DNA of 64,000 bases from Chiloscyllium plagiosum (lineage: Eukaryota): contig NC_057717.1 of NCBI RefSeq assembly GCF_004010195.1, positions 105,003,904-105,067,903 on the forward strand, given 5' to 3'. The notes below the pieces were generated by a model that was given only the letters and a program-made list of their open reading frames with translations, searched no databases and was not told the origin of the DNA. A program made the translations under genes and the position numbers. Shown here piece by piece: positions 1-64,000 of the stretch. Positions within the stretch are counted from its first letter, which is position 1. Each line of letters begins with the position of its first letter.

Positions 1-881
1 TAACACTCAATACTGCAGCACCCCCAGGGGTGCGTACTCAGCCCCCTACTGTACTCACTGTATACCCACCATACCACCATAGTCAGTTGAATCTCAGACG
101 GCGACAAAACAGACTACAGACGGGAGGTGGAAGACCTGGAAAAATGGTGCACTGAGAACAACCTAGCTCTCAATGTCAGCAAAACCAAGGAACTCATTAT
201 TGACTTTTGGCGGGATGTTACTCATGCTCCCCTCCACATTAACAGCACAGAAGTGGAACGAGTGGAGAGTGTCAAGCTCCTGGGTGTGGTCATCCACAAT
301 AAGCTTTCTTGGACTCTTCATGTGGACGCACTGGTTACAAAAGCCTAACAACGTCTCTTCTTCCTCAGGCAGCTGAGGAAATTTGGCATGATGCGAATAC
401 CTTTACCAACTTTTATAGGTGTGCCATCGAGGATATTCTACCTGGTATGGCAACTGTACCATTCAAGATCGGAGACGGTTACAGAGAGTGGTGAACTCAG
501 CCCGGACAATCACAAAAGCCAACCTCCCATCGATAGAATCCATCTACCAGGTCCGCGGTCAAGGAAAGGCCGCCAGCATTCTCAAAGATCCATCCCACCC
601 TGGCAATGGTTTTCTACAACCTCTACTATCGGGGAGAAGGTACAGAAGCCTGAACACACGCACCAACCGGTTTCAAAACAGTTTCTACCCTATTGTTGTT
701 AGAATGCTGGATCAAGTCACAAACTCTTACCATTTGCCTGTACCTGTGTTTTTGTATTTGCTACTGTTTATCTATTATTTACTTATCTATACTACATAAC
801 TCTGTGATCTGCCTGTATTGCTCACAAGACAAAGCTTTTCACTGTGCCTCGGTACACGTGACAATAAATTCAATTCAATTC
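1..881 (+). mobile_element. Rex1/Babar-type LINE, 3' RT fragment (frameshifted) with 3' tail
   Basis: Peptides 'PQGCVLSPLLYSL', 'WCTENNLALNVSKTKELIIDF...VESVKLLGV', 'SHPGNGFLQPLLSGRRYRSLNTRTNRFQNSFYP'; ends ...gtgacaataaattcaattcaattc microsatellite tail. Confidence 0.9.
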
Positions 882-2758
882 GGAGCATCTGCAGTATTTT
901 GCTTTAATAAAGAATGGGATTGTTGGTGAATGAGAAATTGGAATTGGGATTGAGGTTACTAGTTTCATACTCAAATGAGTTCTCCACAGACAGCCTGGGA
1001 AAAGACAGACTAAATTTTTGCCTCCTTTTCTCTTCTTCATTCTCTCGAAAAGCTACTAGGCCTCTAATCATCTTTGTGTTCCCAAATATTTCTGCTGGTC
1101 ACCACATATCTCGTGGTAAGGGATGTCCATTCATGATGACAAGATTGTGCAGCACACAGCAGAACATTACAAATCTAAGCCCAATCCACTGATTCCTAAA
1201 GAGCTCCTCCACACAGCAAAAACATTATTACAGCATGCTAATGGATGGTTCTATAGTGGTAGTTGTGGTAGCAATGTTTTCATCTCCTACATGCTTCATT
1301 GGTGTGTGGGCTAGGCAGCAGGCATTACTCTTGCTGTCAGTAGACAGCTTTCTCACTCTCGTGCCAACTTTTGATTTGCCAAATGGCTTCAATGTTGGTG
1401 GCATAATGGATTGCCTCTAAATGAAGGAATCTTGACCGTAACCAGAATACCATACATTATTCTGCCTAATTTGCTGCCTATAATCAGATTCCACTCCTTT
1501 GGTTATATCAAAGGTCTGTTCACTCTGCCTGCTTGTCCTCAGTCAAAGCAATGAAATTAGCTCTCATTGAAATGTGAGACTGAATTATCATGCAAAGGTA
1601 GATGGCAAATTGTGAGATGTTAAAAATATCCCTACAAATTGCAGAGGTGGGGAGAGGAAGTGGGTGGAAAGTGTTGCTGTCTTTGCTGTGCTTCATGTTG
1701 GTTTATTTGTGATTAAGAAAGGATGTTAGCCAGTATGAAGCTTTAAAATAGTATTGCAAATTTACTGATGTTTTGATTTGACTGCTTTGCATATCCCTGG
1801 CATGTGAAAGGTACAAATACCTTCATCAATATGGCATCTGGTATAATTCACTTTAAACATGCACATTCTTTGGATGCCACTTTGGAGCACTAGGGACCCT
1901 AATAATATCCCAAACTGGAAGTAAAATGCCCAATTTCTCATTCTTAAAATTTTGTAGACCTAAATTCTGACATAATTTTATTAAAACCAGCACAGCAATA
2001 TCTATTTGCTGCCTCAGTATACCATTACCTTTACAGCCACAGCATCCAAATCACTGAGTTACAGAATACAATATTTCATAGGTTGCCTTTATTTCCTTTG
2101 CCAGAGGAGTGTAATGGCTTTTTTAAAATAAATTCCGCAGTGACTCTGACAAAATGAATCGCCATCAAGGAGCTTTGTCTGCACTGTGCTGAGCCAGCAT
2201 GAGGCAATTTAGTTGATGGAGAAAGACGCCCACCGTTGTCAGAGCCAGAAGGGATCTAACGTGATTCGCCAAGCTCTGCCATGCCACCAGCATTACCCTG
2301 CTGAGCTTTTAACAAATAGTCTCATTAAGCAGGCACTCTTAGCTCTAGCAAATCAATGATGGGTTAGTGCAAACCTTTTTTTTTGTCCACGATAATTTCA
2401 TCAGGTATTTTCAGAAACTAGGCATTTTTTAAAAAAACGCGACAGGCTAGCCTACTAAAAGGTAGGCTCCAATGGCATTTTTACAGCTTTCAATAGCTAA
2501 ATGCTGAGGGCTAAAATGAAAACCTAAAACAATTTGCTTTTTTAATTCATTTTACAGTTCCTATTTCAAGTGTATTGGGACATACACACTTTCAATGTTG
2601 TTCAGCATTAAAAGAAATAAGTTATTAAAAATCCAGCATTGATATCACACCATAAAAGCACCCCAATTTACATTGAAAAACTTAGATATCACTTTGGACA
2701 CAGCAAACAACCCTGGATATGTCCTGCCCCACCAGCAGGTCACCCATCAGAGATGGCA

Positions 2759-2889
2759 TCATTCCTGAAGAAGGGCTTATGCCCGAAACGTCGATTCTCC
2801 TGCTCCTTTGATGCTGCCTGACCTGCTGCGCTTTTCCAGCAACACATTTTTCAGCTCTGATCTCCAGCATCAGCAGTCCTCACTTTCTC
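2759..2889 (+). mobile_element. Penelope-like element terminal repeat (pLTR) fragment
   Basis: Near-identical to 52175-52270, which is joined to a Penelope ORF, plus tail tctgatctccagcatcagcagtcctcactttctc. Confidence 0.85.
2761..2796 (+). ncRNA. Minimal type I hammerhead ribozyme motif (PLE-associated)
   Basis: CTGAAGA 2765-2771, stem II gggc-ttat-gccc, GAAAC 2785-2789, GTC 2790-2792; stem I weak. Confidence 0.65.
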
Positions 2890-3389
2890 ACAGGAATATA
2901 GACTTGGGAGGGATTTGACTGAGAGTCCTCAAATTTGGCTCTGCATCCCATGAACTCATGGCATCAGGTCAAACATGGGCAAGAAAACCTCTTTAATTAT
3001 TACATACACCCACTTCCCTCACACCTGCACCTTCAGCAGAAGAATCTATATTCTTCCATGTTAACCTCTCTTGGAGGGTGCAGAGTGAATTGTCCCACCA
3101 GACAATGTTCATCATCAAGAATGGCTGAGTAGCACGACTGCTTACTGAGCTGGTCTGCAACAGGTGGTGAATAAACCAAAAAAAGGGGAACATTTATTTG
3201 ACCTCAGCCTCATCAGTCTGCCTGAACAGATGCCTTTGCCCATGACTATCAGTAAAAGTGACCACTGCCAGTCGTTGTGGAGATGAAGTCCCATCTTCAC
3301 ACTGTGGATATGCTCCATCATGTTCTGTAGCACTACATGCTAAATAGGCAAATTTCAATTTGTCTAGGCATCCTGCTGATTGAAATTAC

Positions 3390-3890
3390 ACTTGACAGAA
3401 AGGAAGATGGCCATGGTTGTTGAAGTTCAGTCATCTCAGGCCCTACAGGAGGTCCTCAGATTGTGTCCTAAGCCAAACCATCGTCTGATACTTCAGCAGA
3501 TCATAAGATCAGAATTGGGGATTTTTCACTGATGACTGCACAATATTCATCACAACTTGTGACTCCTCAGATTCTGGAGCAGTCTACTTCCAAATTCAGC
3601 AATACCTGAACTATATCCAGGCTTAAGCTGTGCCAAGTAACACCTCACAAGTGCCAGACAACAATCAGCTCAGGTGTAAGAGGATCAAACTGTCGCCCCT
3701 TGACATTCAATGCCATTACCAGCACTGAATTCTCTACTATCAATGTCCTGGAGCTTACCAGTAATCAGAAACTGGTCTCGAAGTCCCATAATAATATTAT
3801 GGCTACAACTGTAGGTTATAGGCTAGGAGTTCTACAGCGAATAACTCACCTCCTCACTCCCCAAAGTCTGTCCACCACCCTACAAAGCAC
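3390..3890 (+). mobile_element. Decayed CR1/L2-group LINE RT fragment (same family as 61590-64000)
   Basis: Similar to 63600-64000 (cagtcatctcag..., cccccttgacattcaat, actatcaatgtcctgg). Confidence 0.75.
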
Positions 3891-4289
3891 AAGCACATAT
3901 GATGAAATAATTCACATTTACCCAATCTCCAGAAAGAGGGAGAGAGGTGGTGGAAGAGTGAGAGAAATAGCAAGGAAATGAATGAGAGTCAAAGAGATTT
4001 TAAAAAAAGGCCGCGTTGTCAAAGAAAAATAAGCTTTTCTCTGGATATAGTTGAGGATGTGCAAAAGCAGCAATGACATCTTGATGTCAGATCACATGGA
4101 ATTGGAGTCTGGGTCTGTAAGGTTCTAAGTAAGATTAAGTAACACAAGTTACACAAAAGACAAACATTCATTACACAAGCAAGAAATATGTTCCATAGGT
4201 CCTTCATTTTCTTAGAAAAGATCCAAACCTATTATGTTATTTCTGCTCCATGTTTATATATAATATTGGAATTTTCTGAACTTTCACAA

Positions 4290-4600
4290 ATTTATTCATG
4301 GGATATTGCCTTCACTGGCTGTGCGAGTATTTACTGCCCATTCTAACTGTCCTTCAGAAGGTAGTGGTAAGGTGCCTTCTTGAACCAGTTCAGCCCACTG
4401 GTGTAGATTTGCTTACAATGCTGTGAGGGAAGGAGTTGCAGGATTTGACCCAGCGACACTGAAAGAACAGTGACATATTTGCAAGTCAAGACACTGACAA
4501 GATTAGAGGGAAACTTTAACTTGCTGCCCTTGTCCTTCACGATGTCAGTCGTCATATGTTTGGAAGGTGTTGTTTCAGGATCCTTGGCAAATTTCTGTGC
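4290..4600 (-). mobile_element. 3' end of the same CR1/L2-group LINE family
   Basis: Matches 19050-19390 and 43085-43390 (tttattcatgggat...atttactgcccat). Confidence 0.75.
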
Positions 4601-4690
4601 AACTCAGTACTCAATACCAGGCAAGGCTACCAAAACAATTTAATTTATAATTTAATAAATGTAGAAAATCTCAGCAGTTTTTATTGGATG

Positions 4691-7600
4691 TGTAGTGATT
4701 GTAATGAGGTGGATCTCACAGAATATCTGGTCCCTCAGGGAGCCCTGGCTGACACACACAAACAGGCACATCAGAGGTTCTCTTCACTCTGAGAAGTGGC
4801 TCTGACGGAGCTGGATCAGTGTCAAGAACTCTCCACATATAAATAAAAGGTGACCTGGTGACGGGATACTGGCATCTGTGTAGTAAATTCAGTGGCAACG
4901 AGAGAAAAACACACTCCTGAAGAAATTCGCTTACAAGAGTAGTCTTTGATTTGGGGTAGGTATTTCTGGCATCATGTCATTATTTGGGAAACTTGACCCG
5001 TTTGATACTGCCATCAAAAAGTGGGCCCCATATGTGAAAAGAATATGTTATTTTTCAAGGCAAATGACATTTGGACAGATGAAATGCAATAAATAATTCT
5101 CCTGAAAGCTAGTGGACCTGCAGTTTTTTCAATTATTAGGAGTCTAACTTTCCGTAAGGCTCCAAGAGCTTTAAGAGTTGATGAATTTAGATAAGGATTA
5201 TTATGACCCCAAGCCTCCTATAATTCTGAAATGCTACTAGTTCTAGTTTTACTAGAAATGCTACTAGGGTTCTCGGCAATCCAAGAACCAGGAGATTCCA
5301 TATTTGGATTTTTAGCTAGGTTAAGATGACTGGCAGAGAGATGTGAATTTTGTTTAACCATTAATTAACTGCTGAGAGACATTTGATATGTGGGATTAAT
5401 AATGTAACCCTGCAAAAGTGTCTACTAGCTGAAGCCCAACTGGATTTCAAACTGACACTACAACTGACTTTATCATTGGGAAAAGTGCAGCAAATGGAGG
5501 ATATGTGTTGCAGGGTATTCCAATGGAAGTCCACTTGAGTGAAGGCAATTGCACAGACTCACTCAGGACATAGCCTGAACTGAGGGACTTTAGGTCAGCC
5601 CACAGCAAAACTCCAAAACAAAGCTAAGCATCAGCAAAACTGTTAAAATTTTATTCAGGATTCGGGCAGTAAGTCATTGTAGTTGCTGCCCCTATGCAGA
5701 CCTGAGACAACAAAAGAGATCCACTAGACCTACACTGAGTACAAGACCTCATGGGCCAGTATCCAGGAGAGTGCACACTCTGTAAAGTCCACCTATTACT
5801 GGTTTGGAACAATTAAATTTCTTAGCAAATTCTAAGTCAGAACCAAAATAAATGTCTGGTGAAATGGTCACCCAGTTCCAATAGAGGCCAATAATGGTGC
5901 AATCATTTCAGTGGTCTCAGAACCAATCTTTAACCAAATTTGCTCTGGACTCTTATCCTTAAGTTTGTGCAAGATGTCAGCTAGACCGAAAACATATACC
6001 TGTGGACCTTTAGAGATCAAGGGTACAACTTCAGTTCCGGTCTCTTCTGAGAAGCATCTGGTTGAGATATAATTGATTGTCGTAAAGGGCTCAAACCCAT
6101 GCTTGATGGGGTAAAATTGGTTGAGAAATATTTACCTAGATTGGCTCAACATTTTTCAATTAGGAAGTAGTTGCCTGAGCGAAGTCCTAATTAAATACCA
6201 GAAGCTTTTCAGGAAGCTCTAGGGCAATCAAAGGAGCCAAGATCAACTTGCATGTGGACCAGGAAGCAATTCCATGATTCTGCAAAACCCGCCTTACAAG
6301 CAAAAGTAGAGGCAGAAATCAGATTTGACCAGAAAGTGAAGGAATCATCATACCTTTCCAGTTAGCGGAATGTGCAGCACCAGTTGTGCCAATTGTAAAG
6401 TCTGATGGGTCAGTTCACCTTTGTAGGGATTTTAAGCAAACAGTAAACTGCTTCTTGCAGCTGGATAAATACCCAATCTTTTGCATAGAGGATTTATATG
6501 CAACGTTGGCAGAGGGGGCTGTCTTTCGCAAACTGGATATGAGCCAAGCATTCCTCCACTTTGCGGTTAGATGATGATTCCCTGAAGTATGCTACAATTA
6601 ATACCCAGCAGGTTTGTGCCAATATACCACACAACCATTTAGGGTATCGTCAGCCTGTGCAATTTTTCAGTGGATGATGAAGAACATTTTATAAATCTAC
6701 TCCAGGTCACCATTTTCTAGATGATATGCGAATAACAGAGAAGACCAATAAAGAGCACTTAGAGAACTTAGATATGGTCCTCAGATGTTTCTTCTAGTAG
6801 GCGTATGCCTTAGAAAGGAGGTACATGTGTTCGAGGCACCCCAAATGACCTGCTTGGGCAACAGCGTCGATAAGACCAGATTTCATAAAGTGAGGGGGAT
6901 CAAAGTTGCCCTAGCTCCCATGTCAGTACCAGACCTTAGGTTTTTCCTTGAGCTGGTGAATTATTAAAGGGAAGTTCATATATAACCTGCCATCCGCTTT
7001 TACATCAACTCTTAAAAAAGGATCAACCCTGGGGGTGGTCGTGTAGCCCAGCCATAGCTTTCAGGGTAGTGAAGAAACAGCTTGCATCCTCTAAAGGTGT
7101 TGGTACCTTCTGATCCCAAAGCGAAATTTAGTATTGACGTGCAATGTCTCCCCATTGGGGTAGTATTAGTGCATAAATGGCCCAATGGAGAGGAATGCTC
7201 AATAGGGTATGCATCCAGGATTTTAGCTAATGCAGAGCGCAAATAAGCCCAGAAGCGGTCATATTTGGAGTCAGGAAATTCCACTAATACCTTTATGGTC
7301 ATAAATTTGTAGTAACACTGGACCACAAAACTCTTCTAGGTCTACTCAAAGAGGTCAAGACAGTCCCGCCCATAGCCTCAGGCTGAATTCAGTGATGGGT
7401 TCTAATATTAAGTAAGTATAATTACAAGTTGGAACAGTGTTCGAGAGTACAAGTAGCAAATGCAGATGCATTGAGCCACCTCCTGTTGTCAGATACACCA
7501 CCGGTGGTACCGCTACTGGAAAAGTTGTCATGCTTTTAAATTTTTTGGACACACTTCCAGTCACAGCTGACAATATCAAACTTTGGGTGCAGAAAGATCC

Positions 7601-9120
7601 GGTCCTAGCAAAACTAAAAAACAGCTGATCATGATGGGAGAAATGAAAGGGCCGTTGCAACCTAAATTGAAACATTTTTGGACCCAGAGTGACCAGATCA
7701 CAGTACAGGATGGCATATTATTATGGGGAGCAAGAGTGATTCTCCTGAGCAAAGGTTGTTGCCAGATGCTGGCTGATCTCCACCAGTGTCCATCCAGGGG
7801 TTTTCAAAATGTTAGCATAAAGTTATGTCTGGCAGCCAGGATTGGATGCAGACATAGCTGCATTGGTGGGGCAGTGTTCTGAATGCCAACGAGAACAAAA
7901 ATTACTGCCAGCAGCTCTCCTGCATTCATGGGAATGGTCAGGCAAACCATGGACCCAGTTACACATTGCTTATGCAGGTCCTTTCATGGGCTCAATGTTC
8001 TTGTCATTGTGGACACCAACTCAAAATGGCTGAATGTGCACAGAGTCCATTCATCAAACACAGAGACAACAATAGAAAAACTACAGGCACCTTTTGCAAT
8101 ACTTGGATTCCCGGAAGTGTTGATCACAGATAACAGGCCATCGCTTACCAGCAGGGTATTTGAGTTATTTCTTAATGTTGAATGGTATTCATCACATAAG
8201 GACAGTTTCATACTATCCATCATCCAATGGCCTGGCAGAAAAAGCAGTTCAAACTTTGAAGATAGGCTTAAAGAAACAACCCACAGCTTCTGCAGATACC
8301 AAATTGTCCCAGTTCCTATTTGATTGTGGGATTACTGTGACAAAGCTGCTCCTTTAATGAGGTTATGTTGTCCTTTTTTTTCAGAGACATCGAAAAAGAC
8401 ACGGACTTAGTAAAGTCTAAATTGAAGGGTTTTATGGCCAGTTTGATTATAGCTAACAGATAGTGCCTCAGACAACAGGGTTCCAAGTTTCGATTAAAAA
8501 CAACTTGTACAATGTAAGAGAAGTGGCCAGTTCTCCCAGCTCAGGGTTTCTCTATTTTTTTTAGCAGCAGTGTTGTGAAGCTGTTGGATCTAAGAAAGCA
8601 GGTCTATGCTGACCTTCTCTCCTGGAAGACCCTGTGTTTGATTTTACCTTTTGTGGCAAGGGGTGTTTGCGGGATTGTTGCAAGTACTTGGAACAGCATT
8701 ATTAAGTTGGTATAGTCTGTTGGGTTTTCAGATAGGTTAAGTTATTCTGTATTCTGTTCTTTTTTGTTTCGGTCTCATTTGGTTAACGTGTAAATAAATT
8801 CTGTTTTACTTTAAACTAAGTGGTTTGACCAGCAGCATCTCTTCTGGAATATCCACTATACACCTGCTTAAAACAACTAGCAAAGTTCAGGTCTGGGCTA
8901 CCTTCTTTAAATGTTTTGAGGGGTCTAGCCTGGTCCATAACACTGCCCTTTATGCAACTACAGTGATGGCTCCAAGCAGAGTTATTAATGGGGTGTGAGG
9001 GGAGGGGAAGCGGGTGAAATGGTATCAGGAATGCCAATGCTGGACATGAGTCCTCACTAAGCAAGAGAGACAGTTTACTTCAGGGGACGAAGTTTGGCAT
9101 GGGAACCACAGGAATGGTCC
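4691..9120 (+). mobile_element. Decayed Gypsy/Ty3 LTR retrotransposon (Mag-like): 5' LTR, PBS, gag, protease, RT, RNase H, integrase; 3' LTR missing
   Basis: LTR tgtagtg..ttca 4691-4891; PBS tggcaacgag 4893-4902; gag start MSLFGKLDPFD at 4974; RT 'PIVKSDGSVHLCRDFKQTVN...KLDMSQAF' and FLDD ~6715; integrase 'CSECQ...PWTQLHIAYAGPF', 'GFPEVLITDN', 'YYPSSNGLAEKAVQTLK'; many stops and frameshifts. Confidence 0.92.
8336..8942 (+). mobile_element. Solo LTR of a second LTR family nested in the Gypsy integrase
   Basis: TG...CA termini (tgtgacaaag...ccataaca), aataaa ~8793; integrase peptide resumes immediately after (ATT...AELLMG). Confidence 0.8.
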
Positions 9121-10059
9121 TGCATTAGGGGGAGCAGATTTGTGAATAGTACACTAGGTATATGTTTATAATTATTGGTTTTGCTGATGCAAAAGAAGCC
9201 TCTTTGAAGAAGATGGATGGAAAATTGAGAAGCTTTTGCCCTTTGGCACAAAGAGAGAACAGGAATATAAATGTGTAGTAGTATTTCATTTTATCTCTTT
9301 GGCAAAAAAACAATGTGTGCCATGAGAGGGCAGGCAAAAAGGAGTGCAAAGGATGAAATAAAAGAGAAAGAAGCAACATTTTCTAAGATTCTAAAGTTGA
9401 ATCCAGTACATAAACAGTTACAGGTCAAAGGAACAACTTATGTGTTAAGCACGCACTGTGGTCAGTGAACAAGGAAGCCATGTTCTACCTCAACAGAAAT
9501 GACAGCAAAATATCCACAGCTTCTGAGCAGCACTACAGAGAGTCATCTGATCACAAGCATTTTCTGCAAATTAAATTCTTAATGTTGAGTCACCATGAAT
9601 TTTTCAGTGGTTTCTGAAGAGTATGAAAAGGGAAAAAACTCCCAACCTCTATCCTCACACACTCTTATATGATATACAGGCAGTCCTCTTACAAAAGAAA
9701 GCACATCAATGCAAAAGAGCAATGTGACCTCCGATATCCTACACTATCAAGTCTTCACTGTGCTGTTTTCTGATAATTCCAAGCATGCCGTATCCCTACA
9801 ATAGAGAAGAAAGATCATCTGAAGATGCCTCACCTTAGACTATTCCCACCATCTTCTGCAGAAAATATTTTGATAACATAACACTCACTCACAGATCAAA
9901 CATTAAAACCCAAACCTTTGTACTTAACCTATGTCAATCTCCATCCAGGTTGAAATGCACACATACACATCATTTTATCCATTGTTTTAATGATCAGTGG
10001 CTGATGCATTAGAATAGGAGTTGGCCTCCTTTATAGTAAAAAGCCATTTTTAAAAAGCT

Positions 10060-10850
10060 AGTCAAAATGCAGCATCATAAAAGATGCAATAAAACAGGAG
10101 TAGACTACTTGGCACATCAAGCTTTCTTTATCATTCAATGAGATAATGACTGATCTGGTTGTGGTATCAGTTACTGACCCCAACCCATAACCCTCAGCTC
10201 TCTTGTCTATCAAATATCTGTTTAGTAATCTTGAATACATTTAATGACCCACCTGCACTACCTTCTGGAGAAGATAATTCTACACACTCTAAAGACTCTT
10301 TGAGAAAATAAAAATTCTCCTCATATCTATCTTAAAAGGTAGACAGACATCTTATGCTTAAACTATGTTTCCCAGATTTAATCTCTCCCACAAGAGAAAA
10401 TATACTCCTGGTATACATCCTAACCAGTCTTCTTAATACCTTTATGTATCAATATCATTCTTCTAAACTCCAAAGAAGATACATTAAATCACATATTAAT
10501 CATTTATCATAAAATAAGCCTTGCATCCTAGGAAAAAGAGTTGAATGAACCTTCTCTGAACTGTTTCTAAAGGAATTGTATATTTTTTCAAATAAAGAGA
10601 CCAAAACTACACATAGTACTCCAAACACGGTCTTACCAACATCCAGTACAGCTGCAGCAAAACTTCCCTACTTTTATTCTCCAGTTCCTTGCAATAAATT
10701 AAATTATATTTGCCTTCCTAATCACTTTCTGAACCTGCGTACAGTACGAACTTTTTGTGATTCATATACAAAGGACCCCTGATTCCTTTGGACCATTGAA
10801 TCTGTCAATCTCTTGCCATTTAAACAGCATACAACTTTTAAAATTTACTT
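10060..10850 (-). mobile_element. Old CR1 LINE 3' fragment
   Basis: Similar to other CR1 3' ends (aataaagagaccaaaactacacatagtactcc; minus peptide 'LNRYLIDKRAEGYG'). Confidence 0.7.
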
Positions 10851-11484
10851 ATGTTATACTCTATTGTTAGAATTTGCTGATTTTTCACACACACAGCAAG
10901 CCCAGGAAGAGCATTGTGTTTAAACAGATAACAGAAGTTGGCTATTAATGAGGTGAGTTCCTGGAAAATAGTTCTGGAACAGACTTGATGTCCAAGCAGA
11001 TGGCAGATGCTGCATGGTAATTGAAACTTCGGGACGAGATGGTCAGTCGATCATGACAGGCCTGTAGTTGAAGTTAGTTTTTTGAACCATGTTTTTTGGG
11101 GAGATGAGATTGGCTGCTGGTGACACAACGTAAAGGTTTGAAAGCTCCCTGCCTAAGCTCTCACACTAGCTTCCAGAAGCCCAAAAGAGTAGAAAGCTGA
11201 GTTGGAATAATTACTATTTTTATCCAAGTGAACTGACAAGGTGACCTTGATCAAATGATTCTTGAAAAGTGACCAGAGAGTGTGTGAAAGAGAGAAAGAA
11301 CAATTTCACTTACTGCAGGCTTTTGCAGACCTGTGTTTCAATTGATCTCTGTCTTCTCTCAGTTCAGTGACAATCTGCCATGTACAACTAATCCAAATCC
11401 TGTTGCTGGGCAGCTTTGTTCAAACACCCTAGTGTCATCGCAAAAGTATCAAAATCCAGCAAAGTTATATCACAACTGTTACAT

Positions 11485-12256
11485 AGCAGGCCTGTGACCA
11501 GCGGTGTTCCACAGGGATCAGTGCTGGGTTCACTTTTGTTTGTCATTTAAATGACAAAGTGTTTTAGATGGGAATATAGAAGGCATGGTTCATAAGTTTG
11601 TGAATAATACCAAAATTGGTGGTATAGCAGACAGTGAAGTAGGTTATCTAAGATTACAAAGATATCTTATCTGTGGGTCAAATGGGCTAAAATATGGCAG
11701 ATGCAGTTCAATTAGGACAAATGCGAGGTAATGCATTTTTGCAAAATAAACAAGGGCAGGTACTTATACAATTAAAAGTAGTGCTTTGGGTAGTGTTGTC
11801 AAACAGGGATACCTAGAGATTCCGATACATAATTCTTTGAAGTTTCTATCACATATAGATAGGGCGGTTAAGGAGCCATTTAGCATGCTTGCCTTCATTG
11901 TTCAGACATTTGAGTTTAGGAGTTAGGGCAATATGTTGAGTTTGTACAAGACGTTAATGAGGCCTTTTCTGAAGGACTGTGGGCAGTTCTGGTTGCCCTG
12001 TTATAGGAAGGATATTATTAAAAGGGAGAGGGTTCAGAAGAAATTTAACAGGATATTGCTGGGAATGAAGAATTAAGTTTTCAGGAGAGGGCTAGGACCT
12101 TTTTTCACTGGAGTTTTGGAAGTTGAGGGGTGACCTTATAGAGTTTTATAAAATCATGAGGGGTATAGATAAGGTGAATGCAGGTGTCTTTTCCACAGGG
12201 TGGGAGATTTCAAGACTTGGAGGGTATATTTTTAAGGTGTGTGGAGAAAAATTTAT
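11485..12256 (+). mobile_element. CR1 LINE RT C-terminal fragment running into gap
   Basis: 'VTSGVPQGSVLG', 'RGDLIEFYKIMRGIDKV'. Confidence 0.9.
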
Positions 12257-12756
12257 NNNNNNNNNNNNNNNNNNNNNNNNNNNNNNNNNNNNNNNNNNNN
12301 NNNNNNNNNNNNNNNNNNNNNNNNNNNNNNNNNNNNNNNNNNNNNNNNNNNNNNNNNNNNNNNNNNNNNNNNNNNNNNNNNNNNNNNNNNNNNNNNNNNN
12401 NNNNNNNNNNNNNNNNNNNNNNNNNNNNNNNNNNNNNNNNNNNNNNNNNNNNNNNNNNNNNNNNNNNNNNNNNNNNNNNNNNNNNNNNNNNNNNNNNNNN
12501 NNNNNNNNNNNNNNNNNNNNNNNNNNNNNNNNNNNNNNNNNNNNNNNNNNNNNNNNNNNNNNNNNNNNNNNNNNNNNNNNNNNNNNNNNNNNNNNNNNNN
12601 NNNNNNNNNNNNNNNNNNNNNNNNNNNNNNNNNNNNNNNNNNNNNNNNNNNNNNNNNNNNNNNNNNNNNNNNNNNNNNNNNNNNNNNNNNNNNNNNNNNN
12701 NNNNNNNNNNNNNNNNNNNNNNNNNNNNNNNNNNNNNNNNNNNNNNNNNNNNNNNN
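12257..12756. other. Assembly gap (500 N)
   Basis: N run. Confidence 1.
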
Positions 12757-13199
12757 CCCAAATCTTAACATTTGCTGAGATCAGTGCTGAAAGAAGAGAA
12801 TGCTGTCACCAATGTGAACATGAACATTCTAGCTAGAATGATCCGACTGAACTTCTTAATCATGTCACTGATTAGCACACAGTTACTGTGTGCAATATGT
12901 ACTTGCTGAGGGGACAGCATGTTTCAAGCAGTGAAATGGGTAATGGGACCTCCAAGAGCAGGTGGCAACAGTGAAGGAGGGCAGCTAGAGCAGTTGAATT
13001 GAGTTTTTTTGATAAAAGGCTTTACATGGAAGGAGGCAGATGGAAAGAGGAAAAAGAGAAAAAGGCTGTCTCAATTAATCTGCAATATTTATTCCATGTA
13101 CACGCTGTAAATAATTATTTGCTTTTCCTGAATTTTCCTTCTTGTTTATAATGATCTGATGCTTGTGGAATAAAGATTGCTGCTTCATGGTCATTGAGC

Positions 13200-13470
13200 T
13201 GGCTGTGTGTTCAAATCTCATGTTACAATAATGTTGATTGAGGGATAAATACTGGTCAGTGATACAAGGGAAAACTTCCCCTACTCCTCTACAAAGTAGT
13301 TTCATTGGATTTTTTACTTCTGTCTGAGAGGGCAGACAGCCACAGTTTGAAATATCATCTGAAAGGCTCCTCCAAAGTTACAGTACTCCTCCAGTATTGT
13401 CAGGATTAACTTTTGTCTGAAATCTGTTGATCCAAAAGTGATAATGTTAGCCACTAAGCCACACCTGACT
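13200..13470 (-). mobile_element. DeuSINE (SacSINE1/AmnSINE1-like) copy
   Basis: Deu-domain-like gttgattgagggataaatactgg...ctgagagggcagac; tRNA-like head ...ccactaagccac. Confidence 0.7.
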
Positions 13471-13839
13471 GCCATACACATTTGGCATGTTTTCTCAACT
13501 CGGTTGTAGAGAAGTATCATGGCTTCTCAAATCTACACTATTAAATCAGACACACTTCTTGTGATGGGAAAATCAAACAGTTAAGAAAATGTGGATCTAT
13601 GATTCTACTGTTCAGGTACAGGAGGTAATATTTTAGTAAATGTCAGATGCTGCACGAACGGCTCTTTTGCAAAGTTCTACTTCAGAAGCAATAAAATAAC
13701 ATTAAGAGAAATCCAAATGATGCAATATCAAGGCTTTAGGTTATATAACGTATATCGGTTTCTTGGAGAACGACTTTGATCTCTGGCTATCATTACAATA
13801 AAAGGGACATAAAGTGGTCCTGACTCATAGCTTGATATG

Positions 13840-16190
13840 ACATTTCTTGACTTCACAGTAAAAGACATTAATATCATTCCAAAAATACTAAGTCATCAAG
13901 GGGCCCGGGGTAGAAGCGGAGGAAATAAACACAGTAACTATTACCAGAGAAAAGGTAATATGGAAATAGGTTTATGCTTAAAAGTTCATAAGTTCCCTGA
14001 ACTGAATGGCTCATCACCCAAGGATTTTAAAAGTAGCAGCTACAGCTGCACTGGTAGTAATCTTTCAAAAATCCTTAGATTCAGAAAAGTCCCAGAGGAT
14101 TAGAAAACTGCAGTGTAACATGCTTATTCAAAAATGGAGGGAGGGAGGTAAAAAAGATTGCAACAGCAGAGCGTTTAGAAATACAAAATGGGGAAAGGGG
14201 GAGGGGAAATCATGCCTGACAAATTTATTACAGTTTTTTGAAGAGGTAACAAGCAAGATCGATAAAAGGGACTCAGTAATATATGTGGAGTTTCAAAAAA
14301 CATTTGATAAAGTACCTCACTTAGGGCTGTTTAATAAGAGATGAACACATGGTGTAGGTGGTAGTTTATTAGCATAGATAGAGGATTGGCTAACTAAGAA
14401 AAACAGAGAGTTGGGATAAAGGGGAGCATAATCAACATTATAACCTGTAAGTAGTGGAACGCTACAGGGATCAATGCCGGAGACACAATTATTTTTAATA
14501 TATATTAATGACTTAGATAATGGAAATGGATGTACTATCACCAAGATTGCAGATGACACAAAAGTGGGTGGGAGGCAAGTAGTGAGGATGAAGCAGAGCC
14601 TGCAGGGGGACGTAAACAGGTTAAATGAATGGGCAAAAACTTGGCAGATGTAACACAATGTGCGAAAATGTGAGGTTATGAACTTTGGCAGAAAGAATAG
14701 AAGATCTAATATTATTTAAATGGGGAATGACTAAAGAAAGCTGTAGTACAGAGGGATTATGGATCCTTGTGCATCATTAACAAAAAAAACTTACATACAA
14801 GTTCAGTGGGAATAGAGAAGACAAATAGAAGAGCACAAAAATAGGGAGGTCTTGCTAAAATTATACAAGGCACTTGTCAGACCACGCCTGAAATATTGTG
14901 AACAATATTTAAAAATATAATGTCTGGAGGCAGTCCAGGAAAGATTCCCAAGAATGATTCTGGAAGGATGTTCTTGTGAGGAGAGTTTGAGCAGGTTAGA
15001 CCTTACTCATTGACGTTTAGGAGAATTAAAGGAGACATAAAAGGCATCTGGATAGGTATACAAATAGGAAGGGTTTGGAGGGGTATGAGCCGGGTGCTGA
15101 CAGGTGGGACTAGATTGGGTTGGGATATCTGGTCAGCATGGACGAGTTGGACCAAAGGGTTTGTTTTCGTGCTATACATCTCTATGACTCTATGAAACAC
15201 AGGATTATTGGAGGGCTTGGCAAGGTAGATTTAGAGAGGTTATTTCCCCTTGTAGGAAAGTAAGTTGGGGAAGAATGTAAGCAGCTTACAAGGGATGTGA
15301 ATAGGTTGGGTAAGCAGGCAACGATCTGCAGAAAGAATGCAAAATGGGAAGGTGTGAAGTTGTCTACTTTTGCTAAAAGAATACAAAAGCAGCATACTAT
15401 CTAAAACACAGAACTCTGAGATGCAGTGATCTTGTTGCCCTGGTGCATGACTTGCAGGAGATTAGTATGCAGGTGCAACAAGTAATCAGGAAAGCTAATA
15501 CAATGTTATGCTTTCTTGCGAGGTGAAGTTAATGCAAAGTAGAAGGTTTGCTTCAGTTTTACAGGCTATCTGGAGTATTGTGTACAGTACTGGTCATCAT
15601 GCTTACAAAAGGATATTATATCGGAGACAGCTCACAGGAGATTTACTAGACCAATACCTGAATTGAGCATAATGTCTTATATGGAAAGGCTAGATAGGGC
15701 TAGGCCTGCATTGTCTGGCACCTCCAGAAAGAGATGACTTAATTGAAACATATAAAATCCTGATTCTTGATTATCAAGGGGATGAAAGATTATTGGAGAT
15801 ATGCAAGAATGTAGAATTGAGGCTAAAATCAGATCAGTTATGATCTTAATAAACGATGGAGCAGTCTCAAAGGATCAAATGGGCTACTTTTGTTCTTTAT
15901 GAGAGTCAAGGACCAGTGGGCACAACCTAAGGATAAGAGATCGTCCATTTAGGACAGAGATGAGGAAGATTTGTTTTCTCTCAGAGGGTCAAAAAATCTG
16001 TGGAATTCTTTACTGCAGAGGGTGGTTGAAACTGGGCTGGTAAGTATATTCAATATTTTTAATCAGCAATGGAATCAAAGATTATAGAGACATGGTAGAA
16101 AAATGCATTTGAGGATTATTAGATCTTGATGAATGACAGACCTTGATGGCCCAAATGAGCTACGTGTGCTCCTATATCTTATGGTCTTTT
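13840..16190 (+). mobile_element. Cluster of nested decayed CR1 LINE fragments, with a younger HER1-type 3' end at ~15039-15192
   Basis: 'KSCLTNLLQFFEEVT...FQKTFDKVPH', 'KIADDTK'; 15039-15192 matches 49298-49457. Confidence 0.85.
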
Positions 16191-16769
16191 TTAGAATCTG
16201 ATACATAACAAATTGGCCTTGTACACTTGGACAAAATACATTAAAATGCTCTTTGTCAAGCAAATGATTCTTCTCTTACTGCAATCTCTCTGAAGCTGAT
16301 GAGATGTTGCAGCTTTAATTACAATCAGAAATTAAACTTCGAAACAGCCACTAGCAAAAGGGTGGATTTATCTGCCTATTCAGTAAATGAATGATTCGTA
16401 GCAAAGTAGTTATTAATTTAACAGGAACTGGCTGTGCGATGCCAATTTAGTATTTCTACGCAGTTAGGCATTTCCTGAAAGCTGCCTGCACTGTACATGT
16501 GGGCCTGAAAAATGTCACTCCATGTAACTGCTAAAGTAATTGAATTTGACTAGGATCAGTGTGGGCTGAGGACAAGTACAATGCTTCTCAGGATAACACA
16601 CTCTACCGATAATGGCCAGCACAGCAGTCCTCCATCCGATTTTCAGATGGAAGTTTTCCATGATACAACTAGGTAAGTCATAGACAAGAAATGCAATTTT
16701 TGCACATTGTTGATAGTGACAGTGAACAGAGCAGTGACCTTGTAATTTCCAGTGCCTATGTCATTTAAG

Positions 16770-17345
16770 TCCATAAGACATAAAACAAGAATATGCTGTT
16801 CAGTTCATTGAACTTGCTCCATCATTCAAGAGGTTCACTGTTGATCTGATCACAATCTTTGCTTTCCTATGCTGCTTGTACCCCAACATAATCCTCAACT
16901 CCCTCGTCGATCAAAAACCTGTCTAACATAGCCATGATTCTGGATTAGTGGTGGTGGAAGAGCACAGCAGTTCAGGCAGCATCCAAGGAGCAGTAAAATC
17001 GACGTTTGGGGGAAAAGCCCTTGCCCGAAACGTCAATTTTACTGCTCCTTGGATGCTGCCTGAACTGCTGTGCTCTTCCAGCACCACTAATCCAGAATCT
17101 GGTTTCCAGCATCTGCAGTCATTGTTTTTACCTAACATAGCCATGAATATATTAAATGGCTCAGTCTCCACTGACCTCTAGGGAAGAGAATTCCAAAGAT
17201 TAATGACTCTAAGAGAAAAAAAATTCTCTTCATCTGTCTTAAAAGAGTGATCCCTTATTTTTAAACTGGGTCAACAGTTCTAGATTTCCCCACAAGTGCA
17301 CACATCCTCTCTGCATCTACCCTGCCAGGATTCTTAGAACCTTAC
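16770..17345 (-). mobile_element. CR1 3' fragment interrupted by a Penelope fold-back insertion
   Basis: cataagacata tail; CR1 3' sequence is continuous across the TSD. Confidence 0.7.
16938..17131. mobile_element. Penelope-derived fold-back (inverted pLTR) insertion A
   Basis: 15-bp TSD ctaacatagccatga (16923-16937 / 17132-17146); arms ~16936-17010 and ~17021-17099 are reverse complements; unpaired 32-nt tail. Confidence 0.9.
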
Positions 17346-17349
17346 ATGT

Positions 17350-17920
17350 TTAATTTGATTTGATTTGATTTCATTACATTCCATTTCATTTATTATTGTC
17401 ACATACCTAGTTACAGTGAAAAGTTTGTTTTGCATGCAGTTCAGGTAGAAAAGGGTATGAGGGTGCAAAGTGTATAAAGGTAATAGAACAGAGTGAGGAA
17501 TTCAATGTTATGGCTGCAGAAAATCTGCATAAACAGTGAGATCAACATTAAATTTAAAATTTAAGAGGTCCATTCAGAAGTCTAATAACAGCAGTGAAGA
17601 AGCTGTTCTTGAATCTGTTGGTACATGTATGTAAGTTTTTGTATGTTCTGTTCAACGGAAGAGGTTGGAAGAAATTATAACCGGGGTGGGAAGGGTCTTT
17701 GATTATGTTTGTTGCCTTTCTGAGGCTGTGAGAACTACAGTTGAAATCAATGGATGGAAGGTTGGCATGCATGATGGACTGAACTGAGTTCACAACTCTG
17801 CAGTTTCTTTTGTATGTTCTGCTCTTCCTGGGCAGAGGAGCTGCCAAACCAAGCTGTGATGCATCCAGATAGAATGCTTTCTAATAATGCACCTATAAAA
17901 GCTGGTAAGTCTTTATAGAC
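17350..17920 (-). mobile_element. Rex1/Babar LINE 3' fragment
   Basis: Minus peptide 'KATNIIKDPSHPGYNFFQPLP...TNRFKNSFF..VIRLLN'; (tttga)n tail and tttattattgtcacat. Confidence 0.85.
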
Positions 17921-18559
17921 CTGCGAAAAGAAATGGAACAGCTTTGGTGTAGTATCCAAAACAAATCCCTAGTACAGTACTGAAAACACCATTCGTATAA
18001 TACCCTAGAGTTTCTATACCTGAAATGCTTCTGGTCTGGAACTAACACTAACTCTTCAATCTAATTCACTATCTCTATCATTCCCTTGTCAGAAGCACTG
18101 TTGTATACAGCCATCCTGTTCCAAGACCTTCACAGGACCAAATACACTAACAAAAAAAAAGTTTGCATCATCTGTGCCATGACATCTGTTAGATCAACCA
18201 TGGCCTAATCCATTAGCTTTGTTTAAAAACAGCAGCAGAACAAATTTCAAGTTGATGTACTTAAGGACCTGACAAAGAATGACCTACCATCAGTTATTGC
18301 CTCACAACCAACCTGGCAATGTTCAATAAACAGGAATCATTTAATTTCTGAGCACATGACCCTTCCTTATACTTATCATAAATAGTACTCAAGGAGATTT
18401 TAAGTTTCTCTGCCAGGAAGCAAGAACAACCAGGAGTTCTAAAACCTACTTTATCCTAAGCACAAGATGTTCCTAAACTGGAAACACCAACTTCAGAATC
18501 TCCGCCAGAGGCTCAATCCTAACATTGAGTGTCCTTGACCACATTCTCAGTATACTACT

Positions 18560-18843
18560 CAAAGTTTGTGCGAAGATTTGTAGTGTACAAAATACCATGC
18601 AAGGATTGCACAAAACACTATATAGGACAAACAGGAAGACAGCTAACATCGACTTGGACCCAATATACCAACCACTACAGCGGACAGCTGAAACTGACAA
18701 CTGGAGGCGGCAGGGACAGACCACTATAAACACCAGAGGAAACATCAAAGAAGCGCTTTGCAGGAGGCTCCCAAGCACTGATGATGTCGCCTAGCCAGGG
18801 GACGAAACGTTTGCAACAAAAACTTCCAGCTCGGCGAACAGAA
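18560..18843 (+). mobile_element. Internally deleted Penelope element with GIY-YIG endonuclease remnant
   Basis: 'VVYKIPCKDCTKHYIGQTGRQL' (GIY-YIG) and 'IDLDPIYQPL'; 13-bp TSD tcagtatactact (18547-18559 / 18844-18856). Confidence 0.9.
18773..18816 (+). ncRNA. Minimal type I hammerhead ribozyme motif
   Basis: gca-CTGATGA (18778-18784), stem II gtcgcct/aggggac, GAAAC (18804-18808), GTT, then tgc closing stem I. Confidence 0.75.
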
Positions 18844-19044
18844 TCAGTATACTACTAGTCACCATCACAACTGAAGGGCAACATGAGGTTGAAAAAGCCA
18901 TCTCAGAGCTGAGAACCACCAAGTCTGCCAGCACAGACAGAATCAATGCTGAAACAGTAACATATGGCAGAGAAACACTCTTGGCTCATACTCATAATAT
19001 TCCTCAACTGGAAGGAGGACAGTATGCCAGAGGATCTCTGAGAC

Positions 19045-19665
19045 GTATTTTTTTAAAATATTCATTAGTGGGATATGGGCATCGCTGGCTGGCCAGCATT
19101 TATTACTCACCCCTAGTTGCCCTTGAGAAGGTTGTGGTGAGCTACCTTCTTAACTGCTGTAGTCCACCTGCTGTGGGTTGGCTCACAATGCCATTAAGGA
19201 GGGAATTCCAGGATTTTGACCTAGCAACAGTGAAGGAATGGCGATATATTTCCAAATCAGGATGGTGAGTGGTTTGGAGGGGAACTTGAAGGTGGTGGTG
19301 TTCCCACATACCTGCTGCCCTTGTCCTTCTGAATGGAAGTGCATGTGGGTTTGGAAGGTGCTGTCTGTGGATCTATGGTGAATTTCTGCAGTGCATCTTG
19401 TAGATAATAAACCCTGCTGCTACTGAGGGTCCGTGGTGGAGGGAGTAGATGGTTGTCGATGTAGGGACAATCAAATGGGCTGCTTTGTCCTGGATGGTAT
19501 CAACTTTCTTGAGTGTTGTTGGGACTGCACCTCCAGGGAAAGTGGGGAGTATTTCATGACGTGTGCCTTGTAGATGGTGGACAGGCTTTGAGGAGTCAGG
19601 AGATGTTTTACTCATCACAGTATTCCTAACCTCTTCTAGCCACTGCGTTTACGTGGTGAGTCCAT
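19045..19665 (-). mobile_element. CR1/L2-group LINE 3' fragment
   Basis: Minus peptide 'TTLKKVDTIQDKAAHLI...SLHH..SVAA..IIYKMHCRNSP'; A-rich tail. Confidence 0.85.
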
Positions 19666-21107
19666 GTTGTGATCATCTTCAAAAAGGGAGAGAAAATTAA
19701 TCAAGCTAATTAAAAAAGGTTATCCCTACTATTTGCCACTGAAAACATCATTTCAAAAATCCTTCTCAATTGTCTCTTCCAGTGACTGAAGACCTCCTCC
19801 TTGAGTTATGAATATGTTTTTCATTGATCAAGAGGCATATTGGACATGAATTTCACAGCAAGGCAAATTGAACAGAAAAGTTCAGCGAGAAGCAGCAATT
19901 TTATATATGGCCTGTTTTGACCTCACCAAGGCCTTCAAACTCTAACAACTGGGAAAATGTGGAGTGCCTTCCTCAAATGTGACTGCCTGCAGAAATCCAT
20001 GATCATCCTCTGCCTGCTGCACTATGGCATTCACAGAAATATGACAGAATGGGCCTGAGGTACAATCTACCAGCCTGTACCAATCTGCTGCACAACATTA
20101 TCTGTTCCTTACCTCCCCACTACCAAGATCCATGGTGAGCCACTAGATAATATGAATCAATTACAATATCTTGGGTCCTTCTGTGAGGGCAGATATTAAT
20201 CATGAAAATCAACATCACCTCCAGTGTGCCTGCAGAGCTTCTGGCTATTTAGAAAAGGACAGGTGCTCCAATATCAGTGAACTCTCTCTAGCCAAAATTC
20301 CTCCTATTAAGACATTGGTTAGTTATTCAGCTGTATTGGGAAGGCCACAGCATCCTCACACCTGACAAAACAGTTTCAAAACAAGCTCTCTACTCCAAGT
20401 TCCATTATAGCAAGCACCACCAGGCAGCATAATGTCTAATTTTCTTTCCATCTGTGCTGGTCTCTGAGGTCCTTGCACAGCAGTAGCTTCTAGAACTGCA
20501 AGTCAATTCCACGGCTGACATGCTGACACTGATCACCATGGTGGAACCTAACTTAGAGGGGATATTGCTACCAGGCCAGCAGAGGAAACTTCTCCTTCAA
20601 GGATATCTTTAAAATTTCTGCAACAAAGTGCAATAATACCACTGACTCTTGTCTAAGACCACACAAACTGGAGAAGAAAAATCTCAAAGGTATGTACACC
20701 CTGACAGGCCAGATAAATGTCAAGCACAATGTCAGAAGAAGAGTGGAAAAACTCAAGCATCCCATATACCAACATTGCCAAACAATACCTGCACCAACTG
20801 TGACAGTGTGTGTGGACCCAGCATTGTGCTATTTAGTCACCTCAGAATTCACCATACCAGTGTGGGAGAAAGTCATCCTCAATCCTGAAGAACTGCCTCA
20901 GAAGAAAATGAACATTATATTCTGAATGTCCTGCTATTACTTCCCTGTTAATCGATTCCAGCATTTGTCCAAGGGCAGATGTTAGGCTAACCAGCTTAAA
21001 GTTTAGACATTGACAATAAACATTGGCCTTGTCATCAACACCCATATCCCATGAATGAAAGAAGAAATTTTCTTCAATTAACTTCATACAATATATGTAT
21101 GAAGGGA

Positions 21108-21150
21108 AGGGAAGAGATAAGATAGTACAGGGAAGAGATAAGATAGTACA
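21108..21150. repeat. 21-bp tandem duplication
   Basis: agggaagagataagatagtac x2. Confidence 0.9.
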
Positions 21151-21699
21151 TTTGTACTCCAATCAAGGGTGTAATACGAGGAAATAAAGACAATCCTTGC
21201 ATGTCTAGCACATGGGTACAAATGCAGCTTCCCCTCTCTGCAGGTTCTAAAGGCATTCTCCATTTAAGCACCAAACTGTCATCTAATACTGTTTCACTCT
21301 TTTATGCCTATATTTAATGGAACAGTGTATCAGATATTAATGGGCACAACTACATGTGGTCAATCTGGTAGCAGGATTCCTGTAACCCATGAGGATAAGG
21401 TTTCCACTTAACATTGAATTAAGTCAAATTTGCAAGTTTAGATTCTTGATCTGTAGCCAGTGAGGAGAGAATCACATGCTTGCAGTTTTAATTTTTAAAT
21501 GTAAAAATGCAATTAAGATATCTGTTTAATGAGTCTGAGTAATTCTAAATCCAAATCCCACTGGATGTTGGCCTACAGCACAAAACAGAGCAAAATGTCT
21601 TCCGAGACCAAAAGTATGGCTGCTTTTGAAAATGAACATATCATACCAGAGAAAATTACTATTATTATATACTAGCTTCACTCACCACCCAGTATTTAA

Positions 21700-22055
21700 T
21701 CAAGGCCAAAATTCCAACACTGTGCTGCATAATAATACTGTACAAGTGCTGCACATTTGGATGTGGGGTCTTTTAGATGATATATTAAACTGGAGCACTG
21801 CCTGCTTCTCAGATTAATGCAAAAGATTCCACCCTACTAGGAAAAAATATCAGAGCTCTTTTGGTATCCTATGTACATCATTAAAATCAAATAATTCCCA
21901 TCATTAATCTGATTCCTGTTTGTGGAACTTGGCTGTGCAAAAAGGTGTTGCACGTTTGCCTTCACTATAAGAGCAACTAGACTTTAAAAAGTATTATATT
22001 GGCTGTGAAGTGTTCTGAAAGTCAAAAACAGTATTTGATTAAATGCATTTCTTTG
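21700..22055 (+). mobile_element. Old DeuSINE (SacSINE1/AmnSINE1-like) copy
   Basis: ttagatgatatattaaactgg...ctgtttgtggaacttggctgtgc...attggctgtgaagtg. Confidence 0.6.
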
Positions 22056-23919
22056 TTCCTTTCTTATGGATCTCACATCGTAATGGCATTTTATAAGATT
22101 GTTATACCATCTAGTGCACAAGGCCATACTCCACCTAAACTAAAGTTATGCTTGAGCAAGTCACTTTCAGCAAGGTAACAAAGCAGAAACACTCAAAAGG
22201 TACATTCTTAACTTTGATTTGTAAAGGACAGCCACTTGTGAATCCCAATCTCCTGATCAGAAAAAGCCAAGCTGGAAGTTTTATTCCTACTTCAAAAATA
22301 AAATTCTCCTTTTCTGGCAAATTTTTAACCTGCTCAACTGTTAATATTTTACTAGCATGATACCTAAACAACACGCAAGTGTATTGAGGTGTGATATTTT
22401 TCGACTAAGGTTACAATTTTAAAATTCTCTCCCACCTGTAATTGGAAGTTATTTAATCCTAACTTCCTGGGCTGCACTCTCATTGCTTGTTTTACAAGCT
22501 GATGAATATTGACTTAAATGGAAAGTAGTATTGGGCATGGTGTAAAACCGTTCAAATCAATCATCAGTTTCTTGAAGGGTGGCTTAGTTTATACTTGCTC
22601 CCACACCTATGTGTTGGTCTCCCTATCCGTAACCTTTTGACCTGAACATTAATGTCCATGAGATAAGACGGCAGGAGAGGGTAAAATAGTGAACTATAAG
22701 GAATATGAACCCAGCTTCCTGCATATACATTCCCAGCTGCTTTATGGCAGTGAATATTTCACTGCCCTCCTGTGCAGAAGTGGGTCACTTAATTAATATA
22801 TTTAAATTTGGTTTCCACAGTACAACTGGGAGATCATTTGAAATTTTTGCTGCTGTATTTTCCAGGTGTTGGGAAACTAGATTGCTAAGAGGAAACTGGG
22901 AGCTGCAATCTTTTGTGGATCAGGAAGAGCTCTTCCCAGGGTGTACAAGAATGCCTTTGGTTTCCTCCAGCCCCAATTATCATTCTGCCCCAACTATCAT
23001 GATCACGGGCTTCTCCAAACTCCTCAATGCAGACTCCTACAATCGTGGCCTTCTCCCAAACTGCTGTTTGTTGGGGAACATTCCCAGGACTGTGCATCTT
23101 GTCTCTCTCAAAAGCTCAACAATTTTATCCAGAGGCTGAATAGCCTAACCCTGTTCATGTGTATCTATCTCATCAACCACCGACACCGAGATATCATCAA
23201 CTCTGTAACATTGCCCATTGGTCCCCCTAGCAATTCAATACCAAGAATTTACTGCACGTGTTTACAACTTCAGGTGTTCTTTTGTTGCCTTCAACTTCCA
23301 ACCTCCATAAATTACAATATATGCAGAACACTGTGTCCCACACGTTGTCAAACAGAAAGATCAACAGTCTTATTATTCCACTAGCCAAATTTCAATAGCT
23401 TCATCTACTACAATGACCTGATTATTAGATTCTTATTCACTTGTTCATATTTGTCTATGGAGTTAATATTGCAGGTCCTTAGTAGCATTATGGCGCTAAG
23501 CCAGTCTGAGGGGTCATCAAGTGCCATGGGCACTCATTCCTCCCATGTTCAAGAGCAGCATGCTTCCTGAAGGTTCTCAGCTGATGTGTCTGCTATACGG
23601 TTAATACACAGAGACCTGCCCTGAGAGTTGATGATTGCACTACATTTCTCTTTCCAGTTATTTCAATCTTAAAAATCATTAAACTTTAAATCAAGTGGAC
23701 AGCACAGTGTATGCCACTTCAGAAGTTTATTAAAATAGCATGGTTCTAAATTACATAGCGGTCAATAATGCATACAAAATTGGGAAAACGTAGAAAATGA
23801 AGATATGAAATGCCATAATCTTTAGCCCTCTTTATGGGTCAATGATAACCAGAGCTATAGGTTAAAATGACTAAGTAAATAAAGCACTGTTGCCTTAACA
23901 ATCTCAATGCACTTCTGAC

Positions 23920-24400
23920 CAGCCTGACTTGTTGCACCATCAATAAACTTGAGGACATTCGAGACTCTGATGCCAGATCCTAACTTGTACTAAGTCCTGA
24001 TCCTTTATCAACCCACTCTTGCTGATTATATTGACTTCTAACTAAGTAATGACCTGATATTAAAATTATTATTCCAGTTTTCAGATACCTCCACTTTTCC
24101 TGCCTTTGTTACCATCTTCCAATTACCAACCTCAGAGGTGTTTGCGCTCAACTCTGGCATTTTAAACACCCCGGATTTTAATCATTCTTGCTATTGCAGA
24201 AGCCACGCCTTCAATTGCAAGGCCCCTGAACTCTGGCATTTCCTATACACTCATCTCTATCTCTCTTCTTCTCATTTCTTATTTTAAATCTGTTTGACCA
24301 AACCTTTGATCACATGTCCTAATATCCCATTATATGGCACAATGAATTGCCTAAAGATATTTTACTACGTTAAATGCGCTACATGAAAATACAAATGTCA
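23920..24400 (+). mobile_element. Old L2-like LINE 3' end
   Basis: L2-like 3' terminus ttttactacgttaaatgcgctacat; highly diverged. Confidence 0.5.
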
Positions 24401-27400
24401 TACATGTGCCTTCGTTAAATTGTCTTCACAATTCTACAACATTGCCAGTGTTTTAAAAAACTGGCATTTATAACCAGCTGCTACTATATCCTGGGTTTTG
24501 TGTGTCATTACGGAGCTATCCACTGAAGTATTTGTCAGAAAAAGGTGTTCAGTTGCTTGGTACAGGCAGCATTCCATCTCATTACCACACAGCCCAGTTA
24601 CACAGATATTATATTTTAACATAATTAACCTTGGATATTAGCTCTTATTAAGTTCTGCTGGGTACAATATTCTCCCCATATTATCCAAATTTTACATTCC
24701 TGTATATTAATCATTTCTACCATTATCTACTTCTGAATCCTGTCAGTCACTGCACCAATGATGTTAATCACTATTTTTCATGATGACCAAAGACATCCTC
24801 ACCCATGCAGCCAACTCACTGTTAAAAGATGGCAGCCAAATTTTAACAGAATGCAATGAGAAAAACAAATTACACTGCATACATTACAGTATACAAAGGC
24901 ATAGCAGGTTGGGGGAAGATTACAGAGCACCACAAGTCTCTAGTAGATTTGGTGTTTCTATCATTGCTATGTCATTAAATCTTTAAATATACTGTCTTAG
25001 AAAACTAGGATTGCTGGAAAGTTGTTATTTATTATTTCTCATCCAGTATAACCAATATGGACTTACAATTTAAAAACATCTTCAACATACGAGTATCCCA
25101 AAGAACTTCAAGATTATTTCAAAGATACTGCACAGGAAAGCCATGGAGCACAGATACTTAAAAGTGGAGACTTTGAGAAAGCAGATAGCTCCTGTAGTAC
25201 AGTAGAAAAATGGGGTGATGGAAACACATCAGTTTGGAATAGAATGTATAATAAACAGTAAATGTTTGCATAAATTTATATTTTCCTTTGGTTCAGGATT
25301 TGTGTATTACTGAAAAAAACATTTTGTCAAAACATTATGTATTGCACTCATCAGGCCAATTCACAAGAATATCAATTTAAGGGGAGAACCAATATTTATA
25401 CTGTATGAGAGAAGAATATTGTTTGATTAACAAGTGGACTCTGGTGGGGTTTTATTGTGGAAATTGCAGCAGTTAATAACGATTGATAATCTACTCCCAG
25501 GTAGCCACGCAAATGTATTTTTTTTTAAGCAAAACTCAGATTGAAATTTATGAAGAAAAGGAGATCTGTCAGAAGTCGATATGGACAATGTTATGAATAA
25601 GGAATTTTTGACGAATATATATTGGAATTACCAGAAATTTAAAAGTACTGCAAAATTCCCAGTGACATATAGTCTGTTATTTCCCTATTTTTTGGCATCA
25701 AAGCACAAAATGCTTTCTGTCCTTGTCTCTCAATTTGCATACACCCCTCCTACCCCACATTCTCTCCTCTCCCAAATATACTACCTTTTACCAGCAACCA
25801 TCTGGCATTTTACTCAATTTCTATTTTCTTGTGTGCATATCAGCTGATAAATTATCTATGAACATAATACAACCAAATTAATTCTTTACTCAGCTGATAT
25901 CTGCTCATATGCACTTCTCAACACAGTGCATGGGACCAGAAGAAGGATAAAGAACTATGACTAATTGTTCTTCTCTCTAAACACAGGACATTCAGGCTAA
26001 TATGTTCTATAATGAGGCAAGAAAAATGCCTAAAAAGCTCAGCAGATCTGGTAGCATCTGTAGGAAAGGGAAACAGAGTTAATATTCAGTTCGATGACTC
26101 TTCAATCTCCCTCAGTCTTCTAAGCCCCAGTCTGTTTAATCTTTCCTGATAAGTATCTCCGTAACTTAGCTGATAGCAAAGATTTTAAAATATGACCAAT
26201 ACTTCTGGAAAAATATATGTACATCAATTAACCTCATGGAAACAAGCTATTATCACTTCTCACTATAATAAAAATCAGACCTGAAAAGTGGAAAGCAATG
26301 GAAAGATATGGTGAGCAGATAGGCAGTTGATAGATAGGGTTAAGGGATATGTTAAAAAAGGAGATAGTTGAGGGAAGGATTGAGGGATCTGTTGTGAAGT
26401 TGGACAGTGGGGTAGATATCAAAGAAATGTAACATTGTACATAAAAAATTCAACTGATCTCTCAAGTGGTTTGGGGGCTGTGGTTTGTATATCTGGAAAT
26501 TTTGATAAACAATACAGGACAAACTGCAAGTGCTCAGCTTGTGCTTAGTGCTTGGAATATAAATCATTGCCTTAGCATGATCTGACCCTGTTTTGTGGTG
26601 TCCGATTGGACCCCACAAATCCAATCTACATATCACACAGTTTTTAAATATCCAATACTATCTATCTATTTGACTTATCACATGGTTACAGACTGCTAAA
26701 CATGATACATAACCACACTTCATTCTGTGCTGGCAATCTTTAAAAGAAATCCTGAACCTGCAAGGAGTATAAACAGTGAACTGTTTTATGAGAAAATCAA
26801 AAATATCAAAAAATTGGAAACAAATCATTATTCAATTACTGTAAATTGGGAATCTCACCAAATTATAACTAGATTTTAATCCAGGGGTTGCACTAAGCAG
26901 TGTGGAATAAAATACATTAACAGATCTAGAGACAATTCAGAGATAATTACAATTGCACATTCTATGCTTTTATAGACATTCTCTTTCTCATATTTGTTTG
27001 AGTGCATTTTGAAAACATTTCTGTAGCAATATAAAAGATCCTGCAATGAATATTTACATGTAACAATCTAAATACATTGACTGCTAATTTGTGGTTAGTG
27101 ACAAAGCAATACCAATTCACAACTTCAAAAAGTTTTGGAGAGATCTAGTTATCTCTGTGGGGAGAACTTTAGTTCTTGCAAAATTCAACTGATTGTACAG
27201 TATTTTATAGGATTTCCCAGTATTCAGTTGAATTTTATCATTAAGTTGCCAAATACATTAACAATTTCAGACTCCAAACCAAGATATTCAAAAAAACACT
27301 AGTATATTTAAATTGCTTTACAAAAAGTAAAATTAATGTTGTAATATGCATGTGGGGAACGGCAAAAGTAAAAAGATGAGCAAACACTAAAGAAAATGGT

Positions 27401-29003
27401 TTTAAAGATTTATTTAAAAGAATAGTAAATGAATCATAATGGAGAGAGTCAATAATGGTCTACAATTTTTCAGGGTCAGAATGGTTGTTCACAGTTGTTG
27501 TGGTTATGTCTCACAGCAGATGTGCAATATACCTTTAAGGGACATGGTTATGAAATCATCACAATAGCACGACATGTGACCTAATGTTATAAGGCTCTAA
27601 GTCTCCACCTTACTGAGCTCTGTCCGCTTTCAGCCTGACAAATTGTAGGGAAACATGCTACAGTACTTCTGAATTGCTTAGCTTGAGCTCAGACGTGCAA
27701 ATACCTGTGATCATAGTGTACCTATGTAAAAATCATGAGCTGTAAGAAAAGCTCACTGAATTCCATCTGTACTAAATGACCCAAGTCTCATATTTATGAT
27801 ACAGGAACTGACAAAGTTACCATTGCATAATAGTTGCAAATCATCAGTAAACCTCAGCACCTCATGAAAACAGTAGTTATTGCTCTAATTACAATTAAAG
27901 ACACAACTATATTTCAATGAATAAGGCTCAAGTGCTCATGGGATTTCTAACAGTATTAGAGCAGCAATGAGGAAGTTTATCAACTGATTTCATTGATTGC
28001 TGGTTTTAGGGCTGACATGAGGATATGGATAGGGGGTGACATCACACCACTTGTGGAGAAACAATGAATGGCAAACGGCAACTTCAGAACTTTGACATTA
28101 ATCTGCGTTTGTGCCAAATCCAGAAGCTGCAGTCAGATTCAGTACTGGTAATAAAAGTTGACAATTCATGGTCAAAAACATCACAAATTCTTAAACAACA
28201 CAAATCATATGCTCCCTATTCATCAACACTAACATGGAGTCTGACAGTGAGCAGAAGCCCAACATTTCCTAGATGGAATAAGGTCAGAGTTGTGTCATCC
28301 ATTCCCCTCAGATGAAATGCACATATGATAGCATGGAATAGTTTCACAGCTAAATAATACTTCAAACTTTCTCAAACATTAGCAACAGTATTTAATCAAC
28401 ATAAATTTATCTCCAATCTATTTTGTGCAGAACAGCCTTAAGTAACTATTTCTGGTGTTTTGTAATGATTTATTTTCAATAAGTTCTCCATAGTGTGATC
28501 TGCATTATATTTTCTTTAATATTTCATATTATAATGGTATCAAAGTTAAATGAAAATAAAAGCTTCAACAAGGTATTTTGTTACACTTGTTGTACTTGCC
28601 ATGAAAGAATGATGTATTAGTGGCTTTAAAATAATTTTCATAACATTAATAAAAGAGAAACTAAAATTAAATATTTTTTTTGTGTGCGCTTCAGGCTCCA
28701 GTTATTTTATACTATTTATGTGTTTAGGTGGTAAGTTGCAAACAGGAAAAGCAAAGCAGAACAGGTATAAGTTCAGTGCAAGTCACATTGTGAAAGTGCT
28801 GGTTCACAGTGTGAGATTGAGAAAAAGATGCAGACATGTTGACAAAAAGTATAGAATAGGAAAGATTATAGAGTACAAGGTATCATGTAAACTAGGTGAG
28901 ATAAATCATATGATAAAGACAAAATCAAAATCAGACCTGGAGAATCTGAGAGTAGAGGAAAGTGAGACAGGATGTGTGATGGAGACTCGGAAACAAACTC
29001 TGC

Positions 29004-29880
29004 GGGCTGAATTTTCCCAGTCTTGGGTTAGGTATTATTTTTGGGGAGTTTCAAGGCGGTTCTCCCATCATGGTTCATAGTAACATTTCTCATGCTATCT
29101 TCAATTGCTAATCTCATTAATTATGCACCCATGCTAACAGTGCACATCTCATACATAAGCACTATTACAAGCACATTGCACAATTCACTCTGCTGGCCCC
29201 ATATTTAAACTGCAGCTGGGCACCACTTTAAAGGTAACAAGTCAGGAACTCGCCTTGTCCCTATGGTGCTTGAACATTACCAGAACTGAGATATCCCAGA
29301 AAGGGAAGCTGGTGACCTTGTTCTGTCCATCAGGGACCTGGAGGTGCTGGTGAATGATGTGGTAGCTAGAAAGGCCATCCTCTTTCCTACAAACTAGCGA
29401 AGGAAGCCATACCATCAGATTTCATACAATCAGAGGTGAGACAGCAGCCAGTCAATTTCACTTCTTGGACCAAAAGAAAAGCCCAGTAATGCAGGAGGAA
29501 GGTGCCATCATCTCCTCTTGGCTACCTCACACCCACTCTAACTTTCCAACTGCACAGTAGCGTCACCAAGGATAATGGTCCACAACTTTTACCATTGCAT
29601 GTCACATCTTGACTCGTGGTTCTCACATATCATCCTCCTAAATTATAACTCTACCTGCCCTCTGTACTTTCTGCTCACTTACTAGGGACAACAACTCACT
29701 ACCTCTCCTTTCCTGCACTACCACTGCTCCTCCATCAACTTCCATCTCACTCATTCTTTCCTTCTGTTTCATTGCAGGAGAAAATATCAGAAAGAGCCAG
29801 GATGGGCAGTGGAGTGGCCAACATTTGGCTCCTCGCCCCTGATGAGAAGATCCTTGAAATGGTTGGAGAGAGTCAAGACC
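29004..29880 (+). mobile_element. PIF/Harbinger DNA transposon remnant with Myb/SANT-like gene fragment
   Basis: TIR-like gggctgaatttt; peptide 'RDLEVLVNDVVARKAILFP' ~29330; internal acceptor tcattgcag|gagaaa ~29778. Confidence 0.6.
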
Positions 29881-29914
29881 AATCATGTAGAAATACAAAG
29901 ACACCCATTTATAC

Positions 29915-31575
29915 AGACATAGCATAGAAACAGACCCTTCGGTCCAACTTGTCCATACCAGCCAAGTTTCCCAAACTAAACTAGTCCCAGTTACCTGCAT
30001 TTGGCCCATATCCATCTAAACCCTTCCTATTCATGCACCTATCCAAATATCTTTTAAATGTTATAACTGTAGCTGCATCTACCACTTCCTCTGGCAGTTG
30101 ATTCCATATACCAGCCACCCTCTGTGTGAAAAAGTTGTCCCTCATGTCCCTTTTAATTCATCCTCTTCTTACCTTAAAAATATGTCTCTAGTTTTGAAAC
30201 CGCCCCCACCAGAGAAAGACCTTTGCTATTCACCTTATCTATGCCCCTCATGATTTTATAAACCACTAAAAGGTCACTCCTCAACTTCCTACACTCCAGT
30301 GAAAAAGTCCCAATCTATCCAGCCTCTCCTTAAATCTCAAAATCTCCAGTCCTGACAACATCCTGGTAAATCTTTTCTGAATCTTCTCCAATTTAATAGC
30401 ATCCTTCCTATAGCAGAGTGACCAGAACTGATACACAGTACTCCAAAAGTGGCCTCACCAATGTCCTGTACAACCTCAACATAATGTCCAAACTCCTATT
30501 CTCAATGGTGTGAGCAATGAAAGCAAGCATGCTAAACACCTACTCAACCAGCCTGTCTACCTTTGATGCACCTGAACCCCTATGTCTCTCCATTCGACAA
30601 CACTACCCAGGCCCTACCATTAACTGTACAAGTCCTGCCTTTGTTCACTTTACCAAAATGCTTTTCCTCACATTTATTCAAATTAAACTCCATCTGCCAC
30701 TCCTCAGCCCAATGGCCCAATTGATCAAGATACTTTTGTAATCATAGATAATCCTCTTCACTATCAACTATACCCTAGTTCTGGCATCATTTGCAAATTA
30801 TTAACCATTCCTCCTAAATTCTCATCCAAATCATTTGTATAAATGACAAACGACAGCGAACCCAGAACAGATCCCTGCGGAACACTGTTGATCACAGACC
30901 TCCAGTCTGATAAACAATCCTCCCCCACCACCCTCTGACTCCTGCCATCAGCCAATTTTGTATCCAATTGACAAGCTGACCTTGAATCCCATGTGATCTA
31001 ACATTACTAATCAGTCCACCATGCGGAATCTTGTCATAGCTTTACTAAACTCCATATAGACAATGTCTACCACTCTGCCCTTATCAATCTTTTTGGTTAT
31101 ATCCTCAAACAATTCAAGCAAGTTTGTGAGACTTGATTCCCCACACACAAAGTCATGCTGACTATCCCTAATTAGTCCCTGTCTCTCCAAATGTTTGTAA
31201 ATCCTATCTCTCAGAATCCCCTACAGCAACTTACCCACCACAAATGTCAGATTCACCAGTCTATAGTTCCCAGGCTCCTCCTAATAGCCTTTCTTAAATA
31301 AAGGCACAACATTAGCCACCCTCCAGTCCTCCGGTACCTCACCAGTGGCTATAGATGGTGCAAACATCTCTGCTAGGATTCCCACAATTTCTGGGGAGCA
31401 AATTACTGCAGATGCTGGAACCTGTACTGAAAACAACAAATGCTGGAGATCACAACAGGTCAGGCAGCTGACGTCAGCTCTGATGAAGGGTCATTCACCT
31501 AGACTCAAAACATAGATACTGCCTGATCCACTGTGATCTCCAGCATTTGATGCTTCCCATAATTTTTTTCCTAAC
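29915..31575 (-). mobile_element. CR1 (HER1-like) LINE RT plus 3' UTR, decayed
   Basis: Minus peptide 'SQRVVGEDCLSDWRSVINSVPQGSVLGSL.FVIYTNDLD'; 3' end shared with HE1 SINE tail. Confidence 0.9.
31393..31553. mobile_element. Older Penelope fold-back insertion
   Basis: Degraded TSD ttcccacaatttct / ttcccataattttt; arms aaatgctggagatcaca / tgtgatctccagcattt; ctgatgaagggtc core remnant. Confidence 0.75.
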
Positions 31576-31579
31576 TTAC

Positions 31580-32910
31580 CATAACGCCCTGAGACACATT
31601 TTATCAGGTCCCAAAGACTTAGCCACCTCAGCATCTCATTCAGTGTTAACCCAAAATGACATTCCTCTATCATTTGTCTTAACTTTGTCAAAAATCCCAA
31701 TACTGATTCTCCTGGTTCTTGAACTGCCGAATAAAACCGATAGCATCTTAGAATTAGAGGAGGTTTGGTTTCATAAGAACATAAGAAATAGGAGCAGGAG
31801 TAGGCCATCTGGCCCATTAAGTCTGCACTGCCATTCAATAAGATCATGGCTGATCTTTTAATGGACTGAACTCTATCTAATGGCTCGCTCACCATAACCC
31901 TTAATTCCTTTACTGCTCAAAAGGTTATCTATCTTTGCCTTAAAAACATTCAATGAGGGAGCCTCACCTGCTTCACTGGGCAAGGAATTTTACAGATTCA
32001 CAACCTCTTGAGTGAATAAATTCCTCCTTAATTCAGTCCTAAATCTTGTCCCCGTAATTTGAGGCTATGCCCTCTTGTCCTAGTTTTGCTTGCCAGTGGA
32101 AACATCCACTCTACTTTTATTTTACCTATGACCTTCATAATTTTATATGTTTCTATAACATCTATTCTTCTAAATTCCAATGAGTGTAGGCCCAGTCTAC
32201 TTAATCTCTCCACATAAACCAACCCTCTCAACTCCGGAATCAACCCAGTGAACCTCCTCTGCACCCTCTCCAAAGCCAGTACATTCTTCCTCAAGTAAGG
32301 AGACCAAAGCTGTGCACAGTATTCCTCACCAGTACCCTATACGGCTACTGCATAACCTCCTTATTTTTAAACTCAATCCCTCTAGCAAAGAAGGATATAT
32401 TTCATTTGCCTTCTTAATTACCTGCTGCGGCTGCAAACCAACCTTTTCATAATATTCCTTCGCTAAATCATCAGCTCTTACAAGATTTTAGTATCTGGAG
32501 TCTCAAAAAAAGTTTGGCTCCTAATAATTGAAAATTCTATAGATCTGCAAGCAGTCAGAAGAATTACTCATTGTTTTTCGTCTGCCCCAAAGTCTTTTGC
32601 CCATAAAAGAAACACAGTCTTTCCGCATACTCGGCCTGGTCTTCAACATCAGGATTGAATGAGTCACGCTTCTCAAATAAAGGCATGATGCCAGAAATGC
32701 CTACCCCAACTCAGAGACAACTGTTGCAAGCAAAATTTCTTCAGGAGCGTACTGTTTTCTTTCATCACCACTGAAATAACTTCAAAGAGGCAGGTATCCC
32801 GTCACCAAGTCACCTTTTATTTATGCATGGATTGTACATGGACTATGATTAGCTTGATCAGAGCCAGTCACTGGAATGAAGAGAATCTCTGAGACTCCTG
32901 TTTGTATTAG
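31580..32910 (-). mobile_element. Second copy of the 4691 Gypsy family (LTR end, PBS, gag), split by a CR1 insertion
   Basis: 32440-32910 is reverse-complement similar to 4760-5190; 31580-31770 encodes 'KPPLILRCYRFYSAVQEPGESVLGFLTKLR'. Confidence 0.85.
31773..32445 (-). mobile_element. CR1 LINE 3' fragment
   Basis: 'ALERVQRRFTGLIPELRGL.Y.ERLSRLGL.SLEFRR'; cataagaacataagaa tail. Confidence 0.9.
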
Positions 32911-32939
32911 AACACCCTTGTTCCAATCACTCACACAGT

Positions 32940-33450
32940 TAATGATAGAGCCCTAGGGTGTGTTGTGGAGAGATCTGGGGATGCAAGTGCATAGTTCCTT
33001 GAAAGTAGCATCATAGGTAGACAGGGTGGTGAGGAAGGCCTTTGGCATGCTTGGCTTTATCAGTCGGTGTAGGAGTTACGTTATGGCTGTACAAGAGCTG
33101 AAAATGTGTTGCTGGAACAGCGCAGCAAGTCAGGCAGCATCCAGGGAACAGGAGAATTGTCGTTTCGGGCAGGAAGAAGGGCTTATGCCCGAAACGTCGA
33201 TTCTCCTGTTTCCTGGATGCTGCCTGACCTGCTGCGCTGTTCCAGCAACACATTTTCAGCTCTGATCTCCAGCATCTGCAGACCTCACTTTCTCCTCATG
33301 GCTGTACAAGACACTGGTAAGGCCACATTTGGACTACTGCATACAATTCTGGTCACCCTGCTATAGGAAGGATGTTTTTAAATTGGAAAGGATCCAAAAA
33401 AACAAGGGTGTTACTGAGACTGGAGGGTTTGAGTTATAAGGTCAGGCTGG
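32940..33450 (+). mobile_element. CR1 fragment hosting fold-back insertion B
   Basis: 'VRKAFGMLGFI', 'QFWSPCYRKDV'. Confidence 0.8.
33097..33297. mobile_element. Penelope-derived fold-back insertion B
   Basis: 14-bp TSD atggctgtacaaga (33083-33096 / 33298-33311); inverted arms; unpaired tail. Confidence 0.92.
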
Positions 33451-34194
33451 ATGTAATTAAGATGTTTATAGATAGATTGAGCACTATGTATCAGACAAGT
33501 AGAAATACTTGTGGATTTCTCAGTAGATTGATTAGAAGATTCTGAAGTGTGATGACAGGTTCCAAATGTACCTGACAGTTGGCTGATATAAATATTTAGC
33601 AGAGTTGATATACTTATTCTCTTGGTTTTTGCTTGTTTCTGGTCTGGCAGCAACTGGGGTGATGCAACAAGTAAGCTTCAGTGTTCATGGACTATGGAAA
33701 CACAAAATTAATTGTGGTTCCCGCTACTGATCACATGCCAGCACTTGTGTAAATGCTGAAATAGTGCAGGGTTAGGATTATCTGAGATATTATACACAGG
33801 TGAAGTTTGCTGATGCCAACAGCTTCTGCTATGAAATCAACAATGGCTATACGGATGAGGTACTGAATGGTGCTCAACATTTATAAAAATACACACTGGT
33901 TAGCAACTTCAGGAGAGAGATGAAAAGGAAGTCAATTACTGTTTTTGCAACAACAGCAAGCATTTATAGTGAGCCTATGAGATAAGGCATGTCATGTTGC
34001 AGTGAGGAAAGCCCTCCTCACATAGCAAGTGGTTAAGGTCTAGAATGTATTGCCTGAGTCTGTGGTGGAGGCAGGATTGATGGAAGCATTCAAAACAGGA
34101 ATTTATTTGTTATCTGAAAAGGAAGAATGTGAAGGATTAATGGCAGAAAGCAGGAAAATGGTGCTAACTGAATTACTCAAGTTTTAGAGTGACC

Positions 34195-34370
34195 ATTTTG
34201 GTTTCAGTTCTTTCATATGTAAATCCCAGAACTTTTATTTTGCTATAAATTCTGTGTCTTACAATCTTATACTCCACAACCACCTGATGAAGGAGCAGCG
34301 CTCCAAAAGCTAGTGCTTCCAAATAAACCTGTTGGACTCTAACCTATTGTTGTGTGATTTTTAACTTTAT
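34195..34370 (+). mobile_element. Terminal repeat of a different PLE family with mutated hammerhead
   Basis: cac-cTGATGA-aggagc agc gctcc-aaaagcta-gtg (GAAA>AAAA) 34281-34315; aataaacctgttggac. Confidence 0.7.
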
Positions 34371-34371
34371 A

Positions 34372-34583
34372 GCTGAAAAAGTGTTGCTGGAAAAGCACAG
34401 CAGGTCAGGCAGCAGCAAGGAGCAGGAGAATCGACATTTCGGGCATGAGCCCTTCTTCAGAAAGAAGGGCTTATGCCCGAAACGTCGATTCTCCTGCTCC
34501 TTGGATGCTGCCTGACGTGCTGTGCTTTTCCAGCAACACTTTTTCAGCTCTGATCTCCAGCATCTGCAGTCCTCACTTTCTCC
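34372..34583. mobile_element. Penelope-derived fold-back insertion C
   Basis: 14-bp TSD tttttaactttata (34358-34371 / 34584-34597); inverted arms. Confidence 0.92.
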
Positions 34584-34924
34584 TTTTTAACTTTATACTC
34601 AGGAATATCCTAATTAATTTCTACTGTATCTATAATATTTCCTCTGATAGCAAATATAAATATAGCCACAAGAAGAAAGCTGGAAGCAGACTGATCTGAA
34701 TTTGACCACATAAAATCTGTATTAAAATTCAACCATGGCTTTCAAAAGAGGAAATAAAATTGCAGGACTATGTGGAAAGGGTCTGACAGTGCAACTAGCT
34801 GAATTGCTGCTGTAGAGAACCAGCATATCACATTGACGAGGTGGCATTTTTCTGTACTACAACCACTGGTTTTAAGTATTCTTTGGAAACTGTGAATATT
34901 GGCTCTCAAATGTGGTCTTTTTAC

Positions 34925-35248
34925 TTTTTTTATAGAATTTGAGCATCACTCACAAGGCCAGCATTTGTTGCCCATCCCAAACTGCCTTTGAACTGAGTAG
35001 CTTGCTAGATTATTTCAGAAGGCAGTTAAGAGTCGTTCGCTGATGTGGGTGTGAGTCACATTAAACCAGATAAGATGGTAGATTTCCCTCCATTTACAAC
35101 AGATTTCTGTGCATGGTCACCATTCCATATTTTGATTAATTTAAATTTCTGCAGCTGCCATGGTGGAATTTGATACCATATAAGCAGATCATTAGCCTGG
35201 GCCTCTAGTTTACTAGTCCAGTGACATTACCACAATACCATCATCTCA
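34925..35248 (-). mobile_element. tRNA-headed SINE sharing head/body with 61590-61900 and tail with the CR1/L2-group LINE
   Basis: Minus strand: tggtattgtggtaatgtcactggactag...ggtatcaaattcc (A/B-box-like)...gactcttaactgcc...gggatgggcaacaaatgctggcc...A tail. Confidence 0.75.
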
Positions 35249-36259
35249 GTTGAAATTTGCTGCCAATTTCTGGAAAGCACTAGAAATACAAACTAGGGAA
35301 TAGGTATTTAAAGACCTAAACTGAGAAACAGCTAAATTTAACTCAGCAGAAATAAATGAGTGTTAGTGAATTTGTTGCTACTGTCCTGAAATAAATGAGC
35401 TCTTGGGCACCTATTTCTCTACAGCTCTGATGCAATTTACCAGGTGTCTATAATGCTGTCATAAAGTAAAAAAAATTGTTCTGCGGCACACATGATTGAC
35501 TTGTGTCATCCAATAAGTGAAGCATGTTTAGTATTGCATTCATATTATTTTTATTATATTGTGAAACCAGCTGGAGAAGCGAAAGCACAGCTCAAATAGC
35601 AATACATTGCAAAACCAGGAGAAATACAAACACAGTGCAGGTAAAGGGAATGGCAGAGAGAGCGAGAGAGTTACTAACAGACGAGCAGGAGACTACAGAA
35701 AACATATGATGTCACAGAACATCAGTTAAATAATTGGTTGATAACTATTTTTCTTCTTTCTATCAAAACTTGGGGACCGTTTTCAAATTAGGATCTGGGA
35801 AATTAAGAATTTAAATTGGGTTACTATAGTTGTAAGGGAATTAATGAGGTTATAAGCTCAGAGTAGGTCTAGCGGTATTAAATGAAATTAATTGTTCAAA
35901 CAAGACAGCAGCTAATTTGTTAAAGAGGGTATAGAGTGTTTCCTTTTACATCATGGGTAGCTTCTGCGGCACCTACTATTCCTACACCAACAGTACCCCT
36001 AGCTGTTTAAGTAATGTCAGTAAGAGAACATTTAGGGGTCTGTGATCATTGTATCATAAGGTTTTAGTTTGTTGATAGAAAAAGACAGAGGACAATCCAG
36101 GATTTTTTAAAAAACTGCAGAAAGTCAACTTTAACAAGCTATGAAAGAATCTGACCCAGAACAATTGCAATCAAAGTTTGGGAGGCCTAAACAGTATCTG
36201 AACAATCCGTTGTCTTTATAAAAGATGTAGTTTGAGCACAGACAAAAGTACAACCCCAC

Positions 36260-36372
36260 AACTTGTGGAGAGAAAAGTTAATGGGTTACTGGACTTGAAC
36301 TTTAACTGTGTTTTTTCTACATAGATGCTGCCAAATCTGCTGAGTTTCTTCAGCAATTTCTGTTTTTGTTTA
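36260..36372 (+). mobile_element. Old Penelope pLTR remnant
   Basis: cttgaactttaactgtg...gatgctgccaaatctgctgagtttcttcagcaatttctg, same architecture as other pLTRs here. Confidence 0.6.
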
Positions 36373-36442
36373 TTACAATTAACTAATTTATTTGGCATTG
36401 GAGGTGTGACAATAGGGTCTGTATCAGCATAATCATTTAGTG

Positions 36443-36726
36443 CATGATGGCACAGTGGTTAGCACTACTGCCTCACAGTGCCAGAGACCCGGGTTCAATT
36501 CCCGCCTCAGGCACCTATCTGTGTGGAGTTTGCATATTCTCCCCTTGTCTGCGTGGGTTTCCTCCCACAATCCAAAAGTGTGTAGGTTAGGTGAATTGGT
36601 CATGCTAAATTGCCCGTAGTGTTAGGTAAATGTAGGGGAATGGGTCTGGGCTGGTTGCTCTTCGGAGGGTCGGTGTGGACTTGTTGGGCCAAAGGGCCTG
36701 TTTCCACACTCTAAGTAATCTAATCT
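36443..36726 (+). mobile_element. HE1-type tRNA-derived SINE (V-SINE)
   Basis: tggcacagtggttagcact...gggttcaattccc; V domain ctgtgtggagtttgca; (ctaat)n tail. Confidence 0.9.
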
Positions 36727-37639
36727 TCTCTAAAGAATATACTTTCATAAATTCTCACCTTGTGCCTACAATTTTGAACATTACTACACTTGAAAGTGAT
36801 ATTGATTTTCATCAGTTATTTGGAGTTCTTCCAAGTGGTACTACAATCTCTATTTCTGCCAATTAGCTAGGGCAAGGAAGTATCAAAGTCCAAAGTATAA
36901 GGATAAATAATTGTCTCCAAAGGGGGGTTTATATATTCCAACCCACTACTTCATTTTCAAATGTTTTCCCTTAGAAATTATAAAAGAATTTATCTGTCCT
37001 AATTACTTTCTATTATAAGAGTTATAACTGCCAATCAAATCTGTAGGTTTGACTTCACTGCTCCTTTTCAGCTCTGGTCCTGCGGGCTGCAAAGCCTTTT
37101 CTTTGAATCCTTGCACAACTGATCTTATATTTTCTCAGTCTTTTAAAAATTTGCAGAGTTCTCACCAAATACTCATGGACTGGAAATTTCACAAATTACC
37201 CTCTTTCAAGGAGATAGTTTATTTCCTTAACTTCTCTGAATAATCTTCTTTTCTAGGACAGACTATAGTTTCACCTGACTTCAAATAGGTTTTGTTCGAA
37301 CTGAAGCCAAAAGCTTTTGAGCTAAATTTAAAAAAACGTTTTCACCCTCTGCTAAGCTAATGGCTCAATAATTTCTCTCTGCTATCATAAACCCTCACAG
37401 TATAAAGAAACCTCCACCAACACTTCAGGAGGTGTATACTAGGTTAAAATCCAATGGAAAGACAGATCCAGTAAAATTTTATACACCATCACAAAAATAA
37501 ATGAACATCAAAATGAAATCCAAATTCTGAAACAAAATTACATATCTTTCATTTTACTCTGTCCTGCTGTAGTGCAAGGAGAATGCTACCTCATCTGTGT
37601 CTAATAAACCCCAAATAGCTTGTGCAAAATCCTTGAATC

Positions 37640-37955
37640 ATAGAATCCTTGGAGTGCAGAAAGAGGCCATTCATGAGGATTGCACGACCCTCCAAAGAGT
37701 ATCCCACCTTGTCCCATTTACCATGCCTCATTCACCTAGCCTGCACATCCCCGGACACCATGGACAATTTAGCATGGTCAATCCACCTAATTGCATATCT
37801 TTGGACCGTGGAAGGTAATTGGAGAACCTGGAGGAAATCCATATAGGCACAGAGAGAAAATGCAAACTCCACAAAAACAGCTACCCAAGGCTAGAATCGT
37901 ATCACGTCCTGGGTGCTACGAGGCAGCAGTGCTAACCACTGAGCCATCATGCCAC
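37640..37955 (-). mobile_element. Older HE1-type SINE
   Basis: tgcaaactccaca...ggcagcagtgctaaccactgagcca. Confidence 0.8.
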
Positions 37956-38159
37956 TCAGGCCAAAGTTCTTCAGCATGTGCCACAGTACTACTTCTAGAC
38001 TTCAGCAACTTCAACTCTAAAACCTAACAAATATGTCTATAATCACCACAGGCCAGTGGAAATCCAACTGTAGCTAACCAGAAAGTTGTTGACAATCCTA
38101 CCTCTGGCAGGAGTATGATGTGTTTTCCTTGCTGCTGAACACATTTCAGCTGTGCTAAG

Positions 38160-40425
38160 TTAGAAGAGGGAGCTGGAGTGATTAACTTGAAATTGACATC
38201 CTTTCCAATATGAGGCCAAATGTTCCCAATAAAATGATATCAAGTGTGCCTTGTACCAGAAGTGCGCATGTGCATCATGGACACTATTTTGGAAACATTC
38301 CAGAGCACCAATAAGCAGGACACTAAGGCACAATATTTCAGCCCAACTTGACATGAAGCTTTGAACATTGCAGATGACGGGTAAAGTGCCAATCAAGCAA
38401 ACTGCTTTGTCCTCAATGATGTCAAGCTTTAAGTAAATCTTTAAATCTGCTGAATTTCTTCAGCAATTTCTGTTTTTGTTTCTTACAAATAACTAATTTA
38501 TTCAGCATTGGAGGTGTGACTCCAGGGTCTCTATCAGCATAATCATTTAGTGAATATACTTTCATAAATTCTCACCTTGTGCAGACAATTTTGAACATTG
38601 GAGTTGCACTCATCCAGTCAAGTGGAGAGTATTCCATCACATCCCTGACTTGTAAATGGTGGATAGGCACTAGGTAAGCATGTGGGGTACTCACTACCTA
38701 ATTCATAGCATCAATTGTTCTTATAGCATAGCATTTATGTGGCTGATCCAGTTCAGTTCTTGGTAATGGAAACCACTCAGATGTTAATAGTGACTCAGCA
38801 AAAGAAATGTCATTGAATGTCAAGGGGTGATAGTTAAGAGTTTCTCTTGTTGGAGATAGTCATTGCCTGGCCCTGTGTGGCACAAATATTACTTGCAACT
38901 TATCTGCCTAAGCCTGGATGCTCTCCAGATCTTGCTGCAAATGTACACATACCTCAGGTGACATGAAAGGTGTTGAAGATTGTAAAATCATCAGCCTTCT
39001 CACTTCTGATCTTATAATGGAGGGTAGGACATTGGTGAAGCAGCTGAATATGGTTGGGTCTAAGACACTGCCCTGAAAGAGCTGAAATATCATTTGTTAG
39101 TTATTGGTTATGGGTTTCCGTTGCTCTCTGTCTTGTAATCTGATTTTGCTATGGTGTAGCTTTATCAGGTTCATACCTCATTTGAGGTACTCCTAGTTCT
39201 GCTCCTGGCATGCCCTCCTGTACTTTTCAGTGAAGCAGGGTTATTCTCCTGGCTTGGTGGTGGTAGGAGAGGGGGGAATATGTTGGGCCATGAGGTTACT
39301 GATGGTAGGTGAATATGATTCTGCTGCTGATGCCTATTTTTGAGTTGCTAGATATGGTCAAAGTCTGTTCCATTTAGGTTATTGGTAGTGACACACAATA
39401 CAACGTTCAAGATGGAACCACATCTTCACAAGGACTGTACAGTAGTATTCCTACTGAAATTGCATCTGCAACAGGTAGATTGTTGAGGACACAATCAAGT
39501 AGATTTTCCCCTGTTATTGTTTCTTTCATTACTTAACACATACCCAAGCTATTTTTCGTCATCTTTTAGGGCAACTCCTTCCCTACTGTTTACAACTGCC
39601 TACCACCTCTAGTGGGTCTGTTCTGCCAGTGGGACAGGACATACACAGGAATGCTAATGTTGGCATCTAGGACATTGTATGATTCTGTGAGTATGACTAT
39701 GTCAGGTTGTTACTTAACCAGTCTGTGGAACAGCTCTCCCAATTTTAATATGTACTCCCAGTTGTTGATAAGAAGGACTTTGCTGTCTTTGGCATTGTCA
39801 TTTCTGGCCTAGGTCAACAGCAGGTGGTCCATCCAATTTCATTCCTTTTGTTATACTTTGTAGCAGTGTGAGACAGCAGAGTGGCATCTTAAGCCATAGC
39901 AGAGGACAGTTAAGAGTAAACCACATTGGTATCATTCTGAGGTCACATGTAGATCAGACTGGGTAAGGACGACTAAAGGCATTAGTGTGTTGGATGGGTT
40001 TTTAACAACAAATGACGGGTTACATTGTTGCAATTAGTCTAACTTTTAATTCCAGATCTTCGTTGACTTCAGATTTCACCACCTGGCATGGTGGAATCAG
40101 ACCATGAGACCATAAGAAAAAGAAACAGGAGCAGGTATTTAGACCCTGGGTCAATTCAATAGGATTGTGGCTGCTCCAGTATTCCTCACATGTATTTTCT
40201 TGGATTTTCCCCATAACCCTTGATATTTCAGCTGATCAAGAATTTATCTATCTCAGCCTTAAATATACCAAAGCAATCTGCCCCCATAGTTCTCTGGCAA
40301 GGAGTTCAAAAGACTCAACCCTCTGAAAGAAGAGACTTCTCCTCATTCAAACCCTATGTCCCCTAAACATTAGCTTGTGGTTCTGGATTAGTAGTCCAGT
40401 GGCATTATCGTGATGCCATCACCTC
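38160..40425 (-). mobile_element. Internally deleted CR1/L2-group LINE with tRNA-like 5' head (same family as 61590-64000)
   Basis: 'QGSVLDPTIFSCFTNVLPSIIRSEV'; APE region 39620-39780 matches 62020-62170; head at 40350-40425; CR1 fragment nested at ~40105-40345. Confidence 0.8.
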
Positions 40426-41147
40426 ACCTGTTCATAAATTGAGACTAAATGAGCTACAGAAATCATGTAATTTTGTCACCTGAACTTTGAAATGAACATC
40501 AACAGGAATATGAATGAATTTTTCCCAAAATTACTGCAGGAAGCCAGCAACTTATAGCATATACCTGCTCTGTGCTTTTTTTAAATCAGTAGCTGCTTGC
40601 AGCCAGAAAGATATTTAGGGACAAATAAAGGAAACAAACTCATTCAAAGGAACCTTAATAAAAATGTCTCGACTTAGAAGGCCTCTTCTGGTGAAGATGG
40701 ACCTCTTGACAAATATCTTCTACCACTCAGATCTTCACCTGAAAAACTACCATTATGTTCAATAGGATAATCAAGACCTAAGAAATAAGGCAGAACTTGG
40801 CAAAAAAGTCCCTCAAGCCTGCACCACCTTTCAATAATTTAGTAGCTGATCGATCTTGGTTTCAACTCAACTTTCTGATGTGTCCCTCATAAGCCTAGAT
40901 TCTGTGATTTGGACCCAATATACATAAGGTCCTCACCTTTTCCTAGCGTTTCCCATTCACATTCTCAAAAGATAAGACTAATGCAGCAGGAAGGTTCTGC
41001 AATCATGGGATGACTATCATCAGCCAAGTACACCCTATTTGCTGTCCACTGGCAGGTCACCACCACAACTTTCTCAAGCGCAACTCACAGATGGATTTAT
41101 AAAAGCTTCCACCAGGTGGAGTCATTATATTCAGGGCCATTATGTCA

Positions 41148-41266
41148 TGAAGATATTTCCTAAACAACCCATTATACACCACTGGAGCTAGTGGGACTTG
41201 AACCTGGATCAGGTGCAGGGACTCTATCACTGCACCACAAGAGCCCTGATCTTTATGTCATTAACC
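41148..41266 (-). mobile_element. Short tRNA-derived SINE
   Basis: Minus strand ggctcttgtggtgcagtgatag...ggttcaagtcccac (A/B boxes). Confidence 0.7.
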
Positions 41267-41325
41267 ATGATGATAATGTATTCATCTGTTTCAATAGATG
41301 CTAATACAGTAGCCACTAGACAGAA

Positions 41326-41441
41326 GAGCTCTTGCAGTGCAGCACTAATGTCCCTACCTCTATGCCAGGAGCCTGTGTTCAAGTCCCACCTGCTCCAGAC
41401 GTTTGTAACAACATCTCTGAATAGGTTGATTGGAACATATC
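41326..41441 (+). mobile_element. Short tRNA-derived SINE, same family
   Basis: gctcttgcagtgcagc...gttcaagtcccacctgctccag. Confidence 0.7.
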
Positions 41442-42579
41442 TAGTCATTGGACAGTATAATGGAGTTGGGATCCTGGCTAATATTCCTTTTATTAAACCC
41501 AGGGAGCACAAAACAATAGTTTTTCTTTCTAATTCAAGCTAAAAACAGCCAAATCAATAAACAGACCAGGAGACCATTTACGATCTCATGGTTCTTTATG
41601 GTTCCATACACTTCATTGATAGGGCTCTAACCTTCTAGTCCACACAATTTTGTCTCCTTCGACCCAAAGGCTCATTATCTTACACCACAGTGTAATTATG
41701 CACAGAACATTAGGCAAGGCTCCAAGAAATCTTACATTTTTTCTTCATTATATTTACGGCTTTTTAATCTCAGAATTTCAATTGCTTTTTGTCATAGATT
41801 TCTAGCCTGCTCCTGAGATTTGGTAGAATTAACTGAGAAGTTATGGGCTGTTCACCAAGGACTAAATATTTTAATAATCCATTTAGTTGTTTTAAATTTT
41901 GTCTGCGTGATCCAACAGTATTGTAAATATTATCAGAATATAATTCATTTTTATTGCTTCTGGCATTAAACTATACTTATTGATGCAAACTAGTCACAGG
42001 AGTAGAGATTTAAATTAGACCCCACATCAATTTTTTGAAGTGTAGCTATTCCTGGGGGCGGAAGAGTGTCACAGCACTCCCACAGGCGACATGCTAGTGA
42101 TGTGGTGAAGCAGATCTGTGCTGATGATGTTAAACATCACAACAAATGCCTGAACTTGGCATTGTTGCATTTGTAGCAGATTTCTGTAGTTCAGTGGGAA
42201 ACGCACCACCAGCTGTGACACTAAGCAGAAATCAGGAAACCAGATCTTCAGCTTGTATTGATTTAGTAGATTTCAAACAGGCTGGTGCTGTATTAGGTAC
42301 CAGCAATTCTGTGCTGAAGTGAAAAGAGAGGAGATTACATTAGACAGTATCACTTCACCGCTAGCCACAAAATAAAATAATATAACTTATTTTTAAGGGA
42401 ATAATTTGTTAGACCAAATTGGTAAAAGTCTGATGTTAAATGATATGGAAATATTTCAGAAAATGGCACTGAGGTGATGATCAGCCAAGATCTAGAATGG
42501 TGGGGCAAGCTCAATAGCTGAATGGGCTCCTCCTATTCCTGTGCTCATGTCAGAATAATGTATAATTTGGGAAGAAATT

Positions 42580-44200
42580 TAGGAAGTGGAGTTCCCATGC
42601 ATTTGCTCCCCTTTCCTCCTGGGTGATAGAACCCGCATTGTTGGAAAGGTTTCATCAAAGTAATTCTGACAAGTTGCTCCAGTGTATCATCTAGATGGAA
42701 CACAGCTGCGATTATACATCAGTGGTGAAGGGACTAATTGCTTAAGGTGGTAACAGATGCCATTTAAGTAGGTCTTTTTTTCTGGATGGGGTTGACCTTC
42801 TTTCTTGTTGTTAGAGCTGCGGTTGTCCAGGCCAATGGGGAGTACTGCATCACACTCTTGACTTCTGCCTTGCAGATGATAGAAACTTGAGAATCAGGAG
42901 GAGAATTACCTTCTACATAATTCCCAGCCTTTCTTACCACAGTATTTATATAGCTGTTCCAGTTTAGTTTCTCTTCAATTGTGACACCGAATGTTTTCAG
43001 TAATGGTAATGTCATTGAACATTAAGGGCAGATAGTTAGTTTTCTTTTCTTTGTATTACTGCCTGGTTCTTGAATGACATGAATGTTTATTTTTCATCCA
43101 TTCACAGAATGTGGGCTGCACTGACTGGACCAGTATTTATTGCCCATCCCTAATTGCCCTTGAAAAGGTGGTGGGGAACTACCTTCTTGCACTGCAGCTA
43201 TCTATTTGGTGTGAGTACACCCACAATGCTGTTAGAGTTGGAGTTTCAGGACTTTGGCACAGCAGCACTGAAGGAATTGCAGTATATTTCCAAGTCAGGA
43301 TGGTGAGTGGCTTGAAGACAAAAGTGCAGGTGGTGGTGTTCCATGTATCTGTTGCCCTTGTACTTCTAGATGTTAATGGTCATGGATTTGCAAGATTATT
43401 TACCACTTATCAGCCCAAATATTAAACTTCTCTAGGTTCTTCTGAAAATGGACATAGACTATTACTTCAGTATGTGATGAGTTGCAACTGGTACTGCACA
43501 CTATGCAATCTTGAATGAACAGCCCCACTTCTGAACTTTGATGGAGGAAAAGTCAATCATGAAATATCCAAATATGATCAGGCTGAGAACACAACTTTGA
43601 GGAACTCCTGGAGTGATACCCTGAGACTGAGATGACTGACCTCAAGCAATGCTATCATCTTCTTTTGAGGTATGTGATTGGTGCCACACCTGAAAGTTTA
43701 GCCTGATTCTTAATGAGTTCAATTTTGCTAAGACTTTTTGATGCTGCTCCTGAACAAATGTCAAGTGGCCATAGCTGAAACCAAACCAAGCATGGATAAG
43801 CAGCTTACTGTTGAGGTGCTGCTTGACAGTACTGTCAACAACAATATCTAGCACTTTGTTGATGTTTGAGAGTGAACAGATGTGATAGATTAGATTTGTT
43901 CTAATTTTAGTAAATAGGATATACCTGAGCATTTTTCGATGGATGCTAGCATTGAAGTTATACTAGAATAGCTTGGTTTTGGACTTGGTTAGTTCTGAAG
44001 CTAAATATTATAGCCCAGAATATTGTCAGAGCCCACAGCTTTTGCTGTAGCTAGTGCCTTCAGCCCTTTCTTGACATGATATTAAGCGAATTGAAATGAC
44101 ATCTATAATGTTGAGAAACTCATGAAGAGGCTGAGTTGAATTATCCATTCAACACTTTTGACTGAAGACAGTAACAATATCTTCAGGATTCTCTTTTTAC
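42580..44200 (-). mobile_element. Nested CR1/L2-group LINE fragments (second 3' end inserted at ~43085-43390)
   Basis: 'GVTIEEKLNWNSYINTV', 'VKSVMQYSPLAW'; 3' tail at 43085-43165. Confidence 0.75.
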
Positions 44201-44471
44201 GACTTTTTCAATAGAAAAGATAGCAGAGTAGAGTTGCGATCCTTCCAAGAATTGAACATCAATCTTCAGGAAAGAATTGATACAAGTAATTCAGAAGAAT
44301 CATCAAAACAGTTAAAAATATATTTTAAAAATAATTTTCTTTGAATGCTCAGGTATAAAAGTATTGCAATGGGACAAAATATTGTCAACAGAAAATGAAG
44401 AATCACTCAATTAAATAATAAAGAGTCTGTTCACCTTCCTTTTGACCATGGGAAGATGGTCCTCAGTATTC

Positions 44472-44788
44472 AGATTTAGATTTAGATTACTTACAGTGTG
44501 GAAACAGGCCCTCCGGCCCAACAAGTCCACACCGCCCCGCCGAAGCGCAGCCCACCCATACCCCTACATTTACCCCTTACCTAACACTACGGGCAAGTTA
44601 GCATGGCCAATTCACCTGACCTGCACATCTTTGGACTGTGGGAGGAAACCGGAGCACCCGGAGGAAACCCACGCAGACACGGGGAGAACGTGCAAACTCC
44701 ACACAGTCAGTCGCCTGAGGCGGGAATTGAACCCGGGTCTCTGGCGCTGTGAGGCAGCAGTGCTAACCACTGTGCCACCGTGCCGCCC
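44472..44788 (-). mobile_element. Young HE1-type SINE
   Basis: Intact CpG-rich copy; minus head gggcggcacggtggcacagtgg...gggttcaattccc. Confidence 0.95.
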
Positions 44789-44829
44789 AGTCTTTGTCTT
44801 CAACATTGACAACACAAAAAATGTTCCAA

Positions 44830-45280
44830 TAAATTAGGAGGTTGAAGGAAGACACAAACTTATAATCACTAGGGAAGAGCTACTGAGTAAAGTGATGAAG
44901 GTGCAAGTTGGAAAGTCTCTGAATCCTTTTGGACTTCATCCAGGTGGCTGATGAGGTACCAAATGCAGTGGTGTTAATTTTCCAAAATTCATTATATTTT
45001 GGAAAGGTTCCTTTAGACTGAAAATTAGCAATTATAATCACTCTATTCAAGTAGGGAGGAGGCAGAAAATATGAAACTGTCAGCCAGTTACCTTGACATC
45101 TATCACAGGAAGGGTATCAGAATTGATCTTTAAGGGGGTTATAACTGGGCATTTGCAAAATCTACAGGTAATTTGGAAGAGTCAGCTTGGTTTTGTGAAG
45201 TGAAAAATCATGTTTAATGATTTAGTGGAATTCTTAAAGAGTCTGTGCTGGGTCCTCAAAGTTTTACAATTCATATCAAG
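44830..45280 (+). mobile_element. Old CR1 RT fragment
   Basis: cagccagttaccttgacatc, cagcttggttttgtgaa, gtgctgggtcctcaa. Confidence 0.6.
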
Positions 45281-45634
45281 GCATGGTTATTTGTAGCCTC
45301 CTCTACTTTTGAAGATATTCATTCATGTTGCCACACAATTCCACAAGTATCCAGATACTTTTGTTATCTCATCCAAATGAGCATTATTTTTTGTATAAGA
45401 AATTAGACAGAGATTATGAACTGACTACCTAGTTCCAAGAGTAAGGGGAATCCAAATTCTATACATGCACAGTTTCCAACAAACTGGATGGGAGAGAAAG
45501 TAATTAAAATGTATAAATCAGGTGTACAGGTAAAACATGGTTCATCTAGCACCTTCGGGCAACATGAAACAGTCCATATTGTTTCCCTCTGAGCAGGTAA
45601 TGCTGTAGCCACTCCAATGCAACCTATTTGGGAT

Positions 45635-46055
45635 TATAGAGTCATACAGCATGGAAACAGATCTTTTGGTCCAACTCTTCCATGCCAACCAAATTTCCTA
45701 AATTGAATTAGTTCCATTTGTCTATGTTTGGTCCATACCCTTTTAAACCTTTCCTATTCATGTTCCTGTCTAAATGTCTTTTAAATGTTGTAATTGTACC
45801 TGCATCTACCACTTCCTTTGGCAATACATTCCATATATATCTATAATGTATATCACCCTCTGTGTAAAAATGTTGCCCCTCAGGTCACTTTTAAATCTTT
45901 CCCCTCTCATCTTAAACCTAAGCCCTCATTTTTTAACTCCCCTACCCGAGGGAAATGACCTTTGATATTCACCTTATTTATGTCCCTTGTGATTTTATAA
46001 ATCCATAAGGTCATCACTCAGCCTCATAAGCTTCAGGGAAAAATGCCCTAGCTCC
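45635..46055 (-). mobile_element. HER1-like CR1 3' fragment
   Basis: Reverse complement of 49204-49450. Confidence 0.85.
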
Positions 46056-46214
46056 TTGATCACTTTGATCTCTAATAAAATAATTCAGAAATTGTTATTT
46101 ATTGCTGAAAATGAATTGACACAGTGACAAACTGGTTAAGATCAGGCTTCGTTAATAAAAACGGCAGGCTGACTAATTAACATGACTTCCGCTGCAATTT
46201 GAACAAAGGCATTG

Positions 46215-46503
46215 ATTAGACTAGATTACCTACAGTGTGGAAACAGGCCCTTCGGCCCAACAATTCCACACCAACCCTCCGAAGAGAAACCCATCCGCCC
46301 CATATTTACCCCTGACTAATCCACCTAACACTACCTAGCATGGCCAATTCACCTAACCTGCACATCTTTGGACTGTGGGAGGAAACCCACGCAGACACGG
46401 GGAGAATGTGCAAACTCCACACAGACAATTGTCCAAGGCAGGAATTGAACCTGGGTCCCTGGTGCTGTGAGGCTGCAGTGCTAACCATTGAGCCACCGTG
46501 CCA
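46215..46503 (-). mobile_element. HE1-type SINE
   Basis: Matches 44472-44788. Confidence 0.92.
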
Positions 46504-47661
46504 GTAATCGAGTTAAATAAGTGTAGTCTCGCTATCAACAAGTGGAAATTCTATGAATGACCAATATTGTACAGTACTGTTTCTGAGCCTTAATGCTTCT
46601 ATTTAATAGATAGTTCAACCACATTAATGTGACTGACAATATAATTCACAAAATAAGTTTATGAAAAGTGAGATTTGTTTTCCTCTAGCACTCCTCAGGA
46701 TAAATGTACAAATGTAAAATTTCAAATGATCACAACAATTTATTCAGAAGGAGAAAATAGTGCTGAATGGTTGGCAAGTTTGCTGTGATCAGACACTACA
46801 CTGCCCTGGATCTCTTTAATAATTATAGGCTGAACTTTTCTTTAATTTACGAAGAACAGGTCCTTGTATATGAATACATATTGCTTCTACAACTCTCACT
46901 GAGCTATGTTGCAAGCTTGACTGATATCTGAAATTGTTTTTAGAAAGCTAGTATTACACTTGCATTTAAACTACTCTTCATAATTTGGATTCAAGGTACA
47001 AACAAAATAGCAATACCTTCTCCCCAGCTCAAGGTTTCCACATTTCACACCCTCCACAACTCAAAGATCAAGCAACCCAACAATTTATTGGTTACTAAAA
47101 ATATTTATAAAGTGTCTGCTGGGAATTTTATGCCATTGACCTGGGTTGACTCTGCCTTCAAATGGAAAAGCACTTGGCATTCAGTTAGCACTTTACCAGA
47201 TCAGCAGATGTGAGATGAAACTGATGATATGTTTATTTGGGTGAACAGTTAATCCTAACCCTGTATGTGAGCTTAAAATATTTTTGCTTCAAGCTACTTT
47301 TAATCTGTTAACATTAACAACTGTGATAAAAATTGATAACCCAAGAGGAAGAAATTCCAGGCTGCATAGCACAAACATATCACAGCAAGAGATACAGACC
47401 TCAACTTAAGCAGAAATGTTTCAGAGAAGATTTGATGGAGGTATTCCAAATCATAAATAATTTCAAGTGTGCTGGGCAAGTTGGTAATTAGAGGTCCCCA
47501 ATTATGGAGATTGGCAAAAGAACCAGAAGCCACATTAAGAATTTATTTTTAACCACAATGAATTGTTGTCATCTAGAACGCACTGTACGAAAGAATGGTG
47601 TAGAAGCAGATCCAATGTAATTTGAAAGATAGTTAGATAAAATACTTAAATGGAAAATCAG

Positions 47662-47975
47662 TTTAGATTAGATTACTTACAGTGTGGAAACAGGCCCTTC
47701 AGCCCAACAAGTCCACACCGACCCTCCAAACGCAACCCACCCATTACCCTACATTTACCCCTTTACTTAACACTACGGGCAATTTAACATGGCCAATTCA
47801 CCTGACCTGCACATCTTTGGAGTGTGGGGGGAAACTGGAGCACCCAAAGGAAACCCACGCAGACACGGGGAGAATGTGCAAACTCCACGCAGTCAGTTGC
47901 CTGAGTCGGGAATTGAACCCGGGTCTCTGGCGCTGTGAGGCAGCAGTGCTATCCACTGTGCCACCGTGCCGCCCG
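47662..47975 (-). mobile_element. HE1-type SINE
   Basis: Matches 44472-44788. Confidence 0.93.
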
Positions 47976-48034
47976 TAGTTCTATCATTATGTAGAAAGAC
48001 AGGACAGAGGAATGGGATTAATTGCCCAAATGTT

Positions 48035-48230
48035 TTTCTCTTTCTTTGGGCTCTATCCCCACCTATCGTTTACTCCTCCAGTTTACTCCACTGCATCTTC
48101 TGTACAAAAACCATCCTTTTCCTAGTTACCATCAGTTCTCAACAAGGGTCACTAGACCCAAAACATAAACTATGATTTCTTTCCACAAATGTTGTCAGAC
48201 CTGCTGAGAATTTCCAGCAATTTCTCCTTT
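48035..48230 (+). mobile_element. Penelope pLTR remnant with decayed hammerhead
   Basis: ttctcaacaagggtcactagacccaaaacat...gacctgctgagaatttccagcaatttc. Confidence 0.6.
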
Positions 48231-48249
48231 TGTCGAACATTTCTTTAAT

Positions 48250-49457
48250 CATGCTTTTGGGCAAGTTGTTGGAGGGAATCCTGAGGGACAGGATGTACAT
48301 GTATTTAGAAAAGCAAGGACTGATTAGGGATAGTCAACATGGCTTTGTGCATGGAAAATCATGTCTTACAAACTTGATTGAGTTTTTTGAAGAAGTAACA
48401 AAGAGGATTGATGAGGGCAGAGCAGTAGATGTGATCTATATGGACTTCAGTAAGGCGTTCGACAAGGTTCCCCATGGGAGACTGATTAGCAAGGTTAGAT
48501 CTCATGGAATACAGGGAGAACTAGCTATTTGGATACAGAACTGGCTCAAAGGTAGAAGACAGAGGGTGGTGGTGGAGGGCTGTTTTTCAGACTGGAAGCN
48601 NNNNNNNNNNNNNNNNNNNNNNNNNNNNNNNNNNNNNNNNNNNNNNNNNNNNNNNNNNNNNNNNNNNNNNNNNNNNNNNNNNNNNNNNNNNNNNNNNNNN
48701 NNNNNNNNNNNNNNNNNNNNNNNNNNNNNNNNNNNNNNNNNNNNNNNNNNNNNNNNNNNNNNNNNNNNNNNNNNNNNNNNNNNNNNNNNNNNNNNNNNNN
48801 NNNNNNNNNNNNNNNNNNNNNNNNNNNNNNNNNNNNNNNNNNNNNNNNNNNNNNNNNNNNNNNNNNNNNNNNNNNNNNNNNNNNNNNNNNNNNNNNNNNN
48901 NNNNNNNNNNNNNNNNNNNNNNNNNNNNNNNNNNNNNNNNNNNNNNNNNNNNNNNNNNNNNNNNNNNNNNNNNNNNNNNNNNNNNNNNNNNNNNNNNNNN
49001 NNNNNNNNNNNNNNNNNNNNNNNNNNNNNNNNNNNNNNNNNNNNNNNNNNNNNNNNNNNNNNNNNNNNNNNNNNNNNNNNNNNNNNNNNNNNNNNNNNNN
49101 NNNNNNNNNNNNNNNNNNNNNNNNNNNNNNNNNNNNNNNNNNNNNNNNNNNNNNNNNNNNNNNNNNNNNNNNNNNNNNNNNNNNNNNNNNNNNNNNNNNN
49201 NNNGAGACCTAAGGGGCAACTTTTTCATGCAGAGGGTGGTACGTGTATGGAATGAGCTGCCAGAGGAAGTGGTGGAGGCTGGTACAATTGCAACATTTAA
49301 GAGGCATTTGGATGGGTATATGAATAGGAAGGGTTTGGAGGGATATGGGCCGGGTGCTGGCAGGTGGGACTAGATTGGGTTGTGATATTTGGTCAGCATG
49401 GACGGGTTGGATCGAAGGGTCTGTTTCCATGCTGTACATCTCTCTGACTATGACTCT
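48250..49457 (+). mobile_element. Young HER1-like CR1 LINE (RT to 3' end) spanning a gap
   Basis: Open 'DSQHGFVHGKSCLTNLIEFFEEVT...YMDFSKAFDKVPHGRL'; (tgactct)n-like tail. Confidence 0.93.
48600..49203. other. Assembly gap (604 N)
   Basis: N run. Confidence 1.
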
Positions 49458-50211
49458 ATCTGCCTATGAAGCATGAGGATGTTTTACTGTTAAAAGGATA
49501 AATATATGCAAGCTGTTGTTGTTTCAGCTGGATAAAGAACATGTTGTTTTTGTCCATACCAAACATGGGAGTCATGCACTTCTGGATAAAAATATTTGCA
49601 TACTTCTGTTCACCATACTAGGACAGTTTAACAATCATAAAACAATATTGTAGAGATCAATTTCTAGGTTCATGTCATAAGCAATGAGGGCTCAGGTAAA
49701 ATCAATCCTACACAGTCTGCACAATTCAATCCAGAGAACATTGCAGAACACTACAGCAGCAATATCCACAGTGACCACTAGGATAGCTGGTATAGAAAAC
49801 ACCAAGGGACTCTGATGCTATGAAGGTACTTTTGAAGTTTGGGTTATTGCATTATTGTAGCAGGATTCTGTCAGTGTTGTTACCTATCTGAGAATATGTG
49901 ATGTGGACTCTGGCTGCAGACAATGTTTCAATTTCTAGTACTGACCTTGATGAATACAATGATTCATCAATTGGGAAAATCTGAAGCAACTGAATGTATG
50001 TTAGTCAACTAGGTCAGTTATTCACAGAGGAAAACAGCACACTTGGATTTTAAGAACAGTAGTGTTGAAACTAAAGATTCATGAAACTCACCTAGCTGAT
50101 TCAGTACATGTAAGCACTGCAGACTTCACCATCATTTTCTATCCTTCTCAAGTGGCTGGCTCTACACCAGCAATCAATCCTGATGTATCTCATCCAACTA
50201 CACTTCATGCA

Positions 50212-50357
50212 AAACTAAAGCAAAATACTGCAGGTGCAGGAAATTTGAAACAAACACAGTTCTTAAGAGTCATACTGTACTCAAAACATTAACTCTGTTT
50301 CTCTCTCCACAGATGCCGCCATATCTACTGAGCTTCTCCAGCATTCTCTGTGTTTGT
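50212..50357. mobile_element. Old Penelope insertion with inverted tail
   Basis: Degraded TSD tacacttcatgca / tatacttcatgta; aacaaacacag / ctgtgtttgtt inverted. Confidence 0.65.
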
Positions 50358-51162
50358 TATACTTCATGTAGCAGACCAAATAATAAGTAACAAAACACAA
50401 TTTCACATGGGAAGGTCACATTAAAATGAGCCTTTCCTCACACAATTTTTTTCCAGCCACTCAATGGGTAATAAGTGTGATTCCACTTGTTATGTCAGAG
50501 GCTTTAAGGTAGATTTTAGTGATTCTGCTATTCCTATTCTTTTTCTCAACCCAACTTGACTTCCAGTAAAATACACCTCCATAATAGGCGATGATTTCAA
50601 AATATCTTTCTTTCTGAATCTCATCAGAAACTTTCCCAGCCACATAAACTGTATCATAAGGTCTATTACCTGACTCAATATTACCTGACTATTACCTGAC
50701 TTAATTAGCCATTAAAGCTGTCATTTTAATTTTACGCAGATCACTCAATTCTACATTGCAAGTGCATTTATTCACTCAACTATTATAAGAGTTACATACA
50801 ACAGGATAATAGGCTAGTGAAGTTGGCCAGGCTAGCAGAAGTGGAAAAAGTGTTTCAGAGTGTGACAGACAGTAAAACTGCAAAGTGGAACAGGTGAGGG
50901 AGGACAGAACTGGCATTTGTTCAAAGTGTATCAACATCCCTCTGTTGGAACGTGACGGCCCAACTCTCCTTACACACAACAGACAATGCACTCTTGTTGC
51001 ACCATGGAACAAAACTTATCACTTGTATACTACTCAGTAGATATTTCATCCCAAATAAAATCAGTGATGACTAAATAGCCCATAAAATTAGAATACCCTA
51101 TGAGCTGGAACATTAACTTAAATTCAAAGGGACATGCCTTAGAACATAGAACAATACAATTT

Positions 51163-51440
51163 GTGGGCAGCACAGTGGCTAGCACTGCTGCCTCACAGTG
51201 CCAGGGATCCATGTTCGATACCCGCCTCAGGTGACTGTCTGTGTGGAGTTTGCACATTCTCCCTGTGTCTGCGTGGGTTTCCTCCAGATGCTCCGATTTC
51301 CTCCCTCAATCCAAAGATGTGCAGGTTGGTGGATTGGCCATGGGAAATTGACCATAGTGTTAGGTGCACTCGTATAGGGTAGGGGAATGGGCCTGGATGG
51401 GTTACTCTTCAGAGGGTCGGTGTGGACTTGTTGGGCCCAA
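51163..51440 (+). mobile_element. HE1-type SINE truncated at 3' by Penelope
   Basis: gggcagcacagtggct...gttcgatacccgcctcagg; V domain. Confidence 0.9.
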
Positions 51441-52270
51441 TACCGTACAACCCAGATGGCCTCCTTCTTCAAAGACCGCAATTTCCCCCCAGACGTGGTC
51501 GACGATGCCCTCCACCGCATCTCCTCCACTTCCCGCTCCTCCGTCCTTGAGCCCCGCCCCTCCAACCGCCACCAGAACAGAACCCCACTGGTCCTCACCT
51601 ACCACCCCACCAACCTCCATATACAGCGTATCATCCNNNNNNNNNNNNNNNNNNNNNNNNNNNNNNNNNNNNNNNNNNNNNNNNNNNNNNNNNNNNNNNN
51701 NNNNNNNNNNNNNNNNNNNNNNNNNNNNNNNNNNNNNNNNNNNNNNNNNNNNNNNNNNNNNNNNNNNNNNNNNNNNNNNNNNNNNNNNNNNNNNNNNNNN
51801 NNNNNNNNNNNNNNNNNNNNNNNNNNNNNNNNNNNNNNNNNNNNNNNNNNNNNNNNNNNNNNNNNNNNNNNNNNNNNNNNNNNNNNNNNNNNNNNNNNNN
51901 NNNNNNNNNNNNNNNNNNNNNNNNNNNNNNNNNNNNNNNNNNNNNNNNNNNNNNNNNNNNNNNNNNNNNNNNNNNNNNNNNNNNNNNNNNNNNNNNNNNN
52001 NNNNNNNNNNNNNNNNNNNNNNNNNNNNNNNNNNTTCTTCCTGACCTCTCTGCCCCCACCCCACTCCAGCCTATCACCCTCACCTTGACCTCCTTCCATC
52101 TATCGCATTTCCAACGCCCCTCCCCCAAGTCCCTCCTCCCTACCTTTTATCGTAGCCTGCTGGACACACTTTCCTCATTCCTGAAGAAGGGCTTATGCCC
52201 GAAACGTCGATTCTCCTGTTCCTTGGATGCTGCCTGACCTGCTGCGCTTTTCCAGCAACACATTTTCAGC
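51441..52270 (+). mobile_element. 5'-truncated Penelope element (ORF linker, gap, pLTR)
   Basis: 'MASFFKDRNFPPDVVDDAL...RTPLVLTYHPTNLHIQRII'; pLTR hammerhead CTGAAGA 52181-52187, GAAAC-GTC 52201-52208. Confidence 0.88.
51637..52034. other. Assembly gap (398 N)
   Basis: N run. Confidence 1.
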
Positions 52271-52271
52271 C

Positions 52272-54985
52272 AAATCTAATCTAATCTAATACAGTGCAGA
52301 ACCAATCCTTTGGCCCTCGAAGTTGCGCCAACCTGTGAACTAATCTAATCTCATTCCCCAACACTATCCCATCATCATCCATGTGCTTATCCAAGGATTG
52401 TTTAAATCTCCCTAATGTGGCTGAGTTAACTACATTGGCAGGCAGGGCATTCCACGCCCTTACCACTCTCTGAGTAAAGAACCTGCCTCTGACATCTGTC
52501 TTAAATCTATCACCCCTCAATTTGTAGTTATGCCCCTTTGTACAAGCTGACACCATCATCCTAGGAAAAAAACTTTCACTGTCTACACTATCTAATCCTC
52601 TGATCATCTTATATGTCTCTATCAAATCCCCTCTTAACCTTTATTTTTCTAATGAGAACAGACCCATGTCTCTCAGCCTTTCCTCATAAGACCTTCCCTC
52701 TAGACCAGGCAACATCCTGGTAAATCTCCTCTGCACCTTTTCCAATGCTACCACATCCTTCCTATAATGGGGTGACCAGAACTGTACACAATATTCCAAG
52801 TGTGGCCGCACTAGCATTTTGTATAGTTGCAGGATGACATTACGGATCCGGAACTCAATCCCTCTACCAATAAAACCTAACAAACCGTATGCCTTCTTAA
52901 CAGCACTGGAAATGTGTTGCTGGAAAAGCGCAGCAGGTCAGGCAGCATCCAGGGAACAGGAGAATCGACGTTTCGGGCATAAGCCCTTCTTCAGGAATCC
53001 ATGTGCCCTTCCTGAAGAAGGGCTTATGCCCGAAACGTCGATTCTCCTGTTCCCTGGATGCTGCCTGACCTGCTGCACTTTTCCAGCAACACATTTCCAG
53101 CTCTGATCTCCAGCATCTGCAGACCTCACTTTCTCCTCCTTCTTAACAGCACTGTCAACCTGGGTGGCAACTTTCAGGGATCTATGTACATGGACTCCAA
53201 GATCTGCACATTCACACTACCAAGAATATTTCCATTGACCCAGTATTCTGCCTTCCTGTTATTCTTCCCAAAGTGCATCATCTCACATTTATCTGCATTG
53301 AACTCCATTTGCCACCTCTCAGCCTAATTCTGCAGTTATCCAAGTCCCCCTGCAACCTGCAACATTCTTCCACATTGTCCACTACTCCACTGACTTTAAT
53401 GTCATCTGCAAACTTATTAATCCATCCACCTATGCCTGCATCTAAGTAACATATAAAAATGACAAACAGCAGTACTCCCAAAACAGATCCTTGTGGCACG
53501 CCACGAGTAATCAGACTCCAGGCTGAATATTTTTCATCAACTACCACTCGCTGCCTTCTTACAGAAAGCCAGTTTCTAATCCAAACTGCTAAATCACCCT
53601 CAATCCCAAGCCTCTGCATTTTCTCCAACAGCCTACCATGTGAAACATTATCAACGACTTTACTGAAGTCCATGTACACCTTGTCAACTGCCCCACCCTC
53701 ATCCACGTGCTTGGTCACCTTCTCAAAAAACTCAATGAGGTTTGTGAGACACAACCTGCCCTTAACAAAACCATGTTGACTATCTGAAATCAAATTGTTG
53801 CTTGCTAGATGATTATAAACCTTATCTCTTATAATCCTTTCTAAAACTTTTCCTATAATAGACGTAAGGCTCACTGGTCTATAAGTATCTGGGTCATCTA
53901 TATGACCTTCTTGAAAAAGGGCACAACATTTGCAATCCTCCAGTCCTCTGGTACTAAACCTGTAGAGAATGACAAATCAAAGATCAAAGCCAAAGGCTCT
54001 GCCATCTCCTCCCTAGCTTCCCAGAGAATCCTCGGATAAATCCCATCCGGCCCAGGAGACTTGTCTACTTTCACTCTTTCTAGAATTGATAACACCTCTT
54101 CCATACTACCCTTGATCCTTTCTAGTCTAATATCTCATTTCTCATTCCTCTCCTCTACAATATTCTCCTTTTCCTGAGTGAAAACCGATGAGAAATATTC
54201 GTTTAGCACCTCTCCGATCTCCACAGGGTCCACACACAACTTCCCACTTCTGTCTTTGACTGGCCCTACTCCTACCGTAGTCATCCTTTTATTCCTAATA
54301 TACCTATAGAAAGCTTTAGAGTTCTCCTTTATTCTACCTGCTAAAGACTGCTCATGTCCTCTCTTTGCTTTTCTTAACTCTCTCTTTAAACCCTTCCTAG
54401 CTGATCTGTAATTCTCCATCACCGCATCTGAACAATCTTGTCTCATCGTCACATAAGCCTCCTTCTCCCACTTAACAAGAGATGGAATTTCTGTCGTAAA
54501 CCACGGTTCCCTTACCTTATCATTTCCTCCCTGCTTGACAGGGATATACCTATCAAGGACACACAATACCTGTTCCTTAAACCAGCTCGATATTTCGATT
54601 GCCCCCATCCCCTGCATTTTGCTACCCCATTCTATGCATCCTAAGTATTGCCTAATCGCATTATAATTGCCCTTGCCCCATTGATAACTCTTGCCCTGTG
54701 GCATGTACTTATCCCTTTCCATCGCTAAACTAAGCCTAACTGAATTTTGGTCACTCTCTCCAAAGTGCTCACCTACCACTAAAATCAAACAACTGGCCTG
54801 GTTCATTACCAAGCACCAGATCCAGTATAGCCTCCCGTCTTGTTGGCTCTTTGACATACTGTGTCAGGAAACCCTTCTGAACACATTGGACAAAAACTGA
54901 TCCATCTGATGTACTAGAGTTATGGCATTTTCAGTCAATATTGGGGAAGATAAAGTCCCCGTAATGACCACCCTGTTCCTTTCAC
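52272..54985 (-). mobile_element. CR1 LINE ORF2 (APE C-terminus, RT, 3' UTR), pseudogenised
   Basis: ORFs 54135-54857, 53898-54104 'KSPGPDGIYPRIL', 53278-53874 'GVPQGSVLG...KFADD', 52281-52883; (ttaga)n tail. Confidence 0.95.
52909..53137. mobile_element. Penelope-derived fold-back insertion D with complete hammerhead cores on both strands
   Basis: 17-bp TSD ccttcttaacagcactg (52892-52908 / 53138-53154); arms 52906-52997 and 53009-53100; 11-nt spacer. Confidence 0.95.
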
Positions 54986-55369
54986 TCCTACCTTCATTTA
55001 TATTTCTTCCTAACCAGAGAAGTCATTCCTTTTCACAGTGGAGCACTTCATCTTTCAGTGACACCAAGGACATATAGCATTGTATCAGAGCTCTGGATAG
55101 GCCTCAAGCTGCCGCTGCTTTGCTGACAAACTGAAAAATAAATCTATAATTCCTCCAAGAACACAGACATCAGCAACTTCCACAATAAAAGCTGCCAGAT
55201 TACACATTCAGGGCTTAACATTTTGCATACTTCTTTCAGAGATCTCTGAAATAATGTTTGATAGATTGCAGTGTCTGTGACATTCTCCTGTTCAGTATAT
55301 AACTCAACTAATCAAAACTGATTGAGTTCATCAGAACAAAAAAGAAAACCTAACAATCAGTGATACAAT

Positions 55370-55675
55370 ACCTTTCCTATCCATGTATTATATAATGATC
55401 TGTCTAAATGTCTTTTAAATGTTGTAACTATACTTGCATTTACCACTTCCTCTGGCAATTCATTCCAAATATGCACCTCTGTATGAAATTGTTGCTCTTC
55501 AGGTTCCTTTTAAATCTTCCCCCTCTCACCTTAAACCTATGCTCTCAGTTCTGAACTCCCCTACACCAGGGAAAAAGCCTTTGCTATTCACCTTATCTAT
55601 GTCCCTTGTGATTTTATAAACTTCCATAAGGTCGCCCCCCAGCCTCATATGCTCCAGGGAAAAATCTCCTAGCTC
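55370..55675 (-). mobile_element. HER1-like CR1 fragment (paralogous to 45745-46055)
   Basis: 'GDLMEVYKITRDIDKVNSKGFFP'. Confidence 0.85.
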
Positions 55676-57229
55676 ATTGATCCTTTTGTTCTTTAATAAA
55701 ATAATTCTGAACCTGTTATTTATTGTTGAAAATGAATTGGCACAGTGACAAACTGGCTTTGTTAATAAAAATGGCAGGCTGACCAGCTGACAAGACTTCC
55801 TGATTGAGTTAAACAAGTGTAATCCAGCTACCAACATGTGGAGAGAACTTCTATGAATGACCAGTATTGCACAGTGCAGTTTCCGAGCCTTTATGCCTCT
55901 ATTTAATAGGTAGCTCAATTACATTGAGCTTACTAACAACATAATGAATGATAAAGTTTCTGAAATGAGAGACTTGTGCCAAATATTTTCTTCTGACACT
56001 CCTCAGGACAAGTGCATGAATGTCAAATTTCAAATGATCACAATAATTTATTCAGCAGGACAGAACAGTGCTGAATGGTTGACAAGTTAGCCCTGCTTGG
56101 AAACTACACTGCCCTGGATAAAGCATGAAGAGCTAGAAATTCTCGAGGAGAAAGTCCCGAGCTAGAAATTCCCCATTCTCCTTAATAATTCAAGGTGTGA
56201 ACTTTTCTGAAGTTTAAGAAGAACAGATCCTAAAGTATAAATGCATATTGCTTCCTCAACTCTAACTGAGCTATGTTACAAGCTTGACTGATCTCTGAAA
56301 TAGTTTTTAGGGTATTTGAATACTAAGTTGTTCTCCTAGTGCCCAGACCAATATTCCATCTTCACTTAAGAACATCAAAATTTCTAATACGACATTCACC
56401 TTATTGCTTCTGGGTTCTTATTATGAATAAAGAGCAGCAGTTTCACTACATAAGTTATTGCAATCAAATGTTATTCATTCTTCATCTCTCGATTTGAGGC
56501 ATTTAAGAATGCGATTGGACATTTGATAAATTAAAGCTCCTGTGAATGCACACATTAAACAGGTCCATTCAGGCATTTTCCAGGTTCCTAATAATTTCTC
56601 CATCTGTCATCAAAGAGAAGCATCCTGCCGAAAGGCAACAAATCAGCTTACTAAAATACAATTTTAAGAATCTGTATGTCAGATGTTTATTGCACATTTT
56701 AGACACAGGTTGGAACCTTGTTTGTGGTTTCTTATTCTGGTCCTAACTGACTGTTGTGATGGTGCAAACATTCAAACAGTTCTCACTGAGGGTCATAAAA
56801 CACTACCAAAAACTACCCTAAAAATGTCTTCCCTTCAGTTTTCCAAAACTAGCATATTTTACTTATAAAACAAGCTCATAAGAGGTGAATGAGTACATAG
56901 GAAGTGTACAAATCTTTCATTTTGTCAAAGCATTTAGTTTATCTTTATATTTGTTAAAGACTTTTACTTTAATTTTATGGTCATTTAATATGCCATGAGC
57001 CATGTTTAAAAATCAACAATTCCATAGCATTCCCAACAATCACGCAGGTAGGGAGGAATGGTCTGCGTTGTCTTTTTTGCTATTCATCTGAATGAATTGC
57101 TAAGTCCTTGCCACACTTCAATTTCCAAGAGATGTCAACTAATCAAGTGAGTTGGGCATCTTGCACAATATTGAGATATGTCTGTACGTGCAATTTCCTA
57201 CTCCAACTACTACCACTCAACACTAGTAA

Positions 57230-57512
57230 TTAGAGTCATGGAATTTTTAAGCATGAAGAAAGACTCTTCAGCTCATCGTATCATGTTGGTCATCAAGCAT
57301 CTATCTGTTCTAATCCATTTACCAGCACCTGACATTTAGCCTTGTGTGCATTGTCAAGTGCTCATCCAACTACTTCTCAGATGTCAAGAGATTCTGCCTC
57401 TACCATTCTTTTTGGAGTGTGTTCCAGACAACCCATCACCATCTGAGTAAAAAAAAAAGTTTCCTTATATCCCCTTAAATCTCCTGCACCTTACTTAAAA
57501 CTGTGCTCCCTG
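57230..57512 (-). mobile_element. CR1 3' end
   Basis: tagagtcatgg...ctgcctctaccatt...ccccttaaatctcctg. Confidence 0.7.
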
Positions 57513-57514
57513 GG

Positions 57515-58083
57515 TGTTGAAGAAAACTCTCGAGTCTCGGACCTTGTGAACTGATTAGTTTATTACACAATATATCATGGGGAATTCACCGTCCTAACGG
57601 TAAAAGCTCGGTGTTATTCCGAAGTACATCAGGATACTACAGGATTATATAGAGAAAACAGATAGGAACTGATCGTTAATTACACAGTTTGGTATGCCTA
57701 CAAGTTGGTACTAAATTAGAGATTAGTCATTAAGTTCAAAACTAAAGCACTATTATGCATTCCACAAGTGGACAGACAAATAGTATCACCATCCGTTCTA
57801 GTTACACAGATTGCTAACACTAAGCAGAGCTATCCCTAATTAGCTGAATGATCGTGAAGTGGCAATAACTTGTGAAGGAAGTGGGACTAATTGGCTTGCG
57901 CTGATCATTCAGCAAAGGGAGGAAACACTATCTTGACACCTTAGGAAGGTAAGGCCTACCTTTTACATTACCTCATAGTAAGGAATGCGCAGCCAGCAAA
58001 GTTCTGGCTGGGGACACAAAATGGTTTCTCAGCCAGATTAGGAAAATGGCTTCCAGACAAATAATGTTAACTTTTCCCCAACA
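57515..58083 (-). mobile_element. Probable solo LTR
   Basis: Termini tgttg...caaca; minus-strand aataaa ~57560 and tata-like ~57645; truncates the CR1; TSD not convincing. Confidence 0.5.
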
Positions 58084-60038
58084 TTGGAGGAGGTCTTGTC
58101 AGAAACCAAAACTGTGGTACTATACACCAATCAAGAGGATGGGTCAGAAGAGGTGAAAAGAGAAAAAAAGGGGAGGGAATATAGAAAAACGAGATACATT
58201 TTTGTTTTTGTGTGTATCCGAGCCTAAGCTATTGCCTACAGCAAAACCTTCCATTGCCAAACAGTGTACAAACTCACCAAGATTTCTTACTAACGCTAGC
58301 GTGATAATAGTTTAGTCAGCAGGAAGGTCATCAAAATGGAAATAGTTTTCATTGCCAATTAATCTATAAGCACAGCAATTTCTGACAATACAAAAGCAAA
58401 ACAGATGGTCATTTAATCAAGGTGACTGCAAGGACAATGTTCTCTGTGATTGCTGTTCTCTTCTTAGTCCCTAATTTTAAGTTCACAACCATCTTTCTTT
58501 GCACTGAAATATTAAGAAGCTGCAACCAGTGATTTAAAAAAATTTCAACTGTTTCTCCCATTAGGTTCCTGCCAAATAGGACATTGCTGAATTCCCTGTG
58601 TCCTGTGTCTTTCAGCCTGGCAAGGTCAATGATAAAGCTGTTCACAGGGGAGGATGGGTAACATCTTTATATATCACTCACACTGCTTTCACTATTGGGC
58701 TGCAAGAACAGAAACAAGTACTCAACAGGACTGAAGTTATTTTCTCTTGTTACCTAACCTTTACCCTTCACACTACATCAATAATTTTAATGGAATCTCT
58801 GAAAATGAAAGAACAAATATTGCATACCAAGGCCATGCCATTATTATGAATCTGAGGACAGTATGTTAAACATCAGTCTACCACAGTCATTAGCACAGGC
58901 TTACAGGAGCTGCTGTCTCAAGAGACAGAAAAGCAGCATGCCCGCTATCACTATTAGAACAAGAAGCTAGTAGGTAAGATCTGAAGATATACAGCCCTGT
59001 AGTGTTGGAAAATTCTGCACAGTGTGAATGTTCTGATTCCCACAAAGCAGGTTAGCACACACTGTGATGAATCATGATTTATAATCGGAGATTTATGTAC
59101 AAGTGTCCTTGCTTCAGCTTCAATGCTTTTGGTTTTCTTTTTGCTTTTGATGCATTTTCATATCTACTAGTAGTGCTACCATTGCATACACGAAGTGTTA
59201 TCAACTCTAAGACTATCGGACATTGATAGTCTCCTCAGACGTTCATGCCATTGATCACATAACATGACTTCCCGCATAGTGCCTTAATTTTTAATGGTCA
59301 ATTGCAAAGCTACCAGACTCTTCAGTTCTGATTGGATAATTCTTGAATGTTGCACCAAAAGGCATTTCTCTTAATAGAATGGACTGATCTCATTCATAAA
59401 GTCAGAAAGTATGGGATACAGAGAGATTTGGATATCTGGATTCAGACTTGGTTGGCTGACAGAAGGCAGAGAGTGGTTGCAGATGGAAAGTATTCTGCCT
59501 GGAGGTCAGTGGGGTCCCACAGGTCACTGCTCTTTGTAGTTTTTATAAATAACTTGCATGAGGAGATTGAGAGGTGGATTAAGTAAATTCGACACAAAGG
59601 TTGGAGGTGCCGTCGATAGTCTTGAGAGCTATTGCAGGCTGCAGCACGACATAGACAGGATGCAGAGCTGGGCTGAGAAATAGCAGATGGAGTTCAACCT
59701 GGATAAATGTGAAGTGATGCATTTTGGAAAGTCGAACTCGAATGCTGAATATAGGATTAAAGACAGGATTCTTAGCAGTGTGGAGGAACAGAGGGATCTT
59801 GGTGTACAAATACATAGATCCCTTAAAGTTGCCACCCAAGTAGATAGGGTTGTTAAGAAAGCATATGGTGTTTTGGCTTTCATTAACAGGGGGATCGAGT
59901 TTAAGAGCGAGGTTTTGCTACAGCTCTACAAGTCCCTCGTGAGGCACACTTGGAATATTGTGTCCAGTTCTGGTCGCATTACTATAGGAAAGATACAGAG
60001 GCTTTGGAGAGGGTGCAAAGAAGGTTTACCAGGATGCT

Positions 60039-60461
60039 AGGCAAAAGTGAGGACTGCAGATGCTGGAAACCAGAGTTTAGATTAGAGTGGTGCTGGAAAA
60101 GCACAGCAGGTCAGGCAGCATCTGAGGAGCAGGAAAATCGACGTTTTAGGCAAAAGCCCTTCATCAGGAATGGAGGCAGGGAGCCTCCAGGGTGGAGAGA
60201 TAAATGAGGGGCGGTGGGGAGAAGGTAGAAAAGAGTACAATGGGTGAATGTGGGTGGGGATGAAGGTGATAGGTCACAGAGGAGGGTGGAATGGATAGGT
60301 GGGAAGGGAGATTAGCAGTTAGGACAGGTCATGAGGATGGTGCTGAGCTGGAAGGTTGGAACTGGGGTAAGGTGGGGGTAGGGGAAATGAGGAAACTGGT
60401 GAAGTCCACATTGTTGCCCTGGGGTTGAAGTGTTCCGAGGCGGAAGATGAGGCATTTTATC
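60039..60461 (-). mobile_element. Penelope 3' fragment with pLTR; hammerhead mutated
   Basis: TSD tttaccaggatgct / tttactaggatgct (60025-60038 / 60462-60475); minus cctgatgaagggcttttgcctaaaacgtc. Confidence 0.88.
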
Positions 60462-60624
60462 TTTACTAGGATGCTGCCTGGACTGGCCTTATGAAGAAAG
60501 GTTGAATAAGCTCAGACTTTTCTCTTTGGAGAGAAGGAGGAAGAGAGGCGACCTGATCGAGGTATACAAGATAATGAGAGGAATGGATAGAGTCAATAGC
60601 CAGAGACCTTTCCCCAAGGCAGGA

Positions 60625-60696
60625 TTGACTGGTACGAGGGGTCATAGTTTTAAGATATTATTGACTGGTACGAGGGGTCATAGTTTTAAGATATTA
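60625..60696. repeat. Perfect 36-bp tandem duplication within CR1
   Basis: ttgactggtacgaggggtcatagttttaagatatta x2. Confidence 0.95.
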
Positions 60697-61589
60697 GGAG
60701 AAAGGTATAGAGGGGACGTCAGAGCAAGGTTCTTTATGCAGAGAGTTGTGAATGCATGGAATGTGTTGCCAGCGGTGGTGCTGGAAGCAGAGTCATTAGG
60801 GACATTTAAGCGACTGCTGGACATGCACATGGATAGCAGTGAATTGAGGGGTGCGTAGGTTAAGTTATTTTATTTTACATTAAGATTAACCCTCAGCACA
60901 ACATCATGGGCCAAAGGGCCTGTTCTGTGCTGTACTTTCCTATGTTCTATGTTCTATCCTTAATAATCATTAACCTAATTAAACTTATGATACCTGCAAT
61001 AGAGTTTGACAGCATTCATTTCCTAGGTAGCACAATATTTGAACTGGCATAAGAGAATAGCATAAATTAGCACAGTTTTGTTCACAAAATAGCTGATATA
61101 TACTTCTTCACATTGTTTTTATACACATTAAAATGAAACACCTTCACTAAAGTCACTATCATCAAGATTCAAGGATCCATGAGTTCTGCTAATACCTGTA
61201 GTCAAGGAGTTAGTTGCTTATGAGACAGTAACAATGCCGTTACCCAAATTATATCCTCCAGAAACTAGTGGGGCCACAGCTAAAACGTTACCATCACTTG
61301 TCCACAAAATCAGAATATTTACTACAAATTTTAACTGCATCTCAGATCTCAATCTCAAATTGATTTAACTATTGGTACAGTGTTTATTTGAATATTTTTA
61401 CAGTTTTCAAAATGCTGAAGTGTTCAAAGAAAATTTTAAAAAGACAATTTTTACAATATTTCTTCTCTTGGGTGCACATATCACAGTCCCAAAGATTAGT
61501 CAGGAATTCCTCAATACCCCTCTAATCCCTCGTTATTCTGTAGGCTTGGCAACCCTAAATACTACAGGGCATATTTAATTTTCAGGCTC

Positions 61590-64000
61590 GGGAGGTGATG
61601 GTGCAATGATCATGTCACTGGGCTAGTAATCCAGACTCCTAAATAATATTCTGGGGAGCAGAATTTGAATATAGCAGTGCATATGATAGAATCTGAATCC
61701 AAATAAATCTGGAATTAAAAGCCTACTGATGACTATGATATCATTGCTGATTGTCATTGAAAGAAAATTTGGTTCACTCATGTCCTTTAGGGAAGGAAAA
61801 CTTTTGTCCTTACCTGGTCTGGCCTACATATGACTCTAGACCCACAGCAAAGAGATTAACTCTTAACTGCTCTCTTAAATGACCTTAGCAAGTCATTTTG
61901 TTGCAACAAACTGCTTAAAAGTCTCAAAAAAAGGAAACTGCTTAAAAAAGGAATGAAATTGGATGGACCAGCTGGCATTTATCATGACCAGAGCAAACTA
62001 TTGGTCCTGCAAATTGTTCCCTATACGAATGTCTGGGGGCTAATTCCAAAATTGGGACAGCTGTCTCACAGACTAGTCATGCAACAGCCTTACATAGTCA
62101 TATTCACAGAATCATACTTCACAGATATCCCAGACACCACTATCACCATCCCTGGACATGTTCTATCCCACTGGCAGAACAAACACAGCAGAAACAGCAA
62201 CACAGTAGTAAACAGTCAAGAGGGAGTTGTTCTAGAAGTTCTTAACATTGACTCCAGACTCATGATATCACATGGCTTCAGGTTAAACATGTTCATGGAA
62301 ATTTCCTGCTGATTATCATATACCATCCTCCCTCAGCTAATGGACTCCTCCATGTTGAACAACACTTTGAGGAAGTACCTAAGGATGCAAAATGTACAGA
62401 AAATGGGGGATTTCAATGTCTACCACTAAGAGTGGCTCATCACAGCACTACTGATCAAGTTGGCCAGGTCTTAAAGGACTTTGCTTAGTCTGCAGCAGGT
62501 GGCAATGGAACAAATAAGAGGAAAAAACAGACTTGACCTCATCATTACCAATCCATCAGCTGTAGATGCATCTGATAATGATAGGATCAGTCATAATGAC
62601 CATGGTACATGGTCCTTGTGGAGACGAAGTCCCGCCTTCACACTGACAATACCTTCTATCATGTTGTATATTATAACCATGCTAAATGGGATAGATTTTC
62701 AATAGTCAACAATTCAAGACTGGGCACACATGAGGCCAATAGCAGCAGCAGCAGCAGAATTATACTCCAATACAATCTGCAACTTCACAGCACGACATAT
62801 CTCCAACTCAACCATTACCTCCAAGCCAGGGGATCAACCCTGGTTCAATGAAGAGTGCAGGAAAGCATGCCAAGAACAGCATTAGGCATACATAGAAAAT
62901 GAGATGTCAACCTGGTGAAGTTACTAAACAGGACTACTTGCAGGCCAATGGCACTAACAGCAATTAATAGACATAGCAACGAAGTGATTCCAACCAATGG
63001 ATCATTTCTGAGCTCTGCAGTCCTGCCATATCTAGACATGAATGTTGGAGGACAATTAAACAAGTCACTGGAGGAGGCAGCTCTACAAATATCCCCATCC
63101 TCAATGATGGAAGAGCCTGATATTTCAGTACAAAACATAAGGCTGAAGCATTTGCATCAATCTTCGGCCAGAAGTGCCAAAAGGATGATCCATTTCAGCC
63201 CCTTCCAGTCGTATCCAGCAAACAGATGCCAAATGTCCAATTCAATTCACGCTACGTGCTATCAAACAATAGTTGGAGGCACTGGATTCTGCAAAAGCTA
63301 TGGATCCTGACAACATTCCAGCAATAGTACTGAAGACTTGTGCTCCAGAACTTGATGCACCTCTAGCAAAGCTGTTCCAATACAACTACAACACTGGCAG
63401 CCACCTGACAATGTGGAACATTTCCCAGGTATGTAATGTACACAAAATTTAAACTGGTTCAAAAATGGACAAAAGCACTAAATTTCAGAGGCCAGGCAAG
63501 AGTGACAGCCCTTGACATCAAGGCTGCATTCGACTAAGTGTTGCATCAAGGGGCTGAGCAAAACTGGAACCAATGGGAATCAGGGGCAAATCCACTGGTT
63601 GGAATCATGTGATTGTGATTGTTGGAGGACAGTCATCTCAGCTCCAGGATACAGCTGCAGGAGTTCCTTAGGGTAATGTCCTTGTCCCAACCACCTACTT
63701 CACCATAAGGTCAGAAGTGGTGTGTTTATTGATGATTACACAATGCTCAGTACTGTTTATGATTCACGAGATACTGAAGGAGTCCATGTTTAAATGCAAC
63801 AAAATTTGGACAACAAATAGACTTGGGCTGAAAAGTGACAAATAACATTCAAGCAACACAACTGCCAGGCAATGACCATCTCCAATAAAGTCAATCTAAG
63901 CACCGCCCCTTGACAATCAATAGAGTTCCCATCACTGAATCCCCCACTATCAACATCCTGAGGGTTACCATCGACCTGAACTGGACTCACCACATCAATA
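61590..64000 (+). mobile_element. CR1/L2-group LINE: tRNA-like 5' region then APE-RT ORF, decayed, runs off window
   Basis: ATG 61953 'MKLDGP...NVWGLIPKLGQLSHRLVMQQPYIVIFTESY' (APE); 'GDFNV'; 'RLDLIITN'; 'PDNIPAIVLKTCAPEL'; 'ALDIKAAFD'. Confidence 0.88.

Follow-up and report, generated by a model that had tools for sequence, protein, structure and literature searches.

Judged by their sequence, four young inserts (A to D) in the 64,000 nt stretch of DNA that was analysed, here called the window, are the hammerhead-bearing ends (pLTRs) of a shark Penelope family, probably of the GIY-YIG type. Each insert consists of a TSD, an inverted arm, a direct arm, an unpaired tail and a second TSD (Table 1). 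This architecture is not a new class: it follows the insertion plan already published for PLEs, of which only two pLTR stubs are left. The first-pass annotation had described one plan for four young inserts, and this was fully borne out, as perfect TSDs of 14-17 bp, both arms and tails of 32-37 nt were present in 4/4. Overall, an ordinary architecture comes with a modest mechanistic lead.

The insert lengths were 194 bp (A), 201 bp (B), 212 bp (C) and 229 bp (D). A single perfect pair of border repeats flanked each insert. Among 19,241 control pairs of random positions 190-235 bp apart, a set in which the real inserts could also be drawn, a border match of at least 13 was found in 6. For B and D, the two inserts compared in this way, the TSD stretch was single in a host LINE paralog that lies within the window and lacks the insert. 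The arms were 95%-97% complementary over 78-97 nt in A, B, and D, and for the C arms the comparison gave two separate complementary pieces, 44 and 42 nt long. In all four inserts, an inverted 5'-truncated pLTR and a direct one faced each other head to head, and the tail was found at one end only, outside the repeat. Folding of the direct arm and tail of D as RNA was no better than that of shuffled sequences (z -0.03).

Table 1. Positions of the inserts and of the other copies of the element in the window.
Feature	Positions	Strand	Remarks
A left TSD	16923..16937		15 bp
A inverted arm, tail-less pLTR	16938..17022	-	reaches +11; 2-nt match to left TSD end
A direct pLTR arm	17021..17099	+	starts +19; subfamily nearer copy G; 2 nt at centre common to both arms
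A unpaired tail	17100..17131	+	32 nt
A right TSD	17132..17146		15 bp
B left TSD	33083..33096		14 bp; within old LINE; single in paralog
B inverted arm	33097..33171	-	reaches +20; 3-nt match to TSD end
B centre	33172		one extra base after inverted arm
B direct arm	33173..33263	+	starts +7
B unpaired tail	33264..33297	+	34 nt
B right TSD	33298..33311		14 bp
C left TSD	34358..34371		14 bp
C inverted arm	34372..34460	-	reaches +5; 1-nt match to TSD end
C centre	34461		one extra base after inverted arm
C direct arm	34462..34549	+	starts +8
C unpaired tail	34550..34583	+	34 nt
C right TSD	34584..34597		14 bp
D left TSD	52892..52908		17 bp; within LINE; single in paralog
D inverted arm	52909..52998	-	reaches exactly +1; 3-nt match to TSD end
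D filler	52999..53008		10 nt, foreign to element
D direct arm	53009..53100	+	starts +2
D unpaired tail	53101..53137	+	37 nt
D right TSD	53138..53154		17 bp
E, one direct arm and tail	2760..2889	+	starts about +1 (+1 = 2761)
F, long 5'-truncated copy	51438..52270	+	+1 = 52177; ORF remnant (51438-51637), assembly gap, 3' UTR, tail-less pLTR end
G, long copy with tail	60038..60467	-	+1 = 60171; subfamily nearer A; ORF last codons, 3' UTR, pLTR, tail
H, older fold-back, related family, opposite orientation	31379..31567	-	TSD 14 bp, 2 mismatches

These borders also bear on the idea that the two arms stem from independent insertions, or that the structures arose from misassembly of a repeat. Library construction can produce perfect hairpins artificially, and the assembly has gaps at repeats, one of them inside F. 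However, the single TSD encloses both arms in all four cases, several mutations separate the arms, and the host LINE paralogs align across B and D. We give this idea hardly any credence.

The Penelope identity, which had been proposed before, was supported. Copy F ties the arms to a putative Penelope ORF: its ORF remnant, which the same pLTR end follows, was 80% identical to P0002. P0002 has an RT-like N-terminal part, as seen by eye, and a GIY-YIG match that lies under the curated cut-off (E 0.0046); the same applies to P0003. The last codons of G matched the C-terminus of P0002 weakly (E 0.003). No RT domain was found within the called sequence of the window, and Pfam gave nothing useful for the two ORF remnants in the window. 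A motif scan revealed the minimal hammerhead motif in E, F, the inverted arm of C and both arms of D, where it is complete in each; in the remaining arms it is truncated. No Rfam family matched at gathering score, and searches of the metagenome, viral, and prokaryote collections with an exact 22-nt arm pattern yielded 0 loci. The 15 metagenome loci found with a 20-nt arm pattern were rejected as chance matches, since 15/15 match the arms over a seed of 19-26 nt only, or weakly to 38 nt.

MITEs are short, hairpin-forming, non-coding and abundant elements with symmetric terminal repeats. A MITE-like or SINE-like unit, in which the whole palindrome spreads from a few masters, would account for the like size and plan of 4/4 inserts, and the family is indeed very abundant, with 77,814 and 82,624 matching contigs in public runs. 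One joint row had a depth of 657 compared to 19 in the flank, so that a joint can be common to a small set of loci. On the other hand, the centres differed in 4/4 young inserts, as had been noted earlier, and thus one common internal structure was not found. The ends are asymmetric, one side carrying the tail outside the repeat, the TSDs are mutually unlike, and the arms are the ends of the long ORF-linked copies F and G. No joint dominated among those listed: the deepest of the 8 opposite-strand joints had a depth of 159 in X11, compared to 11 in the flank, and of 62 in X2, compared to 19, while the summed contig depth on the arm, which is not equal to copy number, was about 2e7 in public runs. 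A propagating MITE-like family, which the first-pass annotation had named as a counter-explanation, is therefore very improbable. The high abundance that it had assumed from four inserts in about 36 kb is supported, but the unbiased density of young fold-backs is 4 in 62,498 called bases of the window.

In the public reads, which were aligned onto E as reference, loose ends piled up at 2761 (+1) and at 2889 (tail end) in X2, X11, and X21; run X22, with 0 aligned reads, is uninformative. The agreement at these piles was as low as 0.31-0.45, which points to diverse flanks. Further piles at 2845-2850, near the tail start, were partly owed to an extra base in E. None of the 15 joints listed out of 103 was near-symmetric like those of A to D, and the joint table may therefore be blind to such joints. 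The 3,363 reads of X21, which fall on both strands, were rejected as a sign of element transcription: 97% run on into unlike sequence, and they were taken as other loci.

Both arms of each insert derive from the same source element. Over 77 aligned columns, the arms differed at 4 (A), 4 (B), 4 (C), and 1 (D) positions, and the true pairing of the 8 arms gave the lowest mismatch total among 105 pairings (13, compared to 17 for the runner-up). In the arm tree, the arms of A, B, and D paired (bootstrap 74 for B and 75 for D), with one distinguishing site each for B and D, but the arms of C did not. A strict column test with all 11 arms gave locus-confined states in 7 columns for A, in 1 for B and in none for C or D, although the C and D markers were locus-confined when only the 8 arms of subfamily B-F were compared. 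The variants quoted as private to an insert are present in the sequence but need not be private; two markers common to B and D are family-wide polymorphisms in the public runs. In B and D, the arm markers accompany a T>A marker of the unpaired tail (position 2877 on E), and two of the B/D markers reached 6.9% and 10.4% in organism A but only 0.6% and 0.8% in organism B. The joint arm and tail markers together with the similar enrichment in organism A indicate inherited source haplotypes. The data fit one RNA or two alike: they show one source element rather than the one molecule claimed earlier, as two RNAs from one source would give the same sequence.

Arms that came from different source RNAs, or that had mutated, might instead have been made alike by later conversion within the hairpin. 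Template-switch correction can act on inverted repeats that lie close together, and the three locus markers (of B, C, and D) were absent among the best 40 of 167 variant rows listed from the public reads. Such conversion is nevertheless quite improbable as the source of the similarity, since the arms retain 1-4 differences per 77 columns and the arm markers of B and D travel with the tail marker, two of them similarly enriched in organism A. In H, the divergence of the arms (6/37) resembles that of the TSD (2/14), so that homogenisation was not seen there.

None of the 8 arms passes +1, and all end within +1 to +20 of the probable RNA start. The element RNA probably starts at +1, just before the hammerhead core, and in F and G the element sequence continues upstream of this position. 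Position +1 also forms the base of stem I of the hammerhead, so that the enzyme, if halted by this structure, could leave ends resembling an RNA start. Before +1, both DNA runs had G as the consensus base, and the RNA run X21 had T. The first base of the D filler reads as an extra G preceding +1 of the inverted arm, which could be cap-derived; no passage backing this was found in PMC5860796 or PMC4245944. For the filler itself, no source of at least 7 nt was found within 52600-53400. Target pairing of 1-3 nt was present at both outer ends of the inserts, and for the matches of the inverted arms into the left TSD (2, 3, 1 and 3 nt in A to D), the chance of a sum of at least 9 over the 4 junctions was 4e-4. 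The hammerhead cut is predicted after +32. All 8 arms extend upstream of this predicted cut, and their templates would hence be uncleaved. A retrozyme-like element made from ribozyme-cut RNA was rejected because the arm ends do not lie at the predicted cut.

We consider it fairly probable that each insert is the dead-on-arrival product of one Penelope integration with priming on two strands. The GIY-YIG endonuclease would nick both target strands 14-17 bp apart, as suggested by the TSDs, and each target 3' end would form 1-3 nt of pairing to the element RNA, from which reverse transcription is primed. One end would prime at the tail end (about +130) and the other at the tail start (about +95), in agreement with the two internal start sites seen in vitro for anole Poseidon. 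With an RNA start probably at +1, both cDNAs would be short. They would meet head to head, lose 0-20 nt and presumably be joined via microhomology or a few filler bases. Short cDNAs, fixed start sites and variable joining would explain why the size is nearly constant at about 200 bp, why the tail is on one side only and why the centre is new each time. At the four young loci, this account draws on anatomy, end matches, arm kinship and junction positions. Whether one RNA (twin priming) or two RNAs (dual priming) were used appears about evenly balanced. The earlier proposal that the palindromes form at integration is supported by the arm kinship, the outer-end matches and the arm stops; the priming of both target strands fits the geometry and the 1-3 nt matches, both of which bear on it indirectly. 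More tentatively, and with less than even odds, fold-backs of about 200 bp could be the default in vivo product of the Penelope enzyme, whose dimer would prime both nicks on one capped RNA 5' end at two fixed internal sites and so copy the same 95 nt or so twice.

By fold-back self-priming, a cDNA started from the tail end would fold near the hammerhead, copy itself to the tail start and be resolved by the endonuclease. The arms would then literally be one molecule, which is close to the idea of Arkhipova et al. (2013; PMC3846280). This would account directly for the arm kinship and for the longer direct arm at the 5' end in B. Every centre lies within or beside a hairpin-forming motif, the centre of H is a 14-bp perfect palindrome as expected of self-priming, and PMC3846280 takes palindromes at inverted junctions as self-priming. 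However, at the 5' end the inverted arm extends beyond the direct arm by 8 nt in A, 3 nt in C, 1 nt in D, and about 50 nt in H, where the tail-bearing arm is much shorter than the tail-less one, which holds the extra sequence. A simple fold-back copy cannot produce an inverted arm longer than the direct arm as in A, and this option of the first-pass annotation is disfavoured for A and the older H. D has its 10-nt filler and an inverted arm with a possible extra G. Priming at the tail-less outer end would fit the target matches seen there, but these might equally be a product of end joining. We consider self-priming unlikely. The longer inverted arm of A is also explicable by trimming or later deletion; B is equally compatible with a fold-back copy, and the differences in reach are only 3 nt in C and 1 nt in D.

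The way in which the inverted pLTR forms is called unresolved by Craig et al. (2021; PMC8557442), and PMC11167929 leaves the later steps unvalidated. The stubs A to D are the simplest and a very numerous form, and a table of their junctions in a good shark assembly could tell two-strand priming from self-priming and map the RNA start. If the default-product reading were true, the shark genome would be a very large natural record that settles the origin of the inverted pLTR and tail by two primed strands. Repeat annotation could mislabel such stubs as MITEs or hairpin RNA genes. Like MITEs, they are short, hairpin-forming, non-coding and abundant; unlike MITEs, they have long variable TSDs, a variable centre and a retroelement origin, and lack symmetric terminal repeats.

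A close known system is Poseidon PAc of Anolis carolinensis (Frangieh et al. 2024, PMC11167929), a GIY-YIG Penelope element whose pLTR carries a hammerhead, as that of the shark family does. As demonstrated in that study, the purified protein, a predicted dimer, cuts and extends both strands in vitro and starts at two internal sites bounding the tail; the start-site distances given there differ from those of the shark family, and the main text does not derive inverted pLTRs from two primed strands. Metazoan PLEs likewise carry minimal hammerheads in the pLTR, with a core lacking helix III (Cervera and de la Pena 2014, PMC4209133). Pairs of such motifs on opposite strands, 100-700 bp apart, are also noted in that paper, whereas in the shark inserts the two motifs either adjoin or are truncated at the centre. 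In L1 twin or dual priming (Meyer et al. 2010, PMC2837659, with Ostertag and Kazazian 2001 as cited there), both nicks prime cDNA and an inverted piece lies within one TSD, and one RNA or two yield like products. L1 twin priming leaves two pieces that do not overlap, with a poly(A) end, whereas the arms of A to D cover the same stretch from fixed internal starts. EN+ Penelope-like insertions (PMC3846280; PMC8557442; Schostak et al. 2008, PMC2377424) follow the plan of inverted pLTR, pLTR, tail and TSD (PMC3846280, PMC8557442), with the inverted 5'-truncated pLTR head to head, a tail of 30-40 nt at one end and one TSD. They usually carry an ORF between the pLTRs, whereas A to D are two stubs of about 200 bp in total, and their TSDs measure 8-10 bp in the rotifer cases compared to 14-17 bp in the shark inserts.

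All four young fold-back inserts (A-D) of the first-pass annotation were found at their positions, with lengths of 194-229 bp. One perfect repeat pair bounds each of them (15, 14, 14 and 17 bp for A, B, C and D), in agreement with the proposed target duplications (TSDs) of 14-17 bp, and the unpaired tail, expected at 32-37 nt, measured 32, 34, 34 and 37 nt. Border matches of at least 13 bp occurred in 6 of 19,241 random position pairs, a draw that could include the real inserts. B and D sit in LINE fragments, and the uninterrupted paralog in the window has the duplicated stretch in one copy only. The fold-back inserts are a real feature and a member of an already described kind; that they are an artefact was considered extremely improbable. 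The count of four young fold-backs stands, while the density of four in about 36 kb is replaced by a fair value of 4 per 62,498 called bases.

Features of the fold-back inserts and other repeats in the window
Feature	Position	Description
A	16938-17131	fold-back; inverted arm from +11, direct from +19; arms overlap by 2 nt
B	33097-33297	fold-back; inverted arm from +20, direct from +7; one extra base at centre
C	34372-34583	fold-back; inverted arm from +5, direct from +8; one extra base at centre
D	52909-53137	fold-back; inverted arm from +1, direct from +2; 10-nt filler at centre
E	2760-2889	single-arm copy
F	51438-52270	single-arm copy; ORF remnant 51438-51637
G	60038-60467 (minus)	single-arm copy
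H	31379-31567	older fold-back, related Penelope family, orientation opposite to A-D; not in the first-pass annotation
T-rich TATA-like word about 31-33 nt ahead of initiator-like +1	52145-52182; 60166-60204 (minus)	kept in two diverged subfamilies
Decayed single ends	26058 (minus), 36298-36369, 38408-38479, 48162-48233, 50286-50357	older related Penelope family
ORF remnant	18477-18800	terminates at a distinct minimal hammerhead motif (18778); probably another Penelope family
Decayed integrase-like frames	7571-8323	LTR retrotransposon by eye
SINE-like repeat	44482-44784, 46222-46502, 47668-47970, 36442-36607, 51170-51326	roughly 300 bp, several copies, 86-94% identity

Both long copies, F and G, have the arm sequence as their 3' end. 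With the ORF remnant of F (55 aa) as query, 5 of 10 candidates were relatives, the best two being named Chiloscyllium punctatum proteins with 89% and 80% identity. GIY-YIG matches in two of the five were weak and under the Pfam cut-off, and the last codons of G matched the C-terminus of P0002, one such relative, weakly. A motif scan located the minimal hammerhead core in E, F, both D arms and the inverted C arm; an Rfam search gave no match at gathering score, and the called sequence of the window contained no RT domain. Together with the published description, these sequence findings assign the arms as pLTRs of a Penelope family that is probably endonuclease-bearing.

We defined +1 as the A that precedes the stem region of the hammerhead by six bases; its position is 2761 in E, 52177 in F and 60171 in G. 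None of the eight arms went beyond it, though F and G run on upstream. The surrounding bases agree with the initiator consensus; F has the TATA-like word at -31, G at -33. The conservation of both elements in two subfamilies suggests that the pLTR carries a Pol II promoter. G precedes +1 in the inverted arm of D, and such an extra G may be a copied RNA cap. Alternatively, +1, which coincides with the base of hammerhead stem I, may be a structural stop instead of an RNA start. Since the ribozyme cut is predicted after +32 and the arms reach upstream of it, the RNA templates of A-D are read as uncleaved.

We compared four public runs with E plus its flanks. Contigs matching E numbered 77,814 in DNA run X2 (organism A) and 82,624 in DNA run X11 (organism B). 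The family is very abundant: summed depth was about 2e7 on the arm and 11-19 in the flank, although this ratio does not give a copy number. Among the best 18 of 760 rows, low-agreement piles of loose ends occurred at 2761 and 2889 in X2, X11 and the RNA run X21. Further piles, at 2845-2850, indicate where the tail starts, the extra base in E being part of the cause, and the pile at 2759 represents longer copies continuing upstream. The consensus letter ahead of +1 was G in X2 and X11 and T in X21, C being ruled out by construction; among the rows listed in table 5c, all three ending at 2761 were G-terminal, with orientation not stated. A contig of organism B spans the 5' junction of E (2400-2788), and so this insertion may predate the species split; E is a single arm from about +1, and an obvious TSD was absent by eye.

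In an alignment of 77 columns, the two arms of A, of B and of C differed at 4 positions each and those of D at 1. Of the 105 pairings of the eight arms, the true one had the smallest mismatch total (13 vs 17 for the runner-up). In the tree of the window, the sister arms expected at each locus were recovered for A, B and D (bootstrap 74 for B, 75 for D), but not as a resolved pair for C. Variants private to one insert had been claimed: within the B-F subfamily (8 arms), each marker of C and D occurs at no locus but its own, but under a strict test over 11 arms, one-locus states numbered 7 columns in A, 1 in B and 0 in C and D. The C and D markers lie in a gapped region, with the same letter in A and G. 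The three locus markers were absent among the best 40 of 167 variant rows. Arm kinship and marker tests indicate, at the level of sequence, that both arms of a locus descend from one source element, a weaker statement than one molecule.

Two markers common to B and D were family-wide polymorphisms in the public runs. The marker at 2803 on E reached 20% in X2 and 10% in X11, that at 2807 6.9% and 0.6%. Variants 2807 and 2877, present in both B and D, are about ten times as frequent in organism A as in organism B, a bias that points to a young subfamily enriched in one lineage. In the inverted arm of A (16938-17022), all three non-CpG-type changes were C-to-G on the plus strand.

Arms made alike by later conversion are quite improbable, as the arms of H are as diverged as its TSDs (6/37 vs 2/14). 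All four centres of A-D were distinct, as claimed. Strand-changing joints made up 8 of the best 15 of 103 joints, the deepest having depths of 159 in X11 and 62 in X2; one of the rows listed in table 5c stood at 657. No joint among these 15 was dominant, which speaks against a propagating unit, a reading we rank marginally below conversion; this evidence is moderate, since none was near-symmetric like A-D and X2 joints were counted in part. The inverted arm matches into the left TSD by 2, 3, 1 and 3 nt in A, B, C and D (chance 4e-4). With distinct centres, arm kinship and these target matches, the proposal that the palindromes form de novo at integration is probably right.

We favor, with somewhat better than even confidence, two-strand priming. 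The target strands would be nicked in a staggered fashion, 14-17 bp apart, and each 3' end would prime cDNA synthesis on RNA of the element, at about +130 for one end and about +95 for the other. Both cDNAs would extend towards the RNA start at +1, be trimmed and be joined head to head. This would explain the size, one-sided tail, variable centre and end matches. We give about even odds to one RNA copied twice and to two RNAs of the same source; the former would need strand displacement, which is plausible for an RT without RNase H. Fold-back self-priming is unlikely. The centre of H, a perfect 14-bp palindrome, fits it, and B is compatible with both mechanisms, but the tail-less arm exceeds the tail-bearing arm by 8 nt in A and about 50 nt in H, which simple fold-back copying of a tail-bearing cDNA cannot yield without later loss. 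The arms of H are very unequal, and its 14-bp TSD has 2 mismatches.

By title and abstract start, we found no literature on these shark stubs or on twin priming applied to inverted pLTRs, which is weak evidence of absence, as subscription papers and repeat databases were mostly outside this scope. PMC3846280 gives a direct pLTR, an adjoining inverted pLTR, a 31-bp tail and a TSD as the typical structure and offers self-priming as origin; PMC8557442 has the same insertion plan and terms the mechanism undefined; PMC4209133 characterizes the minimal hammerhead and mentions pairs of it on opposite strands, 100-700 bp apart; and PMC2837659 explains, for L1, twin priming and dual priming, which could not be distinguished. 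In PMC11167929, both strands are cut and extended and two start sites bound the tail; the RNA templates were uncleaved in vitro, the same as read for A-D.

Follow-up and report, generated by a model that had tools for sequence, protein, structure and literature searches.

The window, a 64,000-nucleotide stretch of the Chiloscyllium plagiosum genome, harbors a 229-bp insert at 52909-53137 that is flanked on both sides by a perfect 17-bp target-site duplication. The left copy of this direct repeat (52892-52908, CCTTCTTAACAGCACTG) is 100% identical to the right copy (53138-53154), and no strand is assigned to either. Two oppositely oriented copies of the 3' module of a repeat family make up the insert. 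The left arm (52909-52997, minus strand) is an inverted, tail-less copy that runs from the proximal 3' end of the module (family position ~89-95) to the 5' edge of a hammerhead motif, and which aligns to the family as 89->1. The right arm (53009-53105, plus strand) is a direct copy comprising the hammerhead and ~66 nt, recovered both by the repeat search and by the alignment of the arms, in which the direct copy reads 1->126. It is the only one of the two that is followed by a plus-strand extension of 32 nt, the “tail” (53106-53137). In the repeat search, the inverted arms were delimited as 52901-52997 and 53009-53105, 97 nt each with 97% complementarity and a spacer of 11 nt; because the outermost 8 nt of the left arm belong to the target duplication as well, the arm proper measures ~89-92 nt. 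By alignment, 52906-52997 is 98.9% identical to the right arm. The spacer is a central junction (52998-53008, no strand) with a sequence specific to this copy, and the two hammerhead cores are separated by 17 nt (GAATCCATGTGCCCTTC). The preliminary description of this locus had reported a 229-bp insert, a 17-bp target duplication and two near-perfect inverted arms of ~92 nt, and the repeat search bears out this anatomy. The element end lies 112 nt past an ATG located in loop II of the plus-strand hammerhead (53026-53028). Loose ends pile up at 53136-53137, and are also found at ~53101 and 52270, in contigs of uncertain kind from three runs, which show only that the repeat family is present; a raw RNA run (X20) placed 0 reads, too few to bear on expression.

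On the minus strand, the insert interrupts the decayed reverse-transcriptase ORF of a LINE, between ...DSAVKK and AYGLLGFIGRG.... An uninterrupted paralogue of this host LINE is present at L034, where the left flank of the insert aligns to 3199-3346 and the right flank to 3331-3487. As these two alignments overlap by 16 nt, the duplicated target occurs once in L034, indicating a true insertion with target duplication. An assembly artefact is ruled out by this single-copy target and by thousands of like loci that have duplications of their own. The window contains three further two-armed copies, or doublets, at 16940-17118, 33094-33296 and 34371-34584, as well as single copies at 2762-2889, 52178-52270 and 60044-60170, all located by alignment. 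The copy studied here is a dead insertion within a dead LINE and there is no sign of a function; the locus in itself has little significance.

Both arms carry the identical 28-nt core CTGAAGAAGGGCTTATGCCCGAAACGTC, which reads CTGAAGA-A-GGGCTTATGCCC-GAAACGTC. The motif match places a complete minimal hammerhead core at 53012-53039 on the plus strand, with predicted cleavage after C 53039, and another at 52967-52994 on the minus strand, as the preliminary description had proposed. The boxes and positions given there are correct, but the core string had lost one A, since the actual order is CTGAAGA-A-GGGC. In the window, the core matches four times, twice in the insert and once each in the single copies at 2765 and 52181, compared to no match in 100 shuffles. 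A generic hammerhead descriptor yielded 135 matches in 259,576 bases, consisting of the window and loci chosen for this family, and none in the reversed control. On both strands the core reads CUGAAGA ... GAAA-CG-U-C, and thus has the conserved residues C3 U4 G5 A6 N7 G8 A9 and G12 A13 A14, the A15.1-U16.1 pair and a residue other than G at position 17; the minus-strand copy consists of CUGAAGA, an extra A, helix II GGGC/GCCC with loop UUAU, GAAA, the palindromic ACGU and C17. An unpaired A precedes helix II (GGGC-UUAU-GCCC), which is closed by G10.1-C11.1, and helix III is the palindromic ACGU. Helix I is weak, as in the family it would be formed by AUUC and GAUU, giving three pairs and one U-U mismatch. 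In the plus arm of the window copy it is reduced to only 2 base pairs because CUUC stands in place of the family AUUC. A sister variant that has GAAUC forms a helix I that is perfect over 4 bp. Other families in the sampled loci retain the extra A, with GGAGC/GCUCC or GAAG/CUUC as helix II.

A covariance-model scan had been suggested as a check on these ribozymes, and it gives them no support: the Rfam hammerhead models, which call for complete helices III and I, leave the motif unscored, without a match at gathering score anywhere in the window or even at E <= 10 in 52850-53200. The motif does resemble the minimal hammerheads (min-HHRs) described by Cervera and de la Pena (2014, PMC4209133) in its core boxes, unpaired base, G10.1-C11.1 pair, short putative helix I and ACGU. 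The min-HHRs of Penelope-like elements (PLEs) leave a base unpaired between positions 9 and 10.1, close helix II with G10.1-C11.1, and have a short helix I together with a helix III whose palindromic sequence suggests that they act as dimers (PMC4209133). Weak cleavage in vitro is reported for them (PMC4209133). Metazoan PLEs also contain “dual min-HHRs” that lie ~100-700 bp apart on opposite strands (PMC4209133); the motifs in the window are only 17 nt apart, and their helix II has 4 bp compared to 7-8 bp in the Schistosoma families. The published PLE minimal hammerheads either cleave poorly or cleave only in the presence of the protein of the element (PMC4209133, PMC11167929). Regarding the dimer-type stem III invoked earlier, the palindromic ACGU is indeed present, but a transcript of the locus contains one sense and one antisense copy, and as a dimeric hammerhead requires two sense copies, the locus cannot supply the dimer.

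The family is abundant. In the 3.56-Gb genome, exact copies of the 28-nt core number 33,157 (16,670 + 16,487), and the reversed control has none. A genome-wide count of such palindromes had been proposed, and the head-to-head pattern AAGCCCTTCTTCAG-N(0-30)-CTGAAGAAGGGCTT, in which at most 30 nt separate the CTGAAG boxes, was found at ~3,946 places, at least one of them listed twice through overlapping matches, and at none in the control. Head-to-tail pairs are far rarer, with 71 matches at a gap of 60-90 nt and 88 at a gap of 91-120 nt. The first 79 of 100 listed core places, all on contig C1 between 0 and 6.0 Mb, resolved into 74 insertion units, a sample that by its selection contains only units with the 28-nt core intact. 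Of the 74 units, 32 have an inverted partner arm next to them. Single units with parental body upstream accounted for 18/74, and the remaining 24/74 were single “mini” units whose first base falls 0-6 nt ahead of CTGAAG, where helix I of the hammerhead (AUUC) has its 5' edge. Core pairs 2.4-3.8 kb apart on C1 were considered as full elements, but in L032, L033 and L034 they are independent insertions with LINE debris in between. In L035 and L036, the inverted cores are separated by 3.4-3.6 kb of N.

The parent of this family is a PLE, as the longer copies run upstream into a GIY-YIG ORF. Long single copies have ~300 nt in common upstream of the hammerhead. In L098, which represents the same genome place as L065, an ORF at 4404-4814 lies upstream of the hammerhead, contains ...CGLLYIGETGRLLAERFREH... 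and matches Pfam GIY-YIG PF01541 with 23.2 bits (cut-off 22.6). This ORF stops ~230 nt short of the core, a stretch over which other long copies can be aligned to L065. Among longer proteins, the best relatives of the ORF come from sharks and are uncharacterised; one of them (P0002, 65% identical) has a weak RVT_1 match of 16.4 bits, under the 29.6 cut-off, that precedes its GIY-YIG match. The endonuclease was found by walking upstream from a long copy; a whole-genome search with PF01541 returned one unrelated short match. Runs of N occupy the places where long copies should lie (L035, L036, L099 and 51637-52034 in the window, the latter abutting the body of the copy at 52178), and no PLE-type reverse transcriptase was read beside the family, the element bodies in L035, L036 and L099 being N. 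The insertion anatomy is also that of PLEs: the copies are 5' truncated, a second truncated copy lies next to the first in inverted orientation, one end bears a tail and the target is duplicated. Together, the upstream GIY-YIG ORF and this anatomy bear out the PLE derivation that had been suggested for the termini.

The canonical PLE insertion unit is described by Craig et al. (2021, PMC8557442), who cite Evgen'ev and Arkhipova (2005). In their account, the typical PLE anatomy is strongly 5' truncated, often with an adjacent inverted 5'-truncated copy, and with a tail of 30-40 bp that is often present at one end only; the same tail length is given elsewhere (PMC11167929). The insert shares with the canonical unit (PMC8557442) the inverted 5'-truncated neighbor, the tail at one end (32 nt here) and heavy 5' truncation, as well as a variable target duplication, a terminal hammerhead and, in longer copies, the upstream GIY-YIG ORF. 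It differs from that unit in that each of its two copies retains only its terminal 90-126 nt, so that nothing but the hammerhead-bearing ends is left. The kind of insert found here is already described, as a PLE by-product. A relationship to animal non-LTR retrozymes was also considered. The accessible text of Cervera and de la Pena (2020, PMC7229834) describes these as short, non-coding, hammerhead-bearing derivatives of PLE pLTRs, a trait shared with the insert. Retrozymes are, however, head-to-tail tandem units with a circular RNA, according to the accessible parts of PMC7229834 and of Li et al. (2026, 10.64898/2026.07.22.740005), whereas the window locus is head to head; as its motifs lie on opposite strands and form no head-to-tail tandem, a non-LTR retrozyme is rejected. 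The part of 10.64898/2026.07.22.740005 that is accessible does not mention a palindromic or head-to-head arrangement, “inverted” appearing there in a cited title only. For shark Penelope hammerhead ribozymes, only a general review treatment was found in the literature.

Comparison of the doublets reveals how their ends are distributed. Among 30 sampled short doublets, 27 have one arm with the tail, ending at family position 120-126, and another arm ending at 74-98, which amounts to 27 of the 27 evaluable ones. L044 and L086, from the same sample, have one tail and an arm cut at ~37 or 44, and L032 was not evaluable. No two-tailed or tail-less doublet was present among these 30 (one not evaluable). 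The window copy conforms to the pattern, with a left arm that lacks the tail and a right arm that has it. Single copies are distributed differently: 16/42 have the tail, 25/42 lack it and 1/42 falls into neither category. With independent arms, only ~48% of the doublets should carry exactly one tail, and the probability of the observed outcome would be 0.476^27, or ~2e-9. One exception, L029, with tails on both sides, came from a biased set of 30 near-full-length relatives. The tail-less arms of doublets stop where tail-less single copies stop (85-95). One tail per doublet is a new and testable regularity. In this genome, the ends and junctions of thousands of minimal two-armed PLE insertions are readable at single-base level.

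These observations are best accommodated if the insert is the dead-on-arrival product of a single PLE retrotransposition event that left two 3' modules head to head, a reading to which we assign a probability of roughly 80%. The template module consists of the minimal hammerhead, ~66 nt and an optional 32-nt tail, and its RNA would be copied onto both ends of a staggered target break, with a stagger of 17 bp giving rise to the duplication. One target strand would prime at a distal start site, yielding the tail-bearing arm, and the other at a proximal start site, yielding the tail-less inverted arm. Both cDNAs would then extend as far as the 5' end of the RNA, located at the hammerhead edge, before being joined head to head by a short, copy-specific junction. 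The anatomy, the recurrence across the genome, the connection to a GIY-YIG ORF and the one-tail rule are direct observations; reading back from end products only, we infer the priming on both strands and the use of a single RNA as template. The latter is in keeping with the likeness of the arms within doublets, which differ by 2.6% on average (n=23) compared to 4.3% between doublets (529 pairs), with 0/5,000 partner shuffles giving a value as low; this fits a single event with a single template or source.

A biochemical counterpart exists. The protein of PAc, a Poseidon element of Anolis carolinensis, cuts each of the two strands of its target and extends it (Frangieh et al. 2024, PMC11167929). 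Its reverse transcription begins at two adjacent internal start sites whose spacing equals the tail, the distal one lying 111-118 nt into an ORF that itself begins in helix/loop II of the hammerhead (PMC11167929). The shark family resembles PAc (PMC11167929) in having an ATG in loop II, with the end of the tail 112 nt beyond it. In contrast to the PAc ORF (PMC11167929), the frame opened by the loop-II ATG closes after 26 codons in the shark family. PAc was characterized in vitro and is a lizard element (PMC11167929), whereas the shark family is known from genomic end products only. The doublets of this genome agree with the in vitro extension of both target strands from two adjacent internal start sites. 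In vitro, top and bottom strands were not seen to differ in their start site (PMC11167929), and a strict one-tail rule is not predicted by these experiments. One tentative idea, prompted by the one-tail rule (27 of 27 evaluable doublets), the inverted arms made of tail alone and the similarity of paired arms, and which we regard as somewhat less probable than its negation, is that a PLE protein dimer lets both cut strands prime on one RNA, one strand per adjacent start site. If this were true, a single mechanism would explain both the PLE “tail” and the inverted pLTR, and the mini-palindromes of this genome would be its in vivo footprint.

A different route to the same product would require only one priming event. 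The cDNA primed at the distal site could reach the RNA 5' end, whereupon its 3' end would turn back and copy the nascent cDNA. Such a fold-back could have produced the window copy (inverted arm 89->1, direct arm 1->126), and the short arms of L044 and L086, which end at ~37 or 44 and hence have a non-canonical 3' end, fit it better than they fit dual priming. Moreover, the centres of some doublets contain small mosaics of hammerhead pieces that suggest template jumping at the end of the RNA. Fold-back does not predict, however, that tail-less arms and tail-less single copies share the same end. It also fails for six doublets in which the shorter arm is the one that bears the tail. The inverted arm of L052, L088 and L059 consists of nothing but the tail (126->96, 95 and 103, respectively), next to a tail-less direct copy, and in L096, L060 and L090 the tail-bearing arm is likewise the shorter one. 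As the partner arm lacks the tail in all six, the tail of the shorter arm must derive from RNA, which calls for a second priming event there. Fold-back is therefore an improbable, although not negligible, general explanation, and dual priming by a single retrotransposition event remains the preferred one.

The preliminary description also raised the notion of a non-autonomous mini-element, in which the palindrome multiplies as a unit and is copied from masters in the manner of a hairpin SINE or MITE. In favor of this, the 229-bp insert has ~40 near-full-length matches with 88-97% identity, and some centres recur, TCCATT being found in 7/30 copies and GAATC/GATTC in 10/50 of the listed head-to-head places. 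Nevertheless, 30 aligned near-full-length relatives, in which the arms and tail align and every copy has its own flanks, show ~19 different centres, and the centres of the head-to-head places listed genome-wide are just as widely varied. Among the 30 sampled short doublets, the length of the inverted arm ranges from 24 to ~126 nt, and the inner end of a partial arm may fall at any family position between 1 and 103. In 25/30 of these doublets the target is duplicated over 8-17 bp, the other 5/30 being without a clear duplication. As the centres vary and the duplications are private, the palindromes arise afresh at insertion rather than being copied from a palindromic master. The recurrent centres are themselves the junctions to be expected from two cDNAs that terminate at one and the same 5' end of the RNA. 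Furthermore, the right end of the insert has no terminal inverted repeat because the 32-nt tail lies outside of the arm. The proposal of a palindrome that propagates itself is, consequently, not upheld, and we consider it very unlikely. The same tail outside the right arm, the 8-17-bp range of the duplications and the unequal, variable arms exclude a MITE or foldback DNA transposon.

What a transcript of the insert would do was addressed by predicted folding. RNA of the whole insert folds into a near-perfect hairpin of 88 bp at -185.8 kcal/mol (-197.0 for the other strand), with a z of -25, consistent with the earlier expectation of a long hairpin from transcripts of either strand. In a single arm, a hammerhead-type fold (-23.7 kcal/mol) comes close to the predicted optimum (-25.5), and enforcing the hammerhead fold inside the hairpin carries a penalty of ~53 kcal/mol. 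In energetic terms, the suggestion that the ribozyme is sequestered by its own antisense copy therefore holds. The hammerheads are passengers, and the predicted hairpin would shut them off in any RNA transcribed from the locus. The Rfam scan of the window returned nothing at gathering score, and with the miRNA models at E <= 10, the region 52850-53200 gave only generic hairpin matches far under their gathering scores, for MIR2118 (57.7 with a gathering score of 85), MIR6136 (54.3/99), mir-734 (42.4/100) and mir-680 (37.3/104). That the locus is an exapted hairpin-RNA gene, functioning as a miRNA, endo-siRNA or ADAR substrate, is a prospect to which the stable hairpin and the generic precursor matches lend some color, but which is barely credible given that even the best of these matches falls so far short, that the site lies inside a decayed LINE ORF and that it is one of ~3,900 like palindromes whose centres are not conserved. 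Hairpins of this kind look like miRNA precursors and like foldback transposons, and genome annotation should mask them as fragments of PLEs.

Mini copies, which account for 24 of the 74 insertion units of the main Penelope-like element (PLE) family (sample L032-L097, genomic loci of C. plagiosum), begin 0-6 nt before the CTGAAG motif, and these 5' ends coincide with the 5' boundary of helix I of the hammerhead. Such clustering suggests that the template RNA of this family has a fixed 5' end at the helix I edge, or that there is a strong stop at this position. The mini-copy 5' end does not represent the hammerhead cleavage site, which is found 28 nt further on.

The studied insert is hosted by a decayed CR1/L2-like LINE reverse-transcriptase ORF (window 52281-54134, minus strand), and in paralogous copies of this LINE, found in locus L098, the main PLE family has also inserted at or near the same place. 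The target in locus L028, AACAGCACTG, is similar to that of the studied insert. This target resembles the element's own CAGCTCTG at the proximal start site, one of two adjacent reverse-transcription start sites, and, judged from this sequence likeness, the main PLE family may thus have a preference for microhomology.

Besides the studied insert, the window harbors three head-to-head doublets of the main family (16940-17118, 33094-33296 and 34371-34584) and three single copies (2762-2889, 52178-52270 and 60044-60170). In the two well-preserved doublets among these, the right arm extends to the tail, and family position 95-97 is where the left arm stops. Runs of N are present at window positions 12257-12756, 48600-49203 and 51637-52034, one of which adjoins the single copy at 52178-52270. 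Loci L035, L036 and L099 contain 3.3-3.6 kb of N located between or beside the cores. All of these runs occupy the expected sites of long main-family bodies and may represent places where young repeats left gaps in the assembly. L099 also contains an ORF fragment (3-299, minus strand) of another PLE-like GIY-YIG endonuclease (...CKDCNKHYIGQAGRKLATRIHEH...).

A second family of PLE-type minimal hammerheads (CTGATGA-A-...-GAAAGCTA, with AGCU as the palindrome) is represented by copies in L015 (1792-1820, minus strand) and L027 (1395-1423, plus strand), between which helix II shows a compensatory G-C to A-U change. At each locus, a main-family doublet has inserted ~60-70 nt downstream of this hammerhead. 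A sister hammerhead variant, with loop CUGU, GUC-GAAUC and a perfectly paired helix I (AUUC/GAAU), is repeated head to tail every ~38-54 nt in short arrays on genome contigs C6 (G000:C6:10710400-10710611), C15 (63676068-63676216) and C22 (20964344-20964491). These arrays resemble retrozyme-style micro-arrays.
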